Shown here: piece by piece, positions 1-39,147 of the stretch
How positions within the stretch are numbered: position 1 is the first letter of the stretch
How the letters are laid out: every line of letters starts with the position of its first letter
Assembly (NCBI GenBank): GCA_035649615.1
Contig: DASRJF010000409.1
Coordinates: 1-39,147 of the forward strand
DNA length: 39,147 bases
Direction of reading: 5' to 3'
Source: Planctomycetota bacterium
GTDB taxonomy: Bacteria > Planctomycetota > MHYJ01 > JACPRB01
Notes under the pieces: generated by a model
The model's database searches: none
The model's input: the letters and a program-made list of their open reading frames with translations, nothing else
What the model was told of the DNA's origin: nothing
Translations under genes and position numbers: made by a program

Positions 1-1
1 G

Positions 2-133
2 TTCCTGCCGCTTTTCGTCTTCGGGCTGCTCTACCAGGGGTTCTCGGGAACGCCGGGGCCGTCCTTCGAGGCTCCGCCCCCGCCTCGGCGCGCGTCACGC
101 CCGATTCGAGCGACTGTTGAAGTCGCGGACTAA
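2..133 (+). CDS. 3' end of an integral-membrane protein gene (5' part outside the window); paralog of 243..947
   Basis: Frame 2 reads FLPLFVFGLLYQGFSGTPGPSFEAPPPPRRASRPIRATVEVAD then TAA (131-133). These are the same residues as the C-terminus of the 243..947 product. 131/133 nt are identical to the reverse complement of 243-375. Confidence 0.7.
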   Translation, partial: FLPLFVFGLLYQGFSGTPGPSFEAPPPPRRASRPIRATVEVAD

Positions 134-242
134 CTCCAGCTTCAAGCTTCAAGCTCCAAGCTTCAAGCCAGAGCCCGTACGGGCCATGCCCGAATGGGCT
201 CCTTCTAGCTTAAAGCTTAGAGCTTAAAGCTTAAAGCTGGAG
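134..242. repeat. Heptamer-periodic inverted repeat between convergent paralogs (AGCTTCA-type array facing AGCTTAA-type array)
   Basis: Left arm ctccagcttcaagcttcaagctccaagcttcaagcc. Right arm tagcttaaagcttagagcttaaagcttaaagctggag. The arms are complementary except for one C/T difference every 7th base. The centre contains the palindrome gcccgtacgggc (173-184). Confidence 0.9.
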
Positions 243-947
243 TTAATCCGCGACTTCGACAGTCGCTCGAATCGGGCGTGACGCGCGCCGAGGCGGGGGC
301 GGAGCCTCGAAGGACGGCCCCGGCGTTCCCGAGAACCCCTGGTAGAGCAGCCCGAAGACGAAAAGCGGCAGGAACGCCGCGAGGTGGAGCAGGACGCGCG
401 TCGAGGGCGAGATCTGCTGCAGCGGCGCCAGCACCGCCAGCGAGATGCCGTAGGTCACGAAGACGCTCCCGATCAGCGACGAATTCAGCACGTAGAAGAA
501 CTTCGGGAAGAGCCCGCCCAACCCGCCGCCGAGCAGGAAGATCACCGCGGTCCCCAGCATCGTCTGCTCCCCGGCCTTGAAGAGGGTCGGTGAGAAGACC
601 GAGGCGAAGAGCGCCACGGTGAAGCCCCCCAGGAGGATGCCGACGAACCGCTTGCAGAACGCCCCGATGTACGCGCCCGCCGCGGAGCACGCCGCGACAT
701 AAAGGAAGGGCGACGACGCGCCGTGCGGCGAGAAATGGCTTTTCAGGAAGAGGCCCGCCCACCCGCCGACGATGAGGCCGGTGATGCCGAGGAAGTACTC
801 GTGGTGGCGCCAGCCGAACAGGAGGAACGAGCCCCCGAACACGATCGAGAGCAGGGCGATGATCTCGGGAAAGTAAGTCCCGATGAGGCTCTTGTGGTGG
901 GAGAGGTTGAGCCGCTCCACGAAGTCGACAATTTCCCCGACGTTCAT
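243..947 (-). CDS. Integral membrane protein, unknown function (about 7 hydrophobic segments)
   Basis: ATG at 947-945, TAA at 245-243, 234 aa. Repeated Gly-rich hydrophobic stretches (IIALLSIVFGGSFLLFGW, GITGLIVGGWAGLFL, VGILLGGFTVALFASVF, TAVIFLLGGGLGGLF, LHLAAFLPLFVFGLLY). The overlapping 217..960 ORF is Arg/Pro-rich alternative-frame noise. Confidence 0.75.
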   Translation of the reverse strand: MNVGEIVDFVERLNLSHHKSLIGTYFPEIIALLSIVFGGSFLLFGWRHHEYFLGITGLIVGGWAGLFLKSHFSPHGASSPFLYVAACSAAGAYIGAFCKRFVGILLGGFTVALFASVFSPTLFKAGEQTMLGTAVIFLLGGGLGGLFPKFFYVLNSSLIGSVFVTYGISLAVLAPLQQISPSTRVLLHLAAFLPLFVFGLLYQGFSGTPGPSFEAPPPPRRASRPIRATVEVAD

Positions 948-1020
948 AGAAACTCCGCAATGTGATTCATCGGTCCGAGGGGCGCTTCCGCTTGAGAGAA
1001 ATGGTCGCCGGGACCCGGGG

Positions 1021-2121
1021 CTATTTTTCGGAGATCAGCGTCTGGATGCATCTCCCGATCTCGCGCGCGTGGTCGCTGAAGATCGGATTGACGTACCGGA
1101 CCAGGCCCTTGCGATCGATCACGAACACCATCGGCAGGTCGTCGATCCCGTAGGCCGAGGCGATGGGCCCCTTGAAGCCATCGCCGTCCAGGACGACCGG
1201 CCACGCGACGCCGGCCCGCGCCAGGTCGGTTTCCAGCTTCGCCTTGTCCTTGTCGATGGCCACCGCGAGGATCGAGACATCCGTCGCCGCGAATCGCCGG
1301 GCCAGCCGCTTCATCACGCCCGCCTCGACCGCGAAGTCGGGAAACGACGCGCCCAGGAAGTAGAGCACGGTCACCTTGCCCCGGGCGAAGTCGCCCTTGA
1401 CCGCCTCGCCCTTCAGGTTCAAGCCCTCGACCGGCTTCGGAGGTTTCCCGATCCACAACCACGCGGCGAGGATCTGCTTCGCGAACTCGACGGTCGCCCC
1501 GTCGGGGCACGACCGGACCGTCTCCTCGAGCAGGGCCCGCCCGTCGCCGGGTTTTCCGGTGATCAGGAGGAAGAGCGCCTGCTGGAGCACGGTCGCCCAT
1601 TCCTCCAGCTTCCCCTTGTACGCCGCGCGCAGGTCGGCGAGCGCCTTGAGCGCGTCGTCGTCGCGCCCCTCGCAAAGAAACGCCTGGGCGATCCGGAGCT
1701 TCGCCTCGAACAGGCGGGGATCCGTCGGGAAGTCGCGGACCAGGGCTTGGAACGACTCCCGCGCCTGCGCGTCCCGGCCGGCCGCCAGCCGGATCTGGCC
1801 GAGATTCATGAGGACCGTCGGAACTTGCGCGTGTTTCGGCCAGCCTTCGAAGAAGGCGCGGGCGTGCGCCTCCGACCCGTCGTAGTCCTCGAGGTCGGCG
1901 CAGATTTCGCACGCGATCGCGCGCGCGCGGGCCCCGGACTCGGAATCGGGCTTCGAGTCGATGAACTTGACGACCTCGGCCAGCGTCGCGCGCGCCGCGG
2001 CGGTGAGATCGTCGTAGGTCTTCGCCCGGCGGAGGGCGTCGCCGTGCCGCGCGATGATGGTGTCGAGAGGCGATGGCCCCTGCGCGAGAAGGACCGCCGC
2101 CAGCGTCAGAGTCGCGATCAT
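1021..2121 (-). CDS. Secreted TPR-like + thioredoxin-fold (TlpA/ResA/AhpC-TSA-like) protein lacking the CxxC motif
   Basis: The ATG at 2121 gives the signal-like N-terminus MIATLTLAAVLLAQG (the track start at 2139 is TTG). There is a helical-repeat middle region. The C-terminal thioredoxin-like pattern is GKVTVLYFLGASFPDF...ILAVAIDKD...WPVVLDGDG...YGIDDLPMVFVIDRKGLVRY. Confidence 0.7.
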   Translation of the reverse strand: MIATLTLAAVLLAQGPSPLDTIIARHGDALRRAKTYDDLTAAARATLAEVVKFIDSKPDSESGARARAIACEICADLEDYDGSEAHARAFFEGWPKHAQVPTVLMNLGQIRLAAGRDAQARESFQALVRDFPTDPRLFEAKLRIAQAFLCEGRDDDALKALADLRAAYKGKLEEWATVLQQALFLLITGKPGDGRALLEETVRSCPDGATVEFAKQILAAWLWIGKPPKPVEGLNLKGEAVKGDFARGKVTVLYFLGASFPDFAVEAGVMKRLARRFAATDVSILAVAIDKDKAKLETDLARAGVAWPVVLDGDGFKGPIASAYGIDDLPMVFVIDRKGLVRYVNPIFSDHAREIGRCIQTLISEK

Positions 2122-2182
2122 GGCTTCCGTCTCCGGCAAAAATCACGTGCCCATTCCGGGCGGGGCTTCTATAACCTCCCCC

Positions 2183-3232
2183 ATGGCGCGGCGCAAGCTC
2201 CGGCTCGGCCTCCTCACCGGAGGCGGCGACGGCCCGGGGCTCAACGCCGTCATCCGCGCCGTCGTCAAGAAGGGGATCCGGGACCTCGGCGCCTCGTTCG
2301 TCGGCATTCTCGACGGTTTCGTCGGGCTTGTCGAGCGCCGGTGGCGGCCCCTGACGTTCGACACGGTCTCGGGGATCCTGCACAACGCCGGGACGATCCT
2401 CGGCACGTCGAACAAGGGCGATCCGCTGGCCTACGGCGACCGCGGCAACGTGATGCCGGTCGTCCTCCGCCACCTGCGCGAGCTGAGGCTCGACGGGCTG
2501 ATCTGCCTGGGCGGCGACGGGACGATGCGGATCGCGCAGGGCCTGTCCCGGCGGTGGAACCGCGTCGTCGGGATCCCGAAGACCATAGACAACGACGTGG
2601 CGGGGACCGAGATCACGTTCGGCTTCGACACCGCGGCGAAGGTCGCGGCCGACGCGGTCCAGATCCTGGCTGCGACGGCCGACGCGCACCGCCGGGTGAT
2701 GGTCGTCGAGGTCATGGGGCGGACCGCGGGGTGGATCGCGCTGCACGCCGGGATCGCCGGGGGCGCGGACGTGATCCTCATCCCGGAGATCCGGGGGTCG
2801 ATGAGCAAGGTCGCGGAGTTCATACGACGCCGGCACAAGACCCGGAGGTTCACGCTCGTCGTCGTCGCGGAGGGGGCGGCGCCCGAGGGCATCGACCGCG
2901 CGTCGCTGCACCCCGGGATCATCGGCACGACGGTGGCCGACCGGATCGAGGACGCGGGATTCGAGGCGCGGGTGACCATCCTCGGCCACCTTCAACGGAG
3001 CGCGCCGCCGACGCCCGCCGACCGGGTGCTCGCGACGCGGTTCGGCGCGGCGGCGGTGGATCTTGTCGCGGACCGAAAGTTCGGTCGCATGACCGCCGTC
3101 CGGGGGGGTAGAATTACAAGTCTGCCGCTGGCGCGGGTGGCAGGCCGGGTGAAGCTCGTGCCGCGGGACCACGAGTTGGTGCGGGCCGCCCGATCCTTGG
3201 GCACCTCATTTGGGGACGAGGGCGTTCTGTAG
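2183..3232 (+). CDS. pfkA: 6-phosphofructokinase (PfkA family)
   Basis: ATG at 2183. Motifs LGLLTGGGDGPGLNAVIR, LICLGGDGTMRIA, GIPKTIDNDV, VMVVEVMGRTAGWIALHAG, ILGHLQRS. The track ORF start at 2054 overlaps the divergent upstream gene. Confidence 0.9.
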   Translation: MARRKLRLGLLTGGGDGPGLNAVIRAVVKKGIRDLGASFVGILDGFVGLVERRWRPLTFDTVSGILHNAGTILGTSNKGDPLAYGDRGNVMPVVLRHLRELRLDGLICLGGDGTMRIAQGLSRRWNRVVGIPKTIDNDVAGTEITFGFDTAAKVAADAVQILAATADAHRRVMVVEVMGRTAGWIALHAGIAGGADVILIPEIRGSMSKVAEFIRRRHKTRRFTLVVVAEGAAPEGIDRASLHPGIIGTTVADRIEDAGFEARVTILGHLQRSAPPTPADRVLATRFGAAAVDLVADRKFGRMTAVRGGRITSLPLARVAGRVKLVPRDHELVRAARSLGTSFGDEGVL

Positions 3233-3254
3233 CTTATGTATCATAGGTTATACT
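3225..3254 (+). promoter_or_regulatory. Possible sigma-70-like promoter for the merR-like gene
   Basis: An AT-rich patch in otherwise GC-rich DNA: TTCTGT (3225-3230), 18-nt spacer, TATACT (3249-3254), about 60 nt upstream of ATG 3313. Recognised by eye only. Confidence 0.2.
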
Positions 3255-3312
3255 TCCGGTGACCGGAGCGGACCGGCCCGCCGCGACTGGCGGGCCCGAT
3301 TGGGAGGTGGGC

Positions 3313-3558
3313 ATGGCCCCCCGCAAGCTGTACAAGATCGGCGAAGTGATGAAGTACACGAACCTGTCCCGCCAGACCATCCACAACTACACCATGATGG
3401 GCCTCATCCGCGAGGCGGACTGGACCGAGTCGGGCCACCGCCTCTACGCCGAAGAGGTCTTCGACCGCATCCGCAAGATCGAGATGCTCAAGCGGCACCG
3501 GCCCCTCCGGGAAGTGATGGAGATCCTGGGCAAAGAGGACGCCGTCACCAAGTCCTGA
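3313..3558 (+). CDS. MerR-family helix-turn-helix transcriptional regulator (short, 81 aa)
   Basis: GGGAGG RBS at 3302-3307, ATG at 3313. N-terminal MerR-type HTH YKIGEVMKYTNLSRQTIHNYTMMGLI followed by GHRLYAEEVFDRIRKIEMLK. Confidence 0.8.
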   Translation: MAPRKLYKIGEVMKYTNLSRQTIHNYTMMGLIREADWTESGHRLYAEEVFDRIRKIEMLKRHRPLREVMEILGKEDAVTKS

Positions 3559-3561
3559 CCC

Positions 3562-3733
3562 GGAAGCTGGAAGCGGGAAGTTGGAAGCGGGAATCCGGAT
3601 TCCTTCAACCCGCCGTGACCGTCATTCCAAGTTTGAGGTTCCCCATTCCCCATTCCACATTCCTCATTCCCCATTCCCATTCCACATTCCGGATTCCGCA
3701 TTCCATTCCACATTCCATCTTCCACCTTCCTTT
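3562..3733. repeat. Heptamer-periodic repeat block: GGAAGNN x5 array, conserved core, then CCNCATT/CATTCC array
   Basis: ggaagct ggaagcg ggaagtt ggaagcg ggaatcc (3562-3598). Core ccggattccttcaacccgcc. Then ccccatt ccccatt ccacatt cctcatt ccccatt ... ccggatt ccgcatt ... ccatctt ccacctt (3641-3733). The distal part is an imperfect complement of the GGAAG array. Confidence 0.9.
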
Positions 3734-3815
3734 CCAAATTGACTTCACTTCAAGGCCTGTCATGCCGATAGGCTCTTGATAGGGGCCGTTCCGCCTAGTG
3801 AGAGGGAGAGGGGAA

Positions 3816-5225
3816 ATGGACTGGGTCCGCCGCTCCGTCGACTCGTTCCAATCCGCGTGGGCGGGCTTTCCCGTCAGCTACCGCGTCCTCACCGGCTTCC
3901 TCCTCGTCCTGCTCGCCCTGGTCGGCGCCTGGGGCGTCAACGCGGCGGGGAAAGAAGGCTGGGTCAAGATCGCCGACGCCGGGGAGTCGCTCGACAAGCG
4001 TGGGCAGATCGTGGCCAAGCTGCGCGAACTGAAGATCAAGACCAAGGTCGAGGGCGACACCATCTTCGTCTTGTCGACCCAGGCCGACGAGGCGATGCTC
4101 CAGCTTCACACGTCCGGTGCCCTCGGAGACGAGCCCTTCTTCAAGTACCTCCAGGAGACGAAAATCTTCGAGACGCGCGCGCAGTCCGACCGCCAGTGGC
4201 TCGTCGCCGTCCAGGGCCGGCTCGCCGCCCTCATCCAGAACCTGCCCTACGTCCGGCGCGCGTGGGTCCAGATCGCGGAGTCCGGCGACGCCAAGAGCCT
4301 GTTCTGGGCGAACGGCCGGGAGGCGACCGCCGCGGTCATCCTCGAACTCAAACCCCACGAGAAGATCACGCCCCGCCGGGCCGCCGGCATCGCGGCGCTC
4401 GTCGCCGCGGCCAGGCCCGACATCAAGCCGACCGGCGTGAAGATCCTCGACGAGACGGGCCAGCTCATCCGGGTCCTGGATTCGGAGTCGTTCGTCAGCC
4501 AGGACCTCCGGTCGCAGGAGTTCGAGATCGCGTCGAGCCTCGAGGCGAAGGCGCTGCTCGTGCTTCCCCACAATTCCCGGGTCGCCGTGACGGTGCGGCT
4601 CAACGCGGAGAGCCGGAAGCTGGAGCAGAAATCGGAGGAGAAGAACGGGGCGCCGCCGGTCGGGATCTCGGAAGGGGGGGACGATCCGGTGGTATCGTCG
4701 ATCCGGCAGAAATCCGAGCAGCGGGACCTGCCGGCGGGATTCAGCATCGAGTTCATTTCGGTCGCGGCCCTGATTCCCGAAACGGCGGGCGATGTGCCCA
4801 GCGGAGCCGGTCCCCGCGCCGCGTTTCTCAGGCAAGTCACCGATGGCCTGCGCAACGCCACGGGGGCGAAGGACAAGGACATTTCGATCCGGATCGCGCC
4901 GCTCCCGGCCTCCGTGTTCACGAACGCGGTTCCCGCGGCGCCCGCTCCGCCGCCGCCCCCGACGGGAATCCGCCTCGACGAACGCGCCGCCCTGCTCGTC
5001 GCGTGCGGGATCCTCGCCCTCGCGGCCGCCTACGGACTCGTGCGGCGCCTGGCGCCCGCGGCGGAGCCCGGGGTCGTGGCGGAAGAGAGCCTGCGCGCCC
5101 CGGGCGAGTCGATCCTCTCCGCGCAGGACGAGGTGCTGGACAAGATCCGCGAGGGCGTGCGGGAATCGGTGGCTCGCAATCCGCGCGAGGCCGCCGACGT
5201 CGCCCGGAGGTGGATGGCGCCGTGA
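3816..5225 (+). CDS. fliF: Flagellar M-ring protein FliF
   Basis: RBS gagggagagggg, then ATG at 3816. N-terminal TM segment (VLTGFLLVLLALVGAWGV). YscJ/FliF-like region (IFVLSTQADEAMLQL, AVQGRLAALIQNLPYVRRAWVQIA, ATAAVILELK). Second TM near the C-terminus (AALLVACGILALAAAYGLV). Sits immediately upstream of fliG. Confidence 0.85.
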   Translation: MDWVRRSVDSFQSAWAGFPVSYRVLTGFLLVLLALVGAWGVNAAGKEGWVKIADAGESLDKRGQIVAKLRELKIKTKVEGDTIFVLSTQADEAMLQLHTSGALGDEPFFKYLQETKIFETRAQSDRQWLVAVQGRLAALIQNLPYVRRAWVQIAESGDAKSLFWANGREATAAVILELKPHEKITPRRAAGIAALVAAARPDIKPTGVKILDETGQLIRVLDSESFVSQDLRSQEFEIASSLEAKALLVLPHNSRVAVTVRLNAESRKLEQKSEEKNGAPPVGISEGGDDPVVSSIRQKSEQRDLPAGFSIEFISVAALIPETAGDVPSGAGPRAAFLRQVTDGLRNATGAKDKDISIRIAPLPASVFTNAVPAAPAPPPPPTGIRLDERAALLVACGILALAAAYGLVRRLAPAAEPGVVAEESLRAPGESILSAQDEVLDKIREGVRESVARNPREAADVARRWMAP

Positions 5226-6244
5226 CGCTGAAATCCCCGCCCGAAGGCCCGGCCCCCGGCGCGCGCCGCGTGGCCGTGCTCCTGTCGTCGCTCGACCTCG
5301 AGTCGGGCCGGACGCTGCTGCGGGAGTTTCCCGCGCCGGAGCGCCAGAAGGTCCTCATCGAAGTCGCCCGTCTCGAGATCGATCCGCCGTCGCGCGACGA
5401 GCTGGAGTCCACGCTGCGCGAGTTCCAGGCGATGCGCGAGACGACCCCCGCGCCGGGACCCGGCGGCCGGGAGGTCGCGCGCGCCCTCGTCGAGGCGGCG
5501 GGGGATCCCGAGGAGCGGCGCCGGCTGCTCGAGCGGATCGAGGCCGCCGTCCAGTCGGTCCCGTTCGGATTCCTCGCGAAGGCGGGGCCGGCCCGCCTGG
5601 CGGAGGCGCTGCGGGACGAGCACCCGCAGACGCTCGCGCTCATCGCGGCCTGCCTTCCGCCCGCCCAGTCCGCGCAGCTGATCGACCGCCTGCCGCTGAA
5701 GACGCAGGTCGAGGCGGTGCGCCGCCTCGCGACGATGGAGCCGATGCCGCCGGAGACGGTGCAACGGATCGAGAAGGCGCTCGAATCCCGGTTCGCGTCG
5801 AAGCGCGACGCCGGATCGCCGTCGCCGGGCGGATTCCGGTCGGCCGCCACCGTCCTGGGCCGGGCCCTGCCGGAAACCAGCCGCCACGTCCTGGCCGAGC
5901 TCGAATCCGACGATCCGGACTTGGCGGAGCAGCTCCGGGAGGCCCTGCTGTCGTTCGACGATTTGAGGGAAGTCGACGATCGCGGGCTCGTCGCGCTGGC
6001 CACGGAGATCGACTTGAAGACGATGGCCGTGGCGCTCAAGTCCCCGGCCCCGGAATTCACCTCGCGCCTCATTCCCGCCCTGGCTCCCGCGGAGGCGGCG
6101 CTCCTCGTCAGCACGATGGATGCCCTGGGGCCCGTGACGTTGCAGGAAATCACGGTGGCGCGACGCAAGATCTCGAGAACGGCGCAATGGCTCGAGGCGC
6201 GCGGGGAGCTCGAAGTGCGCCGCGTTCCCGGAAGGGTGGCTTGA
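5222..6244 (+). CDS. fliG: Flagellar motor switch protein FliG
   Basis: The GTG at 5222 overlaps the fliF stop (GTGA). FliG-like sequence: AVLLSSLDLESGRTLLREF, FGFLAKAGPARLAEALRDEHPQTLALIAACLPP, FDDLREVDDRGLVALATEIDLKTMAVALK, EARGELEV. Confidence 0.9.
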   Translation: MTLKSPPEGPAPGARRVAVLLSSLDLESGRTLLREFPAPERQKVLIEVARLEIDPPSRDELESTLREFQAMRETTPAPGPGGREVARALVEAAGDPEERRRLLERIEAAVQSVPFGFLAKAGPARLAEALRDEHPQTLALIAACLPPAQSAQLIDRLPLKTQVEAVRRLATMEPMPPETVQRIEKALESRFASKRDAGSPSPGGFRSAATVLGRALPETSRHVLAELESDDPDLAEQLREALLSFDDLREVDDRGLVALATEIDLKTMAVALKSPAPEFTSRLIPALAPAEAALLVSTMDALGPVTLQEITVARRKISRTAQWLEARGELEVRRVPGRVA

Positions 6245-6838
6245 ATGGATCCGGTCCGTCCCTTTTACCTGCCGTCGTTCGAGAAGGAGGCCGAGGCGAT
6301 CGTCGCCCGCTCCCGGGAACTGGCGCGCGACCTCACGGTCTCCGCTGCCGCCGAGTCGGTGCGGATCCGCGACGAGGCCCAGCGCGAGGGGTTCGAGCGG
6401 GGACAGGCCGAGGGGCGCGAGCGGGCCCGGCAGGAGGAATCGCGGAAGCTGGGCGACGCCCTCCGGAAGATCCTCGACGAGGTCGAGCGCCACCGGAGCC
6501 GCCTCGTCATGGAATCGGAGCGGGACGTCGTCCGGCTCGCCCTCGCCATCGCCGAGAAGATCGTCAAGGTGGAGGTGAAGCGCGGCAAGGCCGTCGCGGA
6601 GAACAACATCCGCGCCGCCCTCAAGCGCGCGGTCCGCGGTCACGCGCTGGAGATCCGGCTTCATCCGGACGACGCCGCGCGGCTCCGGCCGGCGGGATCG
6701 GAGTCCGACGGCGCGACCATCACGGCCGATCCTTCCATCTCCCCGGGCGGGTGCGTGGTCCGCACGCCGGCGGGCACGGTGGATCTCGACATCAAGACCC
6801 AGCTGGCTGAAATCGAGCGGGGCTTGCTGGGCGAATAG
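6245..6838 (+). CDS. fliH: Flagellar assembly protein FliH
   Basis: ATG directly abuts the fliG stop (TGAATG). Charged coiled-coil N-terminal half. FliH/YscL-like C-terminal half (VVRLALAIAEKIVKVEV...LEIRLHPDDAARL...GGCVVRTPAGTVDLDIKTQLAEIE). Position is between fliG and fliI. Confidence 0.75.
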   Translation: MDPVRPFYLPSFEKEAEAIVARSRELARDLTVSAAAESVRIRDEAQREGFERGQAEGRERARQEESRKLGDALRKILDEVERHRSRLVMESERDVVRLALAIAEKIVKVEVKRGKAVAENNIRAALKRAVRGHALEIRLHPDDAARLRPAGSESDGATITADPSISPGGCVVRTPAGTVDLDIKTQLAEIERGLLGE

Positions 6839-6850
6839 GACGATTCCCGA

Positions 6851-8233
6851 TTGAAGAAATCGCGGACAGCGCACGGCGACTTGCCTATGCAGGAAATACT
6901 CTCGGATCGACCCTTCTCCCTGGAGCCGTACTTCGAGACGCTCTCGCGGCTCGACACCGCGCGCGTCACGGGCCGCGTGCGGCGGGTCGCGGGCCTCATC
7001 GCGGAGTGCGAGGGTCTCACCGCGCCGGTCGGGGCCGTCTGCGCCATCCAGCCCGCGGCGGGGGAGGCGCTGCGCGCGGAAGTCGTGGGATTCCGCGACG
7101 ACGCGACGCTCCTCATGCCGTTCGGCGAAGTCTCGGGCGTCCGCCGCGGAGACGACGTGGTCTGTCTCCAGCTGGCGCCGCGCGTCTCGGTCGGGGACGC
7201 GCTGCTCGGGCGCGTGATCGACGCCGAGGGGAATCCGCTGGACGGCGCGCCGCCTCCCGTCACCGACGAATCGCGGCCGCTCTTCGGAAGGGCGCCGTCG
7301 CCGCTCGACCGGGACCGCATCGTCGAGCCGCTCGCGACGGGCGTGCGCGCGATCGACGCGTTCCACACGTGCGGGCGGGGCCAGAGAATCGGCCTCTTCT
7401 CCGGCTCCGGCGTGGGCAAGAGCGTGCTCCTCGGCATGCTCGCGCGGAGGGCCGCCGCCGATGTCGTGGTGGTGGCGCTCGTGGGCGAGCGCGGGCGCGA
7501 AGTGCGGGAGTTCATCGAGAAGAACCTCGGGCCGGAAGGCCGGGCGCGCGCGGTCGTGGTGGTGGAGACCGCCGAGCGCCCGCCGCTCCTCCGCTTCCGC
7601 GCCGCGTTCGTCGCGACGGCGATCGCCGAGCACTTCCGCGGGCGCGGCCGCCACGTCCTCCTGCTCATGGACTCGCTCACGCGGATGGCGAACGCCCAGC
7701 GCGAGATCGGCCTGTCCGCGGGCGAGCCGCCGGCCACGCGGGGATATCCGCCGTCGGTCTTCGCGACCCTGCCCCGGCTCCTGGAGCGCGCCGGCTCCTC
7801 CAACGGCGGCAGCGTCACCGGGATCTACTCGGTCCTCGTCGAGGGCGACGACCTCAACGAGCCCGTCGCCGACGCCGCGCGCAGCGTGCTCGACGGCCAC
7901 CTCGTGCTCTCGCGGTCGCTGGCGGTCCGCGGCCACTATCCCGCGGTCGACACGCTCGCGAGCGTCTCGCGGCTCATGTCCGACGTCGCGTCCCCCGAGC
8001 ACCGGCGCGCGGCCGCGCGCCTGGCGTCCTTCCTCGCCGTCCACAAGGACGCCGAGGACCTGATCAATGTCGGCGCCTACGTGAAGGGCGCGAATCCCGA
8101 GATCGACCGGGCCCTCGCGGCGCGGCCGGCGATCCTCGGCTACCTGCGGCAGGACGTCGAGGAGTGCGCGGAGTTCGGCGACTCGGTCCGCCGGCTGGTC
8201 GAGCTGGCCGCGGCGAACGGAGATCGCGCATGA
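6851..8233 (+). CDS. fliI: Flagellum-specific ATPase FliI
   Basis: Walker A GLFSGSGVGKSVLLGM, Walker B HVLLLMDSLTRMA, GSVTGIYSVLVEGDDLNEPVAD, HYPAVDTLASVSR. The start is uncertain: TTG at 6851 (AGGA upstream) or ATG at 6887. Confidence 0.95.
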   Translation: MKKSRTAHGDLPMQEILSDRPFSLEPYFETLSRLDTARVTGRVRRVAGLIAECEGLTAPVGAVCAIQPAAGEALRAEVVGFRDDATLLMPFGEVSGVRRGDDVVCLQLAPRVSVGDALLGRVIDAEGNPLDGAPPPVTDESRPLFGRAPSPLDRDRIVEPLATGVRAIDAFHTCGRGQRIGLFSGSGVGKSVLLGMLARRAAADVVVVALVGERGREVREFIEKNLGPEGRARAVVVVETAERPPLLRFRAAFVATAIAEHFRGRGRHVLLLMDSLTRMANAQREIGLSAGEPPATRGYPPSVFATLPRLLERAGSSNGGSVTGIYSVLVEGDDLNEPVADAARSVLDGHLVLSRSLAVRGHYPAVDTLASVSRLMSDVASPEHRRAAARLASFLAVHKDAEDLINVGAYVKGANPEIDRALAARPAILGYLRQDVEECAEFGDSVRRLVELAAANGDRA

Positions 8234-8655
8234 ACCGCCTGGATCGCCTGCTCCGGATCCGGAAGGCGGGCGAGGGGATCGAGCGCGGCCGGTTCGACCG
8301 GGCGCGGCTCGAGGCGGCGGCGCGGCGCGCCGAAACGGAAGCGGCGGCGTCGAAGCGCGACGCGGTGGGGGAAGACGTGCGCGCGCAATCGCGGGGAGCG
8401 ATCGACGTCGCGCGGCTCCGGAGCGCCGCGGATTGCCGCGACGCGATGGCCCGCAGCCTTCTCACGGGAGAGGGCCTCGCCCGGGACGCGGACCGGCGCG
8501 CCGAGGAGCGGAGGCGCCGTCTCGAGGCCGCGAACCGGGAAGTGCGCGCGATCGAGAAGGTCGCCGAACGGCGGGCCGCCGCCGAAACGGCGCGCGCGCG
8601 CGCCGCGGAAACGCGTGAATGCGACGACCGGCCCCGGACCGCGGAGCGCCCGTGA
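8230..8655 (+). CDS. fliJ: FliJ-like flagellar export chaperone (coiled coil)
   Basis: The ATG at 8230 overlaps the fliI stop (ATGA). 141 aa, Arg/Ala/Glu-rich and helical (LLRIRKAGEGIERGRF...LEAANREVRAIEKVAERR). Assignment rests mainly on size, composition and position after fliI. Confidence 0.55.
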   Translation: MNRLDRLLRIRKAGEGIERGRFDRARLEAAARRAETEAAASKRDAVGEDVRAQSRGAIDVARLRSAADCRDAMARSLLTGEGLARDADRRAEERRRRLEAANREVRAIEKVAERRAAAETARARAAETRECDDRPRTAERP

Positions 8656-8969
8656 CGACGCGCCGATTGCGCCCGCCCCCCCAGCGGGGTAGCCTGTCCC
8701 TCATGCCCGACGGCTCCCTTCCGGTTCCGGCGGACGCCCTTCGCGACGTGGAACTCCAGGCGCGCCTCGAGCTCGGCCGCGCCCTCCTGCCGGTGCGCGA
8801 CCTCCTGCAGCTGGGGCCGGGGGCGGTCGTCGAGCTCGACCGCCGCGTGGGAGATCCCGTCGAGCTCTTCGTGAACGACCGCCTCGTCGCGCGCGGGGAG
8901 ATCGTGGTCGCCGGCGGATCGTTCGCGCTGCGCGTCACCGAAGTCCTGGCCCCCACCGATCCCGCTTGA
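8652..8969 (+). CDS. fliN: Flagellar motor switch protein FliN (SpoA domain)
   Basis: SpoA/FliN signature VELQARLELGRALLPVRDLLQLGPGAVVELDRRVGDPVELFVNDRLVARGEIVVAGGSFALRVTEVL. The GTG at 8652 overlaps the fliJ stop (GTGA). The ATG at 8703 is an alternative start. Confidence 0.8.
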   Translation: MTTRRLRPPPQRGSLSLMPDGSLPVPADALRDVELQARLELGRALLPVRDLLQLGPGAVVELDRRVGDPVELFVNDRLVARGEIVVAGGSFALRVTEVLAPTDPA

Positions 8970-8974
8970 CCCCA

Positions 8975-9069
8975 GTTCAAAGTTCAAGGTCCAAAGTTAT
9001 CCTGCGTCCGGAGTCCTGGGTCGGGCGGATTCCGGATGACCTTGAACTTTGAACCTTGAACCTTGATCC
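8975..9069. repeat. Heptamer-periodic inverted repeat (GTTCAAA/GTTCAAG/GTCCAAA) downstream of fliN
   Basis: Left arm gttcaaagttcaaggtccaaagtt. Right arm gaccttgaactttgaaccttgaaccttgatcc. The spacer holds tcctgcgtc (9000-9008) and gagtcctgggt (9011-9021), both also present in the 19491-19610 repeat. Confidence 0.9.
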
Positions 9070-9119
9070 TTTCGGAATTCCCCTTCCCTTTTGATTCGCC
9101 AGAGATATAATTTACACAT

Positions 9120-9144
9120 CATAGTTTACAAAATGTAAACTATG
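9120..9144. promoter_or_regulatory. Perfect 11-bp inverted repeat (operator-like) in an AT-rich patch; TATAAT at 9106-9111
   Basis: catagtttaca-aaa-tgtaaactatg (9120-9144), preceded by agagaTATAATttacac. This is the only strongly AT-rich stretch in the flagellar block. It lies just upstream of, or overlapping, the fliO start candidates (9142/9172). Confidence 0.5.
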
Positions 9145-9171
9145 AGTTGGTTCGAGAGAGGGGAAGAGGGA

Positions 9172-9759
9172 ATGGGTGCACCGCTCCAGGATCCGTCCGT
9201 CCCGGCCGCGCGCGTCGAAATCCCCGCCGAGCTCCTCCGCGAGGAGGTTCCTGCCCCGACGCCCCGGCTCCAGACGCTGAAAAAGTACGAGGACCAGCTG
9301 ATCGGGCAGAACGCCGGGCCCGAGCCCGGCATCGGCGGGGCGCTCGCCGCCACCGCGTTCGTGGTCGCCCTCCTGCTCGGCGCGTTCCTCCTCCTGAGAA
9401 AATTCCTCGGTCGCTCCCGGCTGTTCGCCTCGAACTCCGCGCTTCGCATCCTGGCCCGCCGCCCGCTCGCGCCGAGGCAGGAAGTGATCCTCGTGGAAAT
9501 CGGATCGCGCGTCCTCGTCGTGGGCGCCACGCGGGAATCGCTCTCGCGCCTCGGCGAGCTGACGAGCGCGGACGAGATCGCCGCGATCCGGTCCCGGTGC
9601 GGAGCCGCGCCCGTCGAATCCATCCCGGTCCGCGCCGCGCGTCCCGAACCCGTTCCCGTCGATTCCAAGCCGGGCGCCTCCTACGACGGCGTCCTCGAGG
9701 AACTCTCCAAGCTCCGCACCACGATGCACGACTGGTCCCGGCAGGAGGTGACACCATGA
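9172..9759 (+). CDS. fliO: FliO-like flagellar biosynthesis protein
   Basis: RBS ggggaagaggg, then ATG at 9172 (the alternative ATG at 9142 lies inside the palindrome). One TM segment (GALAATAFVVALLLGAFLLL), then the FliO-like pattern LRILARRPLAPRQEVILVEIGSRVLVVGATRESLSRL. Located upstream of fliP. Confidence 0.6.
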   Translation: MGAPLQDPSVPAARVEIPAELLREEVPAPTPRLQTLKKYEDQLIGQNAGPEPGIGGALAATAFVVALLLGAFLLLRKFLGRSRLFASNSALRILARRPLAPRQEVILVEIGSRVLVVGATRESLSRLGELTSADEIAAIRSRCGAAPVESIPVRAARPEPVPVDSKPGASYDGVLEELSKLRTTMHDWSRQEVTP

Positions 9760-10862
9760 GCCGATTCTTCTTCGTCGCGACGCTGCTGGCGGTCGCCGCG
9801 TCCGCTCCTCTCGCGCTGTCCCGCAAAGAGGCGGCGCCCGCGCCCAGGGCTTCTGAAATTGTCTCGATGCCGGGCGGCCCGGCGGCGCGCCGCACGCTCT
9901 CCCTCTCCGACCGCGACTTGGGGCCCGCGTGGAGCGCGTTCGTCGCGTTCCGATTCCTGGGCGCCCCGTGTCCCCCCGAATCCGGGGCGAGATTCGTGAA
10001 CGCCTTCTTCGACGGGCGCCTGCCCGCGGCGGCGGGATTCGTCCGGACCGAGCTCGCGAACATCGACCTCCCGGGCGCCGCGCGGATCGCGGACCGCGCG
10101 CGCTCGTTCGACCGGGCGCTCGTCCTCCTGGGCCCCGCGCCCGAATCGCTGCTCCGCGTGTTCGTCGAACGCGCCGAAGACCCCGAGGCTCACGTCGAGG
10201 CGACGCGCGCCAACGTGGAAGTCCTCGCCGGCCTCGTGGCGGATCCGGCGCTCGGCGAGCGGGCGTTCAGCCTGCTCAAGGCCGCCGGCGGCGTGCCGTC
10301 GCGGGCCATCCATGCCCTGAGCCAGCGGGTGGCGTGCGACTCCTGGGCCCGGACGGCGCTCGGATCGCTCGGGACCAAGGCGGTTCCGTGCCTCCTCGAA
10401 GCTCTCGATTCGTCCGACGCCCGGCGGCGCGCCGCGGGCGCCTGGGTCCTGGCGGGAATCGGCGACCCGGCCCACGCCGAGCGGATCCTCCAGGCCGCGC
10501 TGCCCGAGCTGGCGCGCGATTCGATCCCGGGAAACGCGGCCTTCGCGATCCGCGCGCTCGCCGCGCTCGGGGACCGCGCGCGGCCAGCCGTCCGCGTCCT
10601 CCTGAGGTCGGCGGACGACCAGGCGGTGGCGGGGGCGCTCCAGGTGCTCATGAAATCGGGCGGGGCAACCGCGGAAGATCTCGACGCGGCGCGGTCGCGC
10701 GTCGAGCGGCTCGCGTCGCGGGCCGCCGAGGCGGGCGACGAAGCGTCGATCGGCCTCGAATTGCGCGCGGCGCTCGGGGTGGCGACCGGGGCGATGAGAG
10801 TCCCCGATCCGCCCGAGAACCTGAATCCGTCGCAGGCGGAGTCGTCCGCCCGCACTTGGTAG
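9756..10862 (+). CDS. Secreted HEAT/ARM-repeat protein inserted between fliO and fliP
   Basis: The ATG at 9756 overlaps the fliO stop (ATGA). Signal-like MSRFFFVATLLAVAASAPLALS. HEAT-like repeats (AVPCLLEALDSSDARRRAAGAWVLAGIGDPAHAERIL, ARPAVRVLLRSADDQAVAGALQVLMKSG). Confidence 0.7.
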   Translation: MSRFFFVATLLAVAASAPLALSRKEAAPAPRASEIVSMPGGPAARRTLSLSDRDLGPAWSAFVAFRFLGAPCPPESGARFVNAFFDGRLPAAAGFVRTELANIDLPGAARIADRARSFDRALVLLGPAPESLLRVFVERAEDPEAHVEATRANVEVLAGLVADPALGERAFSLLKAAGGVPSRAIHALSQRVACDSWARTALGSLGTKAVPCLLEALDSSDARRRAAGAWVLAGIGDPAHAERILQAALPELARDSIPGNAAFAIRALAALGDRARPAVRVLLRSADDQAVAGALQVLMKSGGATAEDLDAARSRVERLASRAAEAGDEASIGLELRAALGVATGAMRVPDPPENLNPSQAESSARTW

Positions 10863-10876
10863 GGAAGGGGAACCTC

Positions 10877-11692
10877 GTGACGTCGCGGCTTCTCGTGTCG
10901 GCTTTCGTCCTCGCCCTCTTCGCGGGGGGCGCGGCGGCGGCCTCCGCCTACGACCAGGACCGCGCGCCCGGGTCGAAGCAGGAGCAGAAGCCGGACGGGC
11001 TCATCCCCACGCAGGACTGGCTCAAGCGCGACGGCGATCCCGACAAGGTGGTCACGACGGTGCAGCTCTTCGTCATCTTCACCGTCCTCGCCCTCGCGCC
11101 CTCGATCCTCGTCCTCCTGACCTCGTTCACGCGGATCGTGATCGTCCTCTCGTTCGTGCGGCGCGCGCTCGCCCTCCAGGACCTGCCGCCGAACCAGGTC
11201 ATCGTCGGGCTCTCCATGATCCTCACGTTCCTCGTCATGACGCCGACGATCACCGCCATCAAGCAGGACGCCGTCGACCCGTACCTCGCGGCCGACGCGA
11301 AGGCGCGGATCTCCCAGCCGGAGGCGCTCGACCGGTCCGTCAAGCACCTGCGCCACTTCATGGAGAAGCACACGCGGGGCGAGGACCTGACGCTTCTCAT
11401 GGAGATCACGAAGCAGCCCCGCAAGGCCGAGGGCTGGACGCTGGCCGACGTGCCCACGACGGTCCTTATCCCCGCGTTCGTGATCAGCGAGCTCCGCCGG
11501 GCGTTCATCATGGGATTCGCGCTGTTCCTTCCCTTCCTCGTCATCGACATGGTCGTGGCCTCGATCCTCGTGTCGATGGGCATGATCGTCCTCCCGCCGA
11601 TGCTGATCTCGATCCCGTTCAAGATCCTCCTGTTCGTGTTGGTGGATGGATGGCACCTGATCGTGGGGTCGCTCGTGAAGAGTTTTTACTGA
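10877..11692 (+). CDS. fliP: Flagellar export apparatus protein FliP
   Basis: RBS gggaagggg, then GTG at 10877. Signal peptide, then the conserved FliP core: VQLFVIFTVLALAPSILVLLTSFTRIVIVLSFVRRALALQDLPPNQVIVGLSMILTFLVMTP ... IPAFVISELRRAFIMGFALFLPFLVIDMVVASILVSMGM. Confidence 0.95.
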   Translation: MTSRLLVSAFVLALFAGGAAAASAYDQDRAPGSKQEQKPDGLIPTQDWLKRDGDPDKVVTTVQLFVIFTVLALAPSILVLLTSFTRIVIVLSFVRRALALQDLPPNQVIVGLSMILTFLVMTPTITAIKQDAVDPYLAADAKARISQPEALDRSVKHLRHFMEKHTRGEDLTLLMEITKQPRKAEGWTLADVPTTVLIPAFVISELRRAFIMGFALFLPFLVIDMVVASILVSMGMIVLPPMLISIPFKILLFVLVDGWHLIVGSLVKSFY

Positions 11693-11791
11693 GACTTCAG
11701 ACTTCGGACTTCAGACTTCAGAAAGAGGTCGTCAGTGGTCAGTTTTCAGGAATCGGGAATCGCTAATCACCAATCGCCAATCGCCAATCGC
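11693..11791. repeat. Two different heptamer tandem arrays (GACTTCA x4; GGAATCG/CCAATCG x6) downstream of fliP
   Basis: gacttca gacttcg gacttca gacttca (11693-11720). ggaatcg ggaatcg ctaatca ccaatcg ccaatcg ccaatcg (11749-11790), followed by ttttt. The two arrays are not complementary to each other. Confidence 0.9.
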
Positions 11792-11843
11792 TTTTTGAAC
11801 GTCGGGAATCGGCAATAGGTGATCGTTCCTGGGGAATCGAGAC

Positions 11844-12107
11844 ATGGAGTTTGCGACGGACGTGGCGCGCGAGGCGCTCTGGATCGCGGTGAAGATTTCG
11901 CTTCCCGTCCTCGCCGTCGGGCTGGCCGTGGGCCTGGTCGTGGCGATCCTCCAGGCGGCCACGCAGGTCCAGGAGTCGTCGCTCACGTTCCTCCCCAAGA
12001 TGCTCGCGATCGTCCTGACGCTGGCCCTGCTGATGCCGTGGATGCTGTCGGTGCTGGTCGAGTACGCCCGGAGGCTGATCTCGGGATTTCCCGGGATGAC
12101 GATGTGA
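11844..12107 (+). CDS. fliQ: Flagellar export apparatus protein FliQ
   Basis: 87 aa with two TM segments. FliQ-like LWIAVKISLPVLAVGLAVGLVVAILQAATQVQESSLTFLPKMLAIVLTL. Confidence 0.9.
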   Translation: MEFATDVAREALWIAVKISLPVLAVGLAVGLVVAILQAATQVQESSLTFLPKMLAIVLTLALLMPWMLSVLVEYARRLISGFPGMTM

Positions 12108-12113
12108 CCGGAC

Positions 12114-12896
12114 ATGAACGCGATGGGAATCGAGAACTCGCCTTTCTTCGTGCTGCTGGCCATCCGCTTCGGCGGGCTGGTCGTGTCGGCGCCCCTGTTC
12201 GGCAGCCCTCCGGTTCCGCTGCCGTTGCGGGGCGCGCTGGCGATCCTCCTGGCCTTTCTCTTCACGCCGCTGGCGGGGCCTTCGACGGGAGCGACGTGGA
12301 CGGCGGGAGCGTTCGTCCTCGCGGCGGCCGCGGAAGGCGCCGTCGGACTCCTCATCGGGTTCACGGCGTCGCTGCTCTTCGCGGCGGTCCGGCTGGCCGG
12401 GCACCTCGTGGACCAGGACATGGGCCTCTCGCTCGCGGCGGTCCTCGATCCGGTCACGGGCGAGCCGGTGTCGATCGTGGGCCAGTTCCAGGGGCTGCTC
12501 GCCCTGGTGGTGTACCTCGTCATCAACGGCCATCACATCCTGCTGACGGCGGTGGCCGAGAGCCTTCGCGTCCTGCCGGTGGGCGGCGGGATCGGGTCCC
12601 CGGGCGCGGGCCCGGGCCTCGTCGGGGACATGGCCGCGGGCCTGTTCGGGGTGGCCCTGACGCTCGCGATTCCCGCCCTGGCCACGCTCTTCCTCGTCAC
12701 GGTGGCGATGGCGTTCCTCGCCCGCGGCGTTCCGGAGATGAATCTCCTCGCGCTCGGCTATCCGATGCGGACGCTCGTGGGAATGGCCGCGCTCGCGGTC
12801 AGCGTGGGGTACTTCGTGCGGGCGTTCGCGAAGCTGGCTTCGGACCAGGAGGGGATCCTGCGGGGTCTCGTGGGAATGCTCGGGGGAAGGCCGTGA
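12114..12896 (+). CDS. fliR: Flagellar export apparatus protein FliR
   Basis: 260 aa, polytopic. FliR-like FVLLAIRFGGLVVSAPLFGS, AAEGAVGLLIGF, RLAGHLVDQDMGLSLAAVLDP, LVVYLVINGHH. Follows fliQ. Confidence 0.9.
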   Translation: MNAMGIENSPFFVLLAIRFGGLVVSAPLFGSPPVPLPLRGALAILLAFLFTPLAGPSTGATWTAGAFVLAAAAEGAVGLLIGFTASLLFAAVRLAGHLVDQDMGLSLAAVLDPVTGEPVSIVGQFQGLLALVVYLVINGHHILLTAVAESLRVLPVGGGIGSPGAGPGLVGDMAAGLFGVALTLAIPALATLFLVTVAMAFLARGVPEMNLLALGYPMRTLVGMAALAVSVGYFVRAFAKLASDQEGILRGLVGMLGGRP

Positions 12897-13249
12897 GCCA
12901 GATCGCCCGGCTGCTGCCGCTCGCGGCGCTCCTCGGAGCGTGGGTCGCGGCCGCGCCGAAGGTCGAGGAACCGCGCGCTCCGGGCGCCGTGGACCGGGCG
13001 TGGACGTCGCGCGGATTCGCGGAACAGCTCCAGGCGGCGGCGGACCGCGCGGGCGCGGAACTGCGCGAGGCGCCCGAAGTCGCCTGGGCAGACGTCGCCG
13101 TGCGCTCGATCGACGACCATGCGCCGCTGCAGGTCGAAGCCTCGATCGAGTGGAGTTCCGCAGTTCCCGCTGAAAGACAAGAGGCGCTCCTGACGGCCGT
13201 GCGCTCGTGGTTCGAGTCGTTCGCGATCGTGGAAGTCGTGACGAAATGA
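12893..13249 (+). CDS. Small secreted hypothetical protein between fliR and flhB
   Basis: The GTG at 12893 overlaps the fliR stop (GTGA), and its own stop overlaps the flhB ATG (ATGA). 118 aa, signal-like VSQIARLLPLAALLGAWVAAAP. No family recognised. Confidence 0.5.
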   Translation: MSQIARLLPLAALLGAWVAAAPKVEEPRAPGAVDRAWTSRGFAEQLQAAADRAGAELREAPEVAWADVAVRSIDDHAPLQVEASIEWSSAVPAERQEALLTAVRSWFESFAIVEVVTK

Positions 13250-14298
13250 TGACTGAAACCGAAGTCGAGGACCGGACGGAAGCCCCGACCCCGCGGCGGC
13301 TCCGGGAGGCCCGCAAGAAGGGACAGGTCGCGGTGAGCCGCGATCTCGCCGCCGCGCTGGCGCTGCTGGCCACGGCCGGCGGTCTTCACCTGCTCGGACC
13401 TTGGCTGATGGCCGGACTTCGCGCGGGACTGGGGCGCTCGCTGTCGGGACTTCATGAAATGAACTCCGCGGAGGCCGCCGTTTCCGCGCTGGGCCTCGGC
13501 GGGGAAATGATGGGCGCCGCGGCGCCGATCCTGGTCTTCGCCCTGGCCGCCGGCGTCCTCGCGACGCTGACGCAGGTGGGTTTCATCTTCACGACCGAGA
13601 CCCTCAAGCTCCAGCCGGACCGCCTGGATCCCCTCGGCGGATTCCGGCGCGCGTTCTCCATGCAAACGTTCGTCGGAATCGCGGGAGGCCTGGCCAAGGG
13701 CGCGGTCATCCTGGGAATCCTCGCCGCCTCGCTCTGGCAGGAGCGCGCGACGCTCGCCGGATTGTCAACGCGGCCCCTCTCCGAGGGACTCGCGGTCCTC
13801 ACGGGGTCCGCCGCGGCCCTGTTCACCAAGACCGCGCTCGCCCTGCTCGCGCTCGGAGTGGTCGACTGGGCGTACCGGCGCTGGCAGCACCTCCGCGACC
13901 TGCGGATGAGCCGTCGCGAAGTCCAGGACGAGCTGAGGGAATTCGAGGGCGATCCCGAGATCAAGCGTCGCCGCCGGTCCCACCACGCGCAGCTCGACGA
14001 GACGCGCATGCTCGCGCACGTCCCCGGCGCGCTCGCGGTCGTCACCGACGACGGCGATGTCGCGGTCGCGCTCGGAGGGGAGGGCGGGACGCCGGTCGTC
14101 CTGGCGAAGGCTCGCGGGGCGGTCGCGGACCGGATCCGCGAAACGGCGCTCGGCCACGGCATCCCCGTGCTGGAACGGGCGGACCTGGCCCGGGGGCTCA
14201 ACCGGCGCGGGAAGTCCGGCTCGGAAGTGCCGTCGGGCCTTCGCGAGGGGGCGGCGGAAGTCCTGGCGGTGGCGCGCGAGATGAAAGGCAACGGATGA
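13246..14298 (+). CDS. flhB: Flagellar export switch protein FlhB (NPTH motif replaced by DDGD)
   Basis: The ATG at 13246 gives the N-terminus MMTETEVEDRTEAPTPRRLREARKKGQVAVSRDL. Four TM segments. MSRREVQDELREFEGDPEIKRRRR. C-terminal domain ALAVVTDDGDVAVAL...PVVLAKARGAVADRIRETALGHGIPVLERADLARGL. Confidence 0.9.
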   Translation: MMTETEVEDRTEAPTPRRLREARKKGQVAVSRDLAAALALLATAGGLHLLGPWLMAGLRAGLGRSLSGLHEMNSAEAAVSALGLGGEMMGAAAPILVFALAAGVLATLTQVGFIFTTETLKLQPDRLDPLGGFRRAFSMQTFVGIAGGLAKGAVILGILAASLWQERATLAGLSTRPLSEGLAVLTGSAAALFTKTALALLALGVVDWAYRRWQHLRDLRMSRREVQDELREFEGDPEIKRRRRSHHAQLDETRMLAHVPGALAVVTDDGDVAVALGGEGGTPVVLAKARGAVADRIRETALGHGIPVLERADLARGLNRRGKSGSEVPSGLREGAAEVLAVAREMKGNG

Positions 14299-16367
14299 CG
14301 TTCGACCGGATGACGGACGGGGTGACGAAGCACCGCGACCTGCTTTTTGTCGCGGGGCTCCTCGGCATCCTGTTCATCGTCTTCGTTCCGATGCCGACGC
14401 CGCTCGTCGACCTCCTGCTCGTGGGGTCGATGGGCCTGTCGATCATGGTCCTCCTCGCGTCGGTCTACGCGAAGGAGCCCGCGGGCTTCTCGGTCCTGCC
14501 CTCGGCGCTCCTGCTCCTGACCGCGTACCGGCTCGCCCTGAACATCGCGACCACGCGCCTCATCCTGGGCACGGCGCACGAGCGGGGCACGTCGGCGGCG
14601 GGCGAAGTCATCCGGGCCTTCGGCGAGTTCGTGGGAGGGCACGACCTCATCGTCGGATTCGTCCTCTTCGCGATCCTGCTGATCGTGAACTTCATCGTCA
14701 TCACGAAGGGCGCGGGTCGCATCTCGGAAGTCGCCGCCCGATTCATGCTCGATGCCATGCCCGGCAAGCAGATGGCCGTGGACACGGACCTGAACTCCGG
14801 GGCCATCGACGAGAAAGAGGCGCGGGCGCGGCGCGCGAAGATCGCCAAGGAGGCCGACTTCTACGGCGCGATGGACGGCGCGACGAAATTCGTCCGGGGC
14901 GACGCCATCGCGGCGGTCCTGATCACGCTGGTCAACATCATCGGGGGCTTCCTGATCGGAACCCTGCGCCACGGCATGCCGCTCTCGGAGGCCCTGCAGA
15001 CCTACACGATCCTGACGATCGGCGAAGGCCTCGTCGCCCAGATCCCCGCCCTGATCGTCTCCCTCGGGGCGGGCCTCATCGTGACGCGCGCCACGACGTC
15101 GTCCGATCTCGGCCGCGATTTCCTCGGCCAGATCTTCTCCGAGCGCAAGGCCGTCGCGATCGCCGCGATTTTCCTCCTGGTTCTCGCGCCGACGGGCCTT
15201 CCGTTCCTGCCGCTCGCGGCGGGAGCGGGCCTGCTCGGCGCGATCGTCTGGACGCTCGGCCGCGGCGCGAAGGCCGCCGAGAAGCGCGAAGCCGACCAGC
15301 GCTCCCTCGACGCCGCCGCGCCTCCCGCCCCGGTGTCGGCGGAGCGGCTGCTGCGCGTGGAGCCGCTGGAGATCGAGGTCGGCCTGGGCCTCGTCCGCCT
15401 CCTCGACGCCGGGTACGGACTCGTCGCCCGCATCGAGGCGCTCCGCCGGGAGCTGGCGGCCGACCTCGGCCTGCTCGTGCCCGCGGCGCGGGTCCGCGAC
15501 ACCCTGGACCTCGAATCGACCCACTACCGGATCCGGCTCCGCGGCGTGACGATCGCGAAAGGCGCCCTCCAGGCGGAACGGCTCCTCGCCGTCGACACGG
15601 GCCGCGTGAGCGGACCCCTCGAGGGACTCGCGACGCGCGATCCGATCCAGGGACGCCCGGCCTTCTGGATTTCGGAAGCCGGGCGATCGGAGGCGGAAGG
15701 GTCGGGCTATCGCGTGAGCGACGCGGTGTCCGTCCTCCACGACCACCTGCGCGACGTGCTGCGTCGGAACGCCGCGGACCTGCTGACGCGGGACGACGTC
15801 ACCGCCCTGGTGAAGTCCCTCAAGGAGGCCCGTCCCGCGGTTGTCGAGGAAGTCGTCCCGGCGGTCGTCCGGCCGGGCGAGCTCCAGAAGGTGCTCCGGA
15901 ACCTGCTCCGCGAGGGGGTCTCGATCCGCGACCTGGGGACGATCCTCGAGACTCTGGGAGATTACGGCCCGCGCACGAAGGACCCCGAGATCCTCACGGA
16001 ATACGTCCGCCAGGGACTGGCCGGAACCCTGTGCGCCCGCCACCTGGATCCGGACGGCCGGCTGTACGTCATCACGCTCGATCCGAAGCTCGAGGACATG
16101 ATCCGGGGCGCGACGGAGCGGAACGAGTCCGGCTCCGTCCTGGCGATCGCGCCGTCGCTCCTGGCCGGCATTACGCAGCGCGTGGGTCGCGAGGTCGACC
16201 GCCTGGTCGCCGCCGGACATGCCGCGGTGATCCTCTGCGCCCCCGCGGTCCGGGCGCAGGTCCGCCGGCTGGCCGACATGATCCAGCCCGGGATCGAGGT
16301 CCTGTCCTTCAACGAGATCCTCAGGGACGTTCGCGTCGAGGCATTGGGAATGGTCACCGCGGAGTGA
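14295..16367 (+). CDS. flhA: Flagellar export gate protein FlhA
   Basis: The ATG at 14295 overlaps the flhB stop (ATGA). 690 aa. FVGGHDLIVGFVLFAILLIVNFIVITKGAGRISEVAARFMLDAMPGKQMAVDTDLNSGAIDE, FYGAMDGATKFVRGDAIA. Large cytoplasmic C-terminal domain. Confidence 0.95.
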   Translation: MTFDRMTDGVTKHRDLLFVAGLLGILFIVFVPMPTPLVDLLLVGSMGLSIMVLLASVYAKEPAGFSVLPSALLLLTAYRLALNIATTRLILGTAHERGTSAAGEVIRAFGEFVGGHDLIVGFVLFAILLIVNFIVITKGAGRISEVAARFMLDAMPGKQMAVDTDLNSGAIDEKEARARRAKIAKEADFYGAMDGATKFVRGDAIAAVLITLVNIIGGFLIGTLRHGMPLSEALQTYTILTIGEGLVAQIPALIVSLGAGLIVTRATTSSDLGRDFLGQIFSERKAVAIAAIFLLVLAPTGLPFLPLAAGAGLLGAIVWTLGRGAKAAEKREADQRSLDAAAPPAPVSAERLLRVEPLEIEVGLGLVRLLDAGYGLVARIEALRRELAADLGLLVPAARVRDTLDLESTHYRIRLRGVTIAKGALQAERLLAVDTGRVSGPLEGLATRDPIQGRPAFWISEAGRSEAEGSGYRVSDAVSVLHDHLRDVLRRNAADLLTRDDVTALVKSLKEARPAVVEEVVPAVVRPGELQKVLRNLLREGVSIRDLGTILETLGDYGPRTKDPEILTEYVRQGLAGTLCARHLDPDGRLYVITLDPKLEDMIRGATERNESGSVLAIAPSLLAGITQRVGREVDRLVAAGHAAVILCAPAVRAQVRRLADMIQPGIEVLSFNEILRDVRVEALGMVTAE

Positions 16368-16370
16368 TTG

Positions 16371-17492
16371 ATGCTCATCAAGAAATACGCCGGGGCGAAT
16401 GAGAAGGCCGTGCTCGCGCGCGTCCGCGCCGATCTCGGTCCGGACGCGGTGATCCTCCACTCGAGCCTGGTCCGCCCCGCGGGGCTGGCCCGGCTTTTCC
16501 GGGGGCCGCGGTTCGAGGTCGTCGCGGGCGGCGGCTTCCGCATCGTGCGCGACTACCCGAACGGATCGCCGCCGGTCTCGCCCCCGACGATCCGGAGGGG
16601 CGCGGCGGCGCCGGCGATCTCTCCCGAGCAGCTCCAGAAGGAGATTTCGGAGATCAAGGCGATGATCGCCCGTCGCGCGCGCGCGGCGGCCCTCACGTCG
16701 GCCACGCCCGAGCTCCACGAGGAGTTCGCGGCGCTCTCGACCGCCCGGGTGTCGGACGACCTGGCGCGATCGCTGTTCCAGCGGATCACGGAGCGCCTCT
16801 CCGCCGCCGCCCTCCGCGACCGGACGGCCATCCGGGAGGCGATCCGCGGCGCGGTGAAGGCGTCGATCAAGTGCGCCGACGGCATCGCCCTCCAGCCGGG
16901 CCGGTGCGTCAAGGTCGCCTTCATCGGCCCCACGGGCGTCGGCAAGACGACGACGATCGCCAAGCTGATCTCGATCTACGCCTACCGGGGACAGGAAGTC
17001 GCGGTCGTGACGAACGACACCTACCGGATCGCGGCCTCCGAGCAGATCAAGCGCGTGGCCCAGCTCGTGGGCGTCCCCGTCCGCGTCTGCCGCACGGGGC
17101 CCGAGATGACGGAGGCCGTGCAGGGCTTCTCGGACCGGGACCTGGTCCTCATCGACACCGCCGGCCGCAGCCAGAAGGACGACGGGAAGATCGACGACCT
17201 GTGCGCCACGCTCAAGTCGGCCGCGCCCGACGAGGTCCACCTGGTCCTCAGCTCGACGACGAACTCCGAGACGCTCGTGGACACCGTGAAGCGCTTCTCG
17301 CCCTGCGGCTTCACCAAGATCGTCATCACGAAGCTCGACGAGGCGATGAAAGTCGGGCTCGTCCTGGACGTCCTGTCGAAGGTCGACAAGCGCCTGTCGT
17401 TCATCACGACCGGGCAGGAGATTCCCCGCGACATCGAGATCGCGGACAGCGACCGCATGACGTCGCTGATCCTCGGGGAGGAGACGCTGTGA
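16371..17492 (+). CDS. flhF: Flagellar SRP-type GTPase FlhF
   Basis: ATG at 16371 (the track start at 16368 is TTG). G-motifs FIGPTGVGKTTTIAKL, LIDTAGRS, ITKLDE. Follows flhA. Confidence 0.9.
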   Translation: MLIKKYAGANEKAVLARVRADLGPDAVILHSSLVRPAGLARLFRGPRFEVVAGGGFRIVRDYPNGSPPVSPPTIRRGAAAPAISPEQLQKEISEIKAMIARRARAAALTSATPELHEEFAALSTARVSDDLARSLFQRITERLSAAALRDRTAIREAIRGAVKASIKCADGIALQPGRCVKVAFIGPTGVGKTTTIAKLISIYAYRGQEVAVVTNDTYRIAASEQIKRVAQLVGVPVRVCRTGPEMTEAVQGFSDRDLVLIDTAGRSQKDDGKIDDLCATLKSAAPDEVHLVLSSTTNSETLVDTVKRFSPCGFTKIVITKLDEAMKVGLVLDVLSKVDKRLSFITTGQEIPRDIEIADSDRMTSLILGEETL

Positions 17493-18412
17493 ATCCCTCC
17501 ACGGTGGCCCGTCGCGACTTCGGCAAGATCGTTCCCGCCGAACCCGATCGCAATGCCGCGCGCGACCAGGCCGACGGCCTGCGCCGGATCTCGGGATTCC
17601 GCCGGCGCGCGGCGCGCGTCCTGGCCGTGACCAGCGGCAAGGGCGGCGTGGGGAAGACGAATCTCTCCGTCAATCTCGGCCTCGCGCTCGCCGCGACGGG
17701 GAGCCGGGTCGTGATCGTGGACCTCGATCTCGGCCTCGCCAACGCGGACATCCTGTTCGACATCGCGACCCGGTACAACCTGGCCGACGTGATCTCCGGC
17801 CGCCGGTCGTTGGACGAGGTGCTGGTCCAGGCGGCCCCGGGGCTGCGGATCGTGCCGGGCGCGTCGGGCGTCGAGCGGCTGGCCAACCTGGGCGAGGCGG
17901 AGCGGCAGGCCCTCGTGGCCGGGCTCGATTCGCTCTGCGCGGACGCCGACTTCGTGATCTGCGACACCGGCGCGGGGATCTCGCGGAACACGACGTCGTT
18001 CCTCGCCGCGGCCGACGAGGTGCTGATCGTCACGACGCCGGAGCCGACGGCCGTCGTCGACGCGTACGCGGTCATCAAGCTCATCGCCCTGTCGGGCGAC
18101 CACGGCGACCTCGGCCTGGTGATCAACATGGCGGAAAACGCGGAGGAGGCGCGGCGGTTCTCGCACGGGATCGCGATCACGGCGAACAAGCTCCTTAACG
18201 CGTACGTGGCGGAGCTCGGGTTCATCCTGCGCGACCCGAACGTGGCGCAGTCCGTGCGGAAGCGCCGGCCGGTCTTCCTCGAGCATCCCCATTCGCCGGC
18301 CAGCCGGGGGATCCGGGACCTGGCGTCGCGGATCGTGGCCGGGGCCGCGCCCGGGGCGGGCGGGGAGCGCGTGAGTTTCGTGCGGAGGCTGCTGGGGGCG
18401 CTGGGGCGGTGA
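17489..18412 (+). CDS. flhG: MinD/ParA-type ATPase FlhG (FleN/YlxH)
   Basis: The GTG at 17489 overlaps the flhF stop (GTGA). Deviant Walker A LAVTSGKGGVGKTNLSVNLG, VVIVDLDLGLANADILF, FVICDTGAGIS. Follows flhF. Confidence 0.85.
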   Translation: MNPSTVARRDFGKIVPAEPDRNAARDQADGLRRISGFRRRAARVLAVTSGKGGVGKTNLSVNLGLALAATGSRVVIVDLDLGLANADILFDIATRYNLADVISGRRSLDEVLVQAAPGLRIVPGASGVERLANLGEAERQALVAGLDSLCADADFVICDTGAGISRNTTSFLAAADEVLIVTTPEPTAVVDAYAVIKLIALSGDHGDLGLVINMAENAEEARRFSHGIAITANKLLNAYVAELGFILRDPNVAQSVRKRRPVFLEHPHSPASRGIRDLASRIVAGAAPGAGGERVSFVRRLLGALGR

Positions 18413-18416
18413 AGTC

Positions 18417-18662
18417 ATGGAGAAGAAGCTCGGCGCCATCCTGGGGATTCTCGCGGCGGCCGCGGTGATCTTCGCGGGGGTGTCGCACGGCGTGCCGGCC
18501 GGGGAGACGCTCGTGCGGGCCGCGGTGGCGTTCGCGGCGGGGGGGCTGGTCGGCTGGCTGGTCTTCGGCAAGCTCGGGGCGGCATTGATGCGGGAGGCGG
18601 CGGGTTCGGAACGCAAGGATTCCGAAGGATCTGGAACGGAAAACGGTGAACGCAACGGTTGA
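18417..18662 (+). CDS. Small two-TM membrane protein, unknown function
   Basis: 81 aa: LGAILGILAAAAVIFAGV and AVAFAAGGLVGWLVFGKLGAAL, with a charged Gly/Ser/Glu tail. Lies between flhG and fliA. Its 3' end runs into an ACGG-heptamer array. Confidence 0.45.
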   Translation: MEKKLGAILGILAAAAVIFAGVSHGVPAGETLVRAAVAFAAGGLVGWLVFGKLGAALMREAAGSERKDSEGSGTENGERNG

Positions 18663-18689
18663 CGGCCAACGGTAAACGGCGGACGGCAG
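18634..18689. repeat. Heptamer tandem array (ACGGNNN x about 8)
   Basis: gaacgga aaacggt gaacgca acggttg acggcca acggtaa acggcgg acggcag. It spans the stop of the 18417..18662 ORF and the fliA leader. Confidence 0.8.
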
Positions 18690-18705
18690 AGGGGGGGAAA
18701 CCAAC

Positions 18706-19482
18706 ATGGCTCTGGTGACGAAACGGCCGAAGGAAGAGCTGACGCGCCTCTGGGGTGAGTTCAAGCGCGGCGGCGACGTGGCGATCCGGAACATCCTCGC
18801 GGAGGAGTACCTTCCGATCGTCAAGTACGTGGCCGACCGCATGATCGAGCGGTTGCCGCACAACGTCCAGGTCGAGGACCTGTGCGGGTCCGGGATGTTC
18901 GGGCTGCTCGACGCGATCGACAAGTTCGACATGTCGCGCGGCGTGAAGTTCGAGACGTACTGCGTGGGCCGCATCCGGGGCTCGATCCTGGACGACCTGC
19001 GGAACATGGACTGGGTGCCGCGCCTCACCCGCGCGCGCTCGAACAAGCTCGAGGCCGCGTACGTCAAGCTGGAGCGCGAGCTCGGCCGCGCCCCGACCGA
19101 CGTCGAGGTCTCCCGCGAGATGAAGATCTCGATCGAGGAGCTCGACAGCCTCCACCGCGAGGTGAGCGGCGCCTCGATGATCCCGATCGTCCACCGCCCC
19201 CTCGAGAAGGAGCAGGAGCCGCTCGGCGTCGACGTCATGGAGGATCCGCGGGTCGAGGGCCCCCTCTCCGACTCCGCGAAGCGCGACTTCCTCGAGTTCT
19301 GCCACAAGAAGCTGTCGACGAAGGAGCGGAACATCCTGAGCCTGTACTACTACGACGATTTGACACTCAAGGAGATCGGCCGTATTTTGGGCCTCTCGGA
19401 ATCGCGCGTGTGCCAGCTGCATGCGAAGCTCGTCACCCGGTTGAGAGCCTACCTGGCCCGATCCCAAGGAGAATCCAGCTAG
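18706..19482 (+). CDS. fliA: Flagellar sigma factor FliA (sigma-28, FliA/WhiG family)
   Basis: Region 2 YLPIVKYVADRM...EDLCGSGMFGLLDAIDKFDMSRGVKFETYCVGRIRGSILDDLR. Region 4 LSTKERNILSLYYYDDLTLKEIGRILGLSESRVCQLHAKLVTRLR. RBS gaggggggg upstream. Confidence 0.9.
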   Translation: MALVTKRPKEELTRLWGEFKRGGDVAIRNILAEEYLPIVKYVADRMIERLPHNVQVEDLCGSGMFGLLDAIDKFDMSRGVKFETYCVGRIRGSILDDLRNMDWVPRLTRARSNKLEAAYVKLERELGRAPTDVEVSREMKISIEELDSLHREVSGASMIPIVHRPLEKEQEPLGVDVMEDPRVEGPLSDSAKRDFLEFCHKKLSTKERNILSLYYYDDLTLKEIGRILGLSESRVCQLHAKLVTRLRAYLARSQGESS

Positions 19483-19490
19483 GTATCGAC

Positions 19491-19610
19491 GAGTCCTGGG
19501 TTCAAGGTCCAAGGTGATTCAAGGTCCATCGTCCTGCGTCGTTCAAAGTCGACATTGGACCGACCTTGGATTCCGGACCTTGGATAACTTTGGACTCAGG
19601 ACCAAGGACT
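19491..19610. repeat. Heptamer-periodic imperfect inverted repeat (GTTCAAG/GTCCAAG facing CTTGGAN), GGA-dense on the plus strand
   Basis: gagtcctgggttcaaggtccaaggtgattcaaggtccatcgtcctgcgtcgttcaaagtc ... ttggaccgaccttggattccggaccttggataactttggactcaggaccaaggact. Shares gagtcctgggt and tcctgcgtc with the 8975-9069 repeat. Confidence 0.9.
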
Positions 19611-19631
19611 TCTGCGCATAGACTAGCGGCC

Positions 19632-20432
19632 ATGCGCCTCTTGCTCACGAACGACGACGGCGTCGCGGCGGACGGCCTGGTCGCGCTGGAGCGCGAGCTC
19701 CGTCCGCTCGGCGAGATCTGGATCGTCGCGCCGGAGCGCCAGCAGAGCGGCGTCAGCCACTCGCTGACGATCTACAAGCCTCTCCTCGTGCGCGAAGCCG
19801 CCCACCCGTACTCGCGGGCGTTCGCCGTCGACGGGACGCCCGCGGACTGCGTCAAGCTCGCCCTCGTGGAGCTCCTCGACGAGCCGCCCGACGTGGTCGT
19901 CAGCGGGATCAACTTCGGCCTCAACGTCGCCAACAACATCCTGTACTCCGGGACGCTCGCGGGAGCGCTCGAGGGGGCGCTGTACGGGCATCCCTCGTTC
20001 GCCGTGTCGCTGGAGGCGAGTCCCGAGCCCCAGTGGGGGGTCGCCGCCCGCATCGCGCGGCGGATGATCGAGACGATCCTCCCGAAGCACAAGGGAAAGG
20101 CCGGCGTCTTCAACATCAACGTCCCGGCCCGGGCGGCCGCGGCCATCAAGGGGACGCTCGTGACGCGGCAGGAGGGCCTGCCGTGGCAGGACGCGTTCGA
20201 CCGGCGGGAGGACCCGCGCGGCCGCGTCTACTACTGGCTCAAGGGGACGCCCGAGCGGAACTACAAGTCGCGCCCGACGACCGAGAACGGCCACACCCCG
20301 ACCGACGCGTTCGCCGTCCGGAACGGCTACGTCTCGGTGACGCCGCTCCATCGCGACCTGACGAACCACCACCTGCTGGCGGATCTGGGCAAGCTCGCGA
20401 AGGGGTTTCCGGTCCGTCGTCGCAAGTCCTGA
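19632..20432 (+). CDS. surE: 5'/3'-nucleotidase SurE
   Basis: The ATG at 19632 gives MRLLLTNDDGVAADGL. Also WIVAPERQQSGVSHSLT, DGTPADCVKLAL, VVSGINFGLNVANNILYSGTLAGALEG, TDAFAVRNGYVSVTPL. Confidence 0.9.
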   Translation: MRLLLTNDDGVAADGLVALERELRPLGEIWIVAPERQQSGVSHSLTIYKPLLVREAAHPYSRAFAVDGTPADCVKLALVELLDEPPDVVVSGINFGLNVANNILYSGTLAGALEGALYGHPSFAVSLEASPEPQWGVAARIARRMIETILPKHKGKAGVFNINVPARAAAAIKGTLVTRQEGLPWQDAFDRREDPRGRVYYWLKGTPERNYKSRPTTENGHTPTDAFAVRNGYVSVTPLHRDLTNHHLLADLGKLAKGFPVRRRKS

Positions 20433-20454
20433 TCGTCTGTTAGACTCCGCCTTC

Positions 20455-21594
20455 ATGTCCTGGTTCGAACCCTGGATCGCCCGCGCCGTCGCGGACCTGG
20501 CTTCGTCCCGCCTTCTCCGCGACCCGAAGGTCGTCGAGAGCGTCCGGGGACCGTTCGTCACCATCGGCGGCCGGGAAGTGCTCTCCTTCTGCTCGAACGA
20601 CTACCTCGGCCTTTCGCAACACGAGCGATTGACGTCGGCGGTTCGGGCCGGGTCCCGGTGGGGCGCGGGGTCGTCGCGCCTCATGGCGGGAACGACAGCC
20701 GCCCATCGCGAGTTGGAGAGGGCGATCGCCCGGTTCCTGGGGACCGAGTCGGCCCTCTGCTTCGCTTCCGGGGCGGCGGCCAACGCGGGGCTTCTCACGT
20801 CGATCGCCGATGCCGGGACGCTCGTGCTCTCCGACGAGCTCAACCACGCGAGCGTCGTGGATGCGTGCCGCCTGTCGAAGGCGCAGGTGAAGGTCTATCC
20901 CCACGCGGACGCGGAGGCGGCCGGGAAGATCCTGGCGTCGGAGGCGGCGTCTCGGAAACTGATCTTCACCGACACCGTCTTCAGCATGGACGGCGACCTC
21001 GCGCCGCTGGCCGCGCTGCGGAAGGCGGCCGACCTCCACGGGGCGGAGTTGATCGTCGACGACGCGCACGGCTTCGGAGTGCTGGGGCAGTCCGGACGCG
21101 GCGCCGTGGAGCTGGCCGGTGTCGAAGTCGCCGCGCGAACCGCGAACCTCTCGAAAGCGGCGGGTTCGATCGGCGGATTCGTGGCGGGCTCGGCCGATCT
21201 CGTGCGGTTGATGGAATCGAAGGCGCGGTCGTACATCTACACGACCGCGTCGCCCCCCGCGGTGGCCGAAGCGGGGCAGGCGGCGGTCGGGCTCGTCCGG
21301 GAGGCGCACGCCGCGCGTCGCCGGGCGCTCGCCTTAGCAGATCGCCTCGCGCGGGGCATCCGCTCCTTGGGCTACGCCGTCCGCGAATCGCCCGCGCCTT
21401 TCCTGCCGGTTGTCCTGGGTTCCGAGGAGCGTGCGCTCGAAGTCGCGGGAGACTTGTGGGAAAAGGGTTTCCTCGTCCCCGCCATCCGTCCGCCGACGGT
21501 GCCGAAGGGGACCTGCCGCCTGCGGATCTCGGTCACCGCCCTTCACAACGAGGAGCACGTCGATGCGCTCGTCTCGGCGCTCCCGAAGCGCTGA
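20455..21594 (+). CDS. bioF: 8-amino-7-oxononanoate synthase (class-II aminotransferase, BioF-like)
   Basis: LSFCSNDYLGLS, ALCFASGAAANAGLL, LIFTDTVFSMDGDLAPL, IVDDAHGFGVLG, PLP-lysine context NLSKAAGSIGGF, TCRLRISVTALH. bioA is adjacent, which supports bioF over kbl. Confidence 0.8.
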   Translation: MSWFEPWIARAVADLASSRLLRDPKVVESVRGPFVTIGGREVLSFCSNDYLGLSQHERLTSAVRAGSRWGAGSSRLMAGTTAAHRELERAIARFLGTESALCFASGAAANAGLLTSIADAGTLVLSDELNHASVVDACRLSKAQVKVYPHADAEAAGKILASEAASRKLIFTDTVFSMDGDLAPLAALRKAADLHGAELIVDDAHGFGVLGQSGRGAVELAGVEVAARTANLSKAAGSIGGFVAGSADLVRLMESKARSYIYTTASPPAVAEAGQAAVGLVREAHAARRRALALADRLARGIRSLGYAVRESPAPFLPVVLGSEERALEVAGDLWEKGFLVPAIRPPTVPKGTCRLRISVTALHNEEHVDALVSALPKR

Positions 21595-22927
21595 ATGGAG
21601 GGCCCGGGACCGCAAGGTCCTCTGGCATCCCTTCACTCAACACACCGCGTGGGATGAAGAGGACTTCCCGGTCATCGATCGGGCGCAGGGGTCGTGGCTG
21701 TTTGATCTCGATGGAAAAAAGTACCTCGACGGCGTGTCGTCGATGTGGTGCACCGCGGCGGGGCATCTCCATCCGAAAGTTGTCCGGGCCATCTCGCGCC
21801 AGCTTCGGAAGCTCGACCACGCGACGTTTCTCGGGCTGACGAACGTTCCGGCCATCCAGCTCGCGGAGAAGCTGCTGGCGAAGGCGCCGCGCGGGCTCGC
21901 GCGCGTCTTCTATTCCGACAACGGGTCGACGGCGGTCGAGATCGCGCTCAAGATGGCGCTGCAGTATTGGGCGCAGACCGGCCGGCCCGCGCGGACGAAG
22001 TTCATCTCGCTCTCGGAGGCCTACCACGGGGACACGGCCGGGGCGATGAGCGTCGGGGGCGTCGACGTCTTCCTGGATGCCTACCGGCCGCTCCTCTTTC
22101 CCACGATCAAGGCGCCCACGACTTACAGCTATCGGTGCACCAAGGCTTCGACGCTCGACGCGTGCGCGGCTCATTGCGTCGAGGATCTTCGATCGCTGCT
22201 GGATCGACATGCGGACGAGGTCGCCGGGGTAGTCATGGAGCCGGTGGTCCAGGGGGCGGGGGGGATGATCGTCCAGCCGTCGGGGTTCGTGAAGTCGGTC
22301 GAGGAGTTGTGCCGGAAGCACGACACGTTCCTGATCCTCGACGAAGTGATGACGGGGTTCGGCCGGACGGGGACGTTTTTCGCGTGCGAGCAGGACGGCG
22401 TCCGCCCCGACCTGATGGCGATCTCCAAGGGGCTGACGGGCGGCTTCATGCCGCTGGCGGCGACCCTGGCCACGAAGCGGATCTTCGAGGGATTCCTGGG
22501 CGAGGTGAAGGATCGCCAGGCGCTCTACCACGGTCACACGTACACCGGCAACCCGCTCGGCTGCGCGGCGGCGTTGGCGACGCTGGAGGCCTTCGAAGGG
22601 GACCGGATTCTCGAGAAGCTGCCTCCGAAGATTGAGGCGCTCCGGAAGGGTCTGCGTCCCCTGGAGGATCATCCGAACGTGGGGGAGATCCGCCAGCGCG
22701 GCCTCCTGGCGGGGATCGAATTGGTGGCGAACCGCAAGACTCGCGAGTCATTCCCGTATGAGAAGCGGACCGGTCATCGCGTAATCCTGGAGGCTCGGAA
22801 GCGAGGAGCGATCCTCCGTCCACTCGGGGATGTGATAGTTGTCATGCCACCTTTGACGACAACGCTCACGGACCTTCGACGCCTGACAAATATTGTCGTC
22901 GGATCAGTTCGAGCCCGCGTGATTTGA
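21563..22927 (+). CDS. bioA: Adenosylmethionine-8-amino-7-oxononanoate aminotransferase BioA
   Basis: The only in-frame start upstream of the conserved LWHPFTQH is the ATG at 21563 (32-nt overlap with bioF). Also YLDGVSSMWCTAAGH, VFYSDNGSTAVEIALKMA, AYHGDTAGAMSVGG, LILDEVMTGFGRTG, ISKGLTGGFMPLAAT. Confidence 0.9.
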   Translation: MRSSRRSRSAEWRARDRKVLWHPFTQHTAWDEEDFPVIDRAQGSWLFDLDGKKYLDGVSSMWCTAAGHLHPKVVRAISRQLRKLDHATFLGLTNVPAIQLAEKLLAKAPRGLARVFYSDNGSTAVEIALKMALQYWAQTGRPARTKFISLSEAYHGDTAGAMSVGGVDVFLDAYRPLLFPTIKAPTTYSYRCTKASTLDACAAHCVEDLRSLLDRHADEVAGVVMEPVVQGAGGMIVQPSGFVKSVEELCRKHDTFLILDEVMTGFGRTGTFFACEQDGVRPDLMAISKGLTGGFMPLAATLATKRIFEGFLGEVKDRQALYHGHTYTGNPLGCAAALATLEAFEGDRILEKLPPKIEALRKGLRPLEDHPNVGEIRQRGLLAGIELVANRKTRESFPYEKRTGHRVILEARKRGAILRPLGDVIVVMPPLTTTLTDLRRLTNIVVGSVRARVI

Positions 22928-23012
22928 CTTCCACTGGCGGAGCAGTGGGTCCTATAAGTCTGATACTCACGTCCGATAAGGCCGCTACCGTTGCGCTGTC
23001 TACCGTGGCCGG

Positions 23013-23051
23013 AAACAAAAAGAGCCGCGCCTGATCCATCAAGCGCGGCTC
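23013..23051 (-). terminator. Intrinsic-terminator-like hairpin (minus strand) in the left island junction
   Basis: gagccgcgc (23022-23030) / gcgcggctc (23043-23051): a perfect 9-bp stem with a 12-nt loop. On the minus strand it is followed by TTTTTGTTT (complement of 23013-23021). Confidence 0.45.
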
Positions 23052-23589
23052 GACGTCCGCTTTCTCGGCGGCGACCGGAGGTTGCCCATTCTTCGGCTCC
23101 GCCCGGCTGCCTAGCAGCCCATTGCTCTATGTCGTTCCTCACTTCCTGGCGTCGTCCTCCCTGAAGATCCCCCGCCTTCACAAGCGCCCTCGTCCAAACT
23201 CGGCTGACCCCGAACCCGACCGGGCCGGGCGCTACCGCGTCCCGAACCCCCTCCAGGAGGGCCTGGGCAGGTACACCTAGCTTGATGTCGTCACACTCTA
23301 GCCGGCTCTCCCAAAGCCGCAACTTTTCAAAGATACCAGCTTCACAGCATAGCATTTCGCCATCCGTGGACTTGACGGCATCGAAATTCGCATTAAAGCC
23401 GTAATCACCGCCCTTCCGACCAAACCGTCCTTACACTGCGTTAATGTCGTTCCTTCATTTACCTCGAATCTTCAAAACGGCACTCATAGACCCATGTTCT
23501 TTAGCGTAGGATCTCAGTACCACTTCCAAATCCTCGCAAGCTGGAAGATTGTTCCGGCGCACATGAACACCGAATCGTGATAGATCACG

Positions 23590-24651
23590 TTAGTCCTCTT
23601 CCCTGCGAAGGACTCGTTCTGCCATCGCAGCGAGCCGCTCTCCATTGCCAGTGGCCTTCATGCGCGCCGCATAATCTCCAATTGCTTTTCGCATCTGAAT
23701 AGAGTTATTCGAGGATCGCAATAGCGCCCGAAGCGCCGCGCCACCAGCAAACTCATCCTCTGCCCTAAGCTTTGACAGTAGCTCAATAATCACCCCTTCT
23801 CCACCCCCGCTGGGGTCCTTCAAGATGAGACGTACGATAAACTCAACAAAGACATTGTCGTCCCGTAGCAAGTACTGTACCAAGAGTGTGTATTGGGTTC
23901 GAATCGGCTCAAACGGACCATTTCCGTTGGAGGTAAGTTTTTCAAGAAGCGTGTAGATGATGGGTGAATAGTATCTCGGGCCTGTCGGCCCGAGGAGAAA
24001 ACTGAGCAGCTCCTTCATGTCCAGGTCACTTGGCGGTGGTGTCAGAGTCCGGCAAGGGCACTTGACGGTGTGCGAAACGCGAAATCCAACTCCATATGGC
24101 AGCACTTCATCCGCGCGGCGACTTGGATACTCTATGCGCAGGTGCAAATCTCCCAGGCTTGCGATTGCCCCTTGCCTCACCCACTCGTGTTGGTCAGATT
24201 TGACTATCGAGAGAAGCAGATCTATGGAGGCGCGATGGAAACTGGCACACTCGCTGCCCCACACAGGTATGACTGTCCGTACATGGACCACCTTGTATAC
24301 AAGTTCCTGTAGACTCTCTACGGGTCTTCGCACCACTTCCAAGGTGAATTCACTTGGTACCCTCGATCCCATCAAGCAAGAGGTCTTATAATCCTCGTAT
24401 GCCGCCTTTGCGACGGCTTCGAGTTGTGGAAAGAAAGTGGTGGACCGGAATTCGCTTTCCGGAATCTTTGTGATTGATTCTACATCTAGCCTTGAGGGCT
24501 GGGAAGGCTGAGTGGCAGCTGCACCGGCCCTAATTCCTTGCGAGGGATCGCCGTATACAGGGGTCGGGCGGCGGCATGCAGGCAATACAAGTACGAACAG
24601 AGTGAGGCCAATCCTAGACACGGTCAACGCGGACTTCCTAAATACTATCAT
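23590..24651 (-). CDS. Island gene I: probable lipoprotein with helical (ARM/HEAT-like) repeats
   Basis: The ATG at 24651 gives MIVFRKSALTVSRIGLTLFVLVLPAC (lipobox-like LPAC). The C-terminal two thirds are helix-rich (LLSFLLGPTGPRYYSPIIYTLLEKL, LLVQYLLRDDNVFVEFIVRLIL, IIELLSKLRAEDEFAGGAALRALLRS). Confidence 0.6.
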   Translation of the reverse strand: MIVFRKSALTVSRIGLTLFVLVLPACRRPTPVYGDPSQGIRAGAAATQPSQPSRLDVESITKIPESEFRSTTFFPQLEAVAKAAYEDYKTSCLMGSRVPSEFTLEVVRRPVESLQELVYKVVHVRTVIPVWGSECASFHRASIDLLLSIVKSDQHEWVRQGAIASLGDLHLRIEYPSRRADEVLPYGVGFRVSHTVKCPCRTLTPPPSDLDMKELLSFLLGPTGPRYYSPIIYTLLEKLTSNGNGPFEPIRTQYTLLVQYLLRDDNVFVEFIVRLILKDPSGGGEGVIIELLSKLRAEDEFAGGAALRALLRSSNNSIQMRKAIGDYAARMKATGNGERLAAMAERVLRREED

Positions 24652-24696
24652 GATAGTGGCCGAAACGTGCGCACATGTAGCCAATATTCGGATTGA

Positions 24697-25884
24697 TCAA
24701 TAGAGATCCTCTGGGGTGCGGATTTGCGCCTTGAAATCTTCTTTAATGGCCATACCCGGCATTGGCCCAATGGGTGGTACGTCTATTGAGTGAAAGACCT
24801 CCCATGTATCGTTACAATCTTCATTATCTAGAGCAGTGAGAGTCACGCGTACAGCCAACGTGATCTTCCCTCCAAATATCACGGCGAAATCGGTTCTGTC
24901 TGATTTGCGATTGACCTCTTCGCCCTTGTCTTCTCTTGCCTTCCTGTTGCGACTCAGCGCCGTTAGGCCGTCCTTGTGCCAATCGTCTGTGGAGGTCATG
25001 TCTGAAATGGCACGCTTCAGCCCTTTGCCCCAGGTTCCTTGCCAAAGACACTTGATATCCACGCTTTCCCATGTGGTGTCTTCGCTAATCAACGCATTGA
25101 ATTTGACGTATTCGTATTCCCACGTCCAACCTCTTGGGTGCTTATCGGTTTTCTGCTGCCAGCTGTTCATGTAGACGCCTAGCAGATATAGGGACACGTC
25201 TGCTTTCCAGCCTTTTACAAATAGGTACTTTGCAAAATAGTTCGCCTCTATGTCTACATGTCCAGTTATCCTTTGATTATCTCTCTTGTCATAGTATGTT
25301 CCAAAATCTGAGAGTCTGAGTTTGGTATGTATTCGGCTGATCTTGAGAGCGCAATTACAGGTCGTAGTATCTCCGCCGAAATACTGAGGGCTTGGAGGTG
25401 CCAATTGTAGATGTGTAACCGGATGAGATAGGGCCGAGAGGTCAACAGCGAACGTGCTTAGTAATCGAGGCTGATGCTGACTTCCAGTCTGCAAGGGAGC
25501 ATGTGGCGGCGCTGGGGCGGGCAGCTGGGGTGGGACGGTTGCCGGCATCCCCAGACCTTTAAAGGAAGCGGGAGGAACAATGAGGGGCGATTCTGATGAC
25601 GGTCTGCTAACTGCTTGATTGACAATGGGGATGTGATGCGGCAGCATCGGCAATTCGTTGTCGTAGGAATGCTGAATGAACTTCGTGTAGTCATCTGTCG
25701 GCGGCGTTGGAGTTGCATCCATTTTCAGAGGGGGTTCCTCCTCATACCCTTGAGGCAGAGCGAACTGAGATGGCGGAGGAGTTGGATTACTCCCGGGAAG
25801 TTGTTGGTTTGCCGCTTGCTGTTCTACCTGATACTGAGCGAGCCGTCTTGCGTACTCCTCAGCTTCGCTTCGTGAGATTGCCAT
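24697..25884 (-). CDS. Island gene H: modular protein (Pro/Gln-rich N-terminal region, internal VDLSAL motif, beta-rich Trp-rich C-terminal domain)
   Basis: RBS aagggtgg, then ATG at 25884. 395 aa. Residues 1-140 are Pro/Gln-rich. FAVDLSALSHPVTHL at aa 145-159 (DNA about 25402-25452). CxC (TTCNCAL). The C-terminal domain contains WTWEYEY, CLWQGTWGKG. Confidence 0.65.
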   Translation of the reverse strand: MAISRSEAEEYARRLAQYQVEQQAANQQLPGSNPTPPPSQFALPQGYEEEPPLKMDATPTPPTDDYTKFIQHSYDNELPMLPHHIPIVNQAVSRPSSESPLIVPPASFKGLGMPATVPPQLPAPAPPHAPLQTGSQHQPRLLSTFAVDLSALSHPVTHLQLAPPSPQYFGGDTTTCNCALKISRIHTKLRLSDFGTYYDKRDNQRITGHVDIEANYFAKYLFVKGWKADVSLYLLGVYMNSWQQKTDKHPRGWTWEYEYVKFNALISEDTTWESVDIKCLWQGTWGKGLKRAISDMTSTDDWHKDGLTALSRNRKAREDKGEEVNRKSDRTDFAVIFGGKITLAVRVTLTALDNEDCNDTWEVFHSIDVPPIGPMPGMAIKEDFKAQIRTPEDLY

Positions 25885-26036
25885 TAACCACCCTTACTAC
25901 AGAGTCTTACGATCTGTGGATTCCCATTCCGGAGCATGAAAACTCCGTCGTCTTACGTATGTTACTGATTTCCTCTCCCACTTGTCATCTAAATGGTCCT
26001 CGTCGTGCAAATACCGCATACCTCGCTTGTCGGCGG

Positions 26037-27458
26037 CTATTTCTTCTTAGGATTGCAAATCACATGCATTTCCAGCTGTGCACCCAGCGACGCTTGATCA
26101 CCTGTGGCCGTTGCTAGTATTCGTAGCACCCACTTGCGACCTGAAACAGTTGGCGTGCTTTCAGGGTGCTGCTTCCTGTATTCTGCAAATCTGTCTTTGA
26201 ATTCCTTTGAACCGAACGACTCTGCTTCTGTCAATTCGAATTTGCGTTCGAATGTTGCACCTCCTGCGGCGTCGGTCGTTATCACTGCATCCTGGGATTT
26301 CATGCCAACAGATACCCATACGTCTGAGGCAGAGTGGCCACCGAACTTATAGGCCTGATAAAGGGCCCCCGTGCTACCCACTGCGATTCTGGTTGATGGG
26401 GGACCATTCTTAATGGAGGCCGTGAATGACACCCAGTAGGGGCCACCCTTTGCAAAAGTCTGGCACTTGACATTTGTGATGTCTAATTCCATCTGTGTGC
26501 CGGTGACTTTTCCGAAGTTATCTGTTAGTACGGCATAAGCTGTCCTAGTGCACGCACACTTTGTCCTGCCTGTCTTGTCGATGATATTCCCTTTTGCTGT
26601 GATGATGATGCCATACGTTTTCGCACCCTTCTTTACTTCAGGTATTCCCTTATCAATGTCATCCAGGGTGAAGTCAGTTGAGAATGACAACTCCGCTTTG
26701 CTTTCCTCCGATGTCTGTCCGTCGCAATGCAATACCTTAGCTGAGAGCTGTCGTTCGCCGGCGACAACAACAAATGGATCGCCCCAAGGAAATACCATCG
26801 TCGTCTTACAGTTGGGGTGTTTATTCTCTATGTGCACTTTGAACTTGAGGGTCTTCTTTTCTCCGCCTTCAACCTTTGGGTCAGTTATTCTAATAGAAAA
26901 GGTGCACGCAGGAACATCTACATCATCATCCTGCTTCCAAGGAATAGAATAGGAGCCGGATAAGAACGAAGGACCAAGAATCACAACTTCCGGCAATCCG
27001 CCGTTTCCGGCCATGGAGGTTCCAGAGAAATCAATGAGAAAGTCACTACAGTAGATTGGTTTCCACCCCGTGTCAGTAATCTGAGTCGCCCCAGGCACGA
27101 GTGGATCAACTGAAGGGGGCTGGAGTGGCCGAACTGGGGGGTAGCTAGGGGCAGAGTACCCAACTTGCAAAGGCTCTACGATTTTCTGGAAAAGCGAAGA
27201 TGGCGTATTTTGAAACTGTTGGCTATGGCTTTGTGATCTTGGCAAGGGGCTGGGGGGAGAATACGGAGCGGGTCCCGCGTACGCATTCATTGGAGTATCT
27301 GTCAACGCAATCGATGCATGAATTGCTGTTTCAGAATCGATGAAAGGCGAGGAGGGAGGCGGCTGATGACCGATGGCTGCCGGGTCACCTGGAGTATACT
27401 CCATGTTCGGTGGCAAATGGCTCGCATTGTTTCGACGCTCAGCATCCTCGGTTTCCAT
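26037..27458 (-). CDS. Island gene G: modular protein (Pro-rich N-terminal region, beta-rich C-terminal domains), architecture parallel to gene H
   Basis: RBS AGGA 5 nt before the ATG at 27458 (the track ORF extends to 27500). Pro/Ser-rich first about 130 aa. FLIDFSGTS...VVILG segment. CxC (KCACTR). Long beta-rich remainder. No family recognised. Confidence 0.6.
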   Translation of the reverse strand: METEDAERRNNASHLPPNMEYTPGDPAAIGHQPPPSSPFIDSETAIHASIALTDTPMNAYAGPAPYSPPSPLPRSQSHSQQFQNTPSSLFQKIVEPLQVGYSAPSYPPVRPLQPPSVDPLVPGATQITDTGWKPIYCSDFLIDFSGTSMAGNGGLPEVVILGPSFLSGSYSIPWKQDDDVDVPACTFSIRITDPKVEGGEKKTLKFKVHIENKHPNCKTTMVFPWGDPFVVVAGERQLSAKVLHCDGQTSEESKAELSFSTDFTLDDIDKGIPEVKKGAKTYGIIITAKGNIIDKTGRTKCACTRTAYAVLTDNFGKVTGTQMELDITNVKCQTFAKGGPYWVSFTASIKNGPPSTRIAVGSTGALYQAYKFGGHSASDVWVSVGMKSQDAVITTDAAGGATFERKFELTEAESFGSKEFKDRFAEYRKQHPESTPTVSGRKWVLRILATATGDQASLGAQLEMHVICNPKKK

Positions 27459-27594
27459 TAGTGTCCTTAGCAATAAGATCTTTCTCATGCACAGAATCAA
27501 CCATGACTAGCGCTGTTTGGCACAATGCCAGTCTCTTCTCAATTAATAACTAGACACAGGGACCGCACTTTGGGGTCATATTCCGGTAGCATAG

Positions 27595-29055
27595 TCAATG
27601 GTCGCTACCGAAGCGCCACGCCTCGATTAGCTTGTCTGCCATGCATCGCACCGTCTCATCGCCTGAGTGCCTTAGTCTCATCACCTGCGGCTTTGCCTCC
27701 CGGGCGTCTAGACGAACAATTGCGCGGAGCAGAGCACGTTGAGCTTCTTTGTGTTTATTGATTACCGCCCAGTTGATAGCTTTCCGAAGTTCTAGGACTA
27801 AGTCAATTTCAGACTCATAGTCGATTTCATTGGCGCCAGCCTCGACCAGCGATGGATCTGCTGACCCTAGCGCCATGATAATCCATGTGCGCCTCAAACA
27901 TACGGGGAAACCCGCAATCGTCAGCCCATCGTTCTCTTCATGCTTTGGAGTGTCAAATAAGGCGATCACTCCAGCGGTATCAGTGCTACTCTTCTGCCAA
28001 GTGAGTAAAAGGCCGGATCCATCAGGAATCCAAGTGAGTTCCTGGCACATCGCAAAGCCGCGGGCCGGAACTATGTGCTCAATTCCAGAATACAAATGAC
28101 GGATGCGAATTGTGGTGAATTCTGGCAGGAGCTCATCACTCTTGCGTGGAGTATTAAGAAAGGCCACTCGCTCGCCGCTTGGATCTATCGCGGGCGCCCA
28201 TTTCAAGTCCCTGTCAGAGGTGAGCCTCGTCACCATGGTGCCGTAAGGATTGGTCACGTATACGTCAGTGTAAGCAAGTCCCGATCTGCCAATGAAAGTG
28301 AAAAGACGGCTACTGGCATCCCACGCACTCGCAAGAATCGCGTGCGGCGTAGAATCACATGGACCTACGGATTTGTGAGTTGGGGAACCGAAGGCGAGGA
28401 ACGAATGAGTAGCCGTATCAACATTCACGAGACATACGCGCGATACCGGGCAATCTCCGGCACGTTCAAAGAGCCCTTCGATTGCCAGGTGCTTCCCATC
28501 AGGGCTCCACGACACACGTGGCCTCTCCTTGGAACTTAAGACGTGATGAAGCCTAAGTGGAGTTGGCGACCCGTTGCCACGATTCATGAACACCGTCCCG
28601 TCAATGACCGATATGCAGTCTGTATTCGGATCAATGCCTGTAATGTAGCCGAGCCCCTTCTCTTTCTGTAAATCCGCGGAGCCACGCATAGCGATGCGGC
28701 TGTTAATGCTCGCGAGCCAACATGTAGTGTCAGCGCCGACGCTTTTCGAATGTGCCCGATAGTTCCGTCGAAACTCTTCAATCTGCCGACGCAAATCAGG
28801 AGCGTATTTACTAGCTGTCGATGGTGTCAACACTGTTTCAAGATCGATCATCACCGCTTGTAGTGGTCTCTCTCGTTCACACAGAATGGAAAGTCGTGTG
28901 TTGGGACCATCGGCAGAGTTTCCCGTTGTAGGTGCCGTAGAATCCCGGTGATGTAATAGAGCCTCGCCTTGCTCATGTGCCCTGTTAAGCTCAAATGAAT
29001 GCAGTCGTTCTACTAATACTAGCAGCGTCAATAGTAGTATGAAGTGCTTCAACAT
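27595..29055 (-). CDS. Island gene F: secreted TolB-like beta-propeller protein with a C-terminal helical domain
   Basis: The ATG at 29055 gives the signal peptide MLKHFILLLTLLVLV. PD40/TolB-type blades (VSWSPDGKHLAIEG, WAPAIDPSGERVAFLN, LTWIPDGSGLLLTW). C-terminal helices (LVLELRKAINWAVINKHKEAQRALLRAIVRLD). Confidence 0.65.
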   Translation of the reverse strand: MLKHFILLLTLLVLVERLHSFELNRAHEQGEALLHHRDSTAPTTGNSADGPNTRLSILCERERPLQAVMIDLETVLTPSTASKYAPDLRRQIEEFRRNYRAHSKSVGADTTCWLASINSRIAMRGSADLQKEKGLGYITGIDPNTDCISVIDGTVFMNRGNGSPTPLRLHHVLSSKERPRVSWSPDGKHLAIEGLFERAGDCPVSRVCLVNVDTATHSFLAFGSPTHKSVGPCDSTPHAILASAWDASSRLFTFIGRSGLAYTDVYVTNPYGTMVTRLTSDRDLKWAPAIDPSGERVAFLNTPRKSDELLPEFTTIRIRHLYSGIEHIVPARGFAMCQELTWIPDGSGLLLTWQKSSTDTAGVIALFDTPKHEENDGLTIAGFPVCLRRTWIIMALGSADPSLVEAGANEIDYESEIDLVLELRKAINWAVINKHKEAQRALLRAIVRLDAREAKPQVMRLRHSGDETVRCMADKLIEAWRFGSDH

Positions 29056-29145
29056 GTGCTTTTTGCCATCACTAGCCGTTATGACACTCAGAGGGCAATG
29101 AGATCCCAACGCGCATTTCACCATGCACTTCGCGCGGCACATGCC

Positions 29146-30060
29146 TCATGCTCCTGATACTCCGTAGCGTACGCAGGATACCAGGCATTCCATGCCTAGT
29201 GTGACGAAGGAGGAACGCAAGTTGGCGGGGTCCCTCAGAGCACTAAGATCAATTGAAGAACCTGCGAGGAAGAAGGCACCATCCCCCGAAGTCACGCTGG
29301 ATTCCGCAACTCTCTTCTCAGCGATCTCGAAGGCGGAGAGAAACGACGCCGGGCTGAATGCCGGCGTCGAAGATACTTGTGCGGGGGTAGCATACGTTGC
29401 AACCGGGGCCTGAGCCGCGAATTGTGGGAGTGGAGGAGGGGGAAACCCCGGAGGCAGTGGAGGCCCTATTCCTGGAAGGATAGGCGGAGGGGCTCCGGTG
29501 GTCGCCGAAACCGCACCACTCGTCATAGGTGCGGCTTGGTTTGAAGCAGGAGGATTCTGGTCGTACGCCGCCAGGCGCTGTTCAAATTCAGTGAATGCAG
29601 GCTCGGAGGCGAAAAGCACTCCTTGCTCGTAGCGAACACGGGCGATACCACTCTTGCGAGAATAGGCTGAACCAAACTGCATTCCAGCCGGGTTACTCCA
29701 GAAATACAGAGTCTTTACGCCGTGTTTCTGGCGAAGCTCAGCAACCAGATTATCGATGAATTGATTGCGTGGAATCGACAAGTTTAAACCAGGGGTGCGA
29801 CCTCCAACATAGTGTTCGAGGTCGTACACGGCCAGCGCCGCATAGATTTCGCTTAAAGCCGTTTGGACTTCGGCCTGGGAGGATTTCCAATTGTAAATGT
29901 CCTGAGTTGAGCCCCCGGAGATATAAATGCTGTCGGGCGTACCCAGTGGGTAATCATCCATGCCTCCGGAGGCCGGCGCTCGCTTTAGATTGATACCGTA
30001 TTTAGTATTTGCGGCGCTCACCTTTTGGTCAACGAAATAGTTACGATTATAGTCAGGCAT
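29146..30060 (-). CDS. Island gene E: unknown N-terminal domain + poly-Pro linker + C-terminal SALR-PANL module shared with gene D
   Basis: RBS GAGGA, then ATG at 30060. 304 aa. Linker GAPPPILPGIGPPLPPGFPPPPLP. C-terminus GDGAFFLAGSSIDLSALRDPANLRSSFVTLGMECLVSCVRYGVSGA. Confidence 0.65.
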   Translation of the reverse strand: MPDYNRNYFVDQKVSAANTKYGINLKRAPASGGMDDYPLGTPDSIYISGGSTQDIYNWKSSQAEVQTALSEIYAALAVYDLEHYVGGRTPGLNLSIPRNQFIDNLVAELRQKHGVKTLYFWSNPAGMQFGSAYSRKSGIARVRYEQGVLFASEPAFTEFEQRLAAYDQNPPASNQAAPMTSGAVSATTGAPPPILPGIGPPLPPGFPPPPLPQFAAQAPVATYATPAQVSSTPAFSPASFLSAFEIAEKRVAESSVTSGDGAFFLAGSSIDLSALRDPANLRSSFVTLGMECLVSCVRYGVSGA

Positions 30061-30253
30061 TGATCAAGTCCTCACGCTTAGCAATCCAAGGTTATTCCAC
30101 TTGGTGCGGAACTCCGGTGCGATGTTATGTCGCAGGGGCGGACATGCTCTCTAGGCGCACTTGGCAACTCCAATAGCTGATTCGTCCGCCTCAGCGCGTC
30201 AATTGGCTCCAGGATTGACAGGAAGTACCTCATCAGTTCGCCCGGTCCCCGCA

Positions 30254-30505
30254 CTAAAGCCTCGAAAGCCCTTCACGGATGCAGGAGGTCAGATTCTCCG
30301 TTCCCAAGAGCACCGGTGTTGCATCCAGATTCGCTGGGGATCGTAGGGCGCTCATGTCCACCGTGGCTCCCTGGAGGAGAAACGACGTTCCGCTCATGCC
30401 GGGCTGCATGCCGAGACCACCGTTTTGGAGGCCGAGGCTATTTAATGCGAAGGGGTTGCCGTTCGTCATTTCCGTTCCATTGCAGCCGCATCCGTTCGGG
30501 CCCAT
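30254..30505 (-). CDS. Island gene D: small Gly/Asn-rich protein consisting mostly of the SALR-PANL module
   Basis: Strong RBS AAGGAGG 6 nt before the ATG at 30505. 83 aa. C-terminus GTSFLLQGATVDMSALRSPANLDATPVLLGTENLTSCIREGLSRL aligns with the C-terminus of gene E. Confidence 0.6.
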   Translation of the reverse strand: MGPNGCGCNGTEMTNGNPFALNSLGLQNGGLGMQPGMSGTSFLLQGATVDMSALRSPANLDATPVLLGTENLTSCIREGLSRL

Positions 30506-30520
30506 CGAGTCCTCCTTTCG

Positions 30521-30853
30521 CTAGACTCCCGCAAGAAGGTCCAGAAGCTCCTGCTTTTCCTTGGGAGTCAGCACCTTCTTCTGCCGCCGTTTTTCCCTCA
30601 GTGCCGACAGCCGCAGGGCACGACTCTCCTGGATCGACTTTTGCTTCGTTCGTTGCTTGGCCGCGGCTTCAAGCTTCGCTCTGGGCTTGGGTCCAGGCTC
30701 CACCAAAGCCCGCTCAAGCACTTGGCCGGCGCCGTCGACCGCCAAGAACCAGACCGAGCCTTCCTCGTCCTCCTCGCGGAAGTAGGTTGCGCCCACGCGG
30801 GAGCTGACCACCGGGGCCGGCCCTTTCCAGGCGGTCCTCTTCACTTTGATCAT
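30521..30853 (-). CDS. Island gene C: small protein with a beta-rich N-terminal half and a highly basic helical C-terminal half
   Basis: The ATG at 30853 is 1 nt after the gene B stop. 110 aa. C-terminal KPRAKLEAAAKQRTKQKSIQESRALRLSALREKRRQKKVLTPKEKQELL. Confidence 0.55.
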   Translation of the reverse strand: MIKVKRTAWKGPAPVVSSRVGATYFREEDEEGSVWFLAVDGAGQVLERALVEPGPKPRAKLEAAAKQRTKQKSIQESRALRLSALREKRRQKKVLTPKEKQELLDLLAGV

Positions 30854-30854
30854 T

Positions 30855-32162
30855 CTAAACCCTGGCCATCCGATAGAGCGACAATTCCCCCGTGAATCCG
30901 AGGGGGCTGTTGGTCAGAACGTCGATTTGGGTGATGTTCGCCCCCGCGTTGTTCCAGAGCCCAGCATAGGAGGAAAGCTGGGCCACGACGCCTCCCAAGT
31001 CCTGAACTTCGTTGCTGAATACGAATCGAAGGAGGCCAGTTTTCGCCACCATGTGGGCCACGAACCAAGATTCCAGGAGGTTGACTTGGGGTTCCGCAAC
31101 CCTGAGATCTCCGAATACGGCTCCTGCCAAGACAACCCCGGTCGCCACAATCTTCTGGGTGGAGTGAATTCCAAGCGGGGGCAATCCGTTGGGCTGTAGC
31201 GTGATCACGGCCGGGGCGATTGGATCGAGGTTCTTCACCCGGCCGGTCAGGACGTACTGCTCGTCCGCGTCGCCATTGAGCCCGAAGAAGGTCACCAGGA
31301 TGATGGGCGCCACGATCCGCTTCGTCTCGATGAGCTGAAGCCGGTTGAAGTCCAGAGCAAGGGGAGAAGGAACCTGGTAGTCGTTCAGCGTCTGCTCGAG
31401 ATAGACGAGCGCCTCGTCCCACCAGCATGTAACCAGGATAGACGCGTCCACCTCGATGCGCCACGTCAGACTTGTGATGGGGGGCGGAATTATCCCCGAG
31501 ACGGACAGGGTTTCGAAGTTCCCGCTGCCAGTGTGCGGGCTCGACACGAACACGGGAACGCCGTTGGCCGCAACGACCAGCGTCACAGCGCCCGGCCTTG
31601 CGGTTTTTACCTTGCACGAGAACGTCAGATTCCTGCCTGCGAACTCCGCGCAATTCGGAATGACGTCTTGATCAATCTGGACGACCCCCGTGGCCGGAAC
31701 GGTCACGTCGACCTTCATGGAATAGAGGCCGCTTACCACGTCTGGAGGATTCGTTTCTCGAGAAACCGTGTAGCCAGGAGCGGCCAGGTCGCGTGCTATC
31801 CAGCCCTTTGTCAGCGGCGTTCCGCTTGGAGGATTTGTGAAAGTAGTCGCCTCCGTCCAGACTTCGCAGCCGGGGTTGATCACATAGTTGACCTGGTCCG
31901 TGCTGGCAGGAGGAGGCGGCGGCTGCACTGATCCGCCGCCGCCCGCGTACGCGGGAAGGTCAATGCACTGTGTCAGGAACGGCTGCTGCGGCGGTGCCGC
32001 TGGGGGCTTCAACGGAAGCTGATCCGTCAACGTACGAAGCGGCGGGGTCAAAAGTGGAAGCGGCTCCAATGCCGAGAGCAGGCCTGCTTGCAGCAGGGTA
32101 AACGCCTGCCCCCGAATTGCCTCGTCGGGAGTCTTGGAGATCTTGGTCGTCACAAGGTTCAT
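30855..32162 (-). CDS. Island gene B: jelly-roll/carbohydrate-binding-module-like structural protein (fibre/decoration-like)
   Basis: The ATG at 32162 is 2 nt after the gene A stop. 435 aa. Pro-rich linker (aa 40-90). The central segment NYVINPGCEVWTEAT...PLTKGW...NLTFSCKVKT...GNFETLSVSG...WWDEALVY resembles CBM4/9- or galactose-binding-like domains. A second beta-rich C-terminal domain follows. Confidence 0.5.
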   Translation of the reverse strand: MNLVTTKISKTPDEAIRGQAFTLLQAGLLSALEPLPLLTPPLRTLTDQLPLKPPAAPPQQPFLTQCIDLPAYAGGGGSVQPPPPPASTDQVNYVINPGCEVWTEATTFTNPPSGTPLTKGWIARDLAAPGYTVSRETNPPDVVSGLYSMKVDVTVPATGVVQIDQDVIPNCAEFAGRNLTFSCKVKTARPGAVTLVVAANGVPVFVSSPHTGSGNFETLSVSGIIPPPITSLTWRIEVDASILVTCWWDEALVYLEQTLNDYQVPSPLALDFNRLQLIETKRIVAPIILVTFFGLNGDADEQYVLTGRVKNLDPIAPAVITLQPNGLPPLGIHSTQKIVATGVVLAGAVFGDLRVAEPQVNLLESWFVAHMVAKTGLLRFVFSNEVQDLGGVVAQLSSYAGLWNNAGANITQIDVLTNSPLGFTGELSLYRMARV

Positions 32163-32164
32163 TC

Positions 32165-33130
32165 CTAGGGTGTCACTGAGCTATTCGTTCTGATGAGCAT
32201 CTGGGCCGCGGCCACTTCGGATTCCAGGACCAGGCTCACGTTCATGAAAATCCGGTACGTGGTGTTGGCGGTTGCGGCTCCGAGAACTTCCTTCACGCGG
32301 ACGATCTTGCTCCCCCAAACCGCGGGCGTGATGCCGTAGAGTCCGCCCCGGCCCAGGACAAGGGCGTAGATTCCGATGCCGTTGCCTTGGCCCCCAATCG
32401 TGTCCGTAGTGGAAATGTTGTCGTCAATGAGGATGGGGATTCCATCGTAGGTTGGAGTCAGCCTCTGCTTCATGCCTCCATTACAATCAGGCACATTCAT
32501 TAGGGCGTAGTGAGGCCTCAATCCCTTGTCATAGTGAGCCTTCAAGATGTTCTTGTAACCCAGCGTGTGAGTGACCAGGACGTGAGGCCTGCCGCTATTC
32601 GCCTTGATCTGTCCCACCAAGCGGGCAAGGTCATCCAGAACAAGCAGAAATCCCCCTACGTCCTTTGGCAGGATCTTTTGGGCTGCAGGCAAGAGTGCTA
32701 CAATGCCGTTGAACTGCTCAAAGTCTGGTCCTGCTGAGACGCCCGCATATAGCTTGGCGCAAAACTCATAAAGGAATCGCCGGATCGCCGTCTCGAGCTG
32801 GACTCCGACTTGTGAATTTACGTTCGATTCGGTATTGGCTGCAAAATCCATTACGATAACGTCTTGAACGAGCTGCTTGAGCTCGAATGAAACGCTCGTG
32901 GGGATCGTTTTCCCTTCGGTCGTAGCAAAGGCACCGGTGGCCTTGTCCCAGAGCGGCGCAATGCCAAAGTCGCCCGAAGTGGCGGCCCGGTTGATTCTGA
33001 GGGAGTCGCCGTCCACAGGAAAAAACGGCAAGACTTCCAGGCTCTGAACGGGCTTTGGTGCGTTCTCGATGATGTGCGCAAGAAGCTGGTCATTGGACAA
33101 CAGAAGCGATTGAGCTTTCGTCAAGGTCAT
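32165..33130 (-). CDS. Island gene A: putative HK97-fold major-capsid/encapsulin-like shell protein
   Basis: AGGAG RBS (complement of 33139-33143) 8 nt before the ATG at 33130. 321 aa. The order of elements recalls HK97-type capsid proteins: MTLTKAQSLLLSNDQLLAHIIEN, VSFELKQLVQDVIVMDFAANTESN, long helix QVGVQLETAIRRFLYEFCAKLYAG, RPHVLVTHTLGYKNILKA, YDGIPILIDDNIS, YRIFMNVSLVLESEVAAAQMLIR. This is pattern recognition only, no search was run. Confidence 0.5.
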   Translation of the reverse strand: MTLTKAQSLLLSNDQLLAHIIENAPKPVQSLEVLPFFPVDGDSLRINRAATSGDFGIAPLWDKATGAFATTEGKTIPTSVSFELKQLVQDVIVMDFAANTESNVNSQVGVQLETAIRRFLYEFCAKLYAGVSAGPDFEQFNGIVALLPAAQKILPKDVGGFLLVLDDLARLVGQIKANSGRPHVLVTHTLGYKNILKAHYDKGLRPHYALMNVPDCNGGMKQRLTPTYDGIPILIDDNISTTDTIGGQGNGIGIYALVLGRGGLYGITPAVWGSKIVRVKEVLGAATANTTYRIFMNVSLVLESEVAAAQMLIRTNSSVTP

Positions 33131-33478
33131 GGATTGCTCTCCTAATCGATACGAAGTTCTTTCAAGAAATGTGTTAGGTGGATCCAAGCAGTGCGATAGC
33201 GGGTGATGCGAGGTATGCGACGAAGAAATTTGCTTCGGGCTCGATGCAGAAAGTAGGGGCGCATGTCCTCACCGTAACCGCCTTCACCACGATCGGGCCC
33301 CTACTTCCCGATCGGAAGGCCGTTCAGGCGCGTTTCTCAGACTCTGAACTTCACTAACCCTATGACCCTATACGCATTGCGGTCAACAGTTCGTACAGAA
33401 AAAGCGCTCAAGAAAAATGAAAAAAATGGGGGTTGGATAGTGGAGTCCATAAGTTACGGATTTCGTAATCCGTACCGC

Positions 33479-33582
33479 CCGGGGAGGCGGATAGGACTCG
33501 AACTTGATTCATAGGAGCATCTAGAGCATATCCGGGGCCCGGGTCGGACTCGAACGTGGATTGGGGAGCTGCGTCTTTGGAG
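33479..33582 (-). repeat. Two tandem units of about 52 nt, each resembling a tRNA T-loop + 3' acceptor end (att-like remnants)
   Basis: On the minus strand, GTTCGAGTCC occurs twice, 52 nt apart (complement of 33494-33503 and 33546-33555). The first is followed by TATCCGCCTCCCCGG and the second by GACCCGGGCCCCGG. The units align at about 60% identity by eye. The 5' halves of a tRNA are absent. Confidence 0.4.
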
Positions 33583-34839
33583 CTATTTGCCAAGCGCCGA
33601 GCGGAAAAATCCTCGCCTCCAGGCTGTCTCGAGAACAGTGACATCCGCTCCCAATCCGGCCGCCGTCGCCAGTTCGAGGCGCGAGACGGCGTGACGGCCC
33701 TCGAGGAAGAACCACATCGACGCCGCCGCGTACGAAGCCCCCGCGTCCTCGGGCAAACCGTCGCGGCTAATCGCTAATACCAGAAGTTGGTCCGAATGGA
33801 GGGCATCGACTTGGACGTCGGCCGGTGATCCCTCGAGACGGAACGAGACGCCGTTCTCGTGGATCCGCTTGAGCGTTCCCCGCGCGAACTTGCCGTCCGC
33901 CAGCAGGAACGCCACTTCCTGGTTGAGCCTGGCTTTAAGCCCCTTCTGGATCGCCTCCCAGAAAGCAGCCGCGGCCGCGGCCGCCGCGCGGTCCGCCGCC
34001 AGCAGGTCCTTGCACGGCGCCAGGGCCGGATCCGCGAGGGCCGCATCCAGGTCCTTGATCACCTCCGCATAGGCGCGCTCTTTCAGCCGCTTCAGGAGCC
34101 GCTGCGCGCGGTCGCCGAACGCCTTGCGGGCGCCCTCTTCGACCGACGCCGTCCGCTTCGCTTCCTGGGCCTGCCGATACTGGTCCAGCAGCTGGAGATC
34201 GACCTCCGCGGGCTCCTGGATCTGCGGAATCGACTGCTGCGCCGCGGACTTGAGCAGACGAACCGCCTCGTCGATGGATCCCGCGGTGGCGGCGGTCTTG
34301 GCGGCTCGAACCGCCTTTCCATACTCCTGGCGCGCTGAATTTTCGATGTTGGCGATCAGCGCCGCCGCCCGACGCTTGAGCGGATCCTTTTTCGTCGACT
34401 CGCCGAATCGGGCGAGCCCGGCCACCGCCTCTCCAAATCGACCCGCCTTCGTCAGCTCCACCGCGTCCTGCCTGGGTTTTTCGAATTCGAGGTCGATCGC
34501 CTTCTGCAGACTGGCCTCGAGCTCCACGCACCGGGCGGCCGCCATTCGACCCGCCTGGGTGAAGGGGTGTCGCACGCAGACGTCGTGGTACCCGGATTGC
34601 GCGAGTTCGGGCCGGTCGGGCTTTTCGCGACGGGCGGCGTCGTCCAGGAGCGCCTTCGCCAGGGACTCCGCGGATTCCTCCTGGGCCGGGCCCTTCGCCG
34701 GCCCCGAATCCGGCGGCTTGGTACTCGAGTTCGCGACCGGCGAGGTCTTCGGCGCCGCCGCCGGGTCGGGCGACTCTGAGCCACCGCATCCCGGCATCAG
34801 CAGGGCGGCCGACATCGCTAACAGAAGTCTGGAAGTCAT
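33583..34839 (-). CDS. Probable lipoprotein, helical, unknown function
   Basis: The ATG at 34839 overlaps the stop of the upstream HEAT gene (ATGA). MTSRLLLAMSAALLMPGCGG (lipobox-like). 418 aa, Ala/Glu/Lys-rich helices. The track ORF 33583..36021 is an alternative-frame N-terminal extension. Confidence 0.65.
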   Translation of the reverse strand: MTSRLLLAMSAALLMPGCGGSESPDPAAAPKTSPVANSSTKPPDSGPAKGPAQEESAESLAKALLDDAARREKPDRPELAQSGYHDVCVRHPFTQAGRMAAARCVELEASLQKAIDLEFEKPRQDAVELTKAGRFGEAVAGLARFGESTKKDPLKRRAAALIANIENSARQEYGKAVRAAKTAATAGSIDEAVRLLKSAAQQSIPQIQEPAEVDLQLLDQYRQAQEAKRTASVEEGARKAFGDRAQRLLKRLKERAYAEVIKDLDAALADPALAPCKDLLAADRAAAAAAAAFWEAIQKGLKARLNQEVAFLLADGKFARGTLKRIHENGVSFRLEGSPADVQVDALHSDQLLVLAISRDGLPEDAGASYAAASMWFFLEGRHAVSRLELATAAGLGADVTVLETAWRRGFFRSALGK

Positions 34840-36227
34840 GGCTGCTTCGCGCCCGGCAATTTGCGATCGAAGATCTTCAGCTCTTCCGGGGAAACCGGAA
34901 AATCGTTCTCCTCCTGTTCCTTCCAGAAGAGCTTCTCGTCGTCGTCGATGTGGCGCTTGTACTGGGCGTACCACTTCTGGAGCTCGCTCACGCCGTCGAT
35001 TTCCTCCCGCGTGATCCGCTGCGCGAGGACCCGCGCCAGGCGGCGCACCTCGTCGTTGCCGCCGCCGAGGAGCTCCATCACCAGGGGAATCGCCACGCCC
35101 CCCGTCTTCTCGATGGCGTTGAACGACACCGTCATCAGGTCGCGGCTCCCGCCCATCGCGACCTTGAAACTCGCCAGCGCCCCCGCGTCGCGCAGCATGC
35201 CGAGCTGCCGGACGGCCTCCAGCCGGACCTCCGGATCCTTCGACTTGAGCATCGTCTCGCGGAGCTCCTCCACCGCCCGCGACCGGTGCTTCCGGAAGGC
35301 CGACGCGAAGAGGGCGCGCATCCGGACGTCGTGCGGAGGTTTGGCCCGGAGACAATCCCCCAGCAGGTCGCACGCCGGCGCGTCCGGAAGCCGGCGGGCG
35401 AGGGAGAGGACGGCGTGCCGGCGCGCGAGATCCTCCTCGGCCGGGGCCCAGGCGAAATCGGACTTGAGGCGAGGGCCCACGTCGAGCCGCGCGAGCGCCT
35501 CGACGATCGCGGCCAGCGCGTCCTTGTCCTTCTCGACCCGCATCGCCTTCGCGAGAGCGCTCAACGCGTGCGGAGCGGGCGGGCTGATCAGCGCCTTCGC
35601 CGATTGCATCCGCTCGGCGGCCTGGTCCGAGGCGAGCCCCGCCACGGCCGTTTCCTGGCCCGGGCCGAGGTCGTCCGTGATCTCGGGGCGTTGGACTTCC
35701 TGGGGCAGGGACCCGAACGTGAGATTGAGCCGCTCGAGGGGCACCGGCTCCGGCGGCTTCTCCGCCGGATCCTCCACGCCGCCCGTCGCGCCCTTGGCGT
35801 CTCGGACCAGCCGCATGAACTGGAAGAGCCGGCCCTTGAGGCCCGCCAGCGCGTCCCGCTCGGAGACCGGCGCGCGCTTTTCCAGGATCTCGATGAGGTC
35901 GCGCGTCTCGTTGCAGATGTCGATGCTGACCATGAGCTGCCGGCGCCTCATCGGATCGCGATCCGGCTTCGCGGAGGCCTCCTCGAAGAGCTTCGTGGCT
36001 TGGTCCATCCGCGATTCGCACAGCCGGCGCGCCTGGGCCAGGGATGTAAAGTCGGCGATGACGGAAATGGCCGGCAGTCGGATCGTGCCCTTGGCGGTGA
36101 CGACGACGACCTCGACGCCTTCCCGGGTGACCTGGCCTTCGTGGATCTTGCCGTCGCGCGTGATGACCGTGTGATCCGCAAGAGTGCCCAGGAAGAGAAG
36201 TGGGCCGAGGAAGAAAAGAGAGCGCAT
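34836..36227 (-). CDS. Secreted HEAT-repeat protein
   Basis: MRSLFFLGPLLFLGTLA signal. HEAT-like repeats (HALSALAKAMRVEKDKDALAAIVEALARL, KDPEVRLEAVRQLGMLRDAGAL, AIPLVMELLGGGNDEVRRLARVLAQRI). 463 aa. Confidence 0.7.
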   Translation of the reverse strand: MRSLFFLGPLLFLGTLADHTVITRDGKIHEGQVTREGVEVVVVTAKGTIRLPAISVIADFTSLAQARRLCESRMDQATKLFEEASAKPDRDPMRRRQLMVSIDICNETRDLIEILEKRAPVSERDALAGLKGRLFQFMRLVRDAKGATGGVEDPAEKPPEPVPLERLNLTFGSLPQEVQRPEITDDLGPGQETAVAGLASDQAAERMQSAKALISPPAPHALSALAKAMRVEKDKDALAAIVEALARLDVGPRLKSDFAWAPAEEDLARRHAVLSLARRLPDAPACDLLGDCLRAKPPHDVRMRALFASAFRKHRSRAVEELRETMLKSKDPEVRLEAVRQLGMLRDAGALASFKVAMGGSRDLMTVSFNAIEKTGGVAIPLVMELLGGGNDEVRRLARVLAQRITREEIDGVSELQKWYAQYKRHIDDDEKLFWKEQEENDFPVSPEELKIFDRKLPGAKQP

Positions 36228-36250
36228 TTATCTAACCTGCTTTACTCGCA

Positions 36251-36351
36251 GATTGTGGATTGTCGATTGTGGATTGTGGAGATCCGATTCCTTTCAACCC
36301 GCTCTGCCGGCGCCTGCGGAATCCAAAATCCACAAGCCAAAATCCAAAATC
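36251..36351. repeat. Heptamer-periodic imperfect inverted repeat (GATTGTG x4 facing AAAATCC/ACAAGCC x5) with the conserved core
   Basis: gattgtg gattgtc gattgtg gattgtg ga. Core gatccgattcctttcaacccgc (compare 3592-3620). Then ggaatcc aaaatcc acaagcc aaaatcc aaaatc. Lies between the gatB stop and the HEAT gene start. Confidence 0.9.
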
Positions 36352-36380
36352 TGGCGGGGTTCACATCTAGGTCCGATGTT

Positions 36381-37829
36381 CTACGTACTGGATAGCTTTC
36401 GTCGAAGGAGTTCCTCCGCGGCTTGGGCTTTCACCCGGCCCTGCGTCGCCTTCATGACCTGGCCGACCAGGAACTTGATCGTGGAGTCCTTCCCGCCCTT
36501 GAAGTCGGCGACGGCCTTGGGATTCGCGGCGATGACCGCGTCGACGGACTTCTCGATCGCGCCCGAGTCGGTGACCGTCGCCATCCCGCCCTCGCGGACG
36601 ATTTCGGCCGGCGACCGGCCGGTCTCCGCCGATTTCGCCAGCGCTTCCTTGGCCGAGGCGACCGTCACGATCCCGGCGTCGATGAGCCCGAGCAATTCAA
36701 CCAGCGCCGCGGGCGTGAGTTTCGACGTTTCCAGCGTCAGGTTGCCCTCGTTGAGGAACCGCGGGATCTCGTTCACGACCCAGTTGGCGACCGTCCTGGC
36801 CTTGCCCGCCGCCCGGGCGGCCGCCTCGAAGAAGGCGGCCGTGGCCTTGTCGGAGGAGATGATGTTGGCCTCGTAGTCTCCCAGGGCGAAGTCGCGGACA
36901 TACCGCGCGGCCTTTTCCGCCGGCATCTCGGGGAGCGACGTGCGCGCCGCTTCGATTTCGGCCGCGGAGATCTCCAGGGGCGGCAGGTCGGGCTCCGGGA
37001 AGTAGCGGTAATCCACCGCCCCTTCCTTCACGCGCATGATGCGAGTCGAGTTCTTCTCCGGATCGTAGAGCAGGGTGGCCTGGACCAGCGGGCGGCCCGC
37101 CTCCACTTCGGCGACATGGCGGCGGTACTCGGCCTCGAGCGCCTTCTGCACGAACCGGAACGAGTTGAGGTTCTTCACCTCGGTCTTCACGCCGAGGGAG
37201 TCCGAGCCGCGCGGACGGATGGAGACGTTGACGTCGCACCGCAGCTCGCCCTTCTCCATGTCGCAGTTGGAGATCCCCGCCGCCCGGAGCATGCCCTTGA
37301 GCGAGGAGAGATACGCGTGGGCCTCCTCGGCGGATCGGAGGTCCGGCTCGGTGACGATCTCCAGGAGCGGCACGCCCGCCCGGTTCAGATCGACGAAGGA
37401 CCGCGTTCCCGCGTCCTCGTGGATCAGCTTGCCCGCGTCCTCCTCGAGATGGGCCCGGTGGATCCGTATCCTCCTCGGTCCCGCCTTCGTCCGGATCTCG
37501 ACGGCGCCAGCCGTCGCGAGCGGCAGGTCGAACTGGGAGATCTGGTAGTTCTTCGGAAGGTCGGGGTAGTAGTAGTTCTTCCGGTCGAACTTGGTGCGCG
37601 GCGCGATCGTGCATCCCAGGGCCACCGCCGCCCGGAGGCCGAGCTCGACCGCCGTTCCGTTGAGCGTCGGGAGCGTGCCGGGATGCCCGAGGCAGACGGG
37701 GCAGGTCAGGCTGTTCGGCGGCGCCCCGAAACGGACGGCGCACGCGCAGAACATCTTGGTGCGCGTGTCGAGCTGGACGTGCGTCTCGATCCCGGCGACG
37801 AGTTCGTAATCGACGGCGGTCGCAGCCAT
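36381..37829 (-). CDS. gatB: Asp-tRNA(Asn)/Glu-tRNA(Gln) amidotransferase subunit B
   Basis: YELVAGIETHVQLDTRTKMFCAC, PPNSLTCPVCLGHPGTLP, FDRKNYYYPDLPKNYQISQFD, RIHRAHLEEDAGKLIH, LRCDVNVSIR, YFPEPDLPPL. C-terminal YqeY-like tail KFLVGQVMKATQGRV. Confidence 0.95.
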   Translation of the reverse strand: MAATAVDYELVAGIETHVQLDTRTKMFCACAVRFGAPPNSLTCPVCLGHPGTLPTLNGTAVELGLRAAVALGCTIAPRTKFDRKNYYYPDLPKNYQISQFDLPLATAGAVEIRTKAGPRRIRIHRAHLEEDAGKLIHEDAGTRSFVDLNRAGVPLLEIVTEPDLRSAEEAHAYLSSLKGMLRAAGISNCDMEKGELRCDVNVSIRPRGSDSLGVKTEVKNLNSFRFVQKALEAEYRRHVAEVEAGRPLVQATLLYDPEKNSTRIMRVKEGAVDYRYFPEPDLPPLEISAAEIEAARTSLPEMPAEKAARYVRDFALGDYEANIISSDKATAAFFEAAARAAGKARTVANWVVNEIPRFLNEGNLTLETSKLTPAALVELLGLIDAGIVTVASAKEALAKSAETGRSPAEIVREGGMATVTDSGAIEKSVDAVIAANPKAVADFKGGKDSTIKFLVGQVMKATQGRVKAQAAEELLRRKLSST

Positions 37830-37841
37830 GATCGAGGAAAG

Positions 37842-39147
37842 CTACTTGAGATCCGCCGCGGCGTCCACGATGGCCTTTTCCGGGGGCGCCAGGAGCGGAA
37901 TCCGGGCGCGCCACCGGTCCTCGAACCCGGGGTGCGCCGCCTGTTTCTTCCGCCATTCCTGGAAGATCGCGACGGCCTGCTCCTGAGTTCCGCCGGTCCC
38001 CAGCGTGGCCACGGCGGCCTGGACGCCGTCGAGGGCGAGCCGGGGGACGCGCCGGGCGAGTCCGCCAAGCCTCAACGCCTCCCGATACTCGTCCGCGGCT
38101 TCCGTACTGCGTCCCGACGCGTCGAGGATCCGCCCGAGCAGGTACCGGTGATAGGACCGGGTGGGGTAGAGTTCGACCGCGCGGCGCGCGTGTCGCTCCG
38201 ATTCCTGGAGCAGCGCCCGGGCGGCCGCCGCATCGATGCCGGTCGTGGCCCCCTGCTGGTGGCGAGCCACCGCCTCCTGGACTTCGGCCAGGCGCGCCTC
38301 GATGGCCGCGTACCGCGGCCGGCGGCGGATCGCATCCTCGAGGATCGTGATCGCGAGCTCGGCGCGGCGGGTCTCGCCCGGGGACGCCGCCCACCGGACG
38401 TACTCGCTGAGCGCCCGTTCGACCGCGGGGCCGGGATCGAGCAGGTTCGCCTCGGCCGCCGCCTCCCGGTGAAGATCCGCGTCGTCGAATCTCCCCTGCG
38501 ACGCGGCGATCGAGCCGTTCAGCGACTGGTCGTCCGCCTCGAGGAATCGCGGGGCCACCAGCGCGGCCAGGGGGAGGGCGATGGCGAAAAGGACGATCGC
38601 GCCGATGGCCGGAATCGCCGGCCCCGCGTGCGACGGGGATTCGAGCGGGGAAGAGAGCGCCAGCGCGGCCAGCGCCAGGAAGAAGAAGTGGCGAAACGCC
38701 GGATCGGGCAGGTCGAAATCGACCAGGAAGTGGACCGCGACTCCGGCGAGGCCCGCGATCAGCCCGATGCGCGAGAAGTCGCCGAACGAACCGCGCTTCG
38801 AGAAGAGCTGGTACGCCCCGAGTCCCGCCGCCGCCAAGGCCAGCGCCATCCAGATATCGCCGAACACGCCCTGGAGTCCGGCCGCGGCGATCCATCCGAA
38901 CACGAGTCCCGCGCCGACCGGCACTCCCACGGCGGGCGAGAGGACGGACGGCTCCGGCGTCGCCGGCTTCAGCGCCTTGACGATGGCGACGGCCATCAGG
39001 CCGAGGAACGCCAGGAGCCCCGGGATTCCCAGCTCCACCATAACCTGGAGGTAATCGTTGTGGACGTGCCGGACCTCTTCCTGCCGGTCGTCCTTGTAGA
39101 CGTAATAGAGATCCTCGAAGTTGTTCAGCCCGACGCCGAACGGGTGG
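37842..39147 (-). CDS. O-antigen ligase (Wzy_C)-like membrane protein with a C-terminal TPR-like domain; 5' end outside the window
   Basis: The reading frame stays open from 39041 to the window edge and reads HPFGVGLNNFEDLYYVYKDDRQEEVRHVHNDYLQVMVELGIPGLLAFLGLM (Wzy_C-type H-x-H-N-x-YLQ motif). Further TM segments follow, then helical repeats (YHRYLLGRILDASGRSTEAADEYREALRL). Confidence 0.7.
   Translation of the reverse strand, partial: HPFGVGLNNFEDLYYVYKDDRQEEVRHVHNDYLQVMVELGIPGLLAFLGLMAVAIVKALKPATPEPSVLSPAVGVPVGAGLVFGWIAAAGLQGVFGDIWMALALAAAGLGAYQLFSKRGSFGDFSRIGLIAGLAGVAVHFLVDFDLPDPAFRHFFFLALAALALSSPLESPSHAGPAIPAIGAIVLFAIALPLAALVAPRFLEADDQSLNGSIAASQGRFDDADLHREAAAEANLLDPGPAVERALSEYVRWAASPGETRRAELAITILEDAIRRRPRYAAIEARLAEVQEAVARHQQGATTGIDAAAARALLQESERHARRAVELYPTRSYHRYLLGRILDASGRSTEAADEYREALRLGGLARRVPRLALDGVQAAVATLGTGGTQEQAVAIFQEWRKKQAAHPGFEDRWRARIPLLAPPEKAIVDAAADLK

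Follow-up and report, generated by a model that had tools for sequence, protein, structure and literature searches.

Tandem 7-base repeats, for the most part laid out as hairpins, fill the spacers between the genes of this soil planctomycete (ca. 70% G+C), and these elements change far faster than the genes which surround them. In most of them two complementary arrays enclose a short unique core, an arrangement that allows a long hairpin to form in the DNA or its transcript. We consider it probable, at about 60%, that they are heptanucleotide simple-sequence repeats of the STRR/long-SSR (LSSR) kind, hypervariable filler generated by slippage and recombination. The window, that is the whole stretch of DNA which was analysed, is 39,147 nucleotides in length and holds seven loci, designated A to G; sequences compared with it bear L numbers.

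As originally noted, tandem arrays of 7-nt units are present at all seven loci, both by TRF and by a lag scan. The latter, in which 28-nt windows with at least 22 self-matches were counted, yielded 72 windows at lag 7 and none at any other lag from 4 to 12. TRF called period-7 arrays at 138-168 and 207-238, 3562-3593 and 3639-3730, 8974-8998 and 9039-9071, 11692-11722 and 11758-11791, and 36251-36280 and 36320-36351, together with weaker, interrupted arrays at 18642-18680 (period 14) and 19550-19585. The units run head to tail in at least three copies, which is above chance; on shuffling, zero matches to the heptamer patterns were expected. Approximately 48 kb of host DNA contains 12 loci (ca. 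1 element per 4 kb), and all of the arrays found lie between called genes. At least eight different heptamers are employed at these 12 loci, and 121 further arrays contained 89 different ones with no motif in common; the sequence of the elements is, therefore, unconstrained. Among metagenome contigs period 7 is enriched about 20-fold over control loci and the other periods are not enriched.

Locus A (133-242) comprises an (AGCTTCA)x4 arm at 133-170, a 31-nt core at 171-201, and a second arm of 4.6 AGCTTAA/AGCTTAG units at 202-242. Three alleles occur in the population, the core of V2 being the exact reverse complement of that of V1. As it stands in the window the locus is partly chimeric, since allele V2 (left) is joined to the reverse complement of allele V1 and the two arms thus stem from different strain alleles. 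Because of locus A the contig begins with a fold-back chimera: positions 1-117 repeat, in exact reverse complement, positions 259-375, which are the 3' end of a 234-aa gene located at 243-947 on the minus strand, and in other assemblies locus A is followed instead by a convergent 256-aa gene. Locus B (3562-3733), flanked by a MerR-like gene and fliF, has an arm of 4.6 GGAAGCG/GGAAGCT units (3562-3594), a core (3595-3638) containing GATTCCTTCAACCCGC, and an arm of approximately 13 CATTCCN units (3639-3733), which exceeds the four to ten units per array that had been proposed. One strain allele is shorter by 7 nt, and another is wholly replaced by GGAATCT/AGATTCC arms. Locus C (8974-9071) consists of a GTTCAAG/GTCCAAA arm (8974-8998), a core (8999-9038) and an (ACCTTGA)x4.7 arm (9039-9071). 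It is lacking in L001, the spacer of which measures 28 nt at this point, and in L081 the arms are those of the window with different copy numbers and an unrelated core.

Locus F (19491-19610), between fliA and surE, is a 120-nt hairpin made up of a degenerate GGTTCAA/GGTCCAA arm, a core and a CCTTGGA arm, and has heptamers and core motifs in common with locus C. Its site is empty in L097, L100 and L101 (28-50 nt) and is occupied in L103 by an unrelated heptamer hairpin. Locus G (36251-36351), flanked by gatB and a HEAT-repeat gene that are both encoded on the minus strand, possesses a (GATTGTG)x4.3 arm (36251-36280), a core (36281-36319) with GATTCCTTTCAACCCGC, and an (AATCCAA)x4.6 arm (36320-36351); in L101, which is without it, the two genes abut.

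The remaining two loci form no hairpin. Locus D (11692-11791), between fliP and fliQ, contains (GACTTCA)x4.4 at 11692-11722, overlapping the stop codon of fliP, and 4.9 AATCGCC-like units at 11758-11791, the two arrays being non-complementary. It is missing from L001 and L101. At the same site L098 carries (AACGGGT)x10; GGAATCGGGAATCG is common to L098 and the window, and adjoining it L098 has a single GACTTAG where the window has the GACTTCA array. To judge from the sequence, this heptamer is suggestive of the seed from which the locus D array could have arisen. Locus E (18634-18689) is one degenerate (AACGGNN) array upstream of fliA which overlaps the end of an 81-aa ORF. L084 and L087 possess at this place an unrelated 100-nt hairpin sequence, nearer to the state of the relatives.

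Reverse-complementary arrays giving long hairpins had been claimed for most loci, and A, B, C, F and G, each with the same heptamer close by on opposite strands, indeed fold far better than shuffled sequences (z between -3.3 and -13.6), in contrast to D and E (z > 0). The values for B, C, F and G are -45 to -64 kcal/mol (z down to -6.9), and those for locus A, chimeric as printed, are -71 to -89 kcal/mol (z to -13.6). A wider set provided 48 candidate inverted pairs, approximately 40 once self-complementary heptamers were removed. The cores thought to be shared between loci also withstood comparison with shuffled sequence: B and G score 14, where the highest of 300 shuffles reached 11, and the scores observed for C and F were reached in 0 of 300 and 4 of 300. 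With the exception of B/G and C/F the cores are unique in the approximately 60 kb sampled. Identical heptamers and core motifs at separate loci make up dispersed families (C/F, B/G, A-type and AATCGCC-type).

Rapid change is documented by near-identical strains, for which no fewer than a dozen independent assemblies exist. Within the elements 4.5% of aligned positions differ, versus 0.19% in the flanks (ca. 23-fold). Four independent strain indels, each of exactly 7 nt, bear out the proposal that the arms evolve by heptamer slippage, and whole-unit changes in copy number between related genomes are a property of LSSR- and STRR-like repeats. Wholesale allele replacement with sharp borders was observed at four of the loci (A, B, C and E) and in a further spacer, the flanks being ca. 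99.8% identical. In relatives at 71–83% DNA identity the orthologous sites are either empty, at 25-50 nt, or contain unrelated heptamer arrays, so that sites filled in some related genomes and empty in others, as had been anticipated, do exist. The load is uneven, with five loci here in a region where the relatives L101, L105 and L001 have none. The architecture itself is not genome-specific, contrary to the original prediction; it recurs in MAGs of the Tepidisphaeraceae and Phycisphaerae and in one labelled 'delta proteobacterium', as well as in many contigs from metagenomes. The claimed absence from the 10.8-kb island holds: among spacers of at least 60 nt, arrays are found in none of the five in the island versus 11 of the 16 in host DNA (Fisher p = 0.012).

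The restriction to period 7, the 7-nt indels, the lack of conservation in relatives and the absence from the island support the interpretation of the elements as filler. Strand slippage at replication would add or drop whole 7-nt units, which is the kind of indel observed. The inverted arms would serve as substrates for recombination, flipping the cores and allowing cores or whole elements to be swapped among alleles and among dispersed copies of the same family; alleles corresponding to such flips and swaps are observed, and recombination would be the route to them. Arrays may in addition grow in place from local seeds. The adjacent stop codon, and the promoter or ribosome-binding site of the gene that follows, would set limits to growth, such that the elements would fill whatever spacer is free. 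Most likely they are neutral or selfish filler without conserved function, and hairpin formation in the transcripts is probably incidental; any effect on expression, whether as a 3'-end barrier, an RNase III substrate or a partial terminator, would be a by-product. Slippage alone does not explain the complementarity of the arms, the recurrence of families and cores, or the sharp-bordered replacement of whole elements, and a copying or transposition step may be needed besides. Nor is the uneven load among relatives predicted by a universal property of the polymerase.

It is possible, though unlikely, that these are non-autonomous foldback, MITE- or REPIN-like elements, in which an enzyme acting in trans (a Y1/RAYT-type transposase, a nickase or a reverse transcriptase) reads the structure of the arms and inserts them into short spacers, the cores being exchangeable or separately mobile like the cyanobacterial SDRs. 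The dispersed families with common arms and core motifs, the sites filled or empty depending upon the relative, the differing elements at one site within nearly identical strain flanks, the occurrence of one core in both orientations, and the strong differences in load between lineages are all consistent with mobility; in Nostoc, small dispersed, mobile repeats are said to be embedded in tandem heptamers (reportedly Elhai et al. in 2008). Inverted arms of the kind expected of a MITE are present, but their termini differ between loci, and inspection by eye of C and D alongside L001, and of the flanks of F, revealed neither a target-site duplication nor a conserved terminal sequence. The unrelated heptamers are too many for one sequence-specific enzyme; D, E and the locus at L091:1898 are arrays without an inverted partner; most cores, as noted above, are unique; and indels of exactly 7 nt are a signature of slippage. 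No transposase lies nearby, the only candidate composite (L185) flanks housekeeping genes, and there is no RAYT (Y1 transposase) gene among those called in the approximately 60 kb sampled. REP sequences, to which the elements had also been likened, are characterised by a GTAG/CGTC head and by a palindrome of 20–40 bp that is conserved within each genome (Bertels & Rainey 2011, PMC3116915), neither of which occurs here, the arms and ends varying by locus. As with the REP/REPIN and RAYT systems (PMC3116915) we are dealing with abundant, strain-polymorphic, extragenic inverted doublets which form hairpins near gene ends; unlike them, the arms are tandem heptamers of many sequences.

An improbable alternative is that the hairpins are selected RNA structures, acting as factor-independent terminators or insulators, mRNA 3'-end stabilisers or RNase III sites which separate the transcription units of the flagellar cluster, with period 7 as the mode by which the stems are lengthened. 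The great stability of the B, C, F and G hairpins would suit such a role, as would the 15 kcal/mol by which the sense strand of locus F folds better. On our own inspection of sequence and gene calls, nine of the ten elements adjacent to a gene 3' end begin ≤8 nt from the upstream stop codon. The hairpin loci of the window lie at plausible transcription-unit borders (merR|fliF, fliA|surE, gatB|HEAT and convergent genes) and the non-hairpin loci D and E inside operons, which, at n=7, hints at selection on RNA structure. Against this, conservation is lacking: relatives that share the gene order have bare spacers of 25-50 nt, and between strains unrelated sequences take the place of the elements. 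Their placement at gene or operon ends stands as far as being intergenic, and no further: two of the 12 loci lie in promoter regions between divergent genes and two between convergent genes. The suggested association with terminators fails in that no locus has a hairpin followed by a T-run and that sense-strand folding shows no overall bias (8 vs 7). Positions 1-20000 contain seven terminator-like sites, fewer than expected from shuffles and none of them coinciding with a heptamer hairpin, and the window has no match in Rfam 15 at the gathering score. The G.U pairs and compensatory pair at locus A are products of the chimera.

Eukaryotic foldback (FB) transposons have long inverted arms of short tandem repeats, variable in length, around a variable middle, and are prone to inversion and recombination. 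They are much larger and depend on a transposase, and we cite them by way of analogy, with no homology implied. A long shot modelled on this layout is a foldback-type mobile family of which a dedicated enzyme (conceivably a nickase, a Y1 transposase or a reverse-transcriptase-like activity with a 7-nt register) writes or extends the arms in 7-nt steps, the cores being exchangeable, invertible mini-cassettes. Were this so, bursts of activity would explain one loaded lineage versus nearly array-free relatives at 71–83% DNA identity, and the preference of prokaryotic intergenic tandem repeats for period 7 would have a mechanistic answer. That the arrays are assembly artefacts, a possibility raised beforehand, can be dismissed almost entirely: the contig start is a chimera and contigs often break in the elements (in L083 and L086 this happens at D, in L093 and L096 within G, and in L085 and L087 near E), but JGI, ENA (MEGAHIT) and Logan assemblies, made independently from different samples, contain identical copies of D, F and G, allelic variants run into the correct flanking genes on both sides, and unrelated MAGs show the same architecture.

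Returning to simple-sequence repeats, the cyanobacterial STRR heptamers, reportedly described by Mazel et al. in 1990, likewise comprise several intergenic families per genome with short unique or structured inserts within the arrays; they differ in taxon and G+C content, and core mobility would here be hypothetical. The units of STRR1–3 are CCCCAGT, TTGGTCA and CAACAGT, no trimer of which was found here within 3 mismatches. The class is not undescribed, as had been believed, since heptanucleotide long SSRs, cyanobacterial STRRs and inverted GGGAATC arrays of Xanthomonas are all on record (PMC4679880, PMC4692102, PMC6344855). Among the periodic repeats between prokaryotic genes, tandem heptamers are reported to be the most frequent (Mrazek 2007; SPADE 2019, PMC6344855). 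The reason for a unit of 7 and the role of these repeats are unexplained in the literature (PMC6344855, PMC4692102); the sole published proposal, that of Mrazek 2007 as relayed in later accounts, is that 7 nt corresponds to the length of DNA which the replicative polymerase holds (PMC4679880, PMC4692102). The LSSRs (Mrazek et al. 2007, summarised in PMC4679880) and SPADE heptamers (PMC6344855) are, like ours, numerous intergenic 7-nt tandems, patchy across phyla and unconserved in unit sequence, for which slippage is the proposed source and no function is assigned. The surveys treat arrays singly, whereas here they are mostly complementary pairs around a core with strain-resolved alleles.

In Xanthomonas there are 70–75 cases per genome of two nearby heptamer arrays on opposite strands, forming potential stem-loops (Rehm et al. 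2015, PMC4692102); their length and sequence vary between related genomes and the single or paired type is kept. They constitute one G-rich, G-quadruplex-capable family, in contrast to the many unrelated heptamers found here, mostly without G-tracts, and both the longer unique cores and the host phylum set ours apart (PMC4692102). A GGGNATC unit is approached only by AGGAATC GGGAATC GCTAATC at 11748 in locus D, the other units having no G-tract of three or more. The TAACTGA repeats of the Beggiatoaceae (MacGregor 2015, PMC4679880) are also intergenic heptamer arrays, of 2–6 or more units and often near start codons; they consist of a single heptamer, almost always in direct repeats rather than hairpins, and TAACTGA does not occur here.

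With the repeat class already described, what is new is the Planctomycetota host of ca. 70% G+C, with its load of ca. 1 element per 4 kb of host DNA and an island free of them, the hypervariability at strain level and the orthologous sites that are empty or unrelated. The organism presents a well-resolved natural case, with a high load, many heptamer families and the process visible across strain assemblies; because near-identical strains display unit indels, core flips and replacements, rates and mechanisms are measurable from existing read data. On the practical side, the elements break contigs, create fold-back chimeras and inflate the apparent intergenic divergence between strains.

The window carries a flagellar gene cluster (fliF/G, fliP, flhA, flhF, flhG and fliA), with surE and housekeeping genes after it, in host DNA of approximately 70% G+C. 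The closest genomes are Planctomycetota MAGs, with the FlhA of SMAG_U4699 being 82% identical; the Tepidisphaeraceae and Phycisphaerae give remoter FlhA matches (48–50%). TRF revealed period-7 arrays at all seven of the predicted intergenic loci, which we designate A (133–242), B (3562–3733), C (8974–9071), D (11692–11791), E (18634–18689), F (19491–19610) and G (36251–36351), those at E and F being weak or interrupted. The periodicity is of seven alone, since a scan of lags 4 to 12 yielded 72 windows, every one of them at lag 7. In the hairpin-type loci two complementary arms, each an array of 7-nt units, surround a short core. The original prediction that most of the loci form long hairpins holds for A, B, C, F and G (z-scores of -3.3 to -13.6) but not for D and E, which fold no better than shuffled sequences; D consists of two non-complementary arrays and E of a single one. 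Every array detected sits between genes. A special association with gene or operon ends did not emerge, since the spacers concerned are co-directional (seven or eight), convergent (two) and divergent (two), and "gene ends" is therefore better read as "intergenic".

Approximately 48 kb of host DNA, comprising the window and flanking contigs, contains 12 heptamer loci, nine of them of the hairpin type, or about one per 4 kb. Judged by our inspection of the called genes and the sequence, the elements mostly start no more than 8 nt past the upstream stop codon and end before the next ribosome-binding site. The 10.8-kb island (approximately 22850–33640; G+C approximately 50–58%) is free of arrays, as had been claimed: none of its five spacers of at least 60 nt holds one, against 11 of 16 host spacers (p = 0.012). 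The predicted common core of B and G scored 14, the highest of 300 shuffles reaching 11, and C and F share three motifs in addition to their heptamer. Four heptamer families recur, namely GTTCAAG (C and F), GGAAG/CATTCC (B and two more spacers), AGCTTTA (A and strain contig L228:9627) and AATCGCC (D and strain contig L227:8472). In a further strain contig (L091, 1898–1975) a lone array of 11 units occupies nearly all of an 88-nt gap with convergent stop codons on either side, its unit changing progressively from GGAATGG through AGAATCT to AGAATCA.

The same organism has been assembled independently from at least 12 samples by JGI, ENA and Logan, giving contigs 99.8–99.96% identical to the window. 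It is present in ENA ERZ27257649, ERZ27257663, ERZ27257732 and ERZ27257771 and in JGI 3300006853, 3300006846 and 3300009100. Between these strains 4.5% of aligned positions differ within the elements, stretches too divergent for alignment being left aside, versus 0.19% in the flanks. Slippage of the arms by whole heptamers, as originally proposed, is seen in four independent strain indels, each of exactly 7 nt. L081 has the arms of locus C, in different copy numbers, round an unrelated core; locus B in L229 and L231 has GGAATCT/AGATTCC arms and a different core instead; at locus E, L084 and L087 have an unrelated hairpin similar to the state found in relatives; and one divergent spacer holds different heptamer families in L227 and L228. 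Locus A exists as three alleles: V1 (L227, L229), with arms AGCTTTA/AGCTTAA and a 31-nt core X; V2 (L230), with AGCTTCA as its first arm, the second arm of V1 and core X exactly inverted; and V3 (L226, L228, L231, L232), with arms AGCTTCA/GCTTGAA and an unrelated 58-nt core Y. The allele replacements have sharp borders. A small 81-aa ORF upstream of fliA (18417–18662) has its C-terminus and stop codon within array E, while in L084, L087 and a lineage with 95% identical FliA the same ORF specifies 70–73 aa and has GGGTAATGGG at its end. In the window, the reading frame thus owes its ending to the array.

Comparison with related genomes revealed the presence/absence polymorphism that had been anticipated. 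In L001 and L101 (approximately 75% DNA identity) the sites of C, D, F and G are empty, at 0–50 nt. In L097–L100 (approximately 80–83% identity) the F site is likewise empty and the D site holds (AACGGGT)x10; this allele and window D both contain GGAATCGGGAATCG, and a single GACTTAG stands at the position of the window's (GACTTCA)x4.4, which suggests that the D array may have grown in place out of a local seed. L103 (approximately 71% identity) has an unrelated heptamer hairpin immediately after the fliA stop codon. With sites either empty or occupied by unrelated arrays in relatives, it is the sites that are re-used and not the sequences that are conserved.

The elements had been thought specific to this genome, but paired arrays occur likewise in MAGs of the Tepidisphaeraceae, the Phycisphaerae and a "delta proteobacterium"; they are almost absent from control loci of 80 diverse bacteria (1.44 Mb). 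A metagenome scan with the seed (GGAAKNN)x4 returned 120 contigs of GC 0.30–0.72, in which period-7 arrays, excluding the seeded one, are about 20-fold commoner than in the controls; no such excess is seen for other periods. These contigs contain 48 candidate inverted pairs, some 40 of them without self-complementary heptamers. The 121 further arrays represent 89 different heptamers, and a search for a motif common to them gave none.

Nor do the elements fall outside every described class. Mrazek 2007, according to the summary in PMC4679880, ranked heptamers as the most frequent long SSR and proposed polymerase-related slippage. Rehm 2015 described GGGAATC arrays in Xanthomonas, with 70–75 convergent pairs per genome and lengths differing between species (PMC4692102), and in the SPADE survey tandem heptamers were the most abundant intergenic periodic repeat, with no clue to function (PMC6344855). 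For the Planctomycetota, our literature search brought up no account of repeats of this kind. The feature is real, striking and hypervariable, and belongs to a known, unexplained class. We consider it most likely (probability about 0.6) that the elements are intergenic filler, driven by slippage and shuffled by recombination.

That they are mobile elements seems to us unlikely. Elhai is said to have described, in 2008, small mobile repeats within tandem heptamers; here, looking for the cores throughout the 232 retrieved loci brought up no further copies but allelic ones. The suggested kinship with REP or MITE sequences was not upheld, there being no REP heads and, by eye, no target-site duplication at the compared sites. 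STRR, TAACTGA and Geobacter units are not present either, and only the second array of D approaches GGGAATC. In an unrelated metagenome contig (L185, GC 0.64) successive spacers at 6987–7072 and 8730–8804 carry [GACAAGC]n[CATTCCG]n families in mirror orientation. These inverted arrays enclose 1.66 kb in the manner of a composite transposon, but the content is aroE and a prepilin peptidase, and the idea was therefore rejected.

A function as RNA, which the long hairpins might bring to mind, is more doubtful still. A gathering-score Rfam scan of the window gave no matches, and the proposed link to intrinsic termination was not supported by a promoter/terminator scan, which found a hairpin with a T-run at none of the loci. 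Hairpins between co-directional genes exhibited no sense-strand folding bias (8 versus 7; gene orientation was assigned by a crude rule based on GC3 and ORFs). At locus A, the occurrence of a G.U pair in each heptamer, together with a compensatory pair, was considered a sign of RNA-level selection; the argument is void because a fold-back misassembly joins arms of two strain alleles there. Positions 1–117 of the window are the exact reverse complement of 259–375, and all other assemblies have a 234-aa gene, locus A and a convergent 256-aa gene in that order. In the window, the left half of V2 runs into the left half of V1 in reverse complement, the two alleles having approximately 62 nt in common when V1 is so reversed. 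A fold-back chimera of two strain alleles, with its junction within hairpin A, is thus the most probable origin of the contig start (1–117, and also 118–246).

The arrays as such are genuine, and assembly artefact is a very unlikely explanation of them, D, F and G being unchanged in the independent JGI, ENA and Logan assemblies. Contigs of independent assemblies do break repeatedly inside or near the elements (L083 and L086 start at D, L093 and L096 break in G, and L085 and L087 near E), which are thus a systematic source of fragmented metagenome assemblies in this organism.

Lastly, two other features of the window deserve mention. The island has a GC of 0.49–0.61 per kb, against approximately 0.70 in the host, and the relative L101 is without it. 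Its seven large ORFs gave no Pfam or PADLOC match; the major head protein PHROG 212 was hit by ORF 32165–33187 (minus strand; 1.5e-14) and a tail fibre, weakly, by ORF 30855–32162 (minus strand). The island is possibly a cryptic cluster of phage origin or of encapsulin-like type. At 9117–9143 the ATG of a gene starting near 9139 is overlapped by a perfect AT-rich palindrome, CATAGTTTACA-AAA-TGTAAACTATG. This palindrome is nearly identical in L001 (approximately 75% DNA identity), where the neighbouring heptamer element is not conserved, and looks like an operator site within the flagellar cluster.

Follow-up and report, generated by a model that had tools for sequence, protein, structure and literature searches.

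Members of the FlhB/SctU family are regarded as almost always cleaving themselves at the N|PTH motif, a step that ordered type III export is taken to require. The flagellar-type operon described here raises the question of what an export apparatus does when this motif is missing, as its flhB gene encodes Asp-Asp-Gly-Asp (DDGD) in its place. The stretch of DNA analysed (hereafter the window; 39,147 nucleotides) belongs to an uncultured, high-GC lineage related to Planctomycetota, found mostly in soil and rhizosphere metagenomes, whose taxonomic placement is based on named GatB and FlhA matches. A literature search found no description of a natural FlhB without NPTH, and nothing specific on NPTH in Planctomycetes or on degenerate flagella.

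A scan of one genome per GTDB species returned no members of the clade to which the window FlhB belongs; the distant, NPTH-keeping FlhBs that it did find became the comparison set. This set of 139 other FlhBs includes other Planctomycetota and the nearest outgroup (L168), and is rich in Maricaulis and Hyphomonadaceae, so that counts drawn from it are not phylogenetically independent. A metagenome scan provided five clade loci, each shorter than 6 kb, and longer relatives were reached via GatB and FlhA searches. One relative is an NCBI entry (P0006, GCA_035762625.1). Several FlhB-search matches, presumably myxobacterial-like, keep NPTH or NPTR.

The preliminary description of this DNA had proposed that DDGD replaces NPTH at FlhB residues 268-271, and both the replacement and the numbering, counted from the ATG at 13246, hold. 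The four codons (GAC GAC GGC GAT) are in frame with the flhB ORF, which starts at 13207 (GTG) or 13246 (ATG) and ends at 14298; the 350-aa database versions (P0001, P0056) use the ATG. The protein was aligned with its family using PF01312, phmmer and MAFFT. In phmmer alignments with full-length Salmonella, Vibrio and other PDB FlhB chains, the segment vvtDDGDvaval stands opposite ivtNPTHysval or ivtNPEHfsval with no gaps nearby, and in the MAFFT alignment with the 139 other FlhBs DDGD falls in the NPTH column. No N-P-x-H-like motif was found elsewhere in the C-terminal domain of the window FlhB. Asn and Pro are each present at this site in 139/139 of the more distant FlhBs, and neither residue occurs there in any of the 18 distinct close relatives (54-69% identity) or in the two deeper relatives (L165, L166); judged from the aligned residues, this difference is far beyond chance. 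Sequencing error at the site is excluded, because seven variants of at least 90% identity from independent assemblies (JGI, ENA, Logan, NCBI) all read DDGD. An assembly error or a misalignment concealing NPTH elsewhere has a practically negligible probability, given the identical codons in these assemblies, a loss common to eighteen diverged relatives, the absence of alignment gaps and a predicted structure that puts DDGD at the beta1-beta2 turn.

Since Asn, Pro and His are all missing from the site, the window FlhB as encoded cannot undergo canonical N|PTH autocleavage, which agrees with the original proposal that it is unable to cleave by Asn cyclisation. With the NPTH loop replaced, the clade FlhB is predicted to stay a single uncleaved chain. 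In place of NPTH the clade has a short beta-turn of variable, mostly acidic sequence (T-D-x-x-D/E), which in some members is one residue shorter. This turn is not random: Asp occupies position 268 in 19/23 clade entries, and 21/23 have Asp or Glu at position 271, which could be read as a sign that FlhB is still cleaved non-canonically, the side chain of the conserved Asp268 attacking the peptide bond of that same residue, as might occur in an Asn-to-Asp variant. Asp cyclic anhydrides can break peptide bonds, classically at Asp-Pro. However, Pro never follows Asp268 (the next residue is Ala, Ser, Asp or Gly), four clade proteins have no such Asp (TADD, TAED, IGGSC), and the His is absent. Even EscU P263A is only partly cleaved (PMC3189125), and the N-to-D mutant crystal structures of EscU and YscU (3bzr, 2w0r) are single chains. 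Cleavage through Asp268 is thus very improbable.

By its N-terminal four-helix membrane domain, its C-terminal cytoplasmic domain of FlhBc fold and its gene neighbourhood beside fliPQR and flhA, the window protein can be assigned to the FlhB/SctU family (YscU, EscU, SpaS), without the self-cleaving N-P-T-H of that family. The PF01312 match covers model positions 1-334 of 335, and the scores against the NCBIfam models are below both cut-offs (246.6 bits against 349.25 for FlhB, TIGR00328; 228.1 against 358 for SctU, TIGR01404). The AlphaFold2 model (pLDDT 90.8) places the DDGD turn between beta1 (264-268) and beta2 (272-279). A Foldseek search with this model retrieved FlhBc, YscUc and EscUc at TM scores up to 0.90 and an rmsd of 1.1-1.5 A, as well as FliPQR-FlhB; among its best matches are structures of mutants that remain uncleaved single chains.

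The distribution of conservation along the protein is reversed in the clade. Clade pairs are 53% identical in the C-domain and 64% in the transmembrane domain, whereas other FlhB pairs of equal overall divergence are 77% and 54% identical, respectively; the C-terminal switch domain is thus, in these pairwise comparisons, the least conserved part of the clade FlhB. The NG86 dN/dS ratios are 0.24-0.64 for the C-domain and 0.16-0.30 for the transmembrane domain, below 1 in every domain; these values are rough, as dS is near saturation in most clade pairs, the least saturated and hence most reliable pair being L081-L084. Such ratios indicate that the fold and the gate-binding transmembrane domain are under purifying selection and that constraint on the C-domain is relaxed. 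The Tyr of the ALxY motif, Pro287 and Gly293, each found in 139/139 other FlhBs, are relaxed in the clade, and with the exception of Arg333 the C-domain constraint appears relaxed rather than redirected. Tyr279 is kept in the basal clade members, and the equivalents of Salmonella A341 and L344, which form the early-substrate pocket, remain hydrophobic in the clade.

The operon has the order fliFGHIJ-fliN-fliO-HEAT-fliPQR-X-flhBA-flhFG-fliA (Table 1), where HEAT and X (X117) are lineage-specific genes. All of its genes are intact (17/17), several are joined by 4-bp start/stop overlaps, and the order is conserved and translationally coupled. The same architecture was observed in every clade locus that spans the relevant stretch. 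FlhA identity within the clade is about 76-87%, and the FlhA, FliP, FliI and FlhF proteins of clade relatives are 84-92% identical to the window copies (91-92% for FlhF).

Table 1. Coordinates of the operon genes and of the sites discussed in the text, numbered from the first nucleotide of the window.
Feature	Position	Strand	Remarks
fliF (MS-ring protein)	3798..5225	+	Strongly diverged; PF01514; 54 bits, NCBIfam cut-off 129.75
fliG	5222..6244	+	FliG_N, FliG_M, FliG_C domains; 164.8 bits, NCBIfam cut-off 226.7
FliG torque-helix segment APAEAALLVSTMDALGPVT	6083..6139	+	Equivalents of E. coli R281, D288, D289, R297 are A, S, T, T
fliH (6245-6838), fliI (6851-8233), fliJ (8230-8622)	6245..8622	+	Export ATPase complex
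fliN (8619-8969), fliO (9142-9759)	8619..9759	+	fliN abuts fliJ directly
HEAT-repeat protein gene	9756..10862	+	Clade-specific; within operon, between fliO and fliP
fliP (start 10856, 10877 or 10895; end 11692), fliQ (11844-12107), fliR (12114-12896)	10856..12896	+	
X117	12893..13249	+	Clade-specific 118-aa protein; between fliR and flhB, 4-bp overlap with each
flhB	13246..14298	+	350 aa; PF01312 full length, E = 2e-84; ATG overlaps upstream stop (ATGA), stop overlaps flhA start
FlhB C-terminal cytoplasmic domain (about residues 215-350)	13888..14295	+	Fold kept, cleavage/switching hallmarks lost (AlphaFold2, Foldseek, relaxed constraint)
DDGD codons (FlhB residues 268-271)	14047..14058	+	Position of NPTH autocleavage loop; predicted tight beta1-beta2 turn
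Arg333 codon of flhB	14242..14244	+	Arg invariant in crown clade; Tyr/Phe/Trp (helix-4 aromatic) in 132/139 other FlhBs
flhA	14295..16367	+	PF00771; 770.9 bits, NCBIfam FlhA cut-off 772.1; 558.7 bits against SctV
FlhA codons Q452 (15648-15650), H482 (15738-15740), D483 (15741-15743)	15648..15743	+	Equivalents of Salmonella F459, A489, T490
flhF (16368-17492), flhG/MinD-like (17489-18412), small membrane protein (18417-18662), FliA/WhiG-family sigma factor (18706-19482)	16368..19482	+	

The operon carries genes of the MS ring, the C ring, the ATPase complex and the export gate (fliF, G, H, I, J, N, O, P, Q, R and flhB, A). FliP, FliN and FlhF pass their NCBIfam equivalog cut-offs, as does FliA (sigma-28 family); FlhA falls short by 1.2 bits, and FliF, FliG and FlhB are far below. 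The latter three are proteins that face the rod, the stator or the switch. FlhA, FliP and FliN score higher against flagellar than against Sct models, and FliG, FlhF and FliO are flagellum-specific. X117 has an N-terminal hydrophobic segment resembling a signal peptide or membrane anchor and gave no Pfam or NCBIfam match.

Neither the window nor the relatives' loci in view contain rod, hook, fliK, fliM, junction, stator or filament genes, and tblastn searches of the window and of roughly 60 kb of DNA from relatives gave no match for FliK, FlgD, FlgE, MotA, MotB or FliL; these absences apply to about 39 kb of the window genome and 22-33 kb per relative. Genes for the secretin SctC, SctD, needle and translocon components are likewise absent from the window. 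Scanning the window for Rfam families and tRNAs gave no matches, nor did the ORFs of a low-GC insertion match Pfam or PADLOC.

The FliG torque helix has lost conserved charged residues in the clade. At the four positions the nearest FliG representatives have R in 71/82, E/D in 74/82, E/D in 77/82 and R/K in 70/82, whereas three clade FliGs carry A/S/A, S/H/L, T/E/E and T/T/T, so that three or four of the four charges are gone in the crown group. The EHPQ motif (FliM binding) is kept, though fliM is not in view, which hints at partner genes elsewhere in the genome.

FlhA is changed at its chaperone-docking site. In Salmonella, a dimple formed by D456, F459 and T490 docks the chaperones that carry filament-type substrates (FlgN, FliS and FliT complexes; PMC8166844), and the roles of FlhA residues at this site are further supported by PMC13639345. 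The window FlhA has D, Q and D at the three equivalents. The T490 equivalent is Thr in 63/69 outgroup FlhAs and in 0/14 clade FlhAs; the F459 equivalent is Phe in 69/69 outgroup FlhAs and is lost in 10/10 crown members. The basal clade members (P0191 and P0192, the latter identical to L166) keep Phe459 and have Glu at the A489 and Ala at the T490 equivalent; in the crown, position 489 is occupied by His, Arg or Val. The GYXLI motif of FlhA was dropped as a further marker, its Tyr being present in only 44/69 outgroup proteins. The preliminary description had treated the motif loss as a peculiarity of a single gene: the loss stands, but the trait is lineage-wide and is accompanied by changes in FliG and FlhA.

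It had also taken cleavage to be required for the substrate-specificity switch, a premise that the literature refines. Cleavage of SpaS is not the switching signal itself and instead confers competence to switch (PMC4620466); in Salmonella, the N269A change in FlhB keeps export locked in the rod/hook mode (PMC3708937), and P270A leads to polyhooks (PMC13639345). Non-cleaving mutants still assemble the apparatus and export early substrates (PMC3708937, PMC3189125, PMC4620466). The clade FlhB resembles Salmonella FlhB(N269A) and FlhB(P270A), Yersinia YscU(N263A) and EPEC EscU(N262A) in family and fold and in the removal of the cleavage Asn or Pro. Unlike these single engineered substitutions, which cripple a complete flagellum or injectisome, the whole loop has been replaced naturally in the clade and is fixed in the lineage, and its loss comes with that of other C-domain residues and with the FlhA and FliG changes. 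In Salmonella the laboratory suppressor FlhA A489E partly restores filament-type export with the cleavage-defective FlhB(P270A) (PMC13639345), and the basal clade members appear to pair the same Glu489 equivalent with a non-cleaving FlhB. The clade case is, however, a natural co-occurrence rather than the outcome of an experimental selection, T490 is changed as well, and the crown group has residues other than Glu at 489 and has lost F459. Since the outgroup itself varies moderately at position 489 (Ala in 47, Ser in 13 and Thr in 6 of 69), coincidence could explain the match.

Canonical Planctomycetota and Phycisphaerae loci (L168, L086, L001, L005 and others) share the order fliO-P-Q-R-flhB-flhA-flhF-flhG-x-fliA, and their FlhAs are 46-60% identical to that of the window. 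Unlike the clade, they keep NPTH or NPTE together with FlhA F459 and T490 and are without the HEAT and X117 genes; the Phycisphaerae-type operon L086 moreover has fliK-flgD-flgE-motA-motB-fliL between fliJ and fliN. The retention of a flagellar export apparatus without a motility function has a conceptual parallel in the non-motile insect endosymbiont Buchnera, where flagellar basal bodies are kept as putative protein exporters and hook and rod genes are retained. The 'Myxo' type III loci of Myxococcales are compact and conserved, have no motility components or secretin, and were argued to be functional inner-membrane translocators rather than relics (Abby and Rocha 2012, PMC3459982). The window operon is likewise compact, conserved and T3SS-derived, a resemblance of principle only: the 'Myxo' loci belong to the non-flagellar Sct branch, whereas the window operon is of flagellar type, with FliG, FliO, FlhF, FlhG and FliA and an FlhA scoring 771 bits against 559 for SctV. 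These scores argue against membership in the Myxococcales-type reduced T3SS.

We consider the best reading of the operon to be a flagellum-derived type III export apparatus with one export mode, no switch and no rotation, and we hold it to be somewhat probable. Such an apparatus would have no hook-to-filament switch left for FlhB cleavage to serve. The operon would supply the MS ring, FliG, FliN, the FliHIJ ATPase complex, the FliOPQR-FlhBA gate, FlhF, FlhG, FliA and the two lineage-specific proteins; a FliG without charged stator-contacting residues in the torque helix would no longer support rotation, and an FlhA without Thr490 and Phe459 would have lost the dimple for the chaperones of filament-type substrates. 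Alternatively, the apparatus may act mainly as a polar scaffold rather than as an exporter. Several observations weigh against a single export mode. Hook, rod and filament genes could sit elsewhere, as in the outgroup L168, whose flagellar genes are spread over several separate loci, and the DNA in view does not prove their absence; FliA, FlhF and FlhG are typical of real builders of a polar flagellum; and the combination of Phe459, Tyr279 and A489E in the basal members fits compensation rather than loss.

The main rival reading is that the lineage builds a complete working flagellum from genes located elsewhere and switches without cleavage, compensating changes in FlhA (perhaps also in FliK) easing the remodelling of the FlhA ring. 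The original suggestion that switching may work differently here is a live rival, unexpectedly favoured by the changes at A489 and T490: the basal members carry the suppressor-type Glu489 with T490 replaced by Ala. The high conservation of FliA, FlhF and FlhG, the FliG EHPQ motif, the scattered flagellar genes of outgroup Planctomycetota and the still hydrophobic early-substrate pocket of FlhB point in the same direction. We nevertheless regard a switching flagellum as rather unlikely, since the crown group, including the window, is without the FlhA residues needed for FlgN, FliS and FliT docking (PMC8166844) and without three or four of the FliG torque charges, which is unexpected in a working motor. 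The clade sequence in view, about 100 kb, contains no hook, rod or stator gene, and the constraint on the FlhB C-domain is relaxed and, save for Arg333, not redirected. Of the other outcomes proposed at the outset, functional divergence is borne out and degeneration is not. The hallmark residues missing from FlhB, FliG and FlhA and the sub-threshold scores of FliF, FliG and FlhB would suit a decaying relic of non-functional flagellar genes heading for loss. Against this, all 17 genes are intact, several of them are coupled by 4-bp overlaps, their order is shared by relatives down to 77% FlhA identity, FlhA, FliP, FliI and FlhF are highly conserved within the clade, dN/dS is below 1 everywhere, the FlhB model is confidently folded, and the two genes added to the operon are both conserved, so that decay is hardly credible.

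More tentatively than for the single-mode apparatus as such, the lineage may represent an independent conversion of a flagellar export apparatus to a non-rotating, single-mode secretion or scaffold machine, parallel to the origin of the injectisome and with its steps legible in living relatives. Such a conversion would have begun with the loss of FlhB NPTH while FlhA gained A489E and T490A. Later losses would have removed the chaperone dimple of FlhA, the FlhB switch residues still present and the torque charges of FliG, while the HEAT-repeat protein and the small protein with an apparent signal peptide may have joined the operon as new parts.

The clade amounts to a natural experiment on the export switch, as the apparatus is intact and under selection, the motif is lost, and FlhA is changed at a suppressor-linked site. 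It can separate the parts of FlhB needed for gate function from those needed only for switching, and it tests whether the A489/T490 region of FlhA is really coupled to the condition of the FlhB C-domain. Should the apparatus prove to lack a hook and not to rotate, it would provide a second and independent case in which the core of a flagellar exporter has been put to a different use, which bears on the origin of the injectisome. Finally, the loss of Asn-Pro from FlhB is seen in two independent lineages, the clade and L169; the latter has a compact fliN-PQR-flhBA locus, and its FlhA lacks F459 and T490 as well.

The flhB ORF (13207/13246-14298, +) encodes a full-length FlhB/SctU-family protein that matches Pfam PF01312 from end to end (E = 2e-84). 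Its codons at 14047-14058, GAC GAC GGC GAT, specify DDGD, and VVTDDGDVAVAL was aligned by phmmer, gap-free in this region, to IVTNPTHYSVAL and IVTNPEHFSVAL of the full-length Salmonella and Vibrio FlhB chains. The codons and the alignment confirm the preliminary description, in which DDGD replaces the NPTH autocleavage loop; its placement at residues 268-271 is borne out when numbering begins with the ATG at 13246, as in the 350-aa database versions. The C-terminal domain contains no second N-P-x-H site, which speaks against a displaced motif, and DDGD is found in all seven variants of the 90%-identity cluster, taken from JGI, ENA, Logan and NCBI assemblies, which excludes a sequencing error at 14047-14058.

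A homology search recovered 18 further FlhBs at 54-69% identity (next matches at 36% or less), all of which lack Asn-Pro. Their motif sites read TDAGD, TDSGD, TDSED, TDDAD, TDDRD, ADERE, TDTSD, TADD, TAED or IGGSC, the loop being one residue shorter in some. Two deeper-branching relatives were found through FlhA (77-80% identical to that of the window), namely L165 (JGI contig of 91 kb) and L166 with L167 (ENA contigs of 50 and 39 kb), and their associated FlhBs carry DAAD or DSEN. Asn-Pro is kept in 80/80 FlhB loci from a scan of one genome per GTDB species (NPTH 65, NPTE 8, NPTR 3, and NPTA, NPLR, NPVR and NPVH 1 each), a scan in which no clade member was found among the species representatives. 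In the pooled genome and metagenome set, which includes 9 Planctomycetota/Phycisphaerae loci, both Asn and Pro occur in 139/139 FlhBs, although these counts are not independent because Maricaulis and its related genera are heavily represented. NPTH is present in the nearest outgroup, the Planctomycetota MAG locus L168 (FlhA 59% identical). No account of a naturally NPTH-less FlhB came up in literature searches.

A further, unrelated FlhB homologue (P0046) also lacks Asn-Pro. Its gene belongs to a compact fliN-x-fliP-Q-R-flhB-flhA block next to ftsH, lptE and bamD (L169, 7269-13212), and the FlhA encoded there likewise lacks F459 and T490. Isolated or scattered flhB-like genes without Asn-Pro occur among unrelated neighbours at L170 4747-5757 and L171 5710-6732. 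Loss of NPTH may be recurrent in reduced systems.

The AlphaFold2 model of the window FlhB (52-sequence alignment, mean pLDDT 90.8) places DDGD in the turn between strands beta1 (264-268) and beta2 (272-279). Foldseek searches of the PDB matched the C-domain to FlhBc, YscUc, EscUc and CT091 (target TM-scores 0.69-0.90, closest rmsd 1.1-1.5 Å) and the membrane domain to FlhB of the FliPQR-FlhB complex. Thus, the predicted structure retains the FlhB fold, with the cleavage loop modelled as an ordinary hairpin turn. The protein shares the fold of the FlhB/SctU family but fails its signature feature.

The pattern of constraint is inverted in the clade relative to other FlhBs. Among pairs with 55-75% overall identity, to which the comparison was limited, clade FlhBs (n=215) show 64% in the TM domain, 80% in the linker and 53% in the C-domain (C/TM ratio 0.84), versus 54%, 86% and 77% (ratio 1.46) in other FlhBs (n=762). 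Rough NG86 estimates put dN/dS at 0.16-0.30 in the TM domain and at 0.24-0.64 in the C-domain (0.16, 0.04 for the linker, and 0.25 in the least saturated pair), which indicates that the C-domain is still selected, though less tightly. The Tyr of 'ALxY', invariant in 139 other FlhBs, is variable in the crown clade, and the clade is also relaxed at the equivalents of Salmonella A286-P287 (136/139 and 139/139 in other FlhBs) and at Gly293 (139/139). Throughout the crown clade, Arg takes the place of the helix-4 aromatic residue (Y/F/W in 132/139 other FlhBs). Basal L165 and L166 retain 'ALRY' and have His at the helix-4 position; given these intermediate states, the changes look stepwise.

The flagellar genes of the window form one operon in which several neighbours are joined by 4-bp start/stop overlaps.

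Genes of the flagellar operon in the window
Gene	Coordinates	Strand	Remark
fliF	3798-5225	+	
fliG	5222-6244	+	
fliH	6245-6838	+	
fliI	6851-8233	+	
fliJ	8230-8622	+	
fliN	8619-8969	+	
fliO	9142-9759	+	
HEAT-repeat gene	9756-10862	+	~368 aa; between fliO and fliP; 4-bp overlap with neighbour
fliP	ends 11692	+	
fliQ	11844-12107	+	
fliR	12114-12896	+	
X117	12893-13249	+	118 aa; hydrophobic N-terminal segment; between fliR and flhB, 4-bp overlaps
flhB	13246-14298	+	
flhA	14295-16367	+	
flhF	16368-17492	+	
flhG-like gene	17489-18412	+	
small membrane-protein gene	18417-18662	+	
FliA/WhiG-family sigma factor gene	18706-19482	+	

The gene order, including the HEAT-repeat gene and X117, is repeated in every clade locus spanning the relevant stretch. 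The 39-kb window and the loci of its relatives contain no genes for rod, hook, stator, junction or filament proteins and no fliK, fliM or fliL, and tblastn with FliK, FlgD, FlgE, MotA, MotB and FliL from L086, a Phycisphaerae-type operon, gave no match in any of them. In L086, these six genes sit exactly between fliJ and fliN, which overlap in the window. A second flhB, a split flhB-C gene and hook or filament genes, considered in the preliminary description, did not turn up in the loci examined, each having only one detected FlhB C-domain.

The HEAT-repeat gene and X117 are missing from outgroup loci L168 and L086. The N-terminal segment of X117 looks like a putative signal peptide or membrane anchor, and both proteins may have joined the apparatus as new components. 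L166 carries an extra gene between fliJ and fliN (3870-4433), not found in the window or L165, whose 187-aa product appears membrane-anchored and rich in coiled coil. The most conserved operon protein in the clade is FlhF (91-92% identity, versus 63-68% for FlhB), which would not be expected of a placement factor if the placed structure is reduced.

Lloyd and Blair reportedly showed in 1997 that R281, D288, D289 and R297 of E. coli FliG are the torque-generating charges. We located these positions by aligning FliG first with that of Thermotoga (PDB 1lkv) and next with the 82 nearest cluster representatives from a library of 1.84 billion proteins, which conserve R (71/82), E/D (74/82), E/D (77/82) and R/K (70/82), respectively. 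In the window, L165 and L166, the residues are A/S/A, S/H/L, T/E/E and T/T/T; hence, all four charges are lost in the window (6083-6139) and three of four in L165 and L166. The FliM-binding EHPQ motif is conserved. The representatives nearest to the window FliG (P0302-P0306, 35-45% identity) have partly lost these charges, the torque helix of P0304 being NLPDSAAATLEREIESLGPVT, a hint that the group of similar systems is larger.

In the FlhA dimple, where window numbering runs 7 behind that of Salmonella, the equivalents of D456, F459 and T490, which dock chaperones with filament-type substrates (PMC8166844), are D, Q and D. Phe459 occurs in 69/69 outgroup Planctomycetota and, among 14 clade FlhAs, only in the 4 basal members; Thr490 occurs in 63/69 and 0/14, respectively. 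The A489-T490 pair is altered in every clade FlhA, being Glu-Ala in basal members, His/Arg/Val followed by Asp/Glu in the crown, and H482-D483 (15738-15743) in the window. FliF (54 vs 129.75), FliG (165 vs 227) and FlhB (247 vs 349), which face the rod, stator or switch, score far under the curated NCBIfam cut-offs, whereas FliP, FliN, FlhF and FliA exceed theirs and FlhA falls 1.2 bits short (771 with the FlhA model, 559 with SctV).

In non-cleaving FlhB mutants, the apparatus assembles and early substrates are exported, but the mode change is blocked (PMC3708937); P270A gives polyhooks (PMC13639345), and for SpaS, cleavage confers competence to switch and is not the signal itself (PMC4620466). 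By analogy, the window FlhB would be functionally similar to laboratory mutants of the N269A and N263A class. The clade has fixed an FlhB predicted to be uncleavable, with the rest of its switch domain relaxed; it has lost the FlhA docking site for late substrates and the rotor-stator charges, and its single operon is confined to genes for the ring, the gate, the ATPase and placement. Taken together, these features suggest, with somewhat better than even confidence, that the apparatus is most likely used in a single export mode and not rotated. Reduced Myxococcales T3SS, argued by Abby and Rocha to be functional (PMC3459982), are similar in principle, but the window system is flagellar in type and probably of separate origin.

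The chief rival, a complete flagellum with cleavage-independent switching, appears doubtful to us. Its foremost point is that the search covered the window and the loci of relatives, so that the missing genes may lie elsewhere in the genome; in L168 the block starts at fliO with the remaining flagellar genes elsewhere, so dispersal is normal in Planctomycetota. It also draws on the retained FliA, FlhF and FlhG, the conserved EHPQ motif and the Glu at the A489 equivalent in basal P0191 and P0192 (L166, 10001-12076), since the FlhA substitution A489E arose in the laboratory as an extragenic suppressor of the cleavage-defective FlhB mutant P270A (PMC13639345). An Asp-based alternative cleavage of FlhB is very unlikely, as the Asp is never followed by Pro and is missing in several clade members. 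The suggestion that the cluster is degenerating, and with it a decaying relic, is contradicted by the intact and coupled state of the ORFs, by the conservation of synteny and by dN/dS values under 1, and the 84-92% identity of the ATPase complex and gate within the clade likewise argues for a probably active exporter rather than a dead relic.

The best named relatives of the window GatB (36381-37829, -) are Planctomycetes/Planctomycetota MAGs (60-70% identity), names also borne by the FlhA outgroup matches (49-60%). Judging by sample identifiers, several relatives' contigs appear to come from soil or rhizosphere metagenomes. No tRNA or Rfam elements were found in the window. At 23000-33550, GC drops to 49-58%, from about 70% in both flanks, over a 10.5-kb insertion. 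Its seven ORFs (304-515 aa) all lie on the minus strand, and none gave a Pfam or PADLOC match or has a homologue in the loci of relatives. In L165 and L166, a class-III aminotransferase gene directly adjoins the 420-aa gene that has its counterpart in the window at 33586-34794 (-). The insertion may be a recently acquired island.

Follow-up and report, generated by a model that had tools for sequence, protein, structure and literature searches.

Why does a gene of phage-capsid type head an operon of nine genes in a soil Planctomycete, when no packaging or tail gene accompanies it? The locus lies on a contig of 39,147 nucleotides, referred to here as the window, that is, the whole stretch of DNA that was analysed. 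The explanation we favour, with a probability of roughly 40%, is a mobile, packaging-less capsid module whose capsid protein would build a shell or lattice without a tail, to which a fibre is anchored and partner proteins dock.

The flanks of the contig code for flagellar, biotin, gatB, Wzy and pyrF genes. Between ~23.0 and 33.5 kb the G+C content in 1-kb windows is 0.49-0.60, against 0.64-0.75 in the flanks, with a minimum of 0.49-0.50 at 24.5-27.5 kb. The nine island genes have a GC3 of 0.50-0.77, compared with 0.81-0.82 for bioA and the host gene of 418 aa, and GC3 forms a gradient inside the island (0.68-0.77 in A-D, 0.50-0.55 in E-I). The tetranucleotide distance to the flanks is 0.49-0.78 within the island and 0.13-0.19 outside. 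All three measures bear out the abrupt change in composition described in the original prediction. The nine minus-strand ORFs, A to I, are all present where they had been placed (Table 1), with the expected spacers of 2 nt (A/B), 1 nt (B/C) and 15 nt (C/D). Independent gene calls on 12 other contigs match A-I except for the start of F, which is ambiguous and lies either at 29142 (515 aa, the choice of the gene calls on the 12 contigs) or at 29055. Of the span 22928-33582 first given to the island, the left ~500 bp (22928-23427) are polymorphic, of intermediate G+C and resemble host DNA. The ~10.5-kb block is a recently acquired module, foreign in composition.

Table 1. Features of the island, with positions in the window, strand and the evidence on which each rests
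Feature	Position	Strand	Basis
A, HK97-fold major-capsid-type protein, 321 aa, HZN63464.1	32165..33130	-	phrog_212 profile, fold, likeness to Bt075
B, modular capsid partner, 435 aa	30855..32162	-	homologues in L001 and L004, each beside C
Anchor motif of B, residues ~9-33, TPDEAIRGQAFTLLQAGLLSALEPL	32064..32138	-	motif HMM
CBM4/CBM22-like carbohydrate-binding beta-sandwich of B (predicted), residues ~103-254	31401..31856	-	AF2 and Foldseek
C, 110 aa	30521..30853	-	always adjoins full-length B
D, 83 aa, Gly/Asn/Met-rich	30254..30505	-	module HMM, L007 homologue
E, 304 aa, N-terminal domain, Pro-rich linker, 45-aa C-terminal module	29146..30060	-	module in common with D
F, 486-515 aa	27595..29142	-	signal-like hydrophobic N-terminus, PD40/TolB-like motifs
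G, 473 aa, Pro-rich N-terminal ~140 aa and beta-rich C-terminal domain	26037..27458	-	sequence
H, 395 aa	24697..25884	-	N-terminal 160 aa in common with a 581-aa L007 protein
I, 353 aa, predicted lipoprotein, lipobox LPAC	23590..24651	-	sequence reading
Upstream non-coding region of the operon	33131..33582	-	comparison with L007
Strongest terminator-like hairpin 3' of I, 13-bp stem and T run	23022..23051	-	hairpin search
Population-invariant block, island proper plus the last 317 bp of the host 418-aa gene	23428..33899	.	0 variants; G+C, tetranucleotides

Gene A had been taken for an HK97-fold shell protein, and profile and fold searches agree. Its product matches phrog_212 (E 2.9e-14, residues 1-296, PHROGs profile search) and, below cut-off, the epsilon15 gp7 model MCP_gp7_epsi_15 (E 1.8e-6). 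The phrog_212 profile is matched by 80 of the 87 members of the A superfamily, and 157 siphophage capsid proteins are 27-29% identical to A across 97% of its length. By sequence, A falls within the phage major-capsid family phrog_212, of which it is a divergent member. No Pfam family matched A at E<=0.1, and therefore none of the encapsulin families, which we take to be PF04454, PF19307, PF05065 and PF08967. The AF2 model (pTM 0.56, pLDDT 58) leaves the N-terminal 86 residues unmodelled. Foldseek searches with this model gave 45 PDB and 55 viral matches at E<=1e-3, and those listed are all HK97 capsids or encapsulins. The best seven PDB matches are Family 2 encapsulins (E 6e-11 to 1.5e-8), and viral capsid proteins fit about equally (E 2e-9). 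The HK97 fold of A is well established by these matches, although the AF2 model itself is only moderate.

The protein encoded next, B, carries an N-terminal anchor motif (consensus PDEAIxGxxFTLLxAGxL), which a Pro-rich linker joins to a CBM4/22-like beta-sandwich; its C-terminal domain has no known fold. The HMM of the anchor motif found one copy per locus in 8/8 loci (E 1e-18 to 1e-20; next match E > 1), each time in the gene that immediately follows the capsid gene. Judged by sequence, the pairing of A with an anchor-motif protein is conserved. The distal parts joined to the motif vary, being CBM4/22-like in B and tail-fibre repeats in the sister island L007. Full-length B homologues (44-46% identity) adjoin a C homologue in L001 and L004, and the C-terminal part of B has only 7 homologues among 5.8 billion proteins. 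AF2 is confident only in the beta-sandwich of B (pLDDT 64-90), which Foldseek aligns with the CBM4-2 structures 4bj0/2y6k (TMt 0.70-0.73, rmsd 3.1-3.6 A, E 2e-5) and also with the CBA120 tailspike TSP4. PHROGs gave a weak tail-fibre match for B. Phage head fibres and decoration proteins, found on complete virions with portal and tail, combine a conserved N-terminal anchor with an exchangeable distal binding domain; the head fibre gp8.5 of phi29 is encoded right after the capsid gene, and the head spikes of GTAs are comparable. B resembles head fibres in gene position, N-terminal anchor and exchangeable distal domain, with no sequence similarity found. The anchor motif, the CBM-like domain of B and the link to Bt075 discussed below are new relative to the original prediction.

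In both L001 and L004 the gene that immediately follows B encodes a C homologue (36-38% identity); C has no family match, and by position only it would be chaperone-like. A docking-like module had been attributed to four proteins. It is present in D and E (HMM E about 1e-28), marginal in H (E 0.12) and undetected in G. D ends in this 45-aa module (residues 39-82, nt 30260-30391; HMM E about 3e-29), and the copy in E (residues 260-304, nt 29149-29283; E 4e-29) is 54% identical to that of D. L007 holds homologues of both D (50% identity) and E (39%). E gave nothing in phage, PDB or Pfam searches, and G matched nothing in any profile library, PDB or phages. A secreted beta-propeller had been noted among the island proteins; F has a signal-like N-terminus and 'SPDG' PD40/TolB-like propeller motifs, and all its profile matches are sub-threshold (TolB TIGR02800 E 0.056; propeller proteins E 0.2-0.5). 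The lipoprotein I contains one weak HEAT-like repeat (HEAT_2 E 0.005, below cut-off).

The upstream region of the operon contains a palindrome-bearing 25-nt element conserved with L007 (33462-33486) and two copies of the T-loop-like GTTCGAGTCC (33488-33506 and 33540-33558). No tRNA, Rfam match or sigma-54 promoter consensus was found in this region. The hairpin 3' of I falls within the polymorphic, host-like stretch and may therefore serve bioA as well. A search for direct repeats flanking the island (att) found none, and no tRNA.

Searches with Pfam, PHROGs, NCBIfam and PADLOC detected no portal, terminase, protease, tail tube, tape measure, lysis, integrase or replication gene among B-I, in line with the original prediction. 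None of these genes was detected in the rest of the 39-kb contig either, and about 110 kb of related loci yielded no packaging gene (portal, terminase) or lysis gene and no tail gene beyond the tail-related ones of L003/L009 described below. Phage Effie is a genuine phage with a homologous capsid protein, in which the capsid gene has as direct neighbours an annotated terminase and two unannotated genes of portal/scaffold size, with an annotated tape measure further downstream. No counterpart of any of these Effie genes is present here; for the terminase and the adjoining portal-sized gene the comparison was made in six frames. Since portal, terminase, protease, tail and lysis genes are missing, the island would form no infectious phage by itself; as first proposed, it corresponds neither to a normal prophage nor to a described encapsulin operon.

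The A-type capsid lineage is very rare, with about 20 close clusters, and Planctomycete-associated. The layout of related loci, with a regulator followed by the capsid and no portal, recurs in three island types; all that these have in common is the capsid (50-55% identical) and partner B. L001/L004 have a sigma-54 activator as the regulator, L007 has an XRE regulator and L003/L009 have a sigma-like protein. The L001 and L004 islands are also low in G+C. L007 carries XRE-type regulators and ends in a tyrosine integrase, and one MAG holds two ~95% identical copies. L003/L009 have tail-related genes in common with virus Rctr197k and encode a CI-like repressor (CI/ImmA pair), which suggests that the capsid may be a true virion protein there and that the island might depend on such a phage. 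The island could accordingly be a phage satellite with its own capsid and head fibre, packaged and transferred with portal, terminase and tail supplied by a helper of the L003/L009 type. Its ~10-kb size and island-like insertion resemble those of PICI, cf-PICI and P4 satellites, as do the integrase and XRE regulators of L007; active transfer would also fit the very recent spread described below and the paired copies in one MAG. However, satellite hallmarks (integrase, master repressor, replication, terS, and packaging or capsid-size redirection) are absent from the window, as are att repeats, and no replication or terS gene occurs in any of the related loci. Not even the putative helper-type loci show a portal or terminase, the capsid family is missing from all 2.9 million IMG/VR viral contigs, and known cf-PICIs encode portal, protease and connectors in addition to their capsid. 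We therefore consider a satellite rather unlikely.

Tail-less, portal-less 'mini' HK97 entities of about 9 kb, with capsid, sigma factors/repressors and integrase, were described recently in a preprint (Aguilar et al. 2025, 10.1101/2025.06.18.659913). Similar to the island of ~10.5 kb in size, they lack terminase, portal and tail genes, and their integrase and regulators are paralleled by the integrase and XRE regulator of L007. They differ in their human gut origin, terminal repeats, encapsulin Pfam domains and RepA/helicase (10.1101/2025.06.18.659913), whereas the island is without replication gene, integrase and regulator and has six extra large proteins.

Purifying selection acts on the island genes: all comparisons give a pN far below pS, and dN/dS of A is 0.03-0.07. 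Together with the recurrence of the same layout in three island types, this disfavours a heavily decayed phage module, one of the two candidates initially put forward. Among 8 independent contigs compared, and across at least 6 haplotypes, none of the 10,472 bp of 23428-33899 varies, where about 145 variant sites would be expected; the flanks contain 17 (22165-23427) and 73 (33900-39147). Strains sharing the identical island, of which the same copy was found on 12 contigs, differ by about 1.4% in the flanks. The lack of variants shows a very recent spread of the island, and it is silent on selection acting in this host. The other initial candidate, domestication by the host, is contradicted as worded by the foreign composition, the zero diversity across strains and the integrase in the sister island. 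The island behaves as a recently spread mobile-element module, not as an old host organelle.

A recent arrival would also be expected of an inert remnant, that is, a prophage structural fragment with cargo which recombined in too recently to decay; its intact ORFs would then need no selection in this host. The absence from the window of the integrase and regulator of L007 is consistent with such a remnant, and the internal G+C gradient suggests a mosaic. Nevertheless, the packaging-less, capsid-first architecture persists in three island types under strong purifying selection although their capsids are only 50-55% identical, A-D are tightly spaced, and an identical copy in so many haplotypes and contigs looks like a sweep rather than junk. 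An inert remnant is in our view unlikely.

Several related islands carry genes with the appearance of effector cassettes. Four proteins in L001, L003 and L004 share a ~90-aa N-terminal module with the motif WDWxxGW...HGAR (HMM E 1e-33 to 1e-44), which also occurs in two further ORFs (E 5e-23 and 1e-15) and weakly in L003_14968 (E 3e-4). Among the C-terminal parts of these proteins, SLT transglycosylase and DUF2515 pass the Pfam cut-off, HExxH and GIY-YIG hints fall short of it, and two are of no recognised type. A predicted lipoprotein follows three WDW-module proteins, and an RraB-domain protein follows L003_14968. Residues 1-162 of H are 29% identical to the L007 protein at 8865-10610 (L007_8865), the C-terminal domains of this pair differ, and each gene is followed by a different lipoprotein gene. 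By analogy with L007, H and I are the only candidate pair of this kind in the window. A shell or lattice with a sugar-binding fibre might thus hold or carry polymorphic toxic effectors, loaded via docking modules, with producers protected by the exported lipoproteins as immunity proteins; the toxin-enclosing matrix of Bt075 would be a precedent. Such systems would amount to a family of capsid-based devices that sequester or deliver proteins, not DNA, related to the toxin-organelle matrix of Bt075. Against this, the HMM found no WDW module in the 39-kb window, G and H show no recognisable toxin domain, the cassettes may merely ride on the same mobile elements, and no delivery route is evident. 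We regard such an effector system as improbable.

Encapsulins (Families 1-4 as defined by Andreas & Giessen 2021, PMC8346489) have in Family 2 (SrpI, Mmp1 and the two-component 2B shells) several features of the island: an HK97 shell, the best PDB folds for A, and no portal or terminase. The phage-free neighbourhood used to recognise them is also found here. Their partners combine short conserved motifs with long stretches of disorder, comparable to the short modules behind disordered linkers at the N-terminus of B and the C-termini of D and E, and some relatives of A have tandem shell paralogues, as in Family 2B. A bona fide host nanocompartment enclosing enzymatic cargo is nonetheless very improbable, because A has no encapsulin Pfam match, fits viral capsids about as well and belongs by sequence to a phage capsid family, no enzyme domain was recognised among the potential cargo, and the island is mobile, recently acquired rather than vertically inherited, and has fibre-like and exported partners atypical of encapsulins.

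Among studied proteins, A is by sequence nearest to Bt075, which is encoded on plasmid pBtoxis of Bacillus thuringiensis israelensis. Bt075 shows 28% identity to A across 95% of its length (E 3e-13), and the A-family profile scores it at 107 bits (E 1e-34), compared with 89 bits for the Effie capsid protein; the A family has the Bt075-like clade (P0046-P0050) as its next neighbour. Mass spectrometry detected Bt075, an orphan capsid homologue, in the matrix of hexagonal pattern that surrounds Bti toxin crystals (Rudd et al. 2023, PMC10669011). Fused to GFP, Bt075 localises to the parasporal body, and the same matrix is bound by Bt152, a protein with a lectin domain (PMC10669011). The same study gives a Planctomycetes 'capsid protein' as the best match of Bt075 and draws putative exapted clades (PMC10669011). 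The role of Bt075 in the matrix around crystals about 1 um across is only partly established. Both A and Bt075 are orphan capsid homologues of about 290-320 aa from the same phrog_212-related superfamily, neither has phage genes around it, and Bt075 is associated with lectin-domain Bt152 as A is with CBM-like B. In contrast to A, which heads a nine-gene operon with an anchor-motif partner, Bt075 is a single gene amid transposons on a Firmicute toxin plasmid, and no counterparts of B-I were found on pBtoxis. Bt075-like genes in Paenibacillus and on the metagenomic contig L034 are orphan too, with tandem paralogues beside a collagen-like fibre gene.

Our favoured explanation, the packaging-less capsid module, takes as the core of the lineage two genes, the HK97 major capsid protein A followed by the anchor-motif protein (the N-terminus of B). 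A would self-assemble without portal and tail, into a procapsid- or encapsulin-like shell or into a hexagonal sheet as proposed for Bt075, on the assumption that neither portal nor scaffold is needed. By analogy with head fibres, the N-terminal motif would fix B to the A lattice, and the Pro-rich linker would display the CBM4/22-like sugar-binding domain; C may assist B. D and E would dock through their common C-terminal module behind long disordered linkers, on the inside or the outside of the shell, and G and H, with Pro-rich N-termini, could be further docked or loaded partners. F and I would be exported accessory proteins, possibly protective.

We read the island as a mobile capsid module without packaging genes, at a probability of roughly 0.4. 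Protein A, the capsid-type protein encoded first in the operon, would form a shell or lattice, and B would be anchored to it and present a sugar-binding head. D and E would dock via short modules behind disordered linkers, G and H perhaps likewise, and F and I would act in the envelope. The island is not a prophage and belongs to no encapsulin family. The original prediction that it fits neither a normal prophage nor a known encapsulin operon agrees with the searches. A matched no encapsulin or phage-coat Pfam family, and no other phage gene was found.

The G+C content in 1-kb windows was 0.64-0.75 outside the island, whereas it was 0.49-0.60 at ~23.0-33.5 kb, with a minimum at 24.5-27.5 kb. 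GC3 was 0.50-0.77 in the nine island genes compared with 0.81-0.82 in bioA and the host gene for a 418-aa protein, and the tetranucleotide distance to the flanks rose from 0.13-0.19 outside to 0.49-0.78 in the island. The predicted abrupt change in composition was thus borne out by all three measures. The nine minus-strand ORFs, A to I, were also present as predicted, with gaps of 2, 1 and 15 nt for A/B, B/C and C/D. Independent gene calls on other contigs reproduced them, except for the start of F, which lies at 29142 in those calls. Inside the island (23590-33130) GC3 steps from 0.68-0.77 in A-D to 0.50-0.55 in E-I, which suggests a two-module mosaic.

The contig belongs to a Planctomycetota MAG, in which A is HZN63464.1, and both flanks are cellular. 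Genes for flhA, flhF, a fliA-like sigma factor, surE, bioF and bioA were present on one side, and the 418-aa protein, a HEAT protein, gatB, Wzy_C, a glycosyltransferase and pyrF on the other. ARAGORN and Rfam detected no tRNA or Rfam family in the window, no direct repeats joining the two island ends or att repeats were found, and tblastn revealed no integrase remnant. A tRNA/att remnant at the right boundary was rejected, as the two GTTCGAGTCC copies form no T-arms. A sigma-54 promoter upstream of A was searched because two related loci (L001 and L004) have a sigma-54 activator at that position; TGGC-N7-TTGC had no match in the window or related loci. A 25-nt palindrome-bearing element upstream of A might serve as an operator or mark an island end. 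Its copy in the sister island L007 stands close upstream of an XRE regulator gene, which the window lacks. At the opposite end, a strong hairpin could end both convergent transcription units.

Coordinates and gene order of features in the window and in related loci (L numbers)
Feature	Location	Strand	Remarks
T-loop-like GTTCGAGTCC motif, two copies	window 33488-33506 and 33540-33558		52 nt apart, right edge of island
25-nt element, palindrome TACGGATT-acga-AATCCGTA	window 33462-33486	minus	upstream of A; 88% conserved in L007 3375-3399
Terminator-like hairpin, strong, palindromic, 13-bp stem	window 23022-23051		between bioA and gene I, in host-like polymorphic segment
58-aa GTG-start ORF between D and E	window 30078-30254	minus	doubtful; some gene callers; no homologues
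Locus type, A 83% identical	L007/L008		XRE regulator, A, B-like, methyltransferase, D, E, H-like, lipoprotein, tyrosine integrase
Locus type, A ~50% identical	L001 and L004/L005		sigma-54 activator, A, three uncharacterised proteins, B, C, effector-like genes
Locus type with sigma-like gene	L003, L009/L011, L010		followed by one or two A paralogues and, after them, small genes
Ordered four-gene module	L003 10457-12967; L009 11642-12431; L026 (Virus Rctr197k) 13706-15926		85/88 aa, two of 163-173 aa, 402 aa
WDW-module proteins	L001 14826-16091, 19131-20267		
WDW-module proteins	L004 10257-11324, 12041-13273, 13392-14477		
WDW-module proteins	L003 575-1450, 14968-16185	minus (575-1450)	
Tandem capsid-like paralogues	L003 6799-8773; L010 6268-8252; L032 3517-6379; L034 8001-9673		recur in several relatives

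Protein A matches PHROG 212, 'major head protein', over residues 1-296 (E 3e-14); of the 87 scanned members of the A superfamily, 80 match this PHROG. The epsilon15 gp7 capsid model also matches A, below its curated cut-off, and the capsid proteins of 157 sequenced phages share 27-29% identity with it over 97% of its length. A profile run exhaustively against 1.84 billion representatives recovered only 399 clusters, 30 of them at E<1e-30. Close homologues number only ~22 in 5.8 billion proteins; there are none in IMG/VR, and in GTDB a single species, a Planctomycetales MAG, has one, in two copies. In the PDB, sequence searches returned no significant match for A, the A-family profile, E, F, G, H or I.

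Among B-I, Pfam, PHROGs, NCBIfam and PADLOC revealed only a weak tail-fibre match in B, and sub-threshold matches to TolB in F and to HEAT in I, so that the predicted lack of portal, terminase and tail genes was upheld; the PADLOC defence models gave no match. The genuine phage Effie, which has a homologous capsid protein, possesses an annotated terminase directly 5' of its capsid gene, together with two unannotated genes sized like a portal and a scaffold, and an annotated tape measure downstream. None of these has a six-frame counterpart in the window or related loci, and E, G and H had no tblastn match among 50,697 phage records.

The contexts of A homologues fall into three locus types (see table), and L001 and L004/L005 are likewise low-G+C islands. 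Every locus carries the motif PDEAIxGxxFTLLxAGxL, the N-terminal anchor motif of B, once only, in the gene directly 3' of the capsid gene (E 1e-18 to 1e-20; the second-best match has E>1). In L003 and L009 the motif stands in a ~100-aa protein; L007 joins it to tail-fibre repeats, and in B it is joined to a CBM4/22-like beta-sandwich in the predicted model (TMt 0.70, rmsd 3.5 A). Weak pgp3/TNF-like matches of B were set aside, the N-terminus and residues 255-435 being unmodelled by AF2 (pLDDT below 50). The distal part of B has only seven homologues, all within this capsid system, and C always comes next after a full-length B.

Some of the small genes in the third locus type are syntenic with the tail and baseplate region of Virus Rctr197k (KX853510.1), a virus record of 197 kb that came from a DAMO/anammox enrichment culture. 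L003 and L009 share with it a four-gene module (identity up to 71%), which in the virus adjoins baseplate-wedge and minor-tail genes. A satellite dependent on a helper phage from this capsid lineage has to be weighed here, beside this synteny and the packaging genes sought in vain, and we consider it unlikely.

Several side observations concern these loci. Upstream of the capsid operon, at 1748-6003, L009 has a retron-type reverse-transcriptase-like gene whose N-terminal half is 41% identical to phage retron reverse transcriptases, next to a gene pair for a Peptidase_S24 repressor and an M78 ImmA protein. One Planctomycetales MAG (GCA_964468745.1) harbours two capsid-element copies, L009/L012 and L011, which are 90-98% identical; in one of them an insertion of ~2.5 kb (a 488-aa ORF and a reverse ORF) separates the sigma-like and capsid genes. 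The L001 island adjoins, at 1-8229, an RtcB/RtcA/RtcR RNA-repair operon with a Ro60-like vWA protein and two RlaP nucleotidyltransferases, probably mere host context.

When the loci are compared, A, B, C, D, E and the 312-aa gene that follows the capsid gene in L001 and L004 all have a pN far below pS, and dN/dS of A is 0.03-0.07; these are genes that have been functional. The identical island was found at the same site on 12 contigs. Eight aligned contigs have 17 variant sites in 22165-23427 and 73 in 33900-39147, and none in 23428-33899 against ~145 expected. The island is therefore much younger than the surrounding strain divergence, and the block reflects either a gene-specific sweep or a recent transfer. 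An empty bioA junction, proposed as a check in relatives, was not found, as all contigs with an identical bioA carry the island. That the island is an inert fragment which arrived recently would suit its youth, and is set against this record of selection; we regard it as improbable.

The original prediction had also proposed a docking-like module shared by four proteins. A 45-aa C-terminal module is common to D, E and their L007 counterparts (E ~1e-28), H is marginal (E 0.12) and G has no match, so the proposal holds firmly for D and E only. E was rejected as counterpart of the 312-aa gene (hhalign probability 0.4%). Some proteins of the sister loci begin with another, highly specific module of ~90 aa (WDWxxGW...HGAR), while their C-terminal parts vary, including SLT transglycosylase and DUF2515 above the Pfam cut-off and others of unassigned type. 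GIY-YIG (E 0.09) and metallopeptidase/HExxH (E 0.03) in two sister-locus proteins stayed below threshold and are hints only. A predicted lipoprotein gene comes next after three of the WDW-module proteins and an RraB-domain protein after one, a layout which resembles polymorphic toxin-immunity cassettes. The WDW module is absent from the window. H and its counterpart L007_8865 have a common N-terminus and unlike C-terminal domains, each followed by a different lipoprotein. A capsid-linked effector system, for which such layouts would speak, seems less probable again.

The AlphaFold model of A, built with 20 homologues, is of moderate quality (pLDDT 58, pTM 0.56), with the N-terminal 86 residues unmodelled. 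Foldseek retrieved HK97 capsids and encapsulins only; the best PDB fold matches are Family 2 encapsulins (E 6e-11 to 1.5e-8), and viral capsid proteins match in BFVD at E 2e-9. Encapsulins and viral capsids match alike, and therefore A has an HK97 fold, as originally proposed and as the PHROG 212 match indicates, with no exclusive encapsulin affinity; a classical encapsulin is highly improbable.

The reading as a packaging-less capsid module has known parallels. A shares 28% identity (E 3e-13) with the orphan Bt075 of pBtoxis-type plasmids, which scores 107 bits with the A-family profile, compared with 89 bits for a genuine phage capsid protein. Rudd et al. 2023 (PMC10669011) report that Bt075 originates from a phage capsid protein and that its best database match is a Planctomycetes 'capsid protein'; they also report that it is contained in the hexagonally patterned fibrous matrix enclosing Bti toxin crystals and that its GFP fusion locates to the parasporal body. 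Bt075-like genes in Paenibacillus roseus and one metagenomic contig are also orphan, with tandem paralogues and an adjoining collagen-like fibre gene. In P. roseus this fibre gene (GPTGxTG) splits the capsid-like pair, and an HExxH protein follows. The loci of pBtoxis, Paenibacillus and L034 lack the anchor, D/E and WDW modules. Bt075 is a lone gene without known partners, whereas the island has a core of capsid and anchor-motif protein with a partner set. Temperate HK97 entities of ~9 kb without portal, terminase and tail have also been described (2025 preprint, 10.1101/2025.06.18.659913), so packaging-less capsid elements are a recognised, if young, category.

The island joins the few capsid genes known to be re-used apart from a complete virus, here with defined partners, a recent-spread signature and a function that we infer. 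Encapsulins are the main known case of capsid proteins that no longer take part in a virus life cycle, and Bt075 hinted at a second, independent exaptation from another capsid family. The island supplies what the Bt075 case lacks, namely a conserved two-gene core, exchangeable fibre-like heads, candidate docking modules and a population signature of very recent spread, and several questions are therefore directly testable with few constructs. These are how a phage capsid protein is re-used without portal or DNA packaging, which proteins attach to the capsid or sit enclosed in it, and whether such modules spread selfishly or sweep because the host benefits. The island is relevant, too, to the proposal that traffic between viral procapsids and cellular protein compartments runs both ways.

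Follow-up and report, generated by a model that had tools for sequence, protein, structure and literature searches.

A C-terminal module confined to two protein families lies beside an HK97-type capsid gene in a Planctomycetota genomic island and may be a docking peptide

Two genes of a Planctomycetota bacterium, here called D and E, encode proteins of 83 and 304 aa that end in the same short sequence, and a gene for a capsid-type protein (gene A) lies close by. What does such a sequence do beside a capsid-type gene? An initial annotation of the 39,147-nucleotide stretch of DNA analyzed here (the window) had likened the arrangement to encapsulin cargo-loading peptides and phage scaffold C-termini. 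The two genes and their parts are as follows.

30254 to 30505, minus strand: gene D, 83 aa, with a conserved MGPNGCGC N-terminus, a Gly/Asn/Gln-rich spacer and the module (orthologs P0029-P0032, P0034 and L003:326-583; dN/dS 0.17)
30257 to 30394, minus strand: D C-terminal module, 46 aa, SGTSFLLQGATVDMSALRSPANLDATPVLLGTENLTSCIREGLSRL (translation; BLASTP versus E, E = 1e-12; profile score 94 bits)
29146 to 30060, minus strand: gene E, 304 aa, with a helical N-terminal domain (aa 1-170), a Pro-rich linker, a conserved helix and the module (orthologs P0002, P0003, P0033 and L020:2176-; AlphaFold model)
29149 to 29286, minus strand: E C-terminal module, 46 aa, GDGAFFLAGSSIDLSALRDPANLRSSFVTLGMECLVSCVRYGVSGA (translation; BLASTP versus D; profile score)
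29305 to 29355, minus strand: conserved segment of E, SPASFLSAFEIAEKRVA, directly ahead of the module (identity 0.73 over E orthologs; predicted helix at aa 243-252)
29356 to 29550, minus strand: Pro-rich flexible linker of E, aa 171-235, 28% Pro and 20% Ala (composition; low pLDDT)

The module spans 41-46 aa at the C-termini of both proteins. As had been claimed, the two copies align residue for residue, BLASTP giving a gapless alignment with 22 of 41 residues identical and 31 of 41 positive at an E value (1e-12) that passes a statistical alignment test. When a profile of the D and E modules was run against the 643 six-frame segments of the window, D and E were the sole matches (E about 1e-27 each), and all of the orthologs found (four more D sequences and four more E sequences) have kept the module. 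As DNA the D and E copies are 47% identical, and the same codon is used at only 4 of the 22 identical residues. Given that synonymous sites are saturated between the copies and that D has a dN/dS of about 0.17 versus its L020 ortholog, the sequences identify the module pair as an ancient duplication kept under purifying selection. Codon use and dN/dS spoke against gene conversion in the recent past and against a pseudogene fragment, and both were rejected. Invariant positions of the module are D13, L17, L23, G31, S37 and G42 (alignment numbering).

Could the module be a common domain found with or without capsid-like genes? An exhaustive HMM search of 1.84e9 representative proteins returned the D and E families as the only carriers, and hence it is not a common domain. 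The other five matches of that search (P0035-P0039) were internally repetitive proteins, all rejected as homologs: P0037 is a leucine-rich-repeat protein, and the best single repeat of P0036, GGTVDLSDLRSPDNLD, scored 15.8 bits, the chance level in that library. D and E had no matches in Pfam, PHROGs, NCBIfam or PADLOC. The family is very rare: 15 billion sequences yielded some 25 shell proteins and some 10 carriers of the module. All of these lacked annotation, and domain-based screens would miss the family. A scan of GTDB genomes gave one MAG with two copies, a scan of JGI metagenomes gave three loci, and relatives of A or of the module were absent from 2.9 million IMG/VR contigs. Overall, the module is genuine, is maintained by selection and occurs in the D and E families alone.

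Echoes of the module had also been claimed inside two further genes, H and G.

24697 to 25884, minus strand: gene H, with an N-terminal helix, a Pro-rich region, the motif and a unique C-terminal domain (aa 1-162 related to L004:8865-10610, E = 1e-8)
25408 to 25479, minus strand: H motif QHQPRLLSTFAVDLSALSHPVTHL, weakly echoing VDLSAL..P, the core of the D/E module (4.3 bits; E = 0.77; p = 0.0095)
26037 to 27500, minus strand: gene G, with an N-terminal disordered Pro-rich region, the motif and a unique C-terminal domain (likely start ATG at 27458; aa 30-186 related to L001:1107-2786, E = 1.6e-6)
26997 to 27068, minus strand: G motif GWKPIYCSDFLIDFSGTSMAGNGG (aligned with the H, L001 and L004 proteins; not significant versus the D/E profile)

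The H sequence (aa 141-159, 25408-25464) is present as described and was the best match of the module profile outside D and E, but a weak one: its score of 4.3 bits corresponds to E = 0.77 over the six-frame window, and its empirical p of 0.0095 comes from a shuffle test limited to the seven other island proteins. The weaker echo proposed for G did not hold up, as it did not score significantly with the D/E profile. Together with two proteins of other loci, G and H form a family of their own, in which an N-terminal helix and about 100 aa of Pro-rich sequence precede a motif F..DF.IDLSGTS and C-terminal domains that are unrelated to each other. Neither echo could be demonstrated to be a copy of the D/E module.

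The two module proteins differ in what precedes the module. D was described as little more than the module, which is mostly right, but its N-terminus (MGPNGCGC...NGNPF) is conserved as well. In E the module does lie beyond a poly-Pro linker, which is 65 aa long (aa 171-235, 28% Pro). Between linker and module is a very conserved segment, (F)SPASFLSAFEIA, that the initial annotation had not mentioned and that has the highest identity among E orthologs of any segment (0.73); taken as one region, module plus upstream helix are better conserved than all the rest of E (0.62 identity versus 0.13-0.5 elsewhere). In the AlphaFold model of the E monomer the module has a pLDDT of 31-41, suggesting that it is not folded on its own. 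It has no transmembrane segment, and no coiled-coil or dimerization signature was predicted in the E model. We found no PDB fold match for E and dropped any fold assignment; nor did D or E show PHROG scaffold homology. The similarity of the E N-terminal domain to 312-aa proteins of L007 and L008 was not significant. Module carriers had been called otherwise unrelated proteins, but they fall into only two conserved families, with one D and one E per locus.

The gene that brought capsids into the discussion lies upstream of D and E, together with two others.

32165 to 33130, minus strand: gene A, 321 aa, HK97-fold major-capsid-type shell protein (ORF extends to 33187; PHROG 212, NCBIfam, tblastn and Foldseek)
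30855 to 32162, minus strand: gene B, 435 aa, with a universal N-terminal peptide, a Pro-rich linker and a beta-rich, fibre-like C-terminal domain
32070 to 32132, minus strand: anchor peptide at the N-terminus of B, TPDEAIRGQAFTLLQAGLLSA (found in 10 of 10 related loci, where the C-terminal domains that follow it are unrelated)
30521 to 30853, minus strand: gene C, 110 aa, a conserved small protein after B (orthologs in L003, L007, L008, L018, L019 and L020)

That a capsid-fold gene adjoins the module genes was borne out. A matched the PHROG 212 major head protein at 1.5e-14 and NCBIfam MCP_gp7_epsi_15 at 1.8e-6, and was 27-29% identical over its full length to siphophage capsid proteins by tblastn. 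In Foldseek searches the top PDB matches of the A model were Family 2 encapsulins at 3e-11 (8t6r, 8wol, 9bje, 6x8m, 9bhu and 9bix), and BFVD viral capsid proteins also matched (about 1e-8); this ranking is soft because the A model is poor (pLDDT 59). A thus has the HK97 fold expected of an encapsulin shell as judged by PHROG 212 and by the PDB and BFVD folds of that model. No Pfam match was obtained at E < 1, and hence A is not Linocin_M18/PF04454. A profile of 25 A homologs found none of the PDB encapsulins at E < 10, and at the sequence level Pfam, NCBIfam and PDB profiles linked A to none of the encapsulin families; its likeness to SrpI-like (Family 2) shells is at the level of the fold only. 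A is a phage-type HK97 capsid protein by sequence, and its predicted fold is nearest to that of solved Family 2 encapsulins.

Wherever the contig was long enough, the module adjoined the A-B(-C) capsid-gene core, with D and E directly downstream in the window and in L003, L004/5, L019 and L020, and the A-B-C-D-E order was retained over loci with A identities of 40-87%. The L004/5 loci lack C and have a different C-terminal domain of B, but A is 83% identical and the module persists, so that within the locus only A, or the N-terminal region of B, remains as a conserved partner for it. The first ~76 residues of B are 74-78% identical among the window, L020 and L004, although the C-terminal domain of the L004 protein is unrelated; the clade-specific part of this region, PQQPFLTQCIDLP, co-occurs with the D/E module. 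Loci in which A is only about 50% identical encode a different ~45-aa C-terminal module ("module-2"), also on two proteins per locus, and thus the module type tracks the shell clade. By eye, module-2 is suggestive of the D/E module (aromatic-x-x-x-x-VD-x-S ... G-x-N-x-V-R-G). Homology of the two is not claimed (hhalign P = 0.11 local, 0.98 global). In both clades each locus encodes one small and one large module-bearing protein. The related loci share a design of short conserved terminal peptides on disordered linkers; sister clades have a W.W.TGW N-terminal module, and some loci have tandem capsid paralogs. B-type proteins carry tail-fibre and Collar domains, and L008 encodes a lytic transglycosylase (SLT-domain) protein. 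Dedicated regulators lie upstream in the loci, and some loci have a sigma-54 activator. In the window, the region upstream of A gave no match to the sigma-54 promoter consensus; L007 has a candidate, TGGCAT-N5-CTGCT, that scored below the cut-off.

Genes A to I sit in a 10.5-kb island of low GC (0.49-0.60 versus 0.70), of which the remaining features are given here.

27595 to 29142, minus strand: gene F, 515 aa, an island gene whose product has a hydrophobic N-terminal stretch and weakly suggests a PD40/TolB beta-propeller
23590 to 24684, minus strand: gene I, 364 aa, probable lipoprotein with a lipobox-like LVLPAC and a HEAT-like repeat
22995 to 23279, no strand assigned: 3'-terminal remnant of an rve-type IS element at the downstream border of the island (75% identical to L001:3883-4168)

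In L001, the counterpart of the remnant overlaps an intact transposase gene at its end; the conserved block downstream of the island turned out to be this remnant. At the island borders we found no tRNA, tmRNA or Rfam RNA and no convincing flanking direct repeats that would serve as att sites. A terminase, portal, protease or tail tube was recognized neither in the island nor in the 39-kb window nor in eight related loci, and true Walker A motifs were likewise absent, the accessory proteins included. The capsid, portal and large terminase set of a tailed-phage head module was found neither in the window nor in any related locus, whereas the phages Effie and AN14, included for comparison, have both portal and large terminase. 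As expected of an encapsulin, packaging and tail genes were absent from the neighborhood and only fibre-like proteins were found. To our knowledge, fibre-like proteins are carried by no known encapsulin.

How does this set of genes compare with known systems? Family 2 encapsulin cargo is loaded through disordered terminal domains with short motifs, the partner proteins having long disordered Pro/Gly/Ala-rich terminal regions whose conserved motifs are terminal or internal (PMC8049743, PMC8346489), and Family 2B loci have two shell paralogs in tandem (PMC8346489). The Planctomycetota loci resemble these systems (SrpI/CyD, and the 2-MIB and geosmin synthase systems) in the HK97-fold shell, the lack of portal and terminase, the best PDB matches of the A model, the tandem shell paralogs of some loci and the disordered terminal regions with short conserved motifs on partner proteins (here E, G, H and B). 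They differ in that A lacks a sequence-level match, the known cargo enzymes are absent (no desulfurase, terpene cyclase, polyprenyl transferase or xylulose kinase), there is no cNMP domain, tail-fibre-like proteins are encoded, and the D/E tag is C-terminal and ~45 aa long. With the GSL-type peptides of Family 1 encapsulins the module shares the order of domain, flexible linker and C-terminal peptide, common to different shell-adjacent proteins. The initial annotation saw no resemblance to those peptides and we concur: the sequence is unrelated and contains no (T)VGSL-type motif, and A, as noted, is not a Family 1 shell. The module is also about four times longer, and its 45 residues are many for a targeting peptide of Family 1, a point against reading it as a shell-docking tag.

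Scaffolding proteins of the P22 gp8 type have a C-terminal coat-binding domain, and D and E are similar in having an element of ~35-45 residues at the C-terminus of an otherwise extended protein beside an HK97-fold capsid gene. Scaffolds are helical, elongated proteins whose genes directly precede that of the capsid; D and E, by contrast, are encoded after A and are not coiled-coil-rich, the N-terminal domain of E is globular helical, the element is common to two different proteins, and the portal, protease and terminase of a maturation cycle are missing. The only sequence-level relatives of A, the capsid proteins of Yuavirus/M6-like and epsilon15-like siphophages and podophages (27-29% identity over the full length), are encoded in a terminase-portal-minor capsid-scaffold-capsid module followed by tail genes, none of which is present here. 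Metagenomic "mini" HK97 entities of 5-12 kb also lack terminase, portal and tail genes, some having lysogeny or integration genes (bioRxiv 10.1101/2025.06.18.659913). These are likewise small elements with an HK97-fold protein, but the classical encapsulin Pfam domain is enriched among their capsids and missing from A, neither the A family nor the module occurs in IMG/VR, and Planctomycetota are not mentioned in that paper (bioRxiv 10.1101/2025.06.18.659913).

The interpretation that we tentatively favor, by analogy with scaffold and cargo-loading peptides, is that the module may well be a docking peptide for D and E on the HK97-type shell or a vertex complex. D and E would each carry one common ~45-residue C-terminal docking peptide on a flexible tether, which would most likely fold only when bound and join them to the gene A shell. 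The likely docking site would be the inner surface of the shell, as for phage scaffold C-termini and encapsulin cargo-loading peptides; we infer A as the binding partner, a position of D and E inside the particle and a role in scaffold-like assembly or as fixed cargo. The whole would be a horizontally acquired shell operon of Planctomycetota lacking portal and terminase, with A as the shell, B fibre-like, and C, D, E and G/H-type proteins. The layout of disordered linker plus terminal peptide, the lack of packaging genes, the tandem capsid paralogs of some related loci and the Family 2 fold matches fit an encapsulin cargo or phage scaffold organization, as does the adjacency to A-B(-C); to this extent the earlier cargo-peptide or scaffold reading stands. 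What weakens it is that A belongs by sequence to none of the defined encapsulin families and has phage proteins as its relatives, that fibre genes are present, that the D/E pair is fixed and that the H and G echoes could not be tied to the module. One D and one E per locus look like fixed structural or assembly parts more than variable cargo, and the tail-fibre-like proteins and lytic transglycosylase point to a virion-like particle over a metabolic compartment. In an extracellular particle of that kind D and E could sit at the vertices or on the fibres, rather than inside.

This last arrangement leads to an unlikely alternative, in which the module docks D and E on the fibre or vertex complex, with B N-terminal PQQPFLTQCIDLP as the candidate site, and both proteins are external or vertex accessories of a fibre-bearing particle. 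The conserved B N-terminus co-occurs with the module, B-type proteins carry tail-fibre and Collar domains, and a nearly invariant Cys occurs in the B segment as well as in the module; against this, A is equally conserved in those loci and the L004 D protein has Ser in place of the Cys. Attachment to a capsid would not be needed if the module were a hetero-association element, by which D binds E or acts as a small competitor or regulator of the E site. The constant pairing of one small and one large carrier per locus in both clades would suit this, as would the makeup of D (little beyond the module and a Cys-rich tip), but we consider it improbable, since it leaves unexplained the strict linkage to the capsid-gene core and the switch of module with the A clade, and no coiled-coil or dimerization signature is predicted. 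Equally improbable in our view, but an extension of the docking interpretation, is a protein-delivery or bacteriocin-like vehicle: a closed HK97 shell without genome or portal, bearing B receptor-binding fibres and loaded via modular docking peptides. The docking set would then comprise the D/E module, the G/H N-terminal region, module-2 and W.W.TGW, some of the cargo might be cell-wall-active (SLT), and dedicated regulators, including the sigma-54 activator of some loci, would switch the system on.

Two further explanations dispense with a docking function. The island could be a decaying prophage head module and the D/E likeness a functionless leftover of partial duplication, as its low GC, the IS remnant at its border, the L004 tyrosine recombinase, L008 resolvase and L001 transposase, and the phage relatives of A might suggest. 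This we judge very improbable given the dN/dS of 0.17, the conservation of the module despite saturated synonymous sites, the gene order held at A identities of 40-87%, the dedicated upstream regulators, the retention of packaging or tail genes in 0 of ~10 loci and the lack of IMG/VR relatives of A and the module. Still less probable is that the C-terminal module serves export or sorting independently of the shell, whether as a signal like those of type I secretion or as a tag specific to Planctomycetota. The placement at the C-terminus after low-complexity sequence (Gly/Asn-rich in D, Pro-rich in E) and the exported look of neighbors F and I are in its favor. However, all loci lack an ABC exporter, membrane-fusion protein or sortase-like gene, so that there is neither a cognate exporter nor the many substrates of type I secretion or sorting: a general tag would be expected on many proteins rather than on two families in 1.84e9, and the module lacks a transmembrane segment.

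If the module is a shell-docking tag, as in the docking interpretation that we favor, it would provide a tag-and-shell pair, new and orthogonal, with which to encapsulate proteins, and the locus would be a candidate that can be tested as a capsid-based particle for protein delivery. The locus would also define a new HK97 protein-shell lineage in Planctomycetota, grouping with phage capsids by sequence and with Family 2 encapsulins by predicted fold and having its own unrelated targeting peptides as well as fibre-like proteins. Such a lineage would offer a concrete intermediate for the debated transitions from virus to encapsulin.

Nine co-directional genes, A to I, occupy a low-GC island (~22995-33400; GC 0.49-0.60 versus ~0.70 in the flanks) on this contig of a Planctomycetota MAG:

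A, 32165-33130, minus strand, 321 aa, putative capsid-type shell protein
B, 30855-32162, minus strand, 435 aa, fibre-like protein
C, 30521-30853, minus strand, 110 aa, small protein after B
D, 30254-30505, minus strand, 83 aa, module-bearing protein
E, 29146-30060, minus strand, 304 aa, module-bearing protein
F, 27595-29142, minus strand, 515 aa
G, 26037-27500, minus strand, 487 aa
H, 24697-25884, minus strand, 395 aa
I, 23590-24684, minus strand, 364 aa

The module of D and E is a C-terminal peptide of about 45 residues. The initial annotation had quoted both copies and placed the E copy behind a proline-rich linker, and both observations held: the sequences are as quoted and align without gaps (22 of 41 residues identical; BLASTP E = 1e-12), and the E linker is 65 residues long and 28% proline. 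When the six-frame translation of the window was searched with a module profile, the only matches were D and E. The module is kept in every D ortholog (P0029-P0032, P0034 and L003:326-583) and in every E ortholog having its C-terminus on the contig (P0002, P0003 and P0033; this count omits the L020 copy, which the contig end truncates). Recent copying between D and E was ruled out by the 47% identity of the two DNA copies, the saturation of their third codon positions (the codon is shared at only 4 of the 22 identical residues) and a dN/dS of 0.17 for D versus its L020 ortholog. E consists of a helical N-terminal domain, the linker, and then a segment, (F)SPASFLSAFEIA, that leads into the module; this segment and the module are its best-conserved parts. 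The AlphaFold model of E gave the helical domain (aa 1-170) moderate confidence and aa 175-304 very low confidence, and hence no independent folding of the module is predicted. No fold match to the E model was found in the PDB. At the other end of D (aa 1-8, 30482-30505) the N-terminus MG(P/S)NGCGC is conserved in all D orthologs. The E protein is 100% identical to the NCBI entry 'MAG TPA hypothetical protein VFC90_13735'.

The module is not a common domain: the database profile search proposed in the initial annotation confined it to the D and E families. A word-indexed search of 5.8e9 clusters returned D and E orthologs only, and these were also the only genuine carriers when 1.84e9 representatives were searched exhaustively with HMMER, five further matches being repeat proteins in which single repeats score at chance level. 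Neither the module nor A had a relative in IMG/VR.

Ten further A loci were retrieved (only about ten exist, several on short contigs). The D/E module is confined to the clade in which A shares 78% identity or more with that of the window (the window, L019, L020, L003, L001 and L004/5). The sister clade (A ~50% identical; L006, L007, L008, L017 and L018) uses instead a different C-terminal module of ~45 aa, (P)PWT.L.I.VDP.GS...A....IDG..AVRG, which in each locus follows long low-complexity regions on a pair of otherwise dissimilar proteins, the one large and the other small or medium-sized:

L006:13418-13789 and 13808-14950, proteins with the sister-clade module
L007:12220-13455 and 13489-14988, the same
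L008:5775-7010 and 7026-8513, the same
L017:11874-12332 and 12357-13682, the same
L018:5662-6363, one such protein

The design of these proteins is the same as that of D and E; similarity between the two modules is not significant (hhalign P=0.11), relations among such short motifs resting on position and pattern rather than statistics. A third element common in the sister clade is an N-terminal W.W(I/V)TGW...HG.RQ.LPA followed by variable C-terminal domains (L007:19131-20267, L008:10257-11324, L008:13392-14477 and L006:14968-16185); these domains include an SLT lytic transglycosylase (Pfam match at 5.9e-5, exceeding the family cut-off) and DUF2515, and the layout resembles that of polymorphic effectors. 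Directly before the small module-bearing protein of this clade lies a separate small protein having a Cys-rich N-terminus, MACCEGCAGG (L018:5462-5665; L006:13226-13399).

The sequence of A places it among HK97 capsid proteins of phage type. It matched PHROG 212 'major head protein' (1.5e-14) and NCBIfam MCP_gp7_epsi_15 (1.8e-6, short of the family cut-off), and full-length alignments gave 27-29% identity to Yuavirus-like and Acinetobacter siphophage capsid proteins; about 25 homologs exist in 5.8e9 clusters. In those phages the capsid gene sits inside a canonical terminase-portal-scaffold-capsid-tail module, whereas around A neither a Pfam, PHROGs, NCBIfam or PADLOC match to packaging or tail-module genes nor a true Walker A motif was found. 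Owing to shallow alignments the structure models are of low confidence. With the weak A model (pLDDT 59) the seven best PDB matches were all Family 2 encapsulin shells (E 3e-11 to 2e-8), phage capsids in the PDB following at ~1e-4 and BFVD viral capsid proteins reaching ~1e-8; no sequence-level link of A to encapsulins was found. Tandem pairs of A paralogs, 46-55% identical, occur in three loci (L006:6799-7758 and 7820-8773; L017:6268-7242 and 7284-8252; L018:958-1929 and 1933-2910) and recall the two-component Family 2B encapsulin shells.

In every related locus the gene after A encodes a product beginning (S/T)P(D/E)EAI.G..FTL..AG(L/F/Y)L(G/S). This B N-terminal peptide (window 32070-32132, B aa 11-31) was found in 10 of 10 related loci (also at L004:5560-, L006:8783-, L007:17281-, L008:8542-, L012:5930-, L013:10990-, L017:8277-, L018:2911- and L020:3-). 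No other short element of the system is so widely conserved, and as a universal shell anchor it is a stronger candidate than the D/E module. It is followed by a linker rich in Pro and Glu and then by mutually unrelated C-terminal domains, 60-700 residues long; some of these match tail-fibre PHROGs, and a Collar-domain protein occurs in one locus. C is usually next after B. In the closest related locus, L004, a SAM-dependent methyltransferase gene (6658-7341) stands between B and D in its place.

Genes for dedicated regulators lie immediately upstream of the capsid gene in L004 (XRE-type HTH protein, 3495-4049), L006 (a product similar to sigma region 4, 6077-6778), and L007, L008 and L018 (sigma-54 activators, 8775-9794, 2187-3218 and 1-177), L007 also having TGGCCGA repeats and a candidate promoter, TGGCAT-N5-CTGCT. 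The window lacks a regulator of this kind. There the 5' leader of A (~33230-33330) contains an inverted repeat, GTAGGGGC...GCCCCTAC, enclosing a CTTCCGATCGGGAAG hairpin; L004 has a similar GTAGGGGC...GCCTCTAC arrangement upstream of A, and in both a TTGACC -35-like box lies farther upstream.

Both island flanks are ordinary chromosome, with flagellar export genes, fliA, surE, bioF and bioA on the left and genes for a lipoprotein and a HEAT-repeat protein plus gatB on the right. The flagellar type III export cluster (3798-17492: FliF, FliH, FliI, FliO, FliR, FlhB, FlhA and an FlhF-like SRP GTPase) is followed by a FliA-like sigma factor (18706-19482). No tRNA, tmRNA or Rfam genes were found in the window. 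The downstream border, beside bioA, is marked by a 285-nt remnant (22995-23279) of an rve-type IS element: the IS end plus the 3' end (~last 40 codons) of its transposase gene, 75% identical to L001:3883-4168 with mismatches lacking codon periodicity. Other loci adjoin a tyrosine recombinase (L004), a resolvase (L008) or a transposase (L001). The Planctomycetales MAG CAYXVY01 has two copies on separate contigs (L012 and L013), with A 96% identical, near-identical downstream small genes and different upstream contexts, which suggests a mobile or duplicated element.

The initial annotation had also seen echoes of the module in H and G. That in H is the best profile match outside D and E but reaches no more than 4.3 bits (E=0.77 across the full six-frame translation of the window; p=0.0095 in a shuffle test limited to the seven other island proteins), and common descent with the D/E module is not demonstrable; G escaped the D/E profile altogether. 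Rather, N-terminal regions of 150-190 residues link G, H, L001:1107-2786 and L004:8865-10610 (E 1e-8 to 6e-6), each comprising a short helix, a Pro-rich stretch of ~100 residues and a motif that aligns among them, P.(F/Y/L)...F.(I/V/L)D(L/F)S(G/A)(T/L)(S/T), after which the C-terminal domains are mutually unrelated. By these alignments H and G are members of a second family having a conserved region on a disordered tether, and the H version, VDLSALSHP, only happens to resemble the D/E core most.

The most economical reading, which we hold tentatively, takes the module for a tethered docking peptide by which D and E would attach to the particle that A would build, by analogy to scaffold C-termini and to the peptides or domains that load encapsulin cargo (PMC8049743, PMC8346489). 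As L004/5 keep the module despite lacking C and having a different B C-terminal domain, only A and the N-terminal region of B are left as conserved partner candidates in the locus. We think docking to the B fibre or vertex complex unlikely; that the module, present on both proteins, serves D-E hetero-association or competition seems quite improbable. Two further rivals are a decaying prophage, in which the module would have no present function, and an export signal. Both are disfavored by selection, by synteny across divergent loci, by the lack of exporters and by the module's extreme restriction; we consider the former very unlikely and the latter scarcely credible.

With docking to the A particle as the preferred reading, the system would work like an encapsulin or scaffold docking system. 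Its sequences fall outside encapsulin Families 1 and 2 and it lacks the portal plus terminase of prophage head modules; given the docking-like design, it would be a variant HK97 shell with terminal docking peptides lying outside these classes. That it is a categorically new fibre-bearing, protein-loaded capsid strikes us as rather improbable. That portal and terminase are absent speaks for a protein-only shell, and the fibre-like B proteins, together with the SLT-domain partner in a relative, speak for a possible action of the particle outside the cell.

Follow-up and report, generated by a model that had tools for sequence, protein, structure and literature searches.

Shells built from proteins with the HK97 fold are known in two guises: phage capsids, which need a portal and a terminase, and encapsulins, which load enzymes. 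GTA clusters comprise terminase, portal, capsid-protein and tail genes, and cfPICIs come with a portal, a protease, head-tail connectors and a small terminase of their own. Capsids of Epsilon15 and BPP-1 carry a separate cement or staple protein, and the cargo of encapsulins is built as a domain, a disordered linker and a conserved terminal peptide. Among the encapsulins, family 3 corresponds to PF05065 and is found in biosynthetic gene clusters, while family 4 corresponds to PF08967 and consists of the A-domain only (PMC8346489). Temperate, tail-less and portal-less HK97 elements, the 'mini' entities, have been described from metagenomes (Aguilar et al., bioRxiv 10.1101/2025.06.18.659913). 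These were direct-terminal-repeat contigs from the human gut, chosen for encapsulin Pfam domains in the capsid protein, and satellite life styles have been discussed for such small HK97 elements (bioRxiv 10.1101/2025.06.18.659913).

The window analyzed here, which is the whole stretch of 39,147 nucleotides, contains a 321-aa open reading frame for which a sequence-only reading had proposed an HK97-like shell protein. This reading frame proved to be real and to lie on the minus strand, which had previously been left unstated. It was preceded by a region with candidate control signals:

32165 to 33130, minus strand: HK97-fold major capsid protein homologue of 321 aa, lead gene of the operon (PHROG, tblastn, Foldseek, hhalign)
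33131 to 33400, minus strand: putative capsid leader and promoter region, with a TTGACC promoter-like box, a conserved block of ~45 nt (CCTTCCGATCGGGAAGTAGGGGCCCGATCG ... GCGCCCCTAC) and then AGGAG

The capsid gene runs from an ATG at 33130-33128 to a TAG stop at 32167-32165. The sequence-only reading had correctly described an AGGAG 8 nt upstream of this ATG (start region on the coding strand: cgattAGGAGagcaatccATG), a spacing of 2 nt ('GA') between the stop codon and the downstream ORF, whose ATG is at 32162, and a position at the head of an operon, which consists of nine co-directional genes with gaps of -1 to 193 nt. The frame is open further back, to a TTG at 33187 (340 aa). However, since 21 of 21 homologues begin at an aligned M-P/T-L-T-K, the ATG at 33130 is the true start. 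All 22 capsid homologues (42-100% identity) were full length, and dN/dS was 0.03-0.08 relative to copies with 81-85% identity, a comparison in which dS was saturated. Strong purifying selection thus acts on the capsid gene and, as judged from sequence comparison, the ORF is a genuine, functional gene and not a chance frame. In 12 contigs, which stem from several samples, an identical protein was encoded at one and the same site of the chromosome (99.8-100% identity). The conserved leader block and TTGACC box were common to the window and to related loci L004/L005 and L013, and the region may act as leader and promoter; folding of the leader RNA was no better than that of shuffled sequence (z=0.19).

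Homology searches identified the 321-aa protein as a shell protein with the HK97 fold. It matched PHROG 212 'major head protein' (E=2.9e-14) and, in tblastn searches, 161 phage records with ~27% identity, 134 of which covered at least 80% of the query. Alignment of the family profile with the capsid protein of phage Effie by hhalign yielded a probability of 99.6% (E=1.4e-24, 291 columns). The phages of PHROG 212, which include Effie/HHU4, the YuA-like phages (Yuavirus: AN14, M6) and siphophages of Stenotrophomonas, Xanthomonas and Bordetella, have capsid proteins that are collinear with the window protein from the N-terminal helix to the C-terminus. They are of the same length (~305-320 aa) and likewise lack a delta domain, whose absence from the window protein had been pointed out before. 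The helix quoted in the sequence-only reading, QVGVQLETAIRRFLYEFCAKLYAG, corresponds to residues 107-130 and to a long helix (H108-128) in an AlphaFold model; no other block of the family is as conserved, and SNVNSQVGVQLE within it is invariant. Although this model was weak (pLDDT 57, pTM 0.56), all 25 PDB matches found with Foldseek at E<=1e-3 were HK97-type capsids or encapsulins, with TM-scores of 0.45-0.62 for the best matches. Foldseek searches of BFVD yielded 36 matches, the top ones being phage capsid proteins (best E=1.7e-9).

Whether the protein is 'more encapsulin-like than phage-like', as had been suggested, depended on the type of comparison. The closest solved structures, both by fold and by family profile, were shells of family 2A/2B encapsulins (Foldseek E-values of 5e-10 to 2e-7). 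The best matches were those of family 2A: SrpI of Synechococcus (6X8M), mycobacterial Mmp1 (8WON/8WOL) and the Acinetobacter baumannii shell (8T6R). In searches of the PDB, matches of the family profile to Mmp1 (E=3e-9) and to SrpI (E=1e-5) spanned almost the entire protein. In contrast, the closest sequence relatives were phage capsid proteins, with hhalign E-values of 1e-24 for Effie and 1e-12 for Mmp1 (97.8% probability for the latter). The encapsulin link emerged only after distant family members had been added to the profile; a single-sequence search and a narrow family profile (A1) retrieved nothing relevant from the PDB sequences. A very broad profile (A6), with a score of 6e-29 for SrpI, was set aside and not used as evidence because 19 of the 91 sequences it comprises are themselves SrpI-like by Pfam.

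None of the Pfam families named in the sequence-only reading (PF05065, PF03864, PF04454) was matched by the capsid protein, which had no Pfam match at E<=1 and passed no Pfam or NCBIfam threshold. PF19307 and PF08967 were likewise unmatched; only 2 of 42 family members matched PF19307, weakly (best E=1.5e-4). The NCBIfam model NF045672 scored 27.7 bits (E=1.8e-6, residues 16-270), far below its curated cut-off of 75 bits. This model and GP7 (PF20911) represent capsid proteins of the Epsilon15 gp7/BPP-1 type (3J40, 3J4U), to which the weak collinear signal indicated a distant relationship only: profile matches in the PDB were confined to the C-terminus and marginal (0.013 and 0.47). The window protein is a genuine capsid protein with the HK97 fold and descends from phages. 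It falls into the lineage of Acinetobacter phage Effie and the YuA-like phages of Pseudomonas, and family 2A encapsulins are remoter kin. The fold is ordinary; it is the gene context that is new.

The capsid gene belongs to an island of ~10.3-10.7 kb (roughly 23.0/23.4-33.6 kb of the window), with a GC content of 49-61% as compared to 64-75% in the flanks. The same drop in GC content was seen at the islands of L001 and L006. The island is flanked by a bioA-like aminotransferase gene on one side and a host lipoprotein/HEAT/gatB block on the other, and is a horizontally acquired, low-GC segment of a Planctomycetota chromosome. Its borders and remaining genes are:

33488 to 33558, minus strand: two repeats resembling the 3' half of a tRNA (GTTCGAGTCC with an acceptor-like tail), at the right-hand end of the island
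30855 to 32162, minus strand: universal partner protein of 435 aa, fibre- or decoration-like
30521 to 30853, minus strand: 110-aa protein, co-conserved with the 435-aa type of fibre
30254 to 30505, minus strand: 83-aa protein rich in Gly/Asn, with MG..CGC near the N-terminus and a 41-aa domain ('B1') at the C-terminus
29146 to 30060, minus strand: 304-aa protein with a globular N-terminal domain, a Pro-rich linker and a C-terminal B1 domain
27595 to 29142, minus strand: 515-aa protein, hydrophobic in its N-terminal segment, with weak signals of a PD40/TolB-like beta-propeller
26037 to 27500, minus strand: 487-aa ORF, Pro-rich at the N-terminus, followed by a beta-rich region
24697 to 25884, minus strand: 395-aa protein whose N-terminal ~160 aa are related to the syntenic 581-aa protein of L004
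23590 to 24684, minus strand: predicted lipoprotein (LPAC as lipobox), weakly HEAT-like in its repeats, final gene of the island
23022 to 23051, minus strand: strong terminator-like hairpin (13 bp, 9 G-C, then TTTTTGTTTC) downstream of the last island gene

The tRNA-like repeats (direct repeat D3) had only two matches in the window, where 0.2 were expected. They may be the relic of an attachment site; the island of L001 abuts a tRNA-Ser gene. Searches of the window for an intact tRNA gene or Rfam families were negative, as were those for att repeats flanking the island and for an integrase or its remnant. Regulator, repressor, replication or primase genes and a cos/pac-type function were also not found in the window. 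The island copy has nevertheless been kept intact.

The sequence-only reading had noted that no protease or scaffold gene was visible near the capsid gene. This observation was borne out, and was extended to terminase and portal genes, by searches against Pfam, PHROGs and NCBIfam. When PADLOC was included and all island proteins and 20 proteins of related loci were covered, terminase, portal, protease, scaffold and tail genes all remained undetected. No Walker A motif occurred in island ORFs of at least 150 aa, and PADLOC defence models found nothing on the island. Phages of the Effie/AN14 type encode, in this canonical order, terminase, portal, minor capsid/scaffold, capsid protein, connectors and tail. 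Of these, the island has the capsid protein alone: when 11 structural and packaging proteins of Effie and AN14 were compared with the window and seven related loci, only the capsid protein had a homologue. None of the portal, protease, connector, terminase and tail genes of cfPICI satellites and GTAs was detected on the island either. An element without its own packaging motor is not an autonomous tailed phage, and both hallmarks of a tailed prophage, packaging and tail genes on the one hand and an integrase with att repeats on the other, were absent from the window. Because phages of Planctomycetes have barely been sampled, a portal or terminase gene of highly diverged sequence could be missed by profile searches.

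Loss of these genes from a conventional tailed prophage, of which capsid and tail-fibre genes would have survived as an inert remnant that assembles nothing functional, could account for a low-GC island without integrase, att repeats or regulator, for a capsid protein of phage descent next to a fibre-like neighbor, and for tRNA-like fragments at one border. Such an origin was nevertheless considered very unlikely, because independent decay would not repeatedly yield a portal-less arrangement of capsid and PDEAI-motif genes, and this arrangement was found in eight independent loci. In addition, the nine ORFs are intact, tightly spaced and co-directional, and the capsid is under strong purifying selection. 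With DNA-packaging and tail-building genes absent, the island represents an unusual capsid-only element that is neither an ordinary prophage nor a classical encapsulin.

Among the eight loci compared, only two genes were universal: that for the capsid protein and that for a protein with an N-terminal 'PDEAIxGxxFTLLxAGxL' motif. In the 435-aa partner protein of the window, this motif is followed by a Pro-rich linker, a CBM4-like beta-sandwich (~106-250) and a beta-rich C-terminal domain. The motif protein was present in eight of eight loci, with variable C-termini. Searches with the 435-aa protein yielded five homologues, all of them close, and a profile search with the PDEAI motif at least four proteins. 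A match to PHROG tail fibres was found (E=0.0016). In the AlphaFold model (pLDDT 40), only residues ~106-250 were modelled confidently, and the top Foldseek matches were CBM4-2 (E=3e-7, TMt 0.65-0.72) and phage tailspikes. The orthologue in L004 contains repeated 'GGTGQT...TTKGD...VGANDK' segments, which we take to be tail-fibre-like. The universal partner is paralleled by the cement or staple protein of Epsilon15 and BPP-1.

In L001 and L006/L007, homologues of the 110-aa protein are encoded directly 3' of the 433/432-aa fibre orthologue, whereas they are absent where the C-terminus of the fibre differs; the 110-aa protein may be a cognate assembly factor of this fibre. The C-termini of the 83-aa and 304-aa proteins are 54% identical (E=1e-12) and define the shared B1 domain. 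An orthologue of the 83-aa protein occurs in L004, and in L003 and L008 the corresponding position is occupied by genes for small Cys-rich proteins. Neither HMM searches nor hhalign detected homology of B1 to a 'PPWT...VDP.GS...IDG..VRG' motif (B2) found in other loci, and an apparent B1-like segment in the 395-aa protein was not significant (E=0.82). Family matches were found neither for the 304-aa protein (Pfam, PHROGs, NCBIfam) nor for the 395-aa protein, whose relationship to the L004 protein was supported by blastp (E=1.8e-9) and tblastn (E=4.7e-6). The 515-aa protein, encoded on the low-GC island, gave weak matches to Pfam PD40 and NCBIfam TolB, far below cut-off. The 487-aa ORF, called as 473 aa in L014-L021, had no match in Pfam, PHROGs, NCBIfam or PADLOC. 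The predicted lipoprotein matched Pfam HEAT_2 below cut-off (E=0.0055), and L001, L004 and L006 also have a lipoprotein gene. Features such as a signal anchor or a lipobox make some of the island proteins look exported, with no obvious fit to either a virion or a cytoplasmic shell.

In the eight independent loci, with capsid identities of 45-85%, the capsid gene comes first, behind a dedicated regulator directly upstream, is paired with a PDEAI-motif gene and lacks a portal gene. In L001 and L006, these regulators are sigma-54 activators, associated with GG-N10-GC promoters; the second gene of these two loci was tested as a capsid paralogue and this assignment was ruled out. Genes associated with mobile elements included a tyrosine integrase in L004, an SLT lysin in L006, an S24 plus M78 repressor module in L009, and helicases in L003 and L008, with a Collar-domain gene also in L003. 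Some of the related contigs span 23-30 kb and contain neither terminase nor portal genes. Relatives were rare: a genome scan added only two loci and a metagenome scan four, one Planctomycetales MAG contained two copies of the element, and a scan of 2.9 million viral contigs in IMG/VR yielded zero relatives. Judged by their gene content, the relatives resemble temperate elements, satellites or elements without tails. As the window copy itself lacks integrase, repressor, replication gene and att repeats, its mobility was deduced only from these relatives.

These observations are best explained by a capsid-plus-fibre module from a rare family of portal-less mobile elements that has become fixed at one chromosomal site, a reading to which about an even chance was assigned. 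In this scheme, the capsid protein would self-assemble into an icosahedral shell, on which the 435-aa protein would dock via its N-terminal amphipathic PDEAI...FTLL motif. It may thereby display its CBM4-like glycan-binding domain on a Pro-rich tether, similar to a head fibre or decoration protein, with assistance by the 110-aa protein. The 83-aa and 304-aa proteins would be recruited through their shared C-terminal 41-aa domain and could be either scaffold-like or packaged.

As a special case of this module, the island may be a capsid-forming phage satellite that provides its own shell and fibre and obtains portal, terminase and tail from a helper phage. Its size of ~10-11 kb is in the range of satellites, the packaging motor is missing, and genes for an integrase, for a repressor module of the SOS type and for regulators of late genes occur in relatives; the two copies in one Planctomycetales MAG also fit this scenario. 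However, known cfPICIs presumably bring their own portal, a foreign portal would have to fit the island capsid, a helper is not known, and neither a primase or replication gene nor a cos/pac-type function was found in the window. A satellite was regarded as rather unlikely.

The 'mini' entities share with the island a size of ~9-11 kb, an HK97 capsid and the absence of terminase, portal and tail genes, and the island falls below their size limit of <~11.6 kb. Regulators (sigma factors, repressors) and integrase or helicase genes are further shared characteristics, which were found in relatives of the island. In contrast to the 'mini' entities, the present capsid family originates from soil Planctomycetota, is chromosomally integrated, lacks a Pfam match and has an obligatory PDEAI-motif/CBM partner, and the window is without integrase, replication gene or terminal repeats.

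Family 2A encapsulins resemble the island in having an HK97 shell gene without portal or terminase and neighbors with terminal motifs on disordered linkers. The island could accordingly encode a domesticated, encapsulin-like nanocompartment, in which a cytoplasmic shell encloses island proteins and no DNA is packaged; this was judged unlikely. With the same low probability, PDEAI at the N-terminus and B1 (in relatives B2) at the C-terminus would, via disordered linkers, serve as targeting peptides. The closest solved structures, which are family 2A/2B shells, and the undetected portal, terminase, protease and tail genes are consistent with such a compartment. So are the 'domain, disordered linker, conserved terminal peptide' build shared by several unrelated island proteins, the host-type regulation (sigma-54 activator and promoter) in L001 and L006, and the fixed, integrase-less window copy under purifying selection.

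Other observations argue against a nanocompartment. The capsid protein is nearer to real phage capsid proteins than to encapsulins, and the window protein matched none of PF04454, PF19307, PF05065 and PF08967. Differences extend to each encapsulin family: PF04454 (Linocin_M18), the mark of classical family 1, was unmatched, and DyP, ferritin-like or other known genes for cargo, which in family 1 has a C-terminal targeting peptide, were absent nearby; PF19307 and a cysteine desulfurase or other known cargo gene, as in family 2A, were missing; and, relative to families 3 and 4, there were no biosynthetic genes and the HK97 fold was of full length. Terpene cyclase genes were likewise not adjacent. 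While the island neighbor has an N-terminal motif and a disordered linker as in family 2A cargo, its payload is CBM-like. This glycan-binding CBM, the segments in relatives that we consider tail-fibre-like and the Collar-domain gene count against cargo, because such parts belong on the outside of a particle. Furthermore, B1 and B2 were not demonstrably homologous, and relatives of the island, unlike family 2A encapsulins, sit on mobile elements with integrase, repressors, lysin and helicases.

An HK97 particle of a new type, intermediate between phage capsids and family 2 encapsulins, was also thought improbable. Such a portal-less particle would be loaded with proteins via PDEAI, B1 or B2, would carry a glycan-binding fibre on its surface and might be released. 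It would be a self-contained particle, adhesive or protein-carrying, that is spread by integrative elements and, in some hosts, controlled by sigma-54, a role that was held to be no more probable than the particle itself.

If the preferred capsid-plus-fibre module should prove to be a mere capsid module, the result would be modest: a new capsid protein family, invisible to Pfam and labelled 'hypothetical' by annotation pipelines. The wider relevance of the family concerns how one guise of the HK97 shell becomes the other, at a time when portal-less HK97 elements have only lately been proposed from metagenomes. Homologous to both phage capsids and family 2A encapsulins, and occurring on elements of which some are clearly mobile (integrase, repressor, lysin) and others chromosomally fixed, this capsid family offers a compact system for testing this in a phylum that has received little study.

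The window spanned the whole of a 39,147-bp contig from a Planctomycetota MAG, in which the GC content, mostly 64-75%, dropped to 49-61% at about 23-34 kb. This low-GC island contained nine co-directional minus-strand genes, with intergenic gaps of -1 to 193 nt:

Genes of the low-GC island, in order of transcription
32165-33130, minus strand: capsid protein, 321 aa
30855-32162, minus strand: partner protein with an N-terminal PDEAI motif, 435 aa
30521-30853, minus strand: 110-aa protein, co-conserved with the 435-aa protein
30254-30505, minus strand: 83-aa protein, Cys/Gly-rich, with a C-terminal B1 domain
29146-30060, minus strand: 304-aa protein, with a C-terminal B1 domain
27595-29142, minus strand: 515-aa protein, weak beta-propeller signals
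26037-27500, minus strand: 487-aa protein
24697-25884, minus strand: 395-aa protein
23590-24684, minus strand: predicted lipoprotein, 364 aa

Host genes flanked the island on one side (8-amino-7-oxononanoate synthase-like and bioA-like aminotransferase) and on the other (lipoprotein, HEAT-repeat protein and gatB), and a strong terminator-like hairpin (23022-23051) was located 3' of the last island gene. Twelve contigs carried the island at the same site with 99.8-100% nucleotide identity and therefore sampled one population.

The 321-aa ORF proposed in the sequence-only reading was recovered at 32165-33130 on the minus strand, together with the AGGAG claimed 8 nt ahead of its ATG (33130; coding-strand start region cgattAGGAGagcaatccATG) and the claimed spacing to the next ORF, which begins at 32162, 2 bases beyond the TAG stop (32167-32165). 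Mechanical ORF extension to a TTG at 33187 was ruled out as a start, all homologues beginning at an aligned M-P/T-L-T-K. The existence of 22 homologues (42-100% identity), dN/dS values of 0.03-0.08 relative to 81-85%-identical copies (with dS saturated) and the occurrence of an identical protein on 12 contigs from several samples indicated that the frame is a real gene. The 'spine-like' helix recognized from sequence corresponded to residues 107-130 (modelled by AlphaFold as a long helix, H108-128), the most conserved block of the family, in which SNVNSQVGVQLE was invariant in the homologue alignment.

No Pfam family matched the 321-aa protein at E ≤ 1, and single-sequence comparison with PDB sequences gave nothing relevant. 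The PHROGs profile phrog_212 ('major head protein') matched residues 1-296 over positions 4-272 of 301 (E = 2.9e-14). When 50,697 phage records were searched by tblastn, 161 matched, 134 of them across at least 80% of the query at ~27% identity; the matched regions coincided with genes annotated as capsid in Acinetobacter phages Effie/HHU4 and in Pseudomonas YuA-like, Stenotrophomonas, Xanthomonas and Bordetella phages. The NCBIfam epsilon15 gp7 model (NF045672) scored 27.7 bits (E = 1.8e-6), below its cut-off of 75, and the protein is a formal member of no Pfam or NCBIfam family. An AlphaFold model based on 21 homologues was of modest quality (pLDDT 57, pTM 0.56). All 25 Foldseek matches in the PDB with E ≤ 1e-3 were HK97-type capsids or encapsulins, headed by family 2 encapsulins (Mmp1, 5e-10; A. 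baumannii 2A, 1e-9; SrpI, 3e-9; family 2B shells), with phage capsids lower in the list (Mycofy1, 7e-6; SU10; HK97, 3e-4; T5). Against BFVD, phage capsid proteins were the best matches (top E = 1.7e-9).

When 1.84 billion representative proteins were scanned exhaustively with HMMER, just 408 relatives emerged at E ≤ 1e-3, 30 of them at E ≤ 1e-30, which makes the capsid family rare. A family-only profile (A7), built from 42 members that each matched the first profile at E ≤ 1e-30, aligned over nearly full length with family 2A encapsulin shells (Mmp1, 2.7e-9; A. baumannii 2A, 5.7e-6; SrpI, 1.1e-5) and marginally with BPP-1 (0.013) and epsilon15 (0.47). Profile-to-sequence comparison matched the Effie capsid protein at 99.6% (E = 1.4e-24, 291 columns) and Mmp1 at 97.8% (E = 9.8e-13, 245 columns). 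The PHROG 212, phage tblastn, Foldseek and family-profile results all upheld the claim of an HK97-fold shell: the 321-aa protein genuinely belongs to the HK97-fold shell proteins. Judged by sequence comparison, real phage capsid proteins are its nearest relatives and family 2A encapsulins the next. At the level of fold, homology and purifying selection, it is firmly shown that this HK97-fold capsid gene is functional and descends from phages.

Gene contexts were recovered for eight independent capsid homologues:

Related loci (contigs L001-L010), with capsid identity to the window protein
L001: 51%; sigma-54 activator upstream
L003: 55%; tandem capsid paralogue, DEAD-box helicase, Collar-domain fibre gene
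L004/L005: 83%; XRE regulator, tyrosine integrase
L006/L007: 49%; sigma-54 activator, SLT transglycosylase, resolvase fragment
L008: 53%; tandem capsid paralogue, DEAD-box helicase
L009, L010: 52%; S24 and M78 peptidase pair on L009

These relatives look like mobile elements. L004 terminates in the tyrosine integrase, L006 carries an SLT lytic transglycosylase, the DEAD-box helicases of L003 and L008 are large, and the GC drop of the window is repeated in L001 and L006. One Planctomycetales MAG (GCA_964468745.1) contained two element copies on different contigs (L009/L011 and L010), both with ~52% capsid identity; a repressor-type S24/M78 peptidase module, a typical repressor/antirepressor pairing, adjoined one of them. 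The L001 island begins beside tRNA-Ser(gct) (L001 8418-8509). Searches of the window revealed neither an intact tRNA nor an Rfam match, and likewise no att repeat and no integrase. Exactly at the right border of its island, two tRNA 3'-half-like repeats (GTTCGAGTCC, T-loop-like, plus an acceptor-like tail) were located 52 nt apart (33488-33558, minus strand); GTTCGAGTCC occurred only twice in the window, versus 0.2 copies expected. These repeats may be relics of tRNA-targeted integration.

Each capsid gene of the related loci is preceded by its own regulator gene, encoding an XRE protein in L004 and a weakly sigma-r4/HTH-like protein in L003, L009 and L010. In L001 and L006 a sigma-54 enhancer-binding protein is encoded immediately upstream, and textbook sigma-54 promoters were found at -61 (TGGCAT-N5-CTGCT; L001 9700-10000) and -100 (GGCAC-N5-CTGCT; L006/L007 ~3300-3590), with tandem TGGCCGA(A/T) repeats ahead of them. 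A sigma-54 promoter with a dedicated activator is unusual control for a capsid gene. The window capsid leader of ~250 nt (33131-33400, minus strand) contained a promoter-like TTGACC box as well as a conserved block, CCTTCCGATCGGGAAGTAGGGGCCCGATCG ... GCGCCCCTAC, common to the three closest loci (window; L004 4130-4420; L013 260-553). This block permits two mutually exclusive pairings. The predicted RNA fold of the leader was no better than that of shuffled sequence (z = 0.19), so the leader may be a protein operator rather than an RNA element. It is firmly shown that the other members of this rare capsid family reside on integrative, regulated elements.

Among the eight other island proteins, no portal, terminase, protease, scaffold, connector or tail family was detected with Pfam, PHROGs, NCBIfam or PADLOC, and a Walker A motif was absent from every island ORF of at least 150 aa. 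In the nearest phage relatives, Effie and AN14, the capsid gene has its place in the canonical order of terminase, portal, minor capsid/scaffold, capsid protein, connectors and tail. When 11 such proteins were compared by tblastn with the window and seven related loci, the capsid protein alone matched; none of 20 further proteins from related loci matched a portal, terminase or tail family. The description of the shell gene as an 'orphan' was thus fair, since no homologue of the Effie or AN14 terminase, portal, scaffold or tail proteins was detected in the window and these seven loci. That the island was horizontally acquired, without recognizable packaging or tail machinery, is firmly shown. 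An inert prophage remnant is quite improbable, as the capsid gene is under purifying selection and the same portal-less layout recurs independently.

All-against-all comparison identified just two gene families in every locus, the capsid protein and the PDEAI partner. The latter carries (S/T)P(D/E)EAIxGxxFTL(L/V)xAGxL in its N-terminus, ahead of a Pro-rich linker, and its gene immediately follows the capsid gene, or the pair of capsid genes, in six loci and is found 7 kb (L001) or 4 kb (L006) downstream in the others. Its C-terminal part varies: the 435-aa form of the window has orthologues in L001 and L006, the L004 form (359 aa) contains repeated 'GGTGQT...TTKGD...VGANDK' segments, which we take to be tail-fibre-like, and shorter forms occur in L008 (212 aa) and in L003 and L009 (98-108 aa). 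The AlphaFold model of the 435-aa protein was confident for residues ~106-250 only; these matched CBM4-2 carbohydrate-binding modules (E = 3e-7, TMt 0.65-0.72) as well as the phage CBA120 and Klebsiella K2-2 tailspikes, in agreement with a weak PHROG tail-fibre match. Obligatory pairing of the capsid with a motif-anchored partner, predicted to bind glycans in the window, is firmly shown. Conservation of the 110-aa protein was confined to loci with the 435-aa fibre type, a distribution that would suit its putative role as cognate assembly factor.

The window 83-aa and 304-aa proteins, both with orthologues in L004, share a C-terminal 41-residue domain (B1; 54% identity, E = 1e-12). In each of L001, L003, L006 and L008, two or three proteins that otherwise differ terminate in another conserved peptide, of ~40 residues (B2, 'PPWTxLDLxVDPxGS...IDGxxxVRG'), preceded by linkers rich in Gly, Pro and acidic residues (eight proteins: L001 12220-14988; L006 5775-8513; L003 13418-14950; L008 11874-13682). 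B1 and B2 showed no demonstrable homology; their likeness is one of layout. Encapsulin cargo, phage scaffolds and internal proteins address the shell by a domain, a disordered linker and a short conserved terminal peptide. Mainly because of this architecture, a domesticated encapsulin-like shell that loads protein stays a reading, albeit a rather unlikely one. Tandem capsid paralogues (L003 6799-8773; L008 6268-8252), 33-40% identical to the single-copy window protein, recall T4 gp23/gp24 hexamer/pentamer specialization or two-component family 2B encapsulin shells.

Small proteins of 57-99 aa at equivalent positions (window 30254-30505; L004 7556-7855; L003 13226-13399; L008 11596-11844) have Cys-rich N-termini (MGPNGCGC, MGSNGCGC, MACCQNC, MGCCSDC) reminiscent of motifs for metal binding or acylation. 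A predicted lipoprotein (lipobox LPAC, VNAC, LSGC or AAAC) is encoded in four clusters (window 23590-24684; L004 10617-11852; L006 11327-11977; L001 16091-17236), in L006 directly after the SLT lytic transglycosylase gene; it could act in lysis, as a spanin-like protein or in exclusion.

The window protein is homologous to the PHROG 212 phage capsid proteins and probably works as they do, and family 2A encapsulins are remote homologues. The cfPICIs and GTAs have a portal and terminase component of their own among their defining genes. Without portal and terminase, the locus falls outside tailed prophages, cfPICI-type satellites and GTAs. By both shell family and cargo, the window protein falls outside encapsulin families 1-4 (PMC8346489). 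A portal-less class of mobile elements was recently proposed from metagenomes (10.1101/2025.06.18.659913), and the window locus shares the core feature of these 'mini' portal-less HK97 entities. Habitat and host phylum set it apart from them, as do the absence of encapsulin Pfam domains and of terminal repeats and the presence of a universal PDEAI partner. We give about even chances to the locus being the capsid-plus-fibre module from a family of portal-less mobile elements that are satellite-like or tail-less; the window copy would then have lost, or never had, integrase and regulator and yet be maintained. An explicitly helper-dependent satellite, a sub-case of this capsid-plus-fibre interpretation, is unlikely. 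The fold assignment of the capsid protein is unsurprising; the interest lies in a conserved core of capsid and anchored fibre without a packaging motor, which in some loci is under sigma-54 control.
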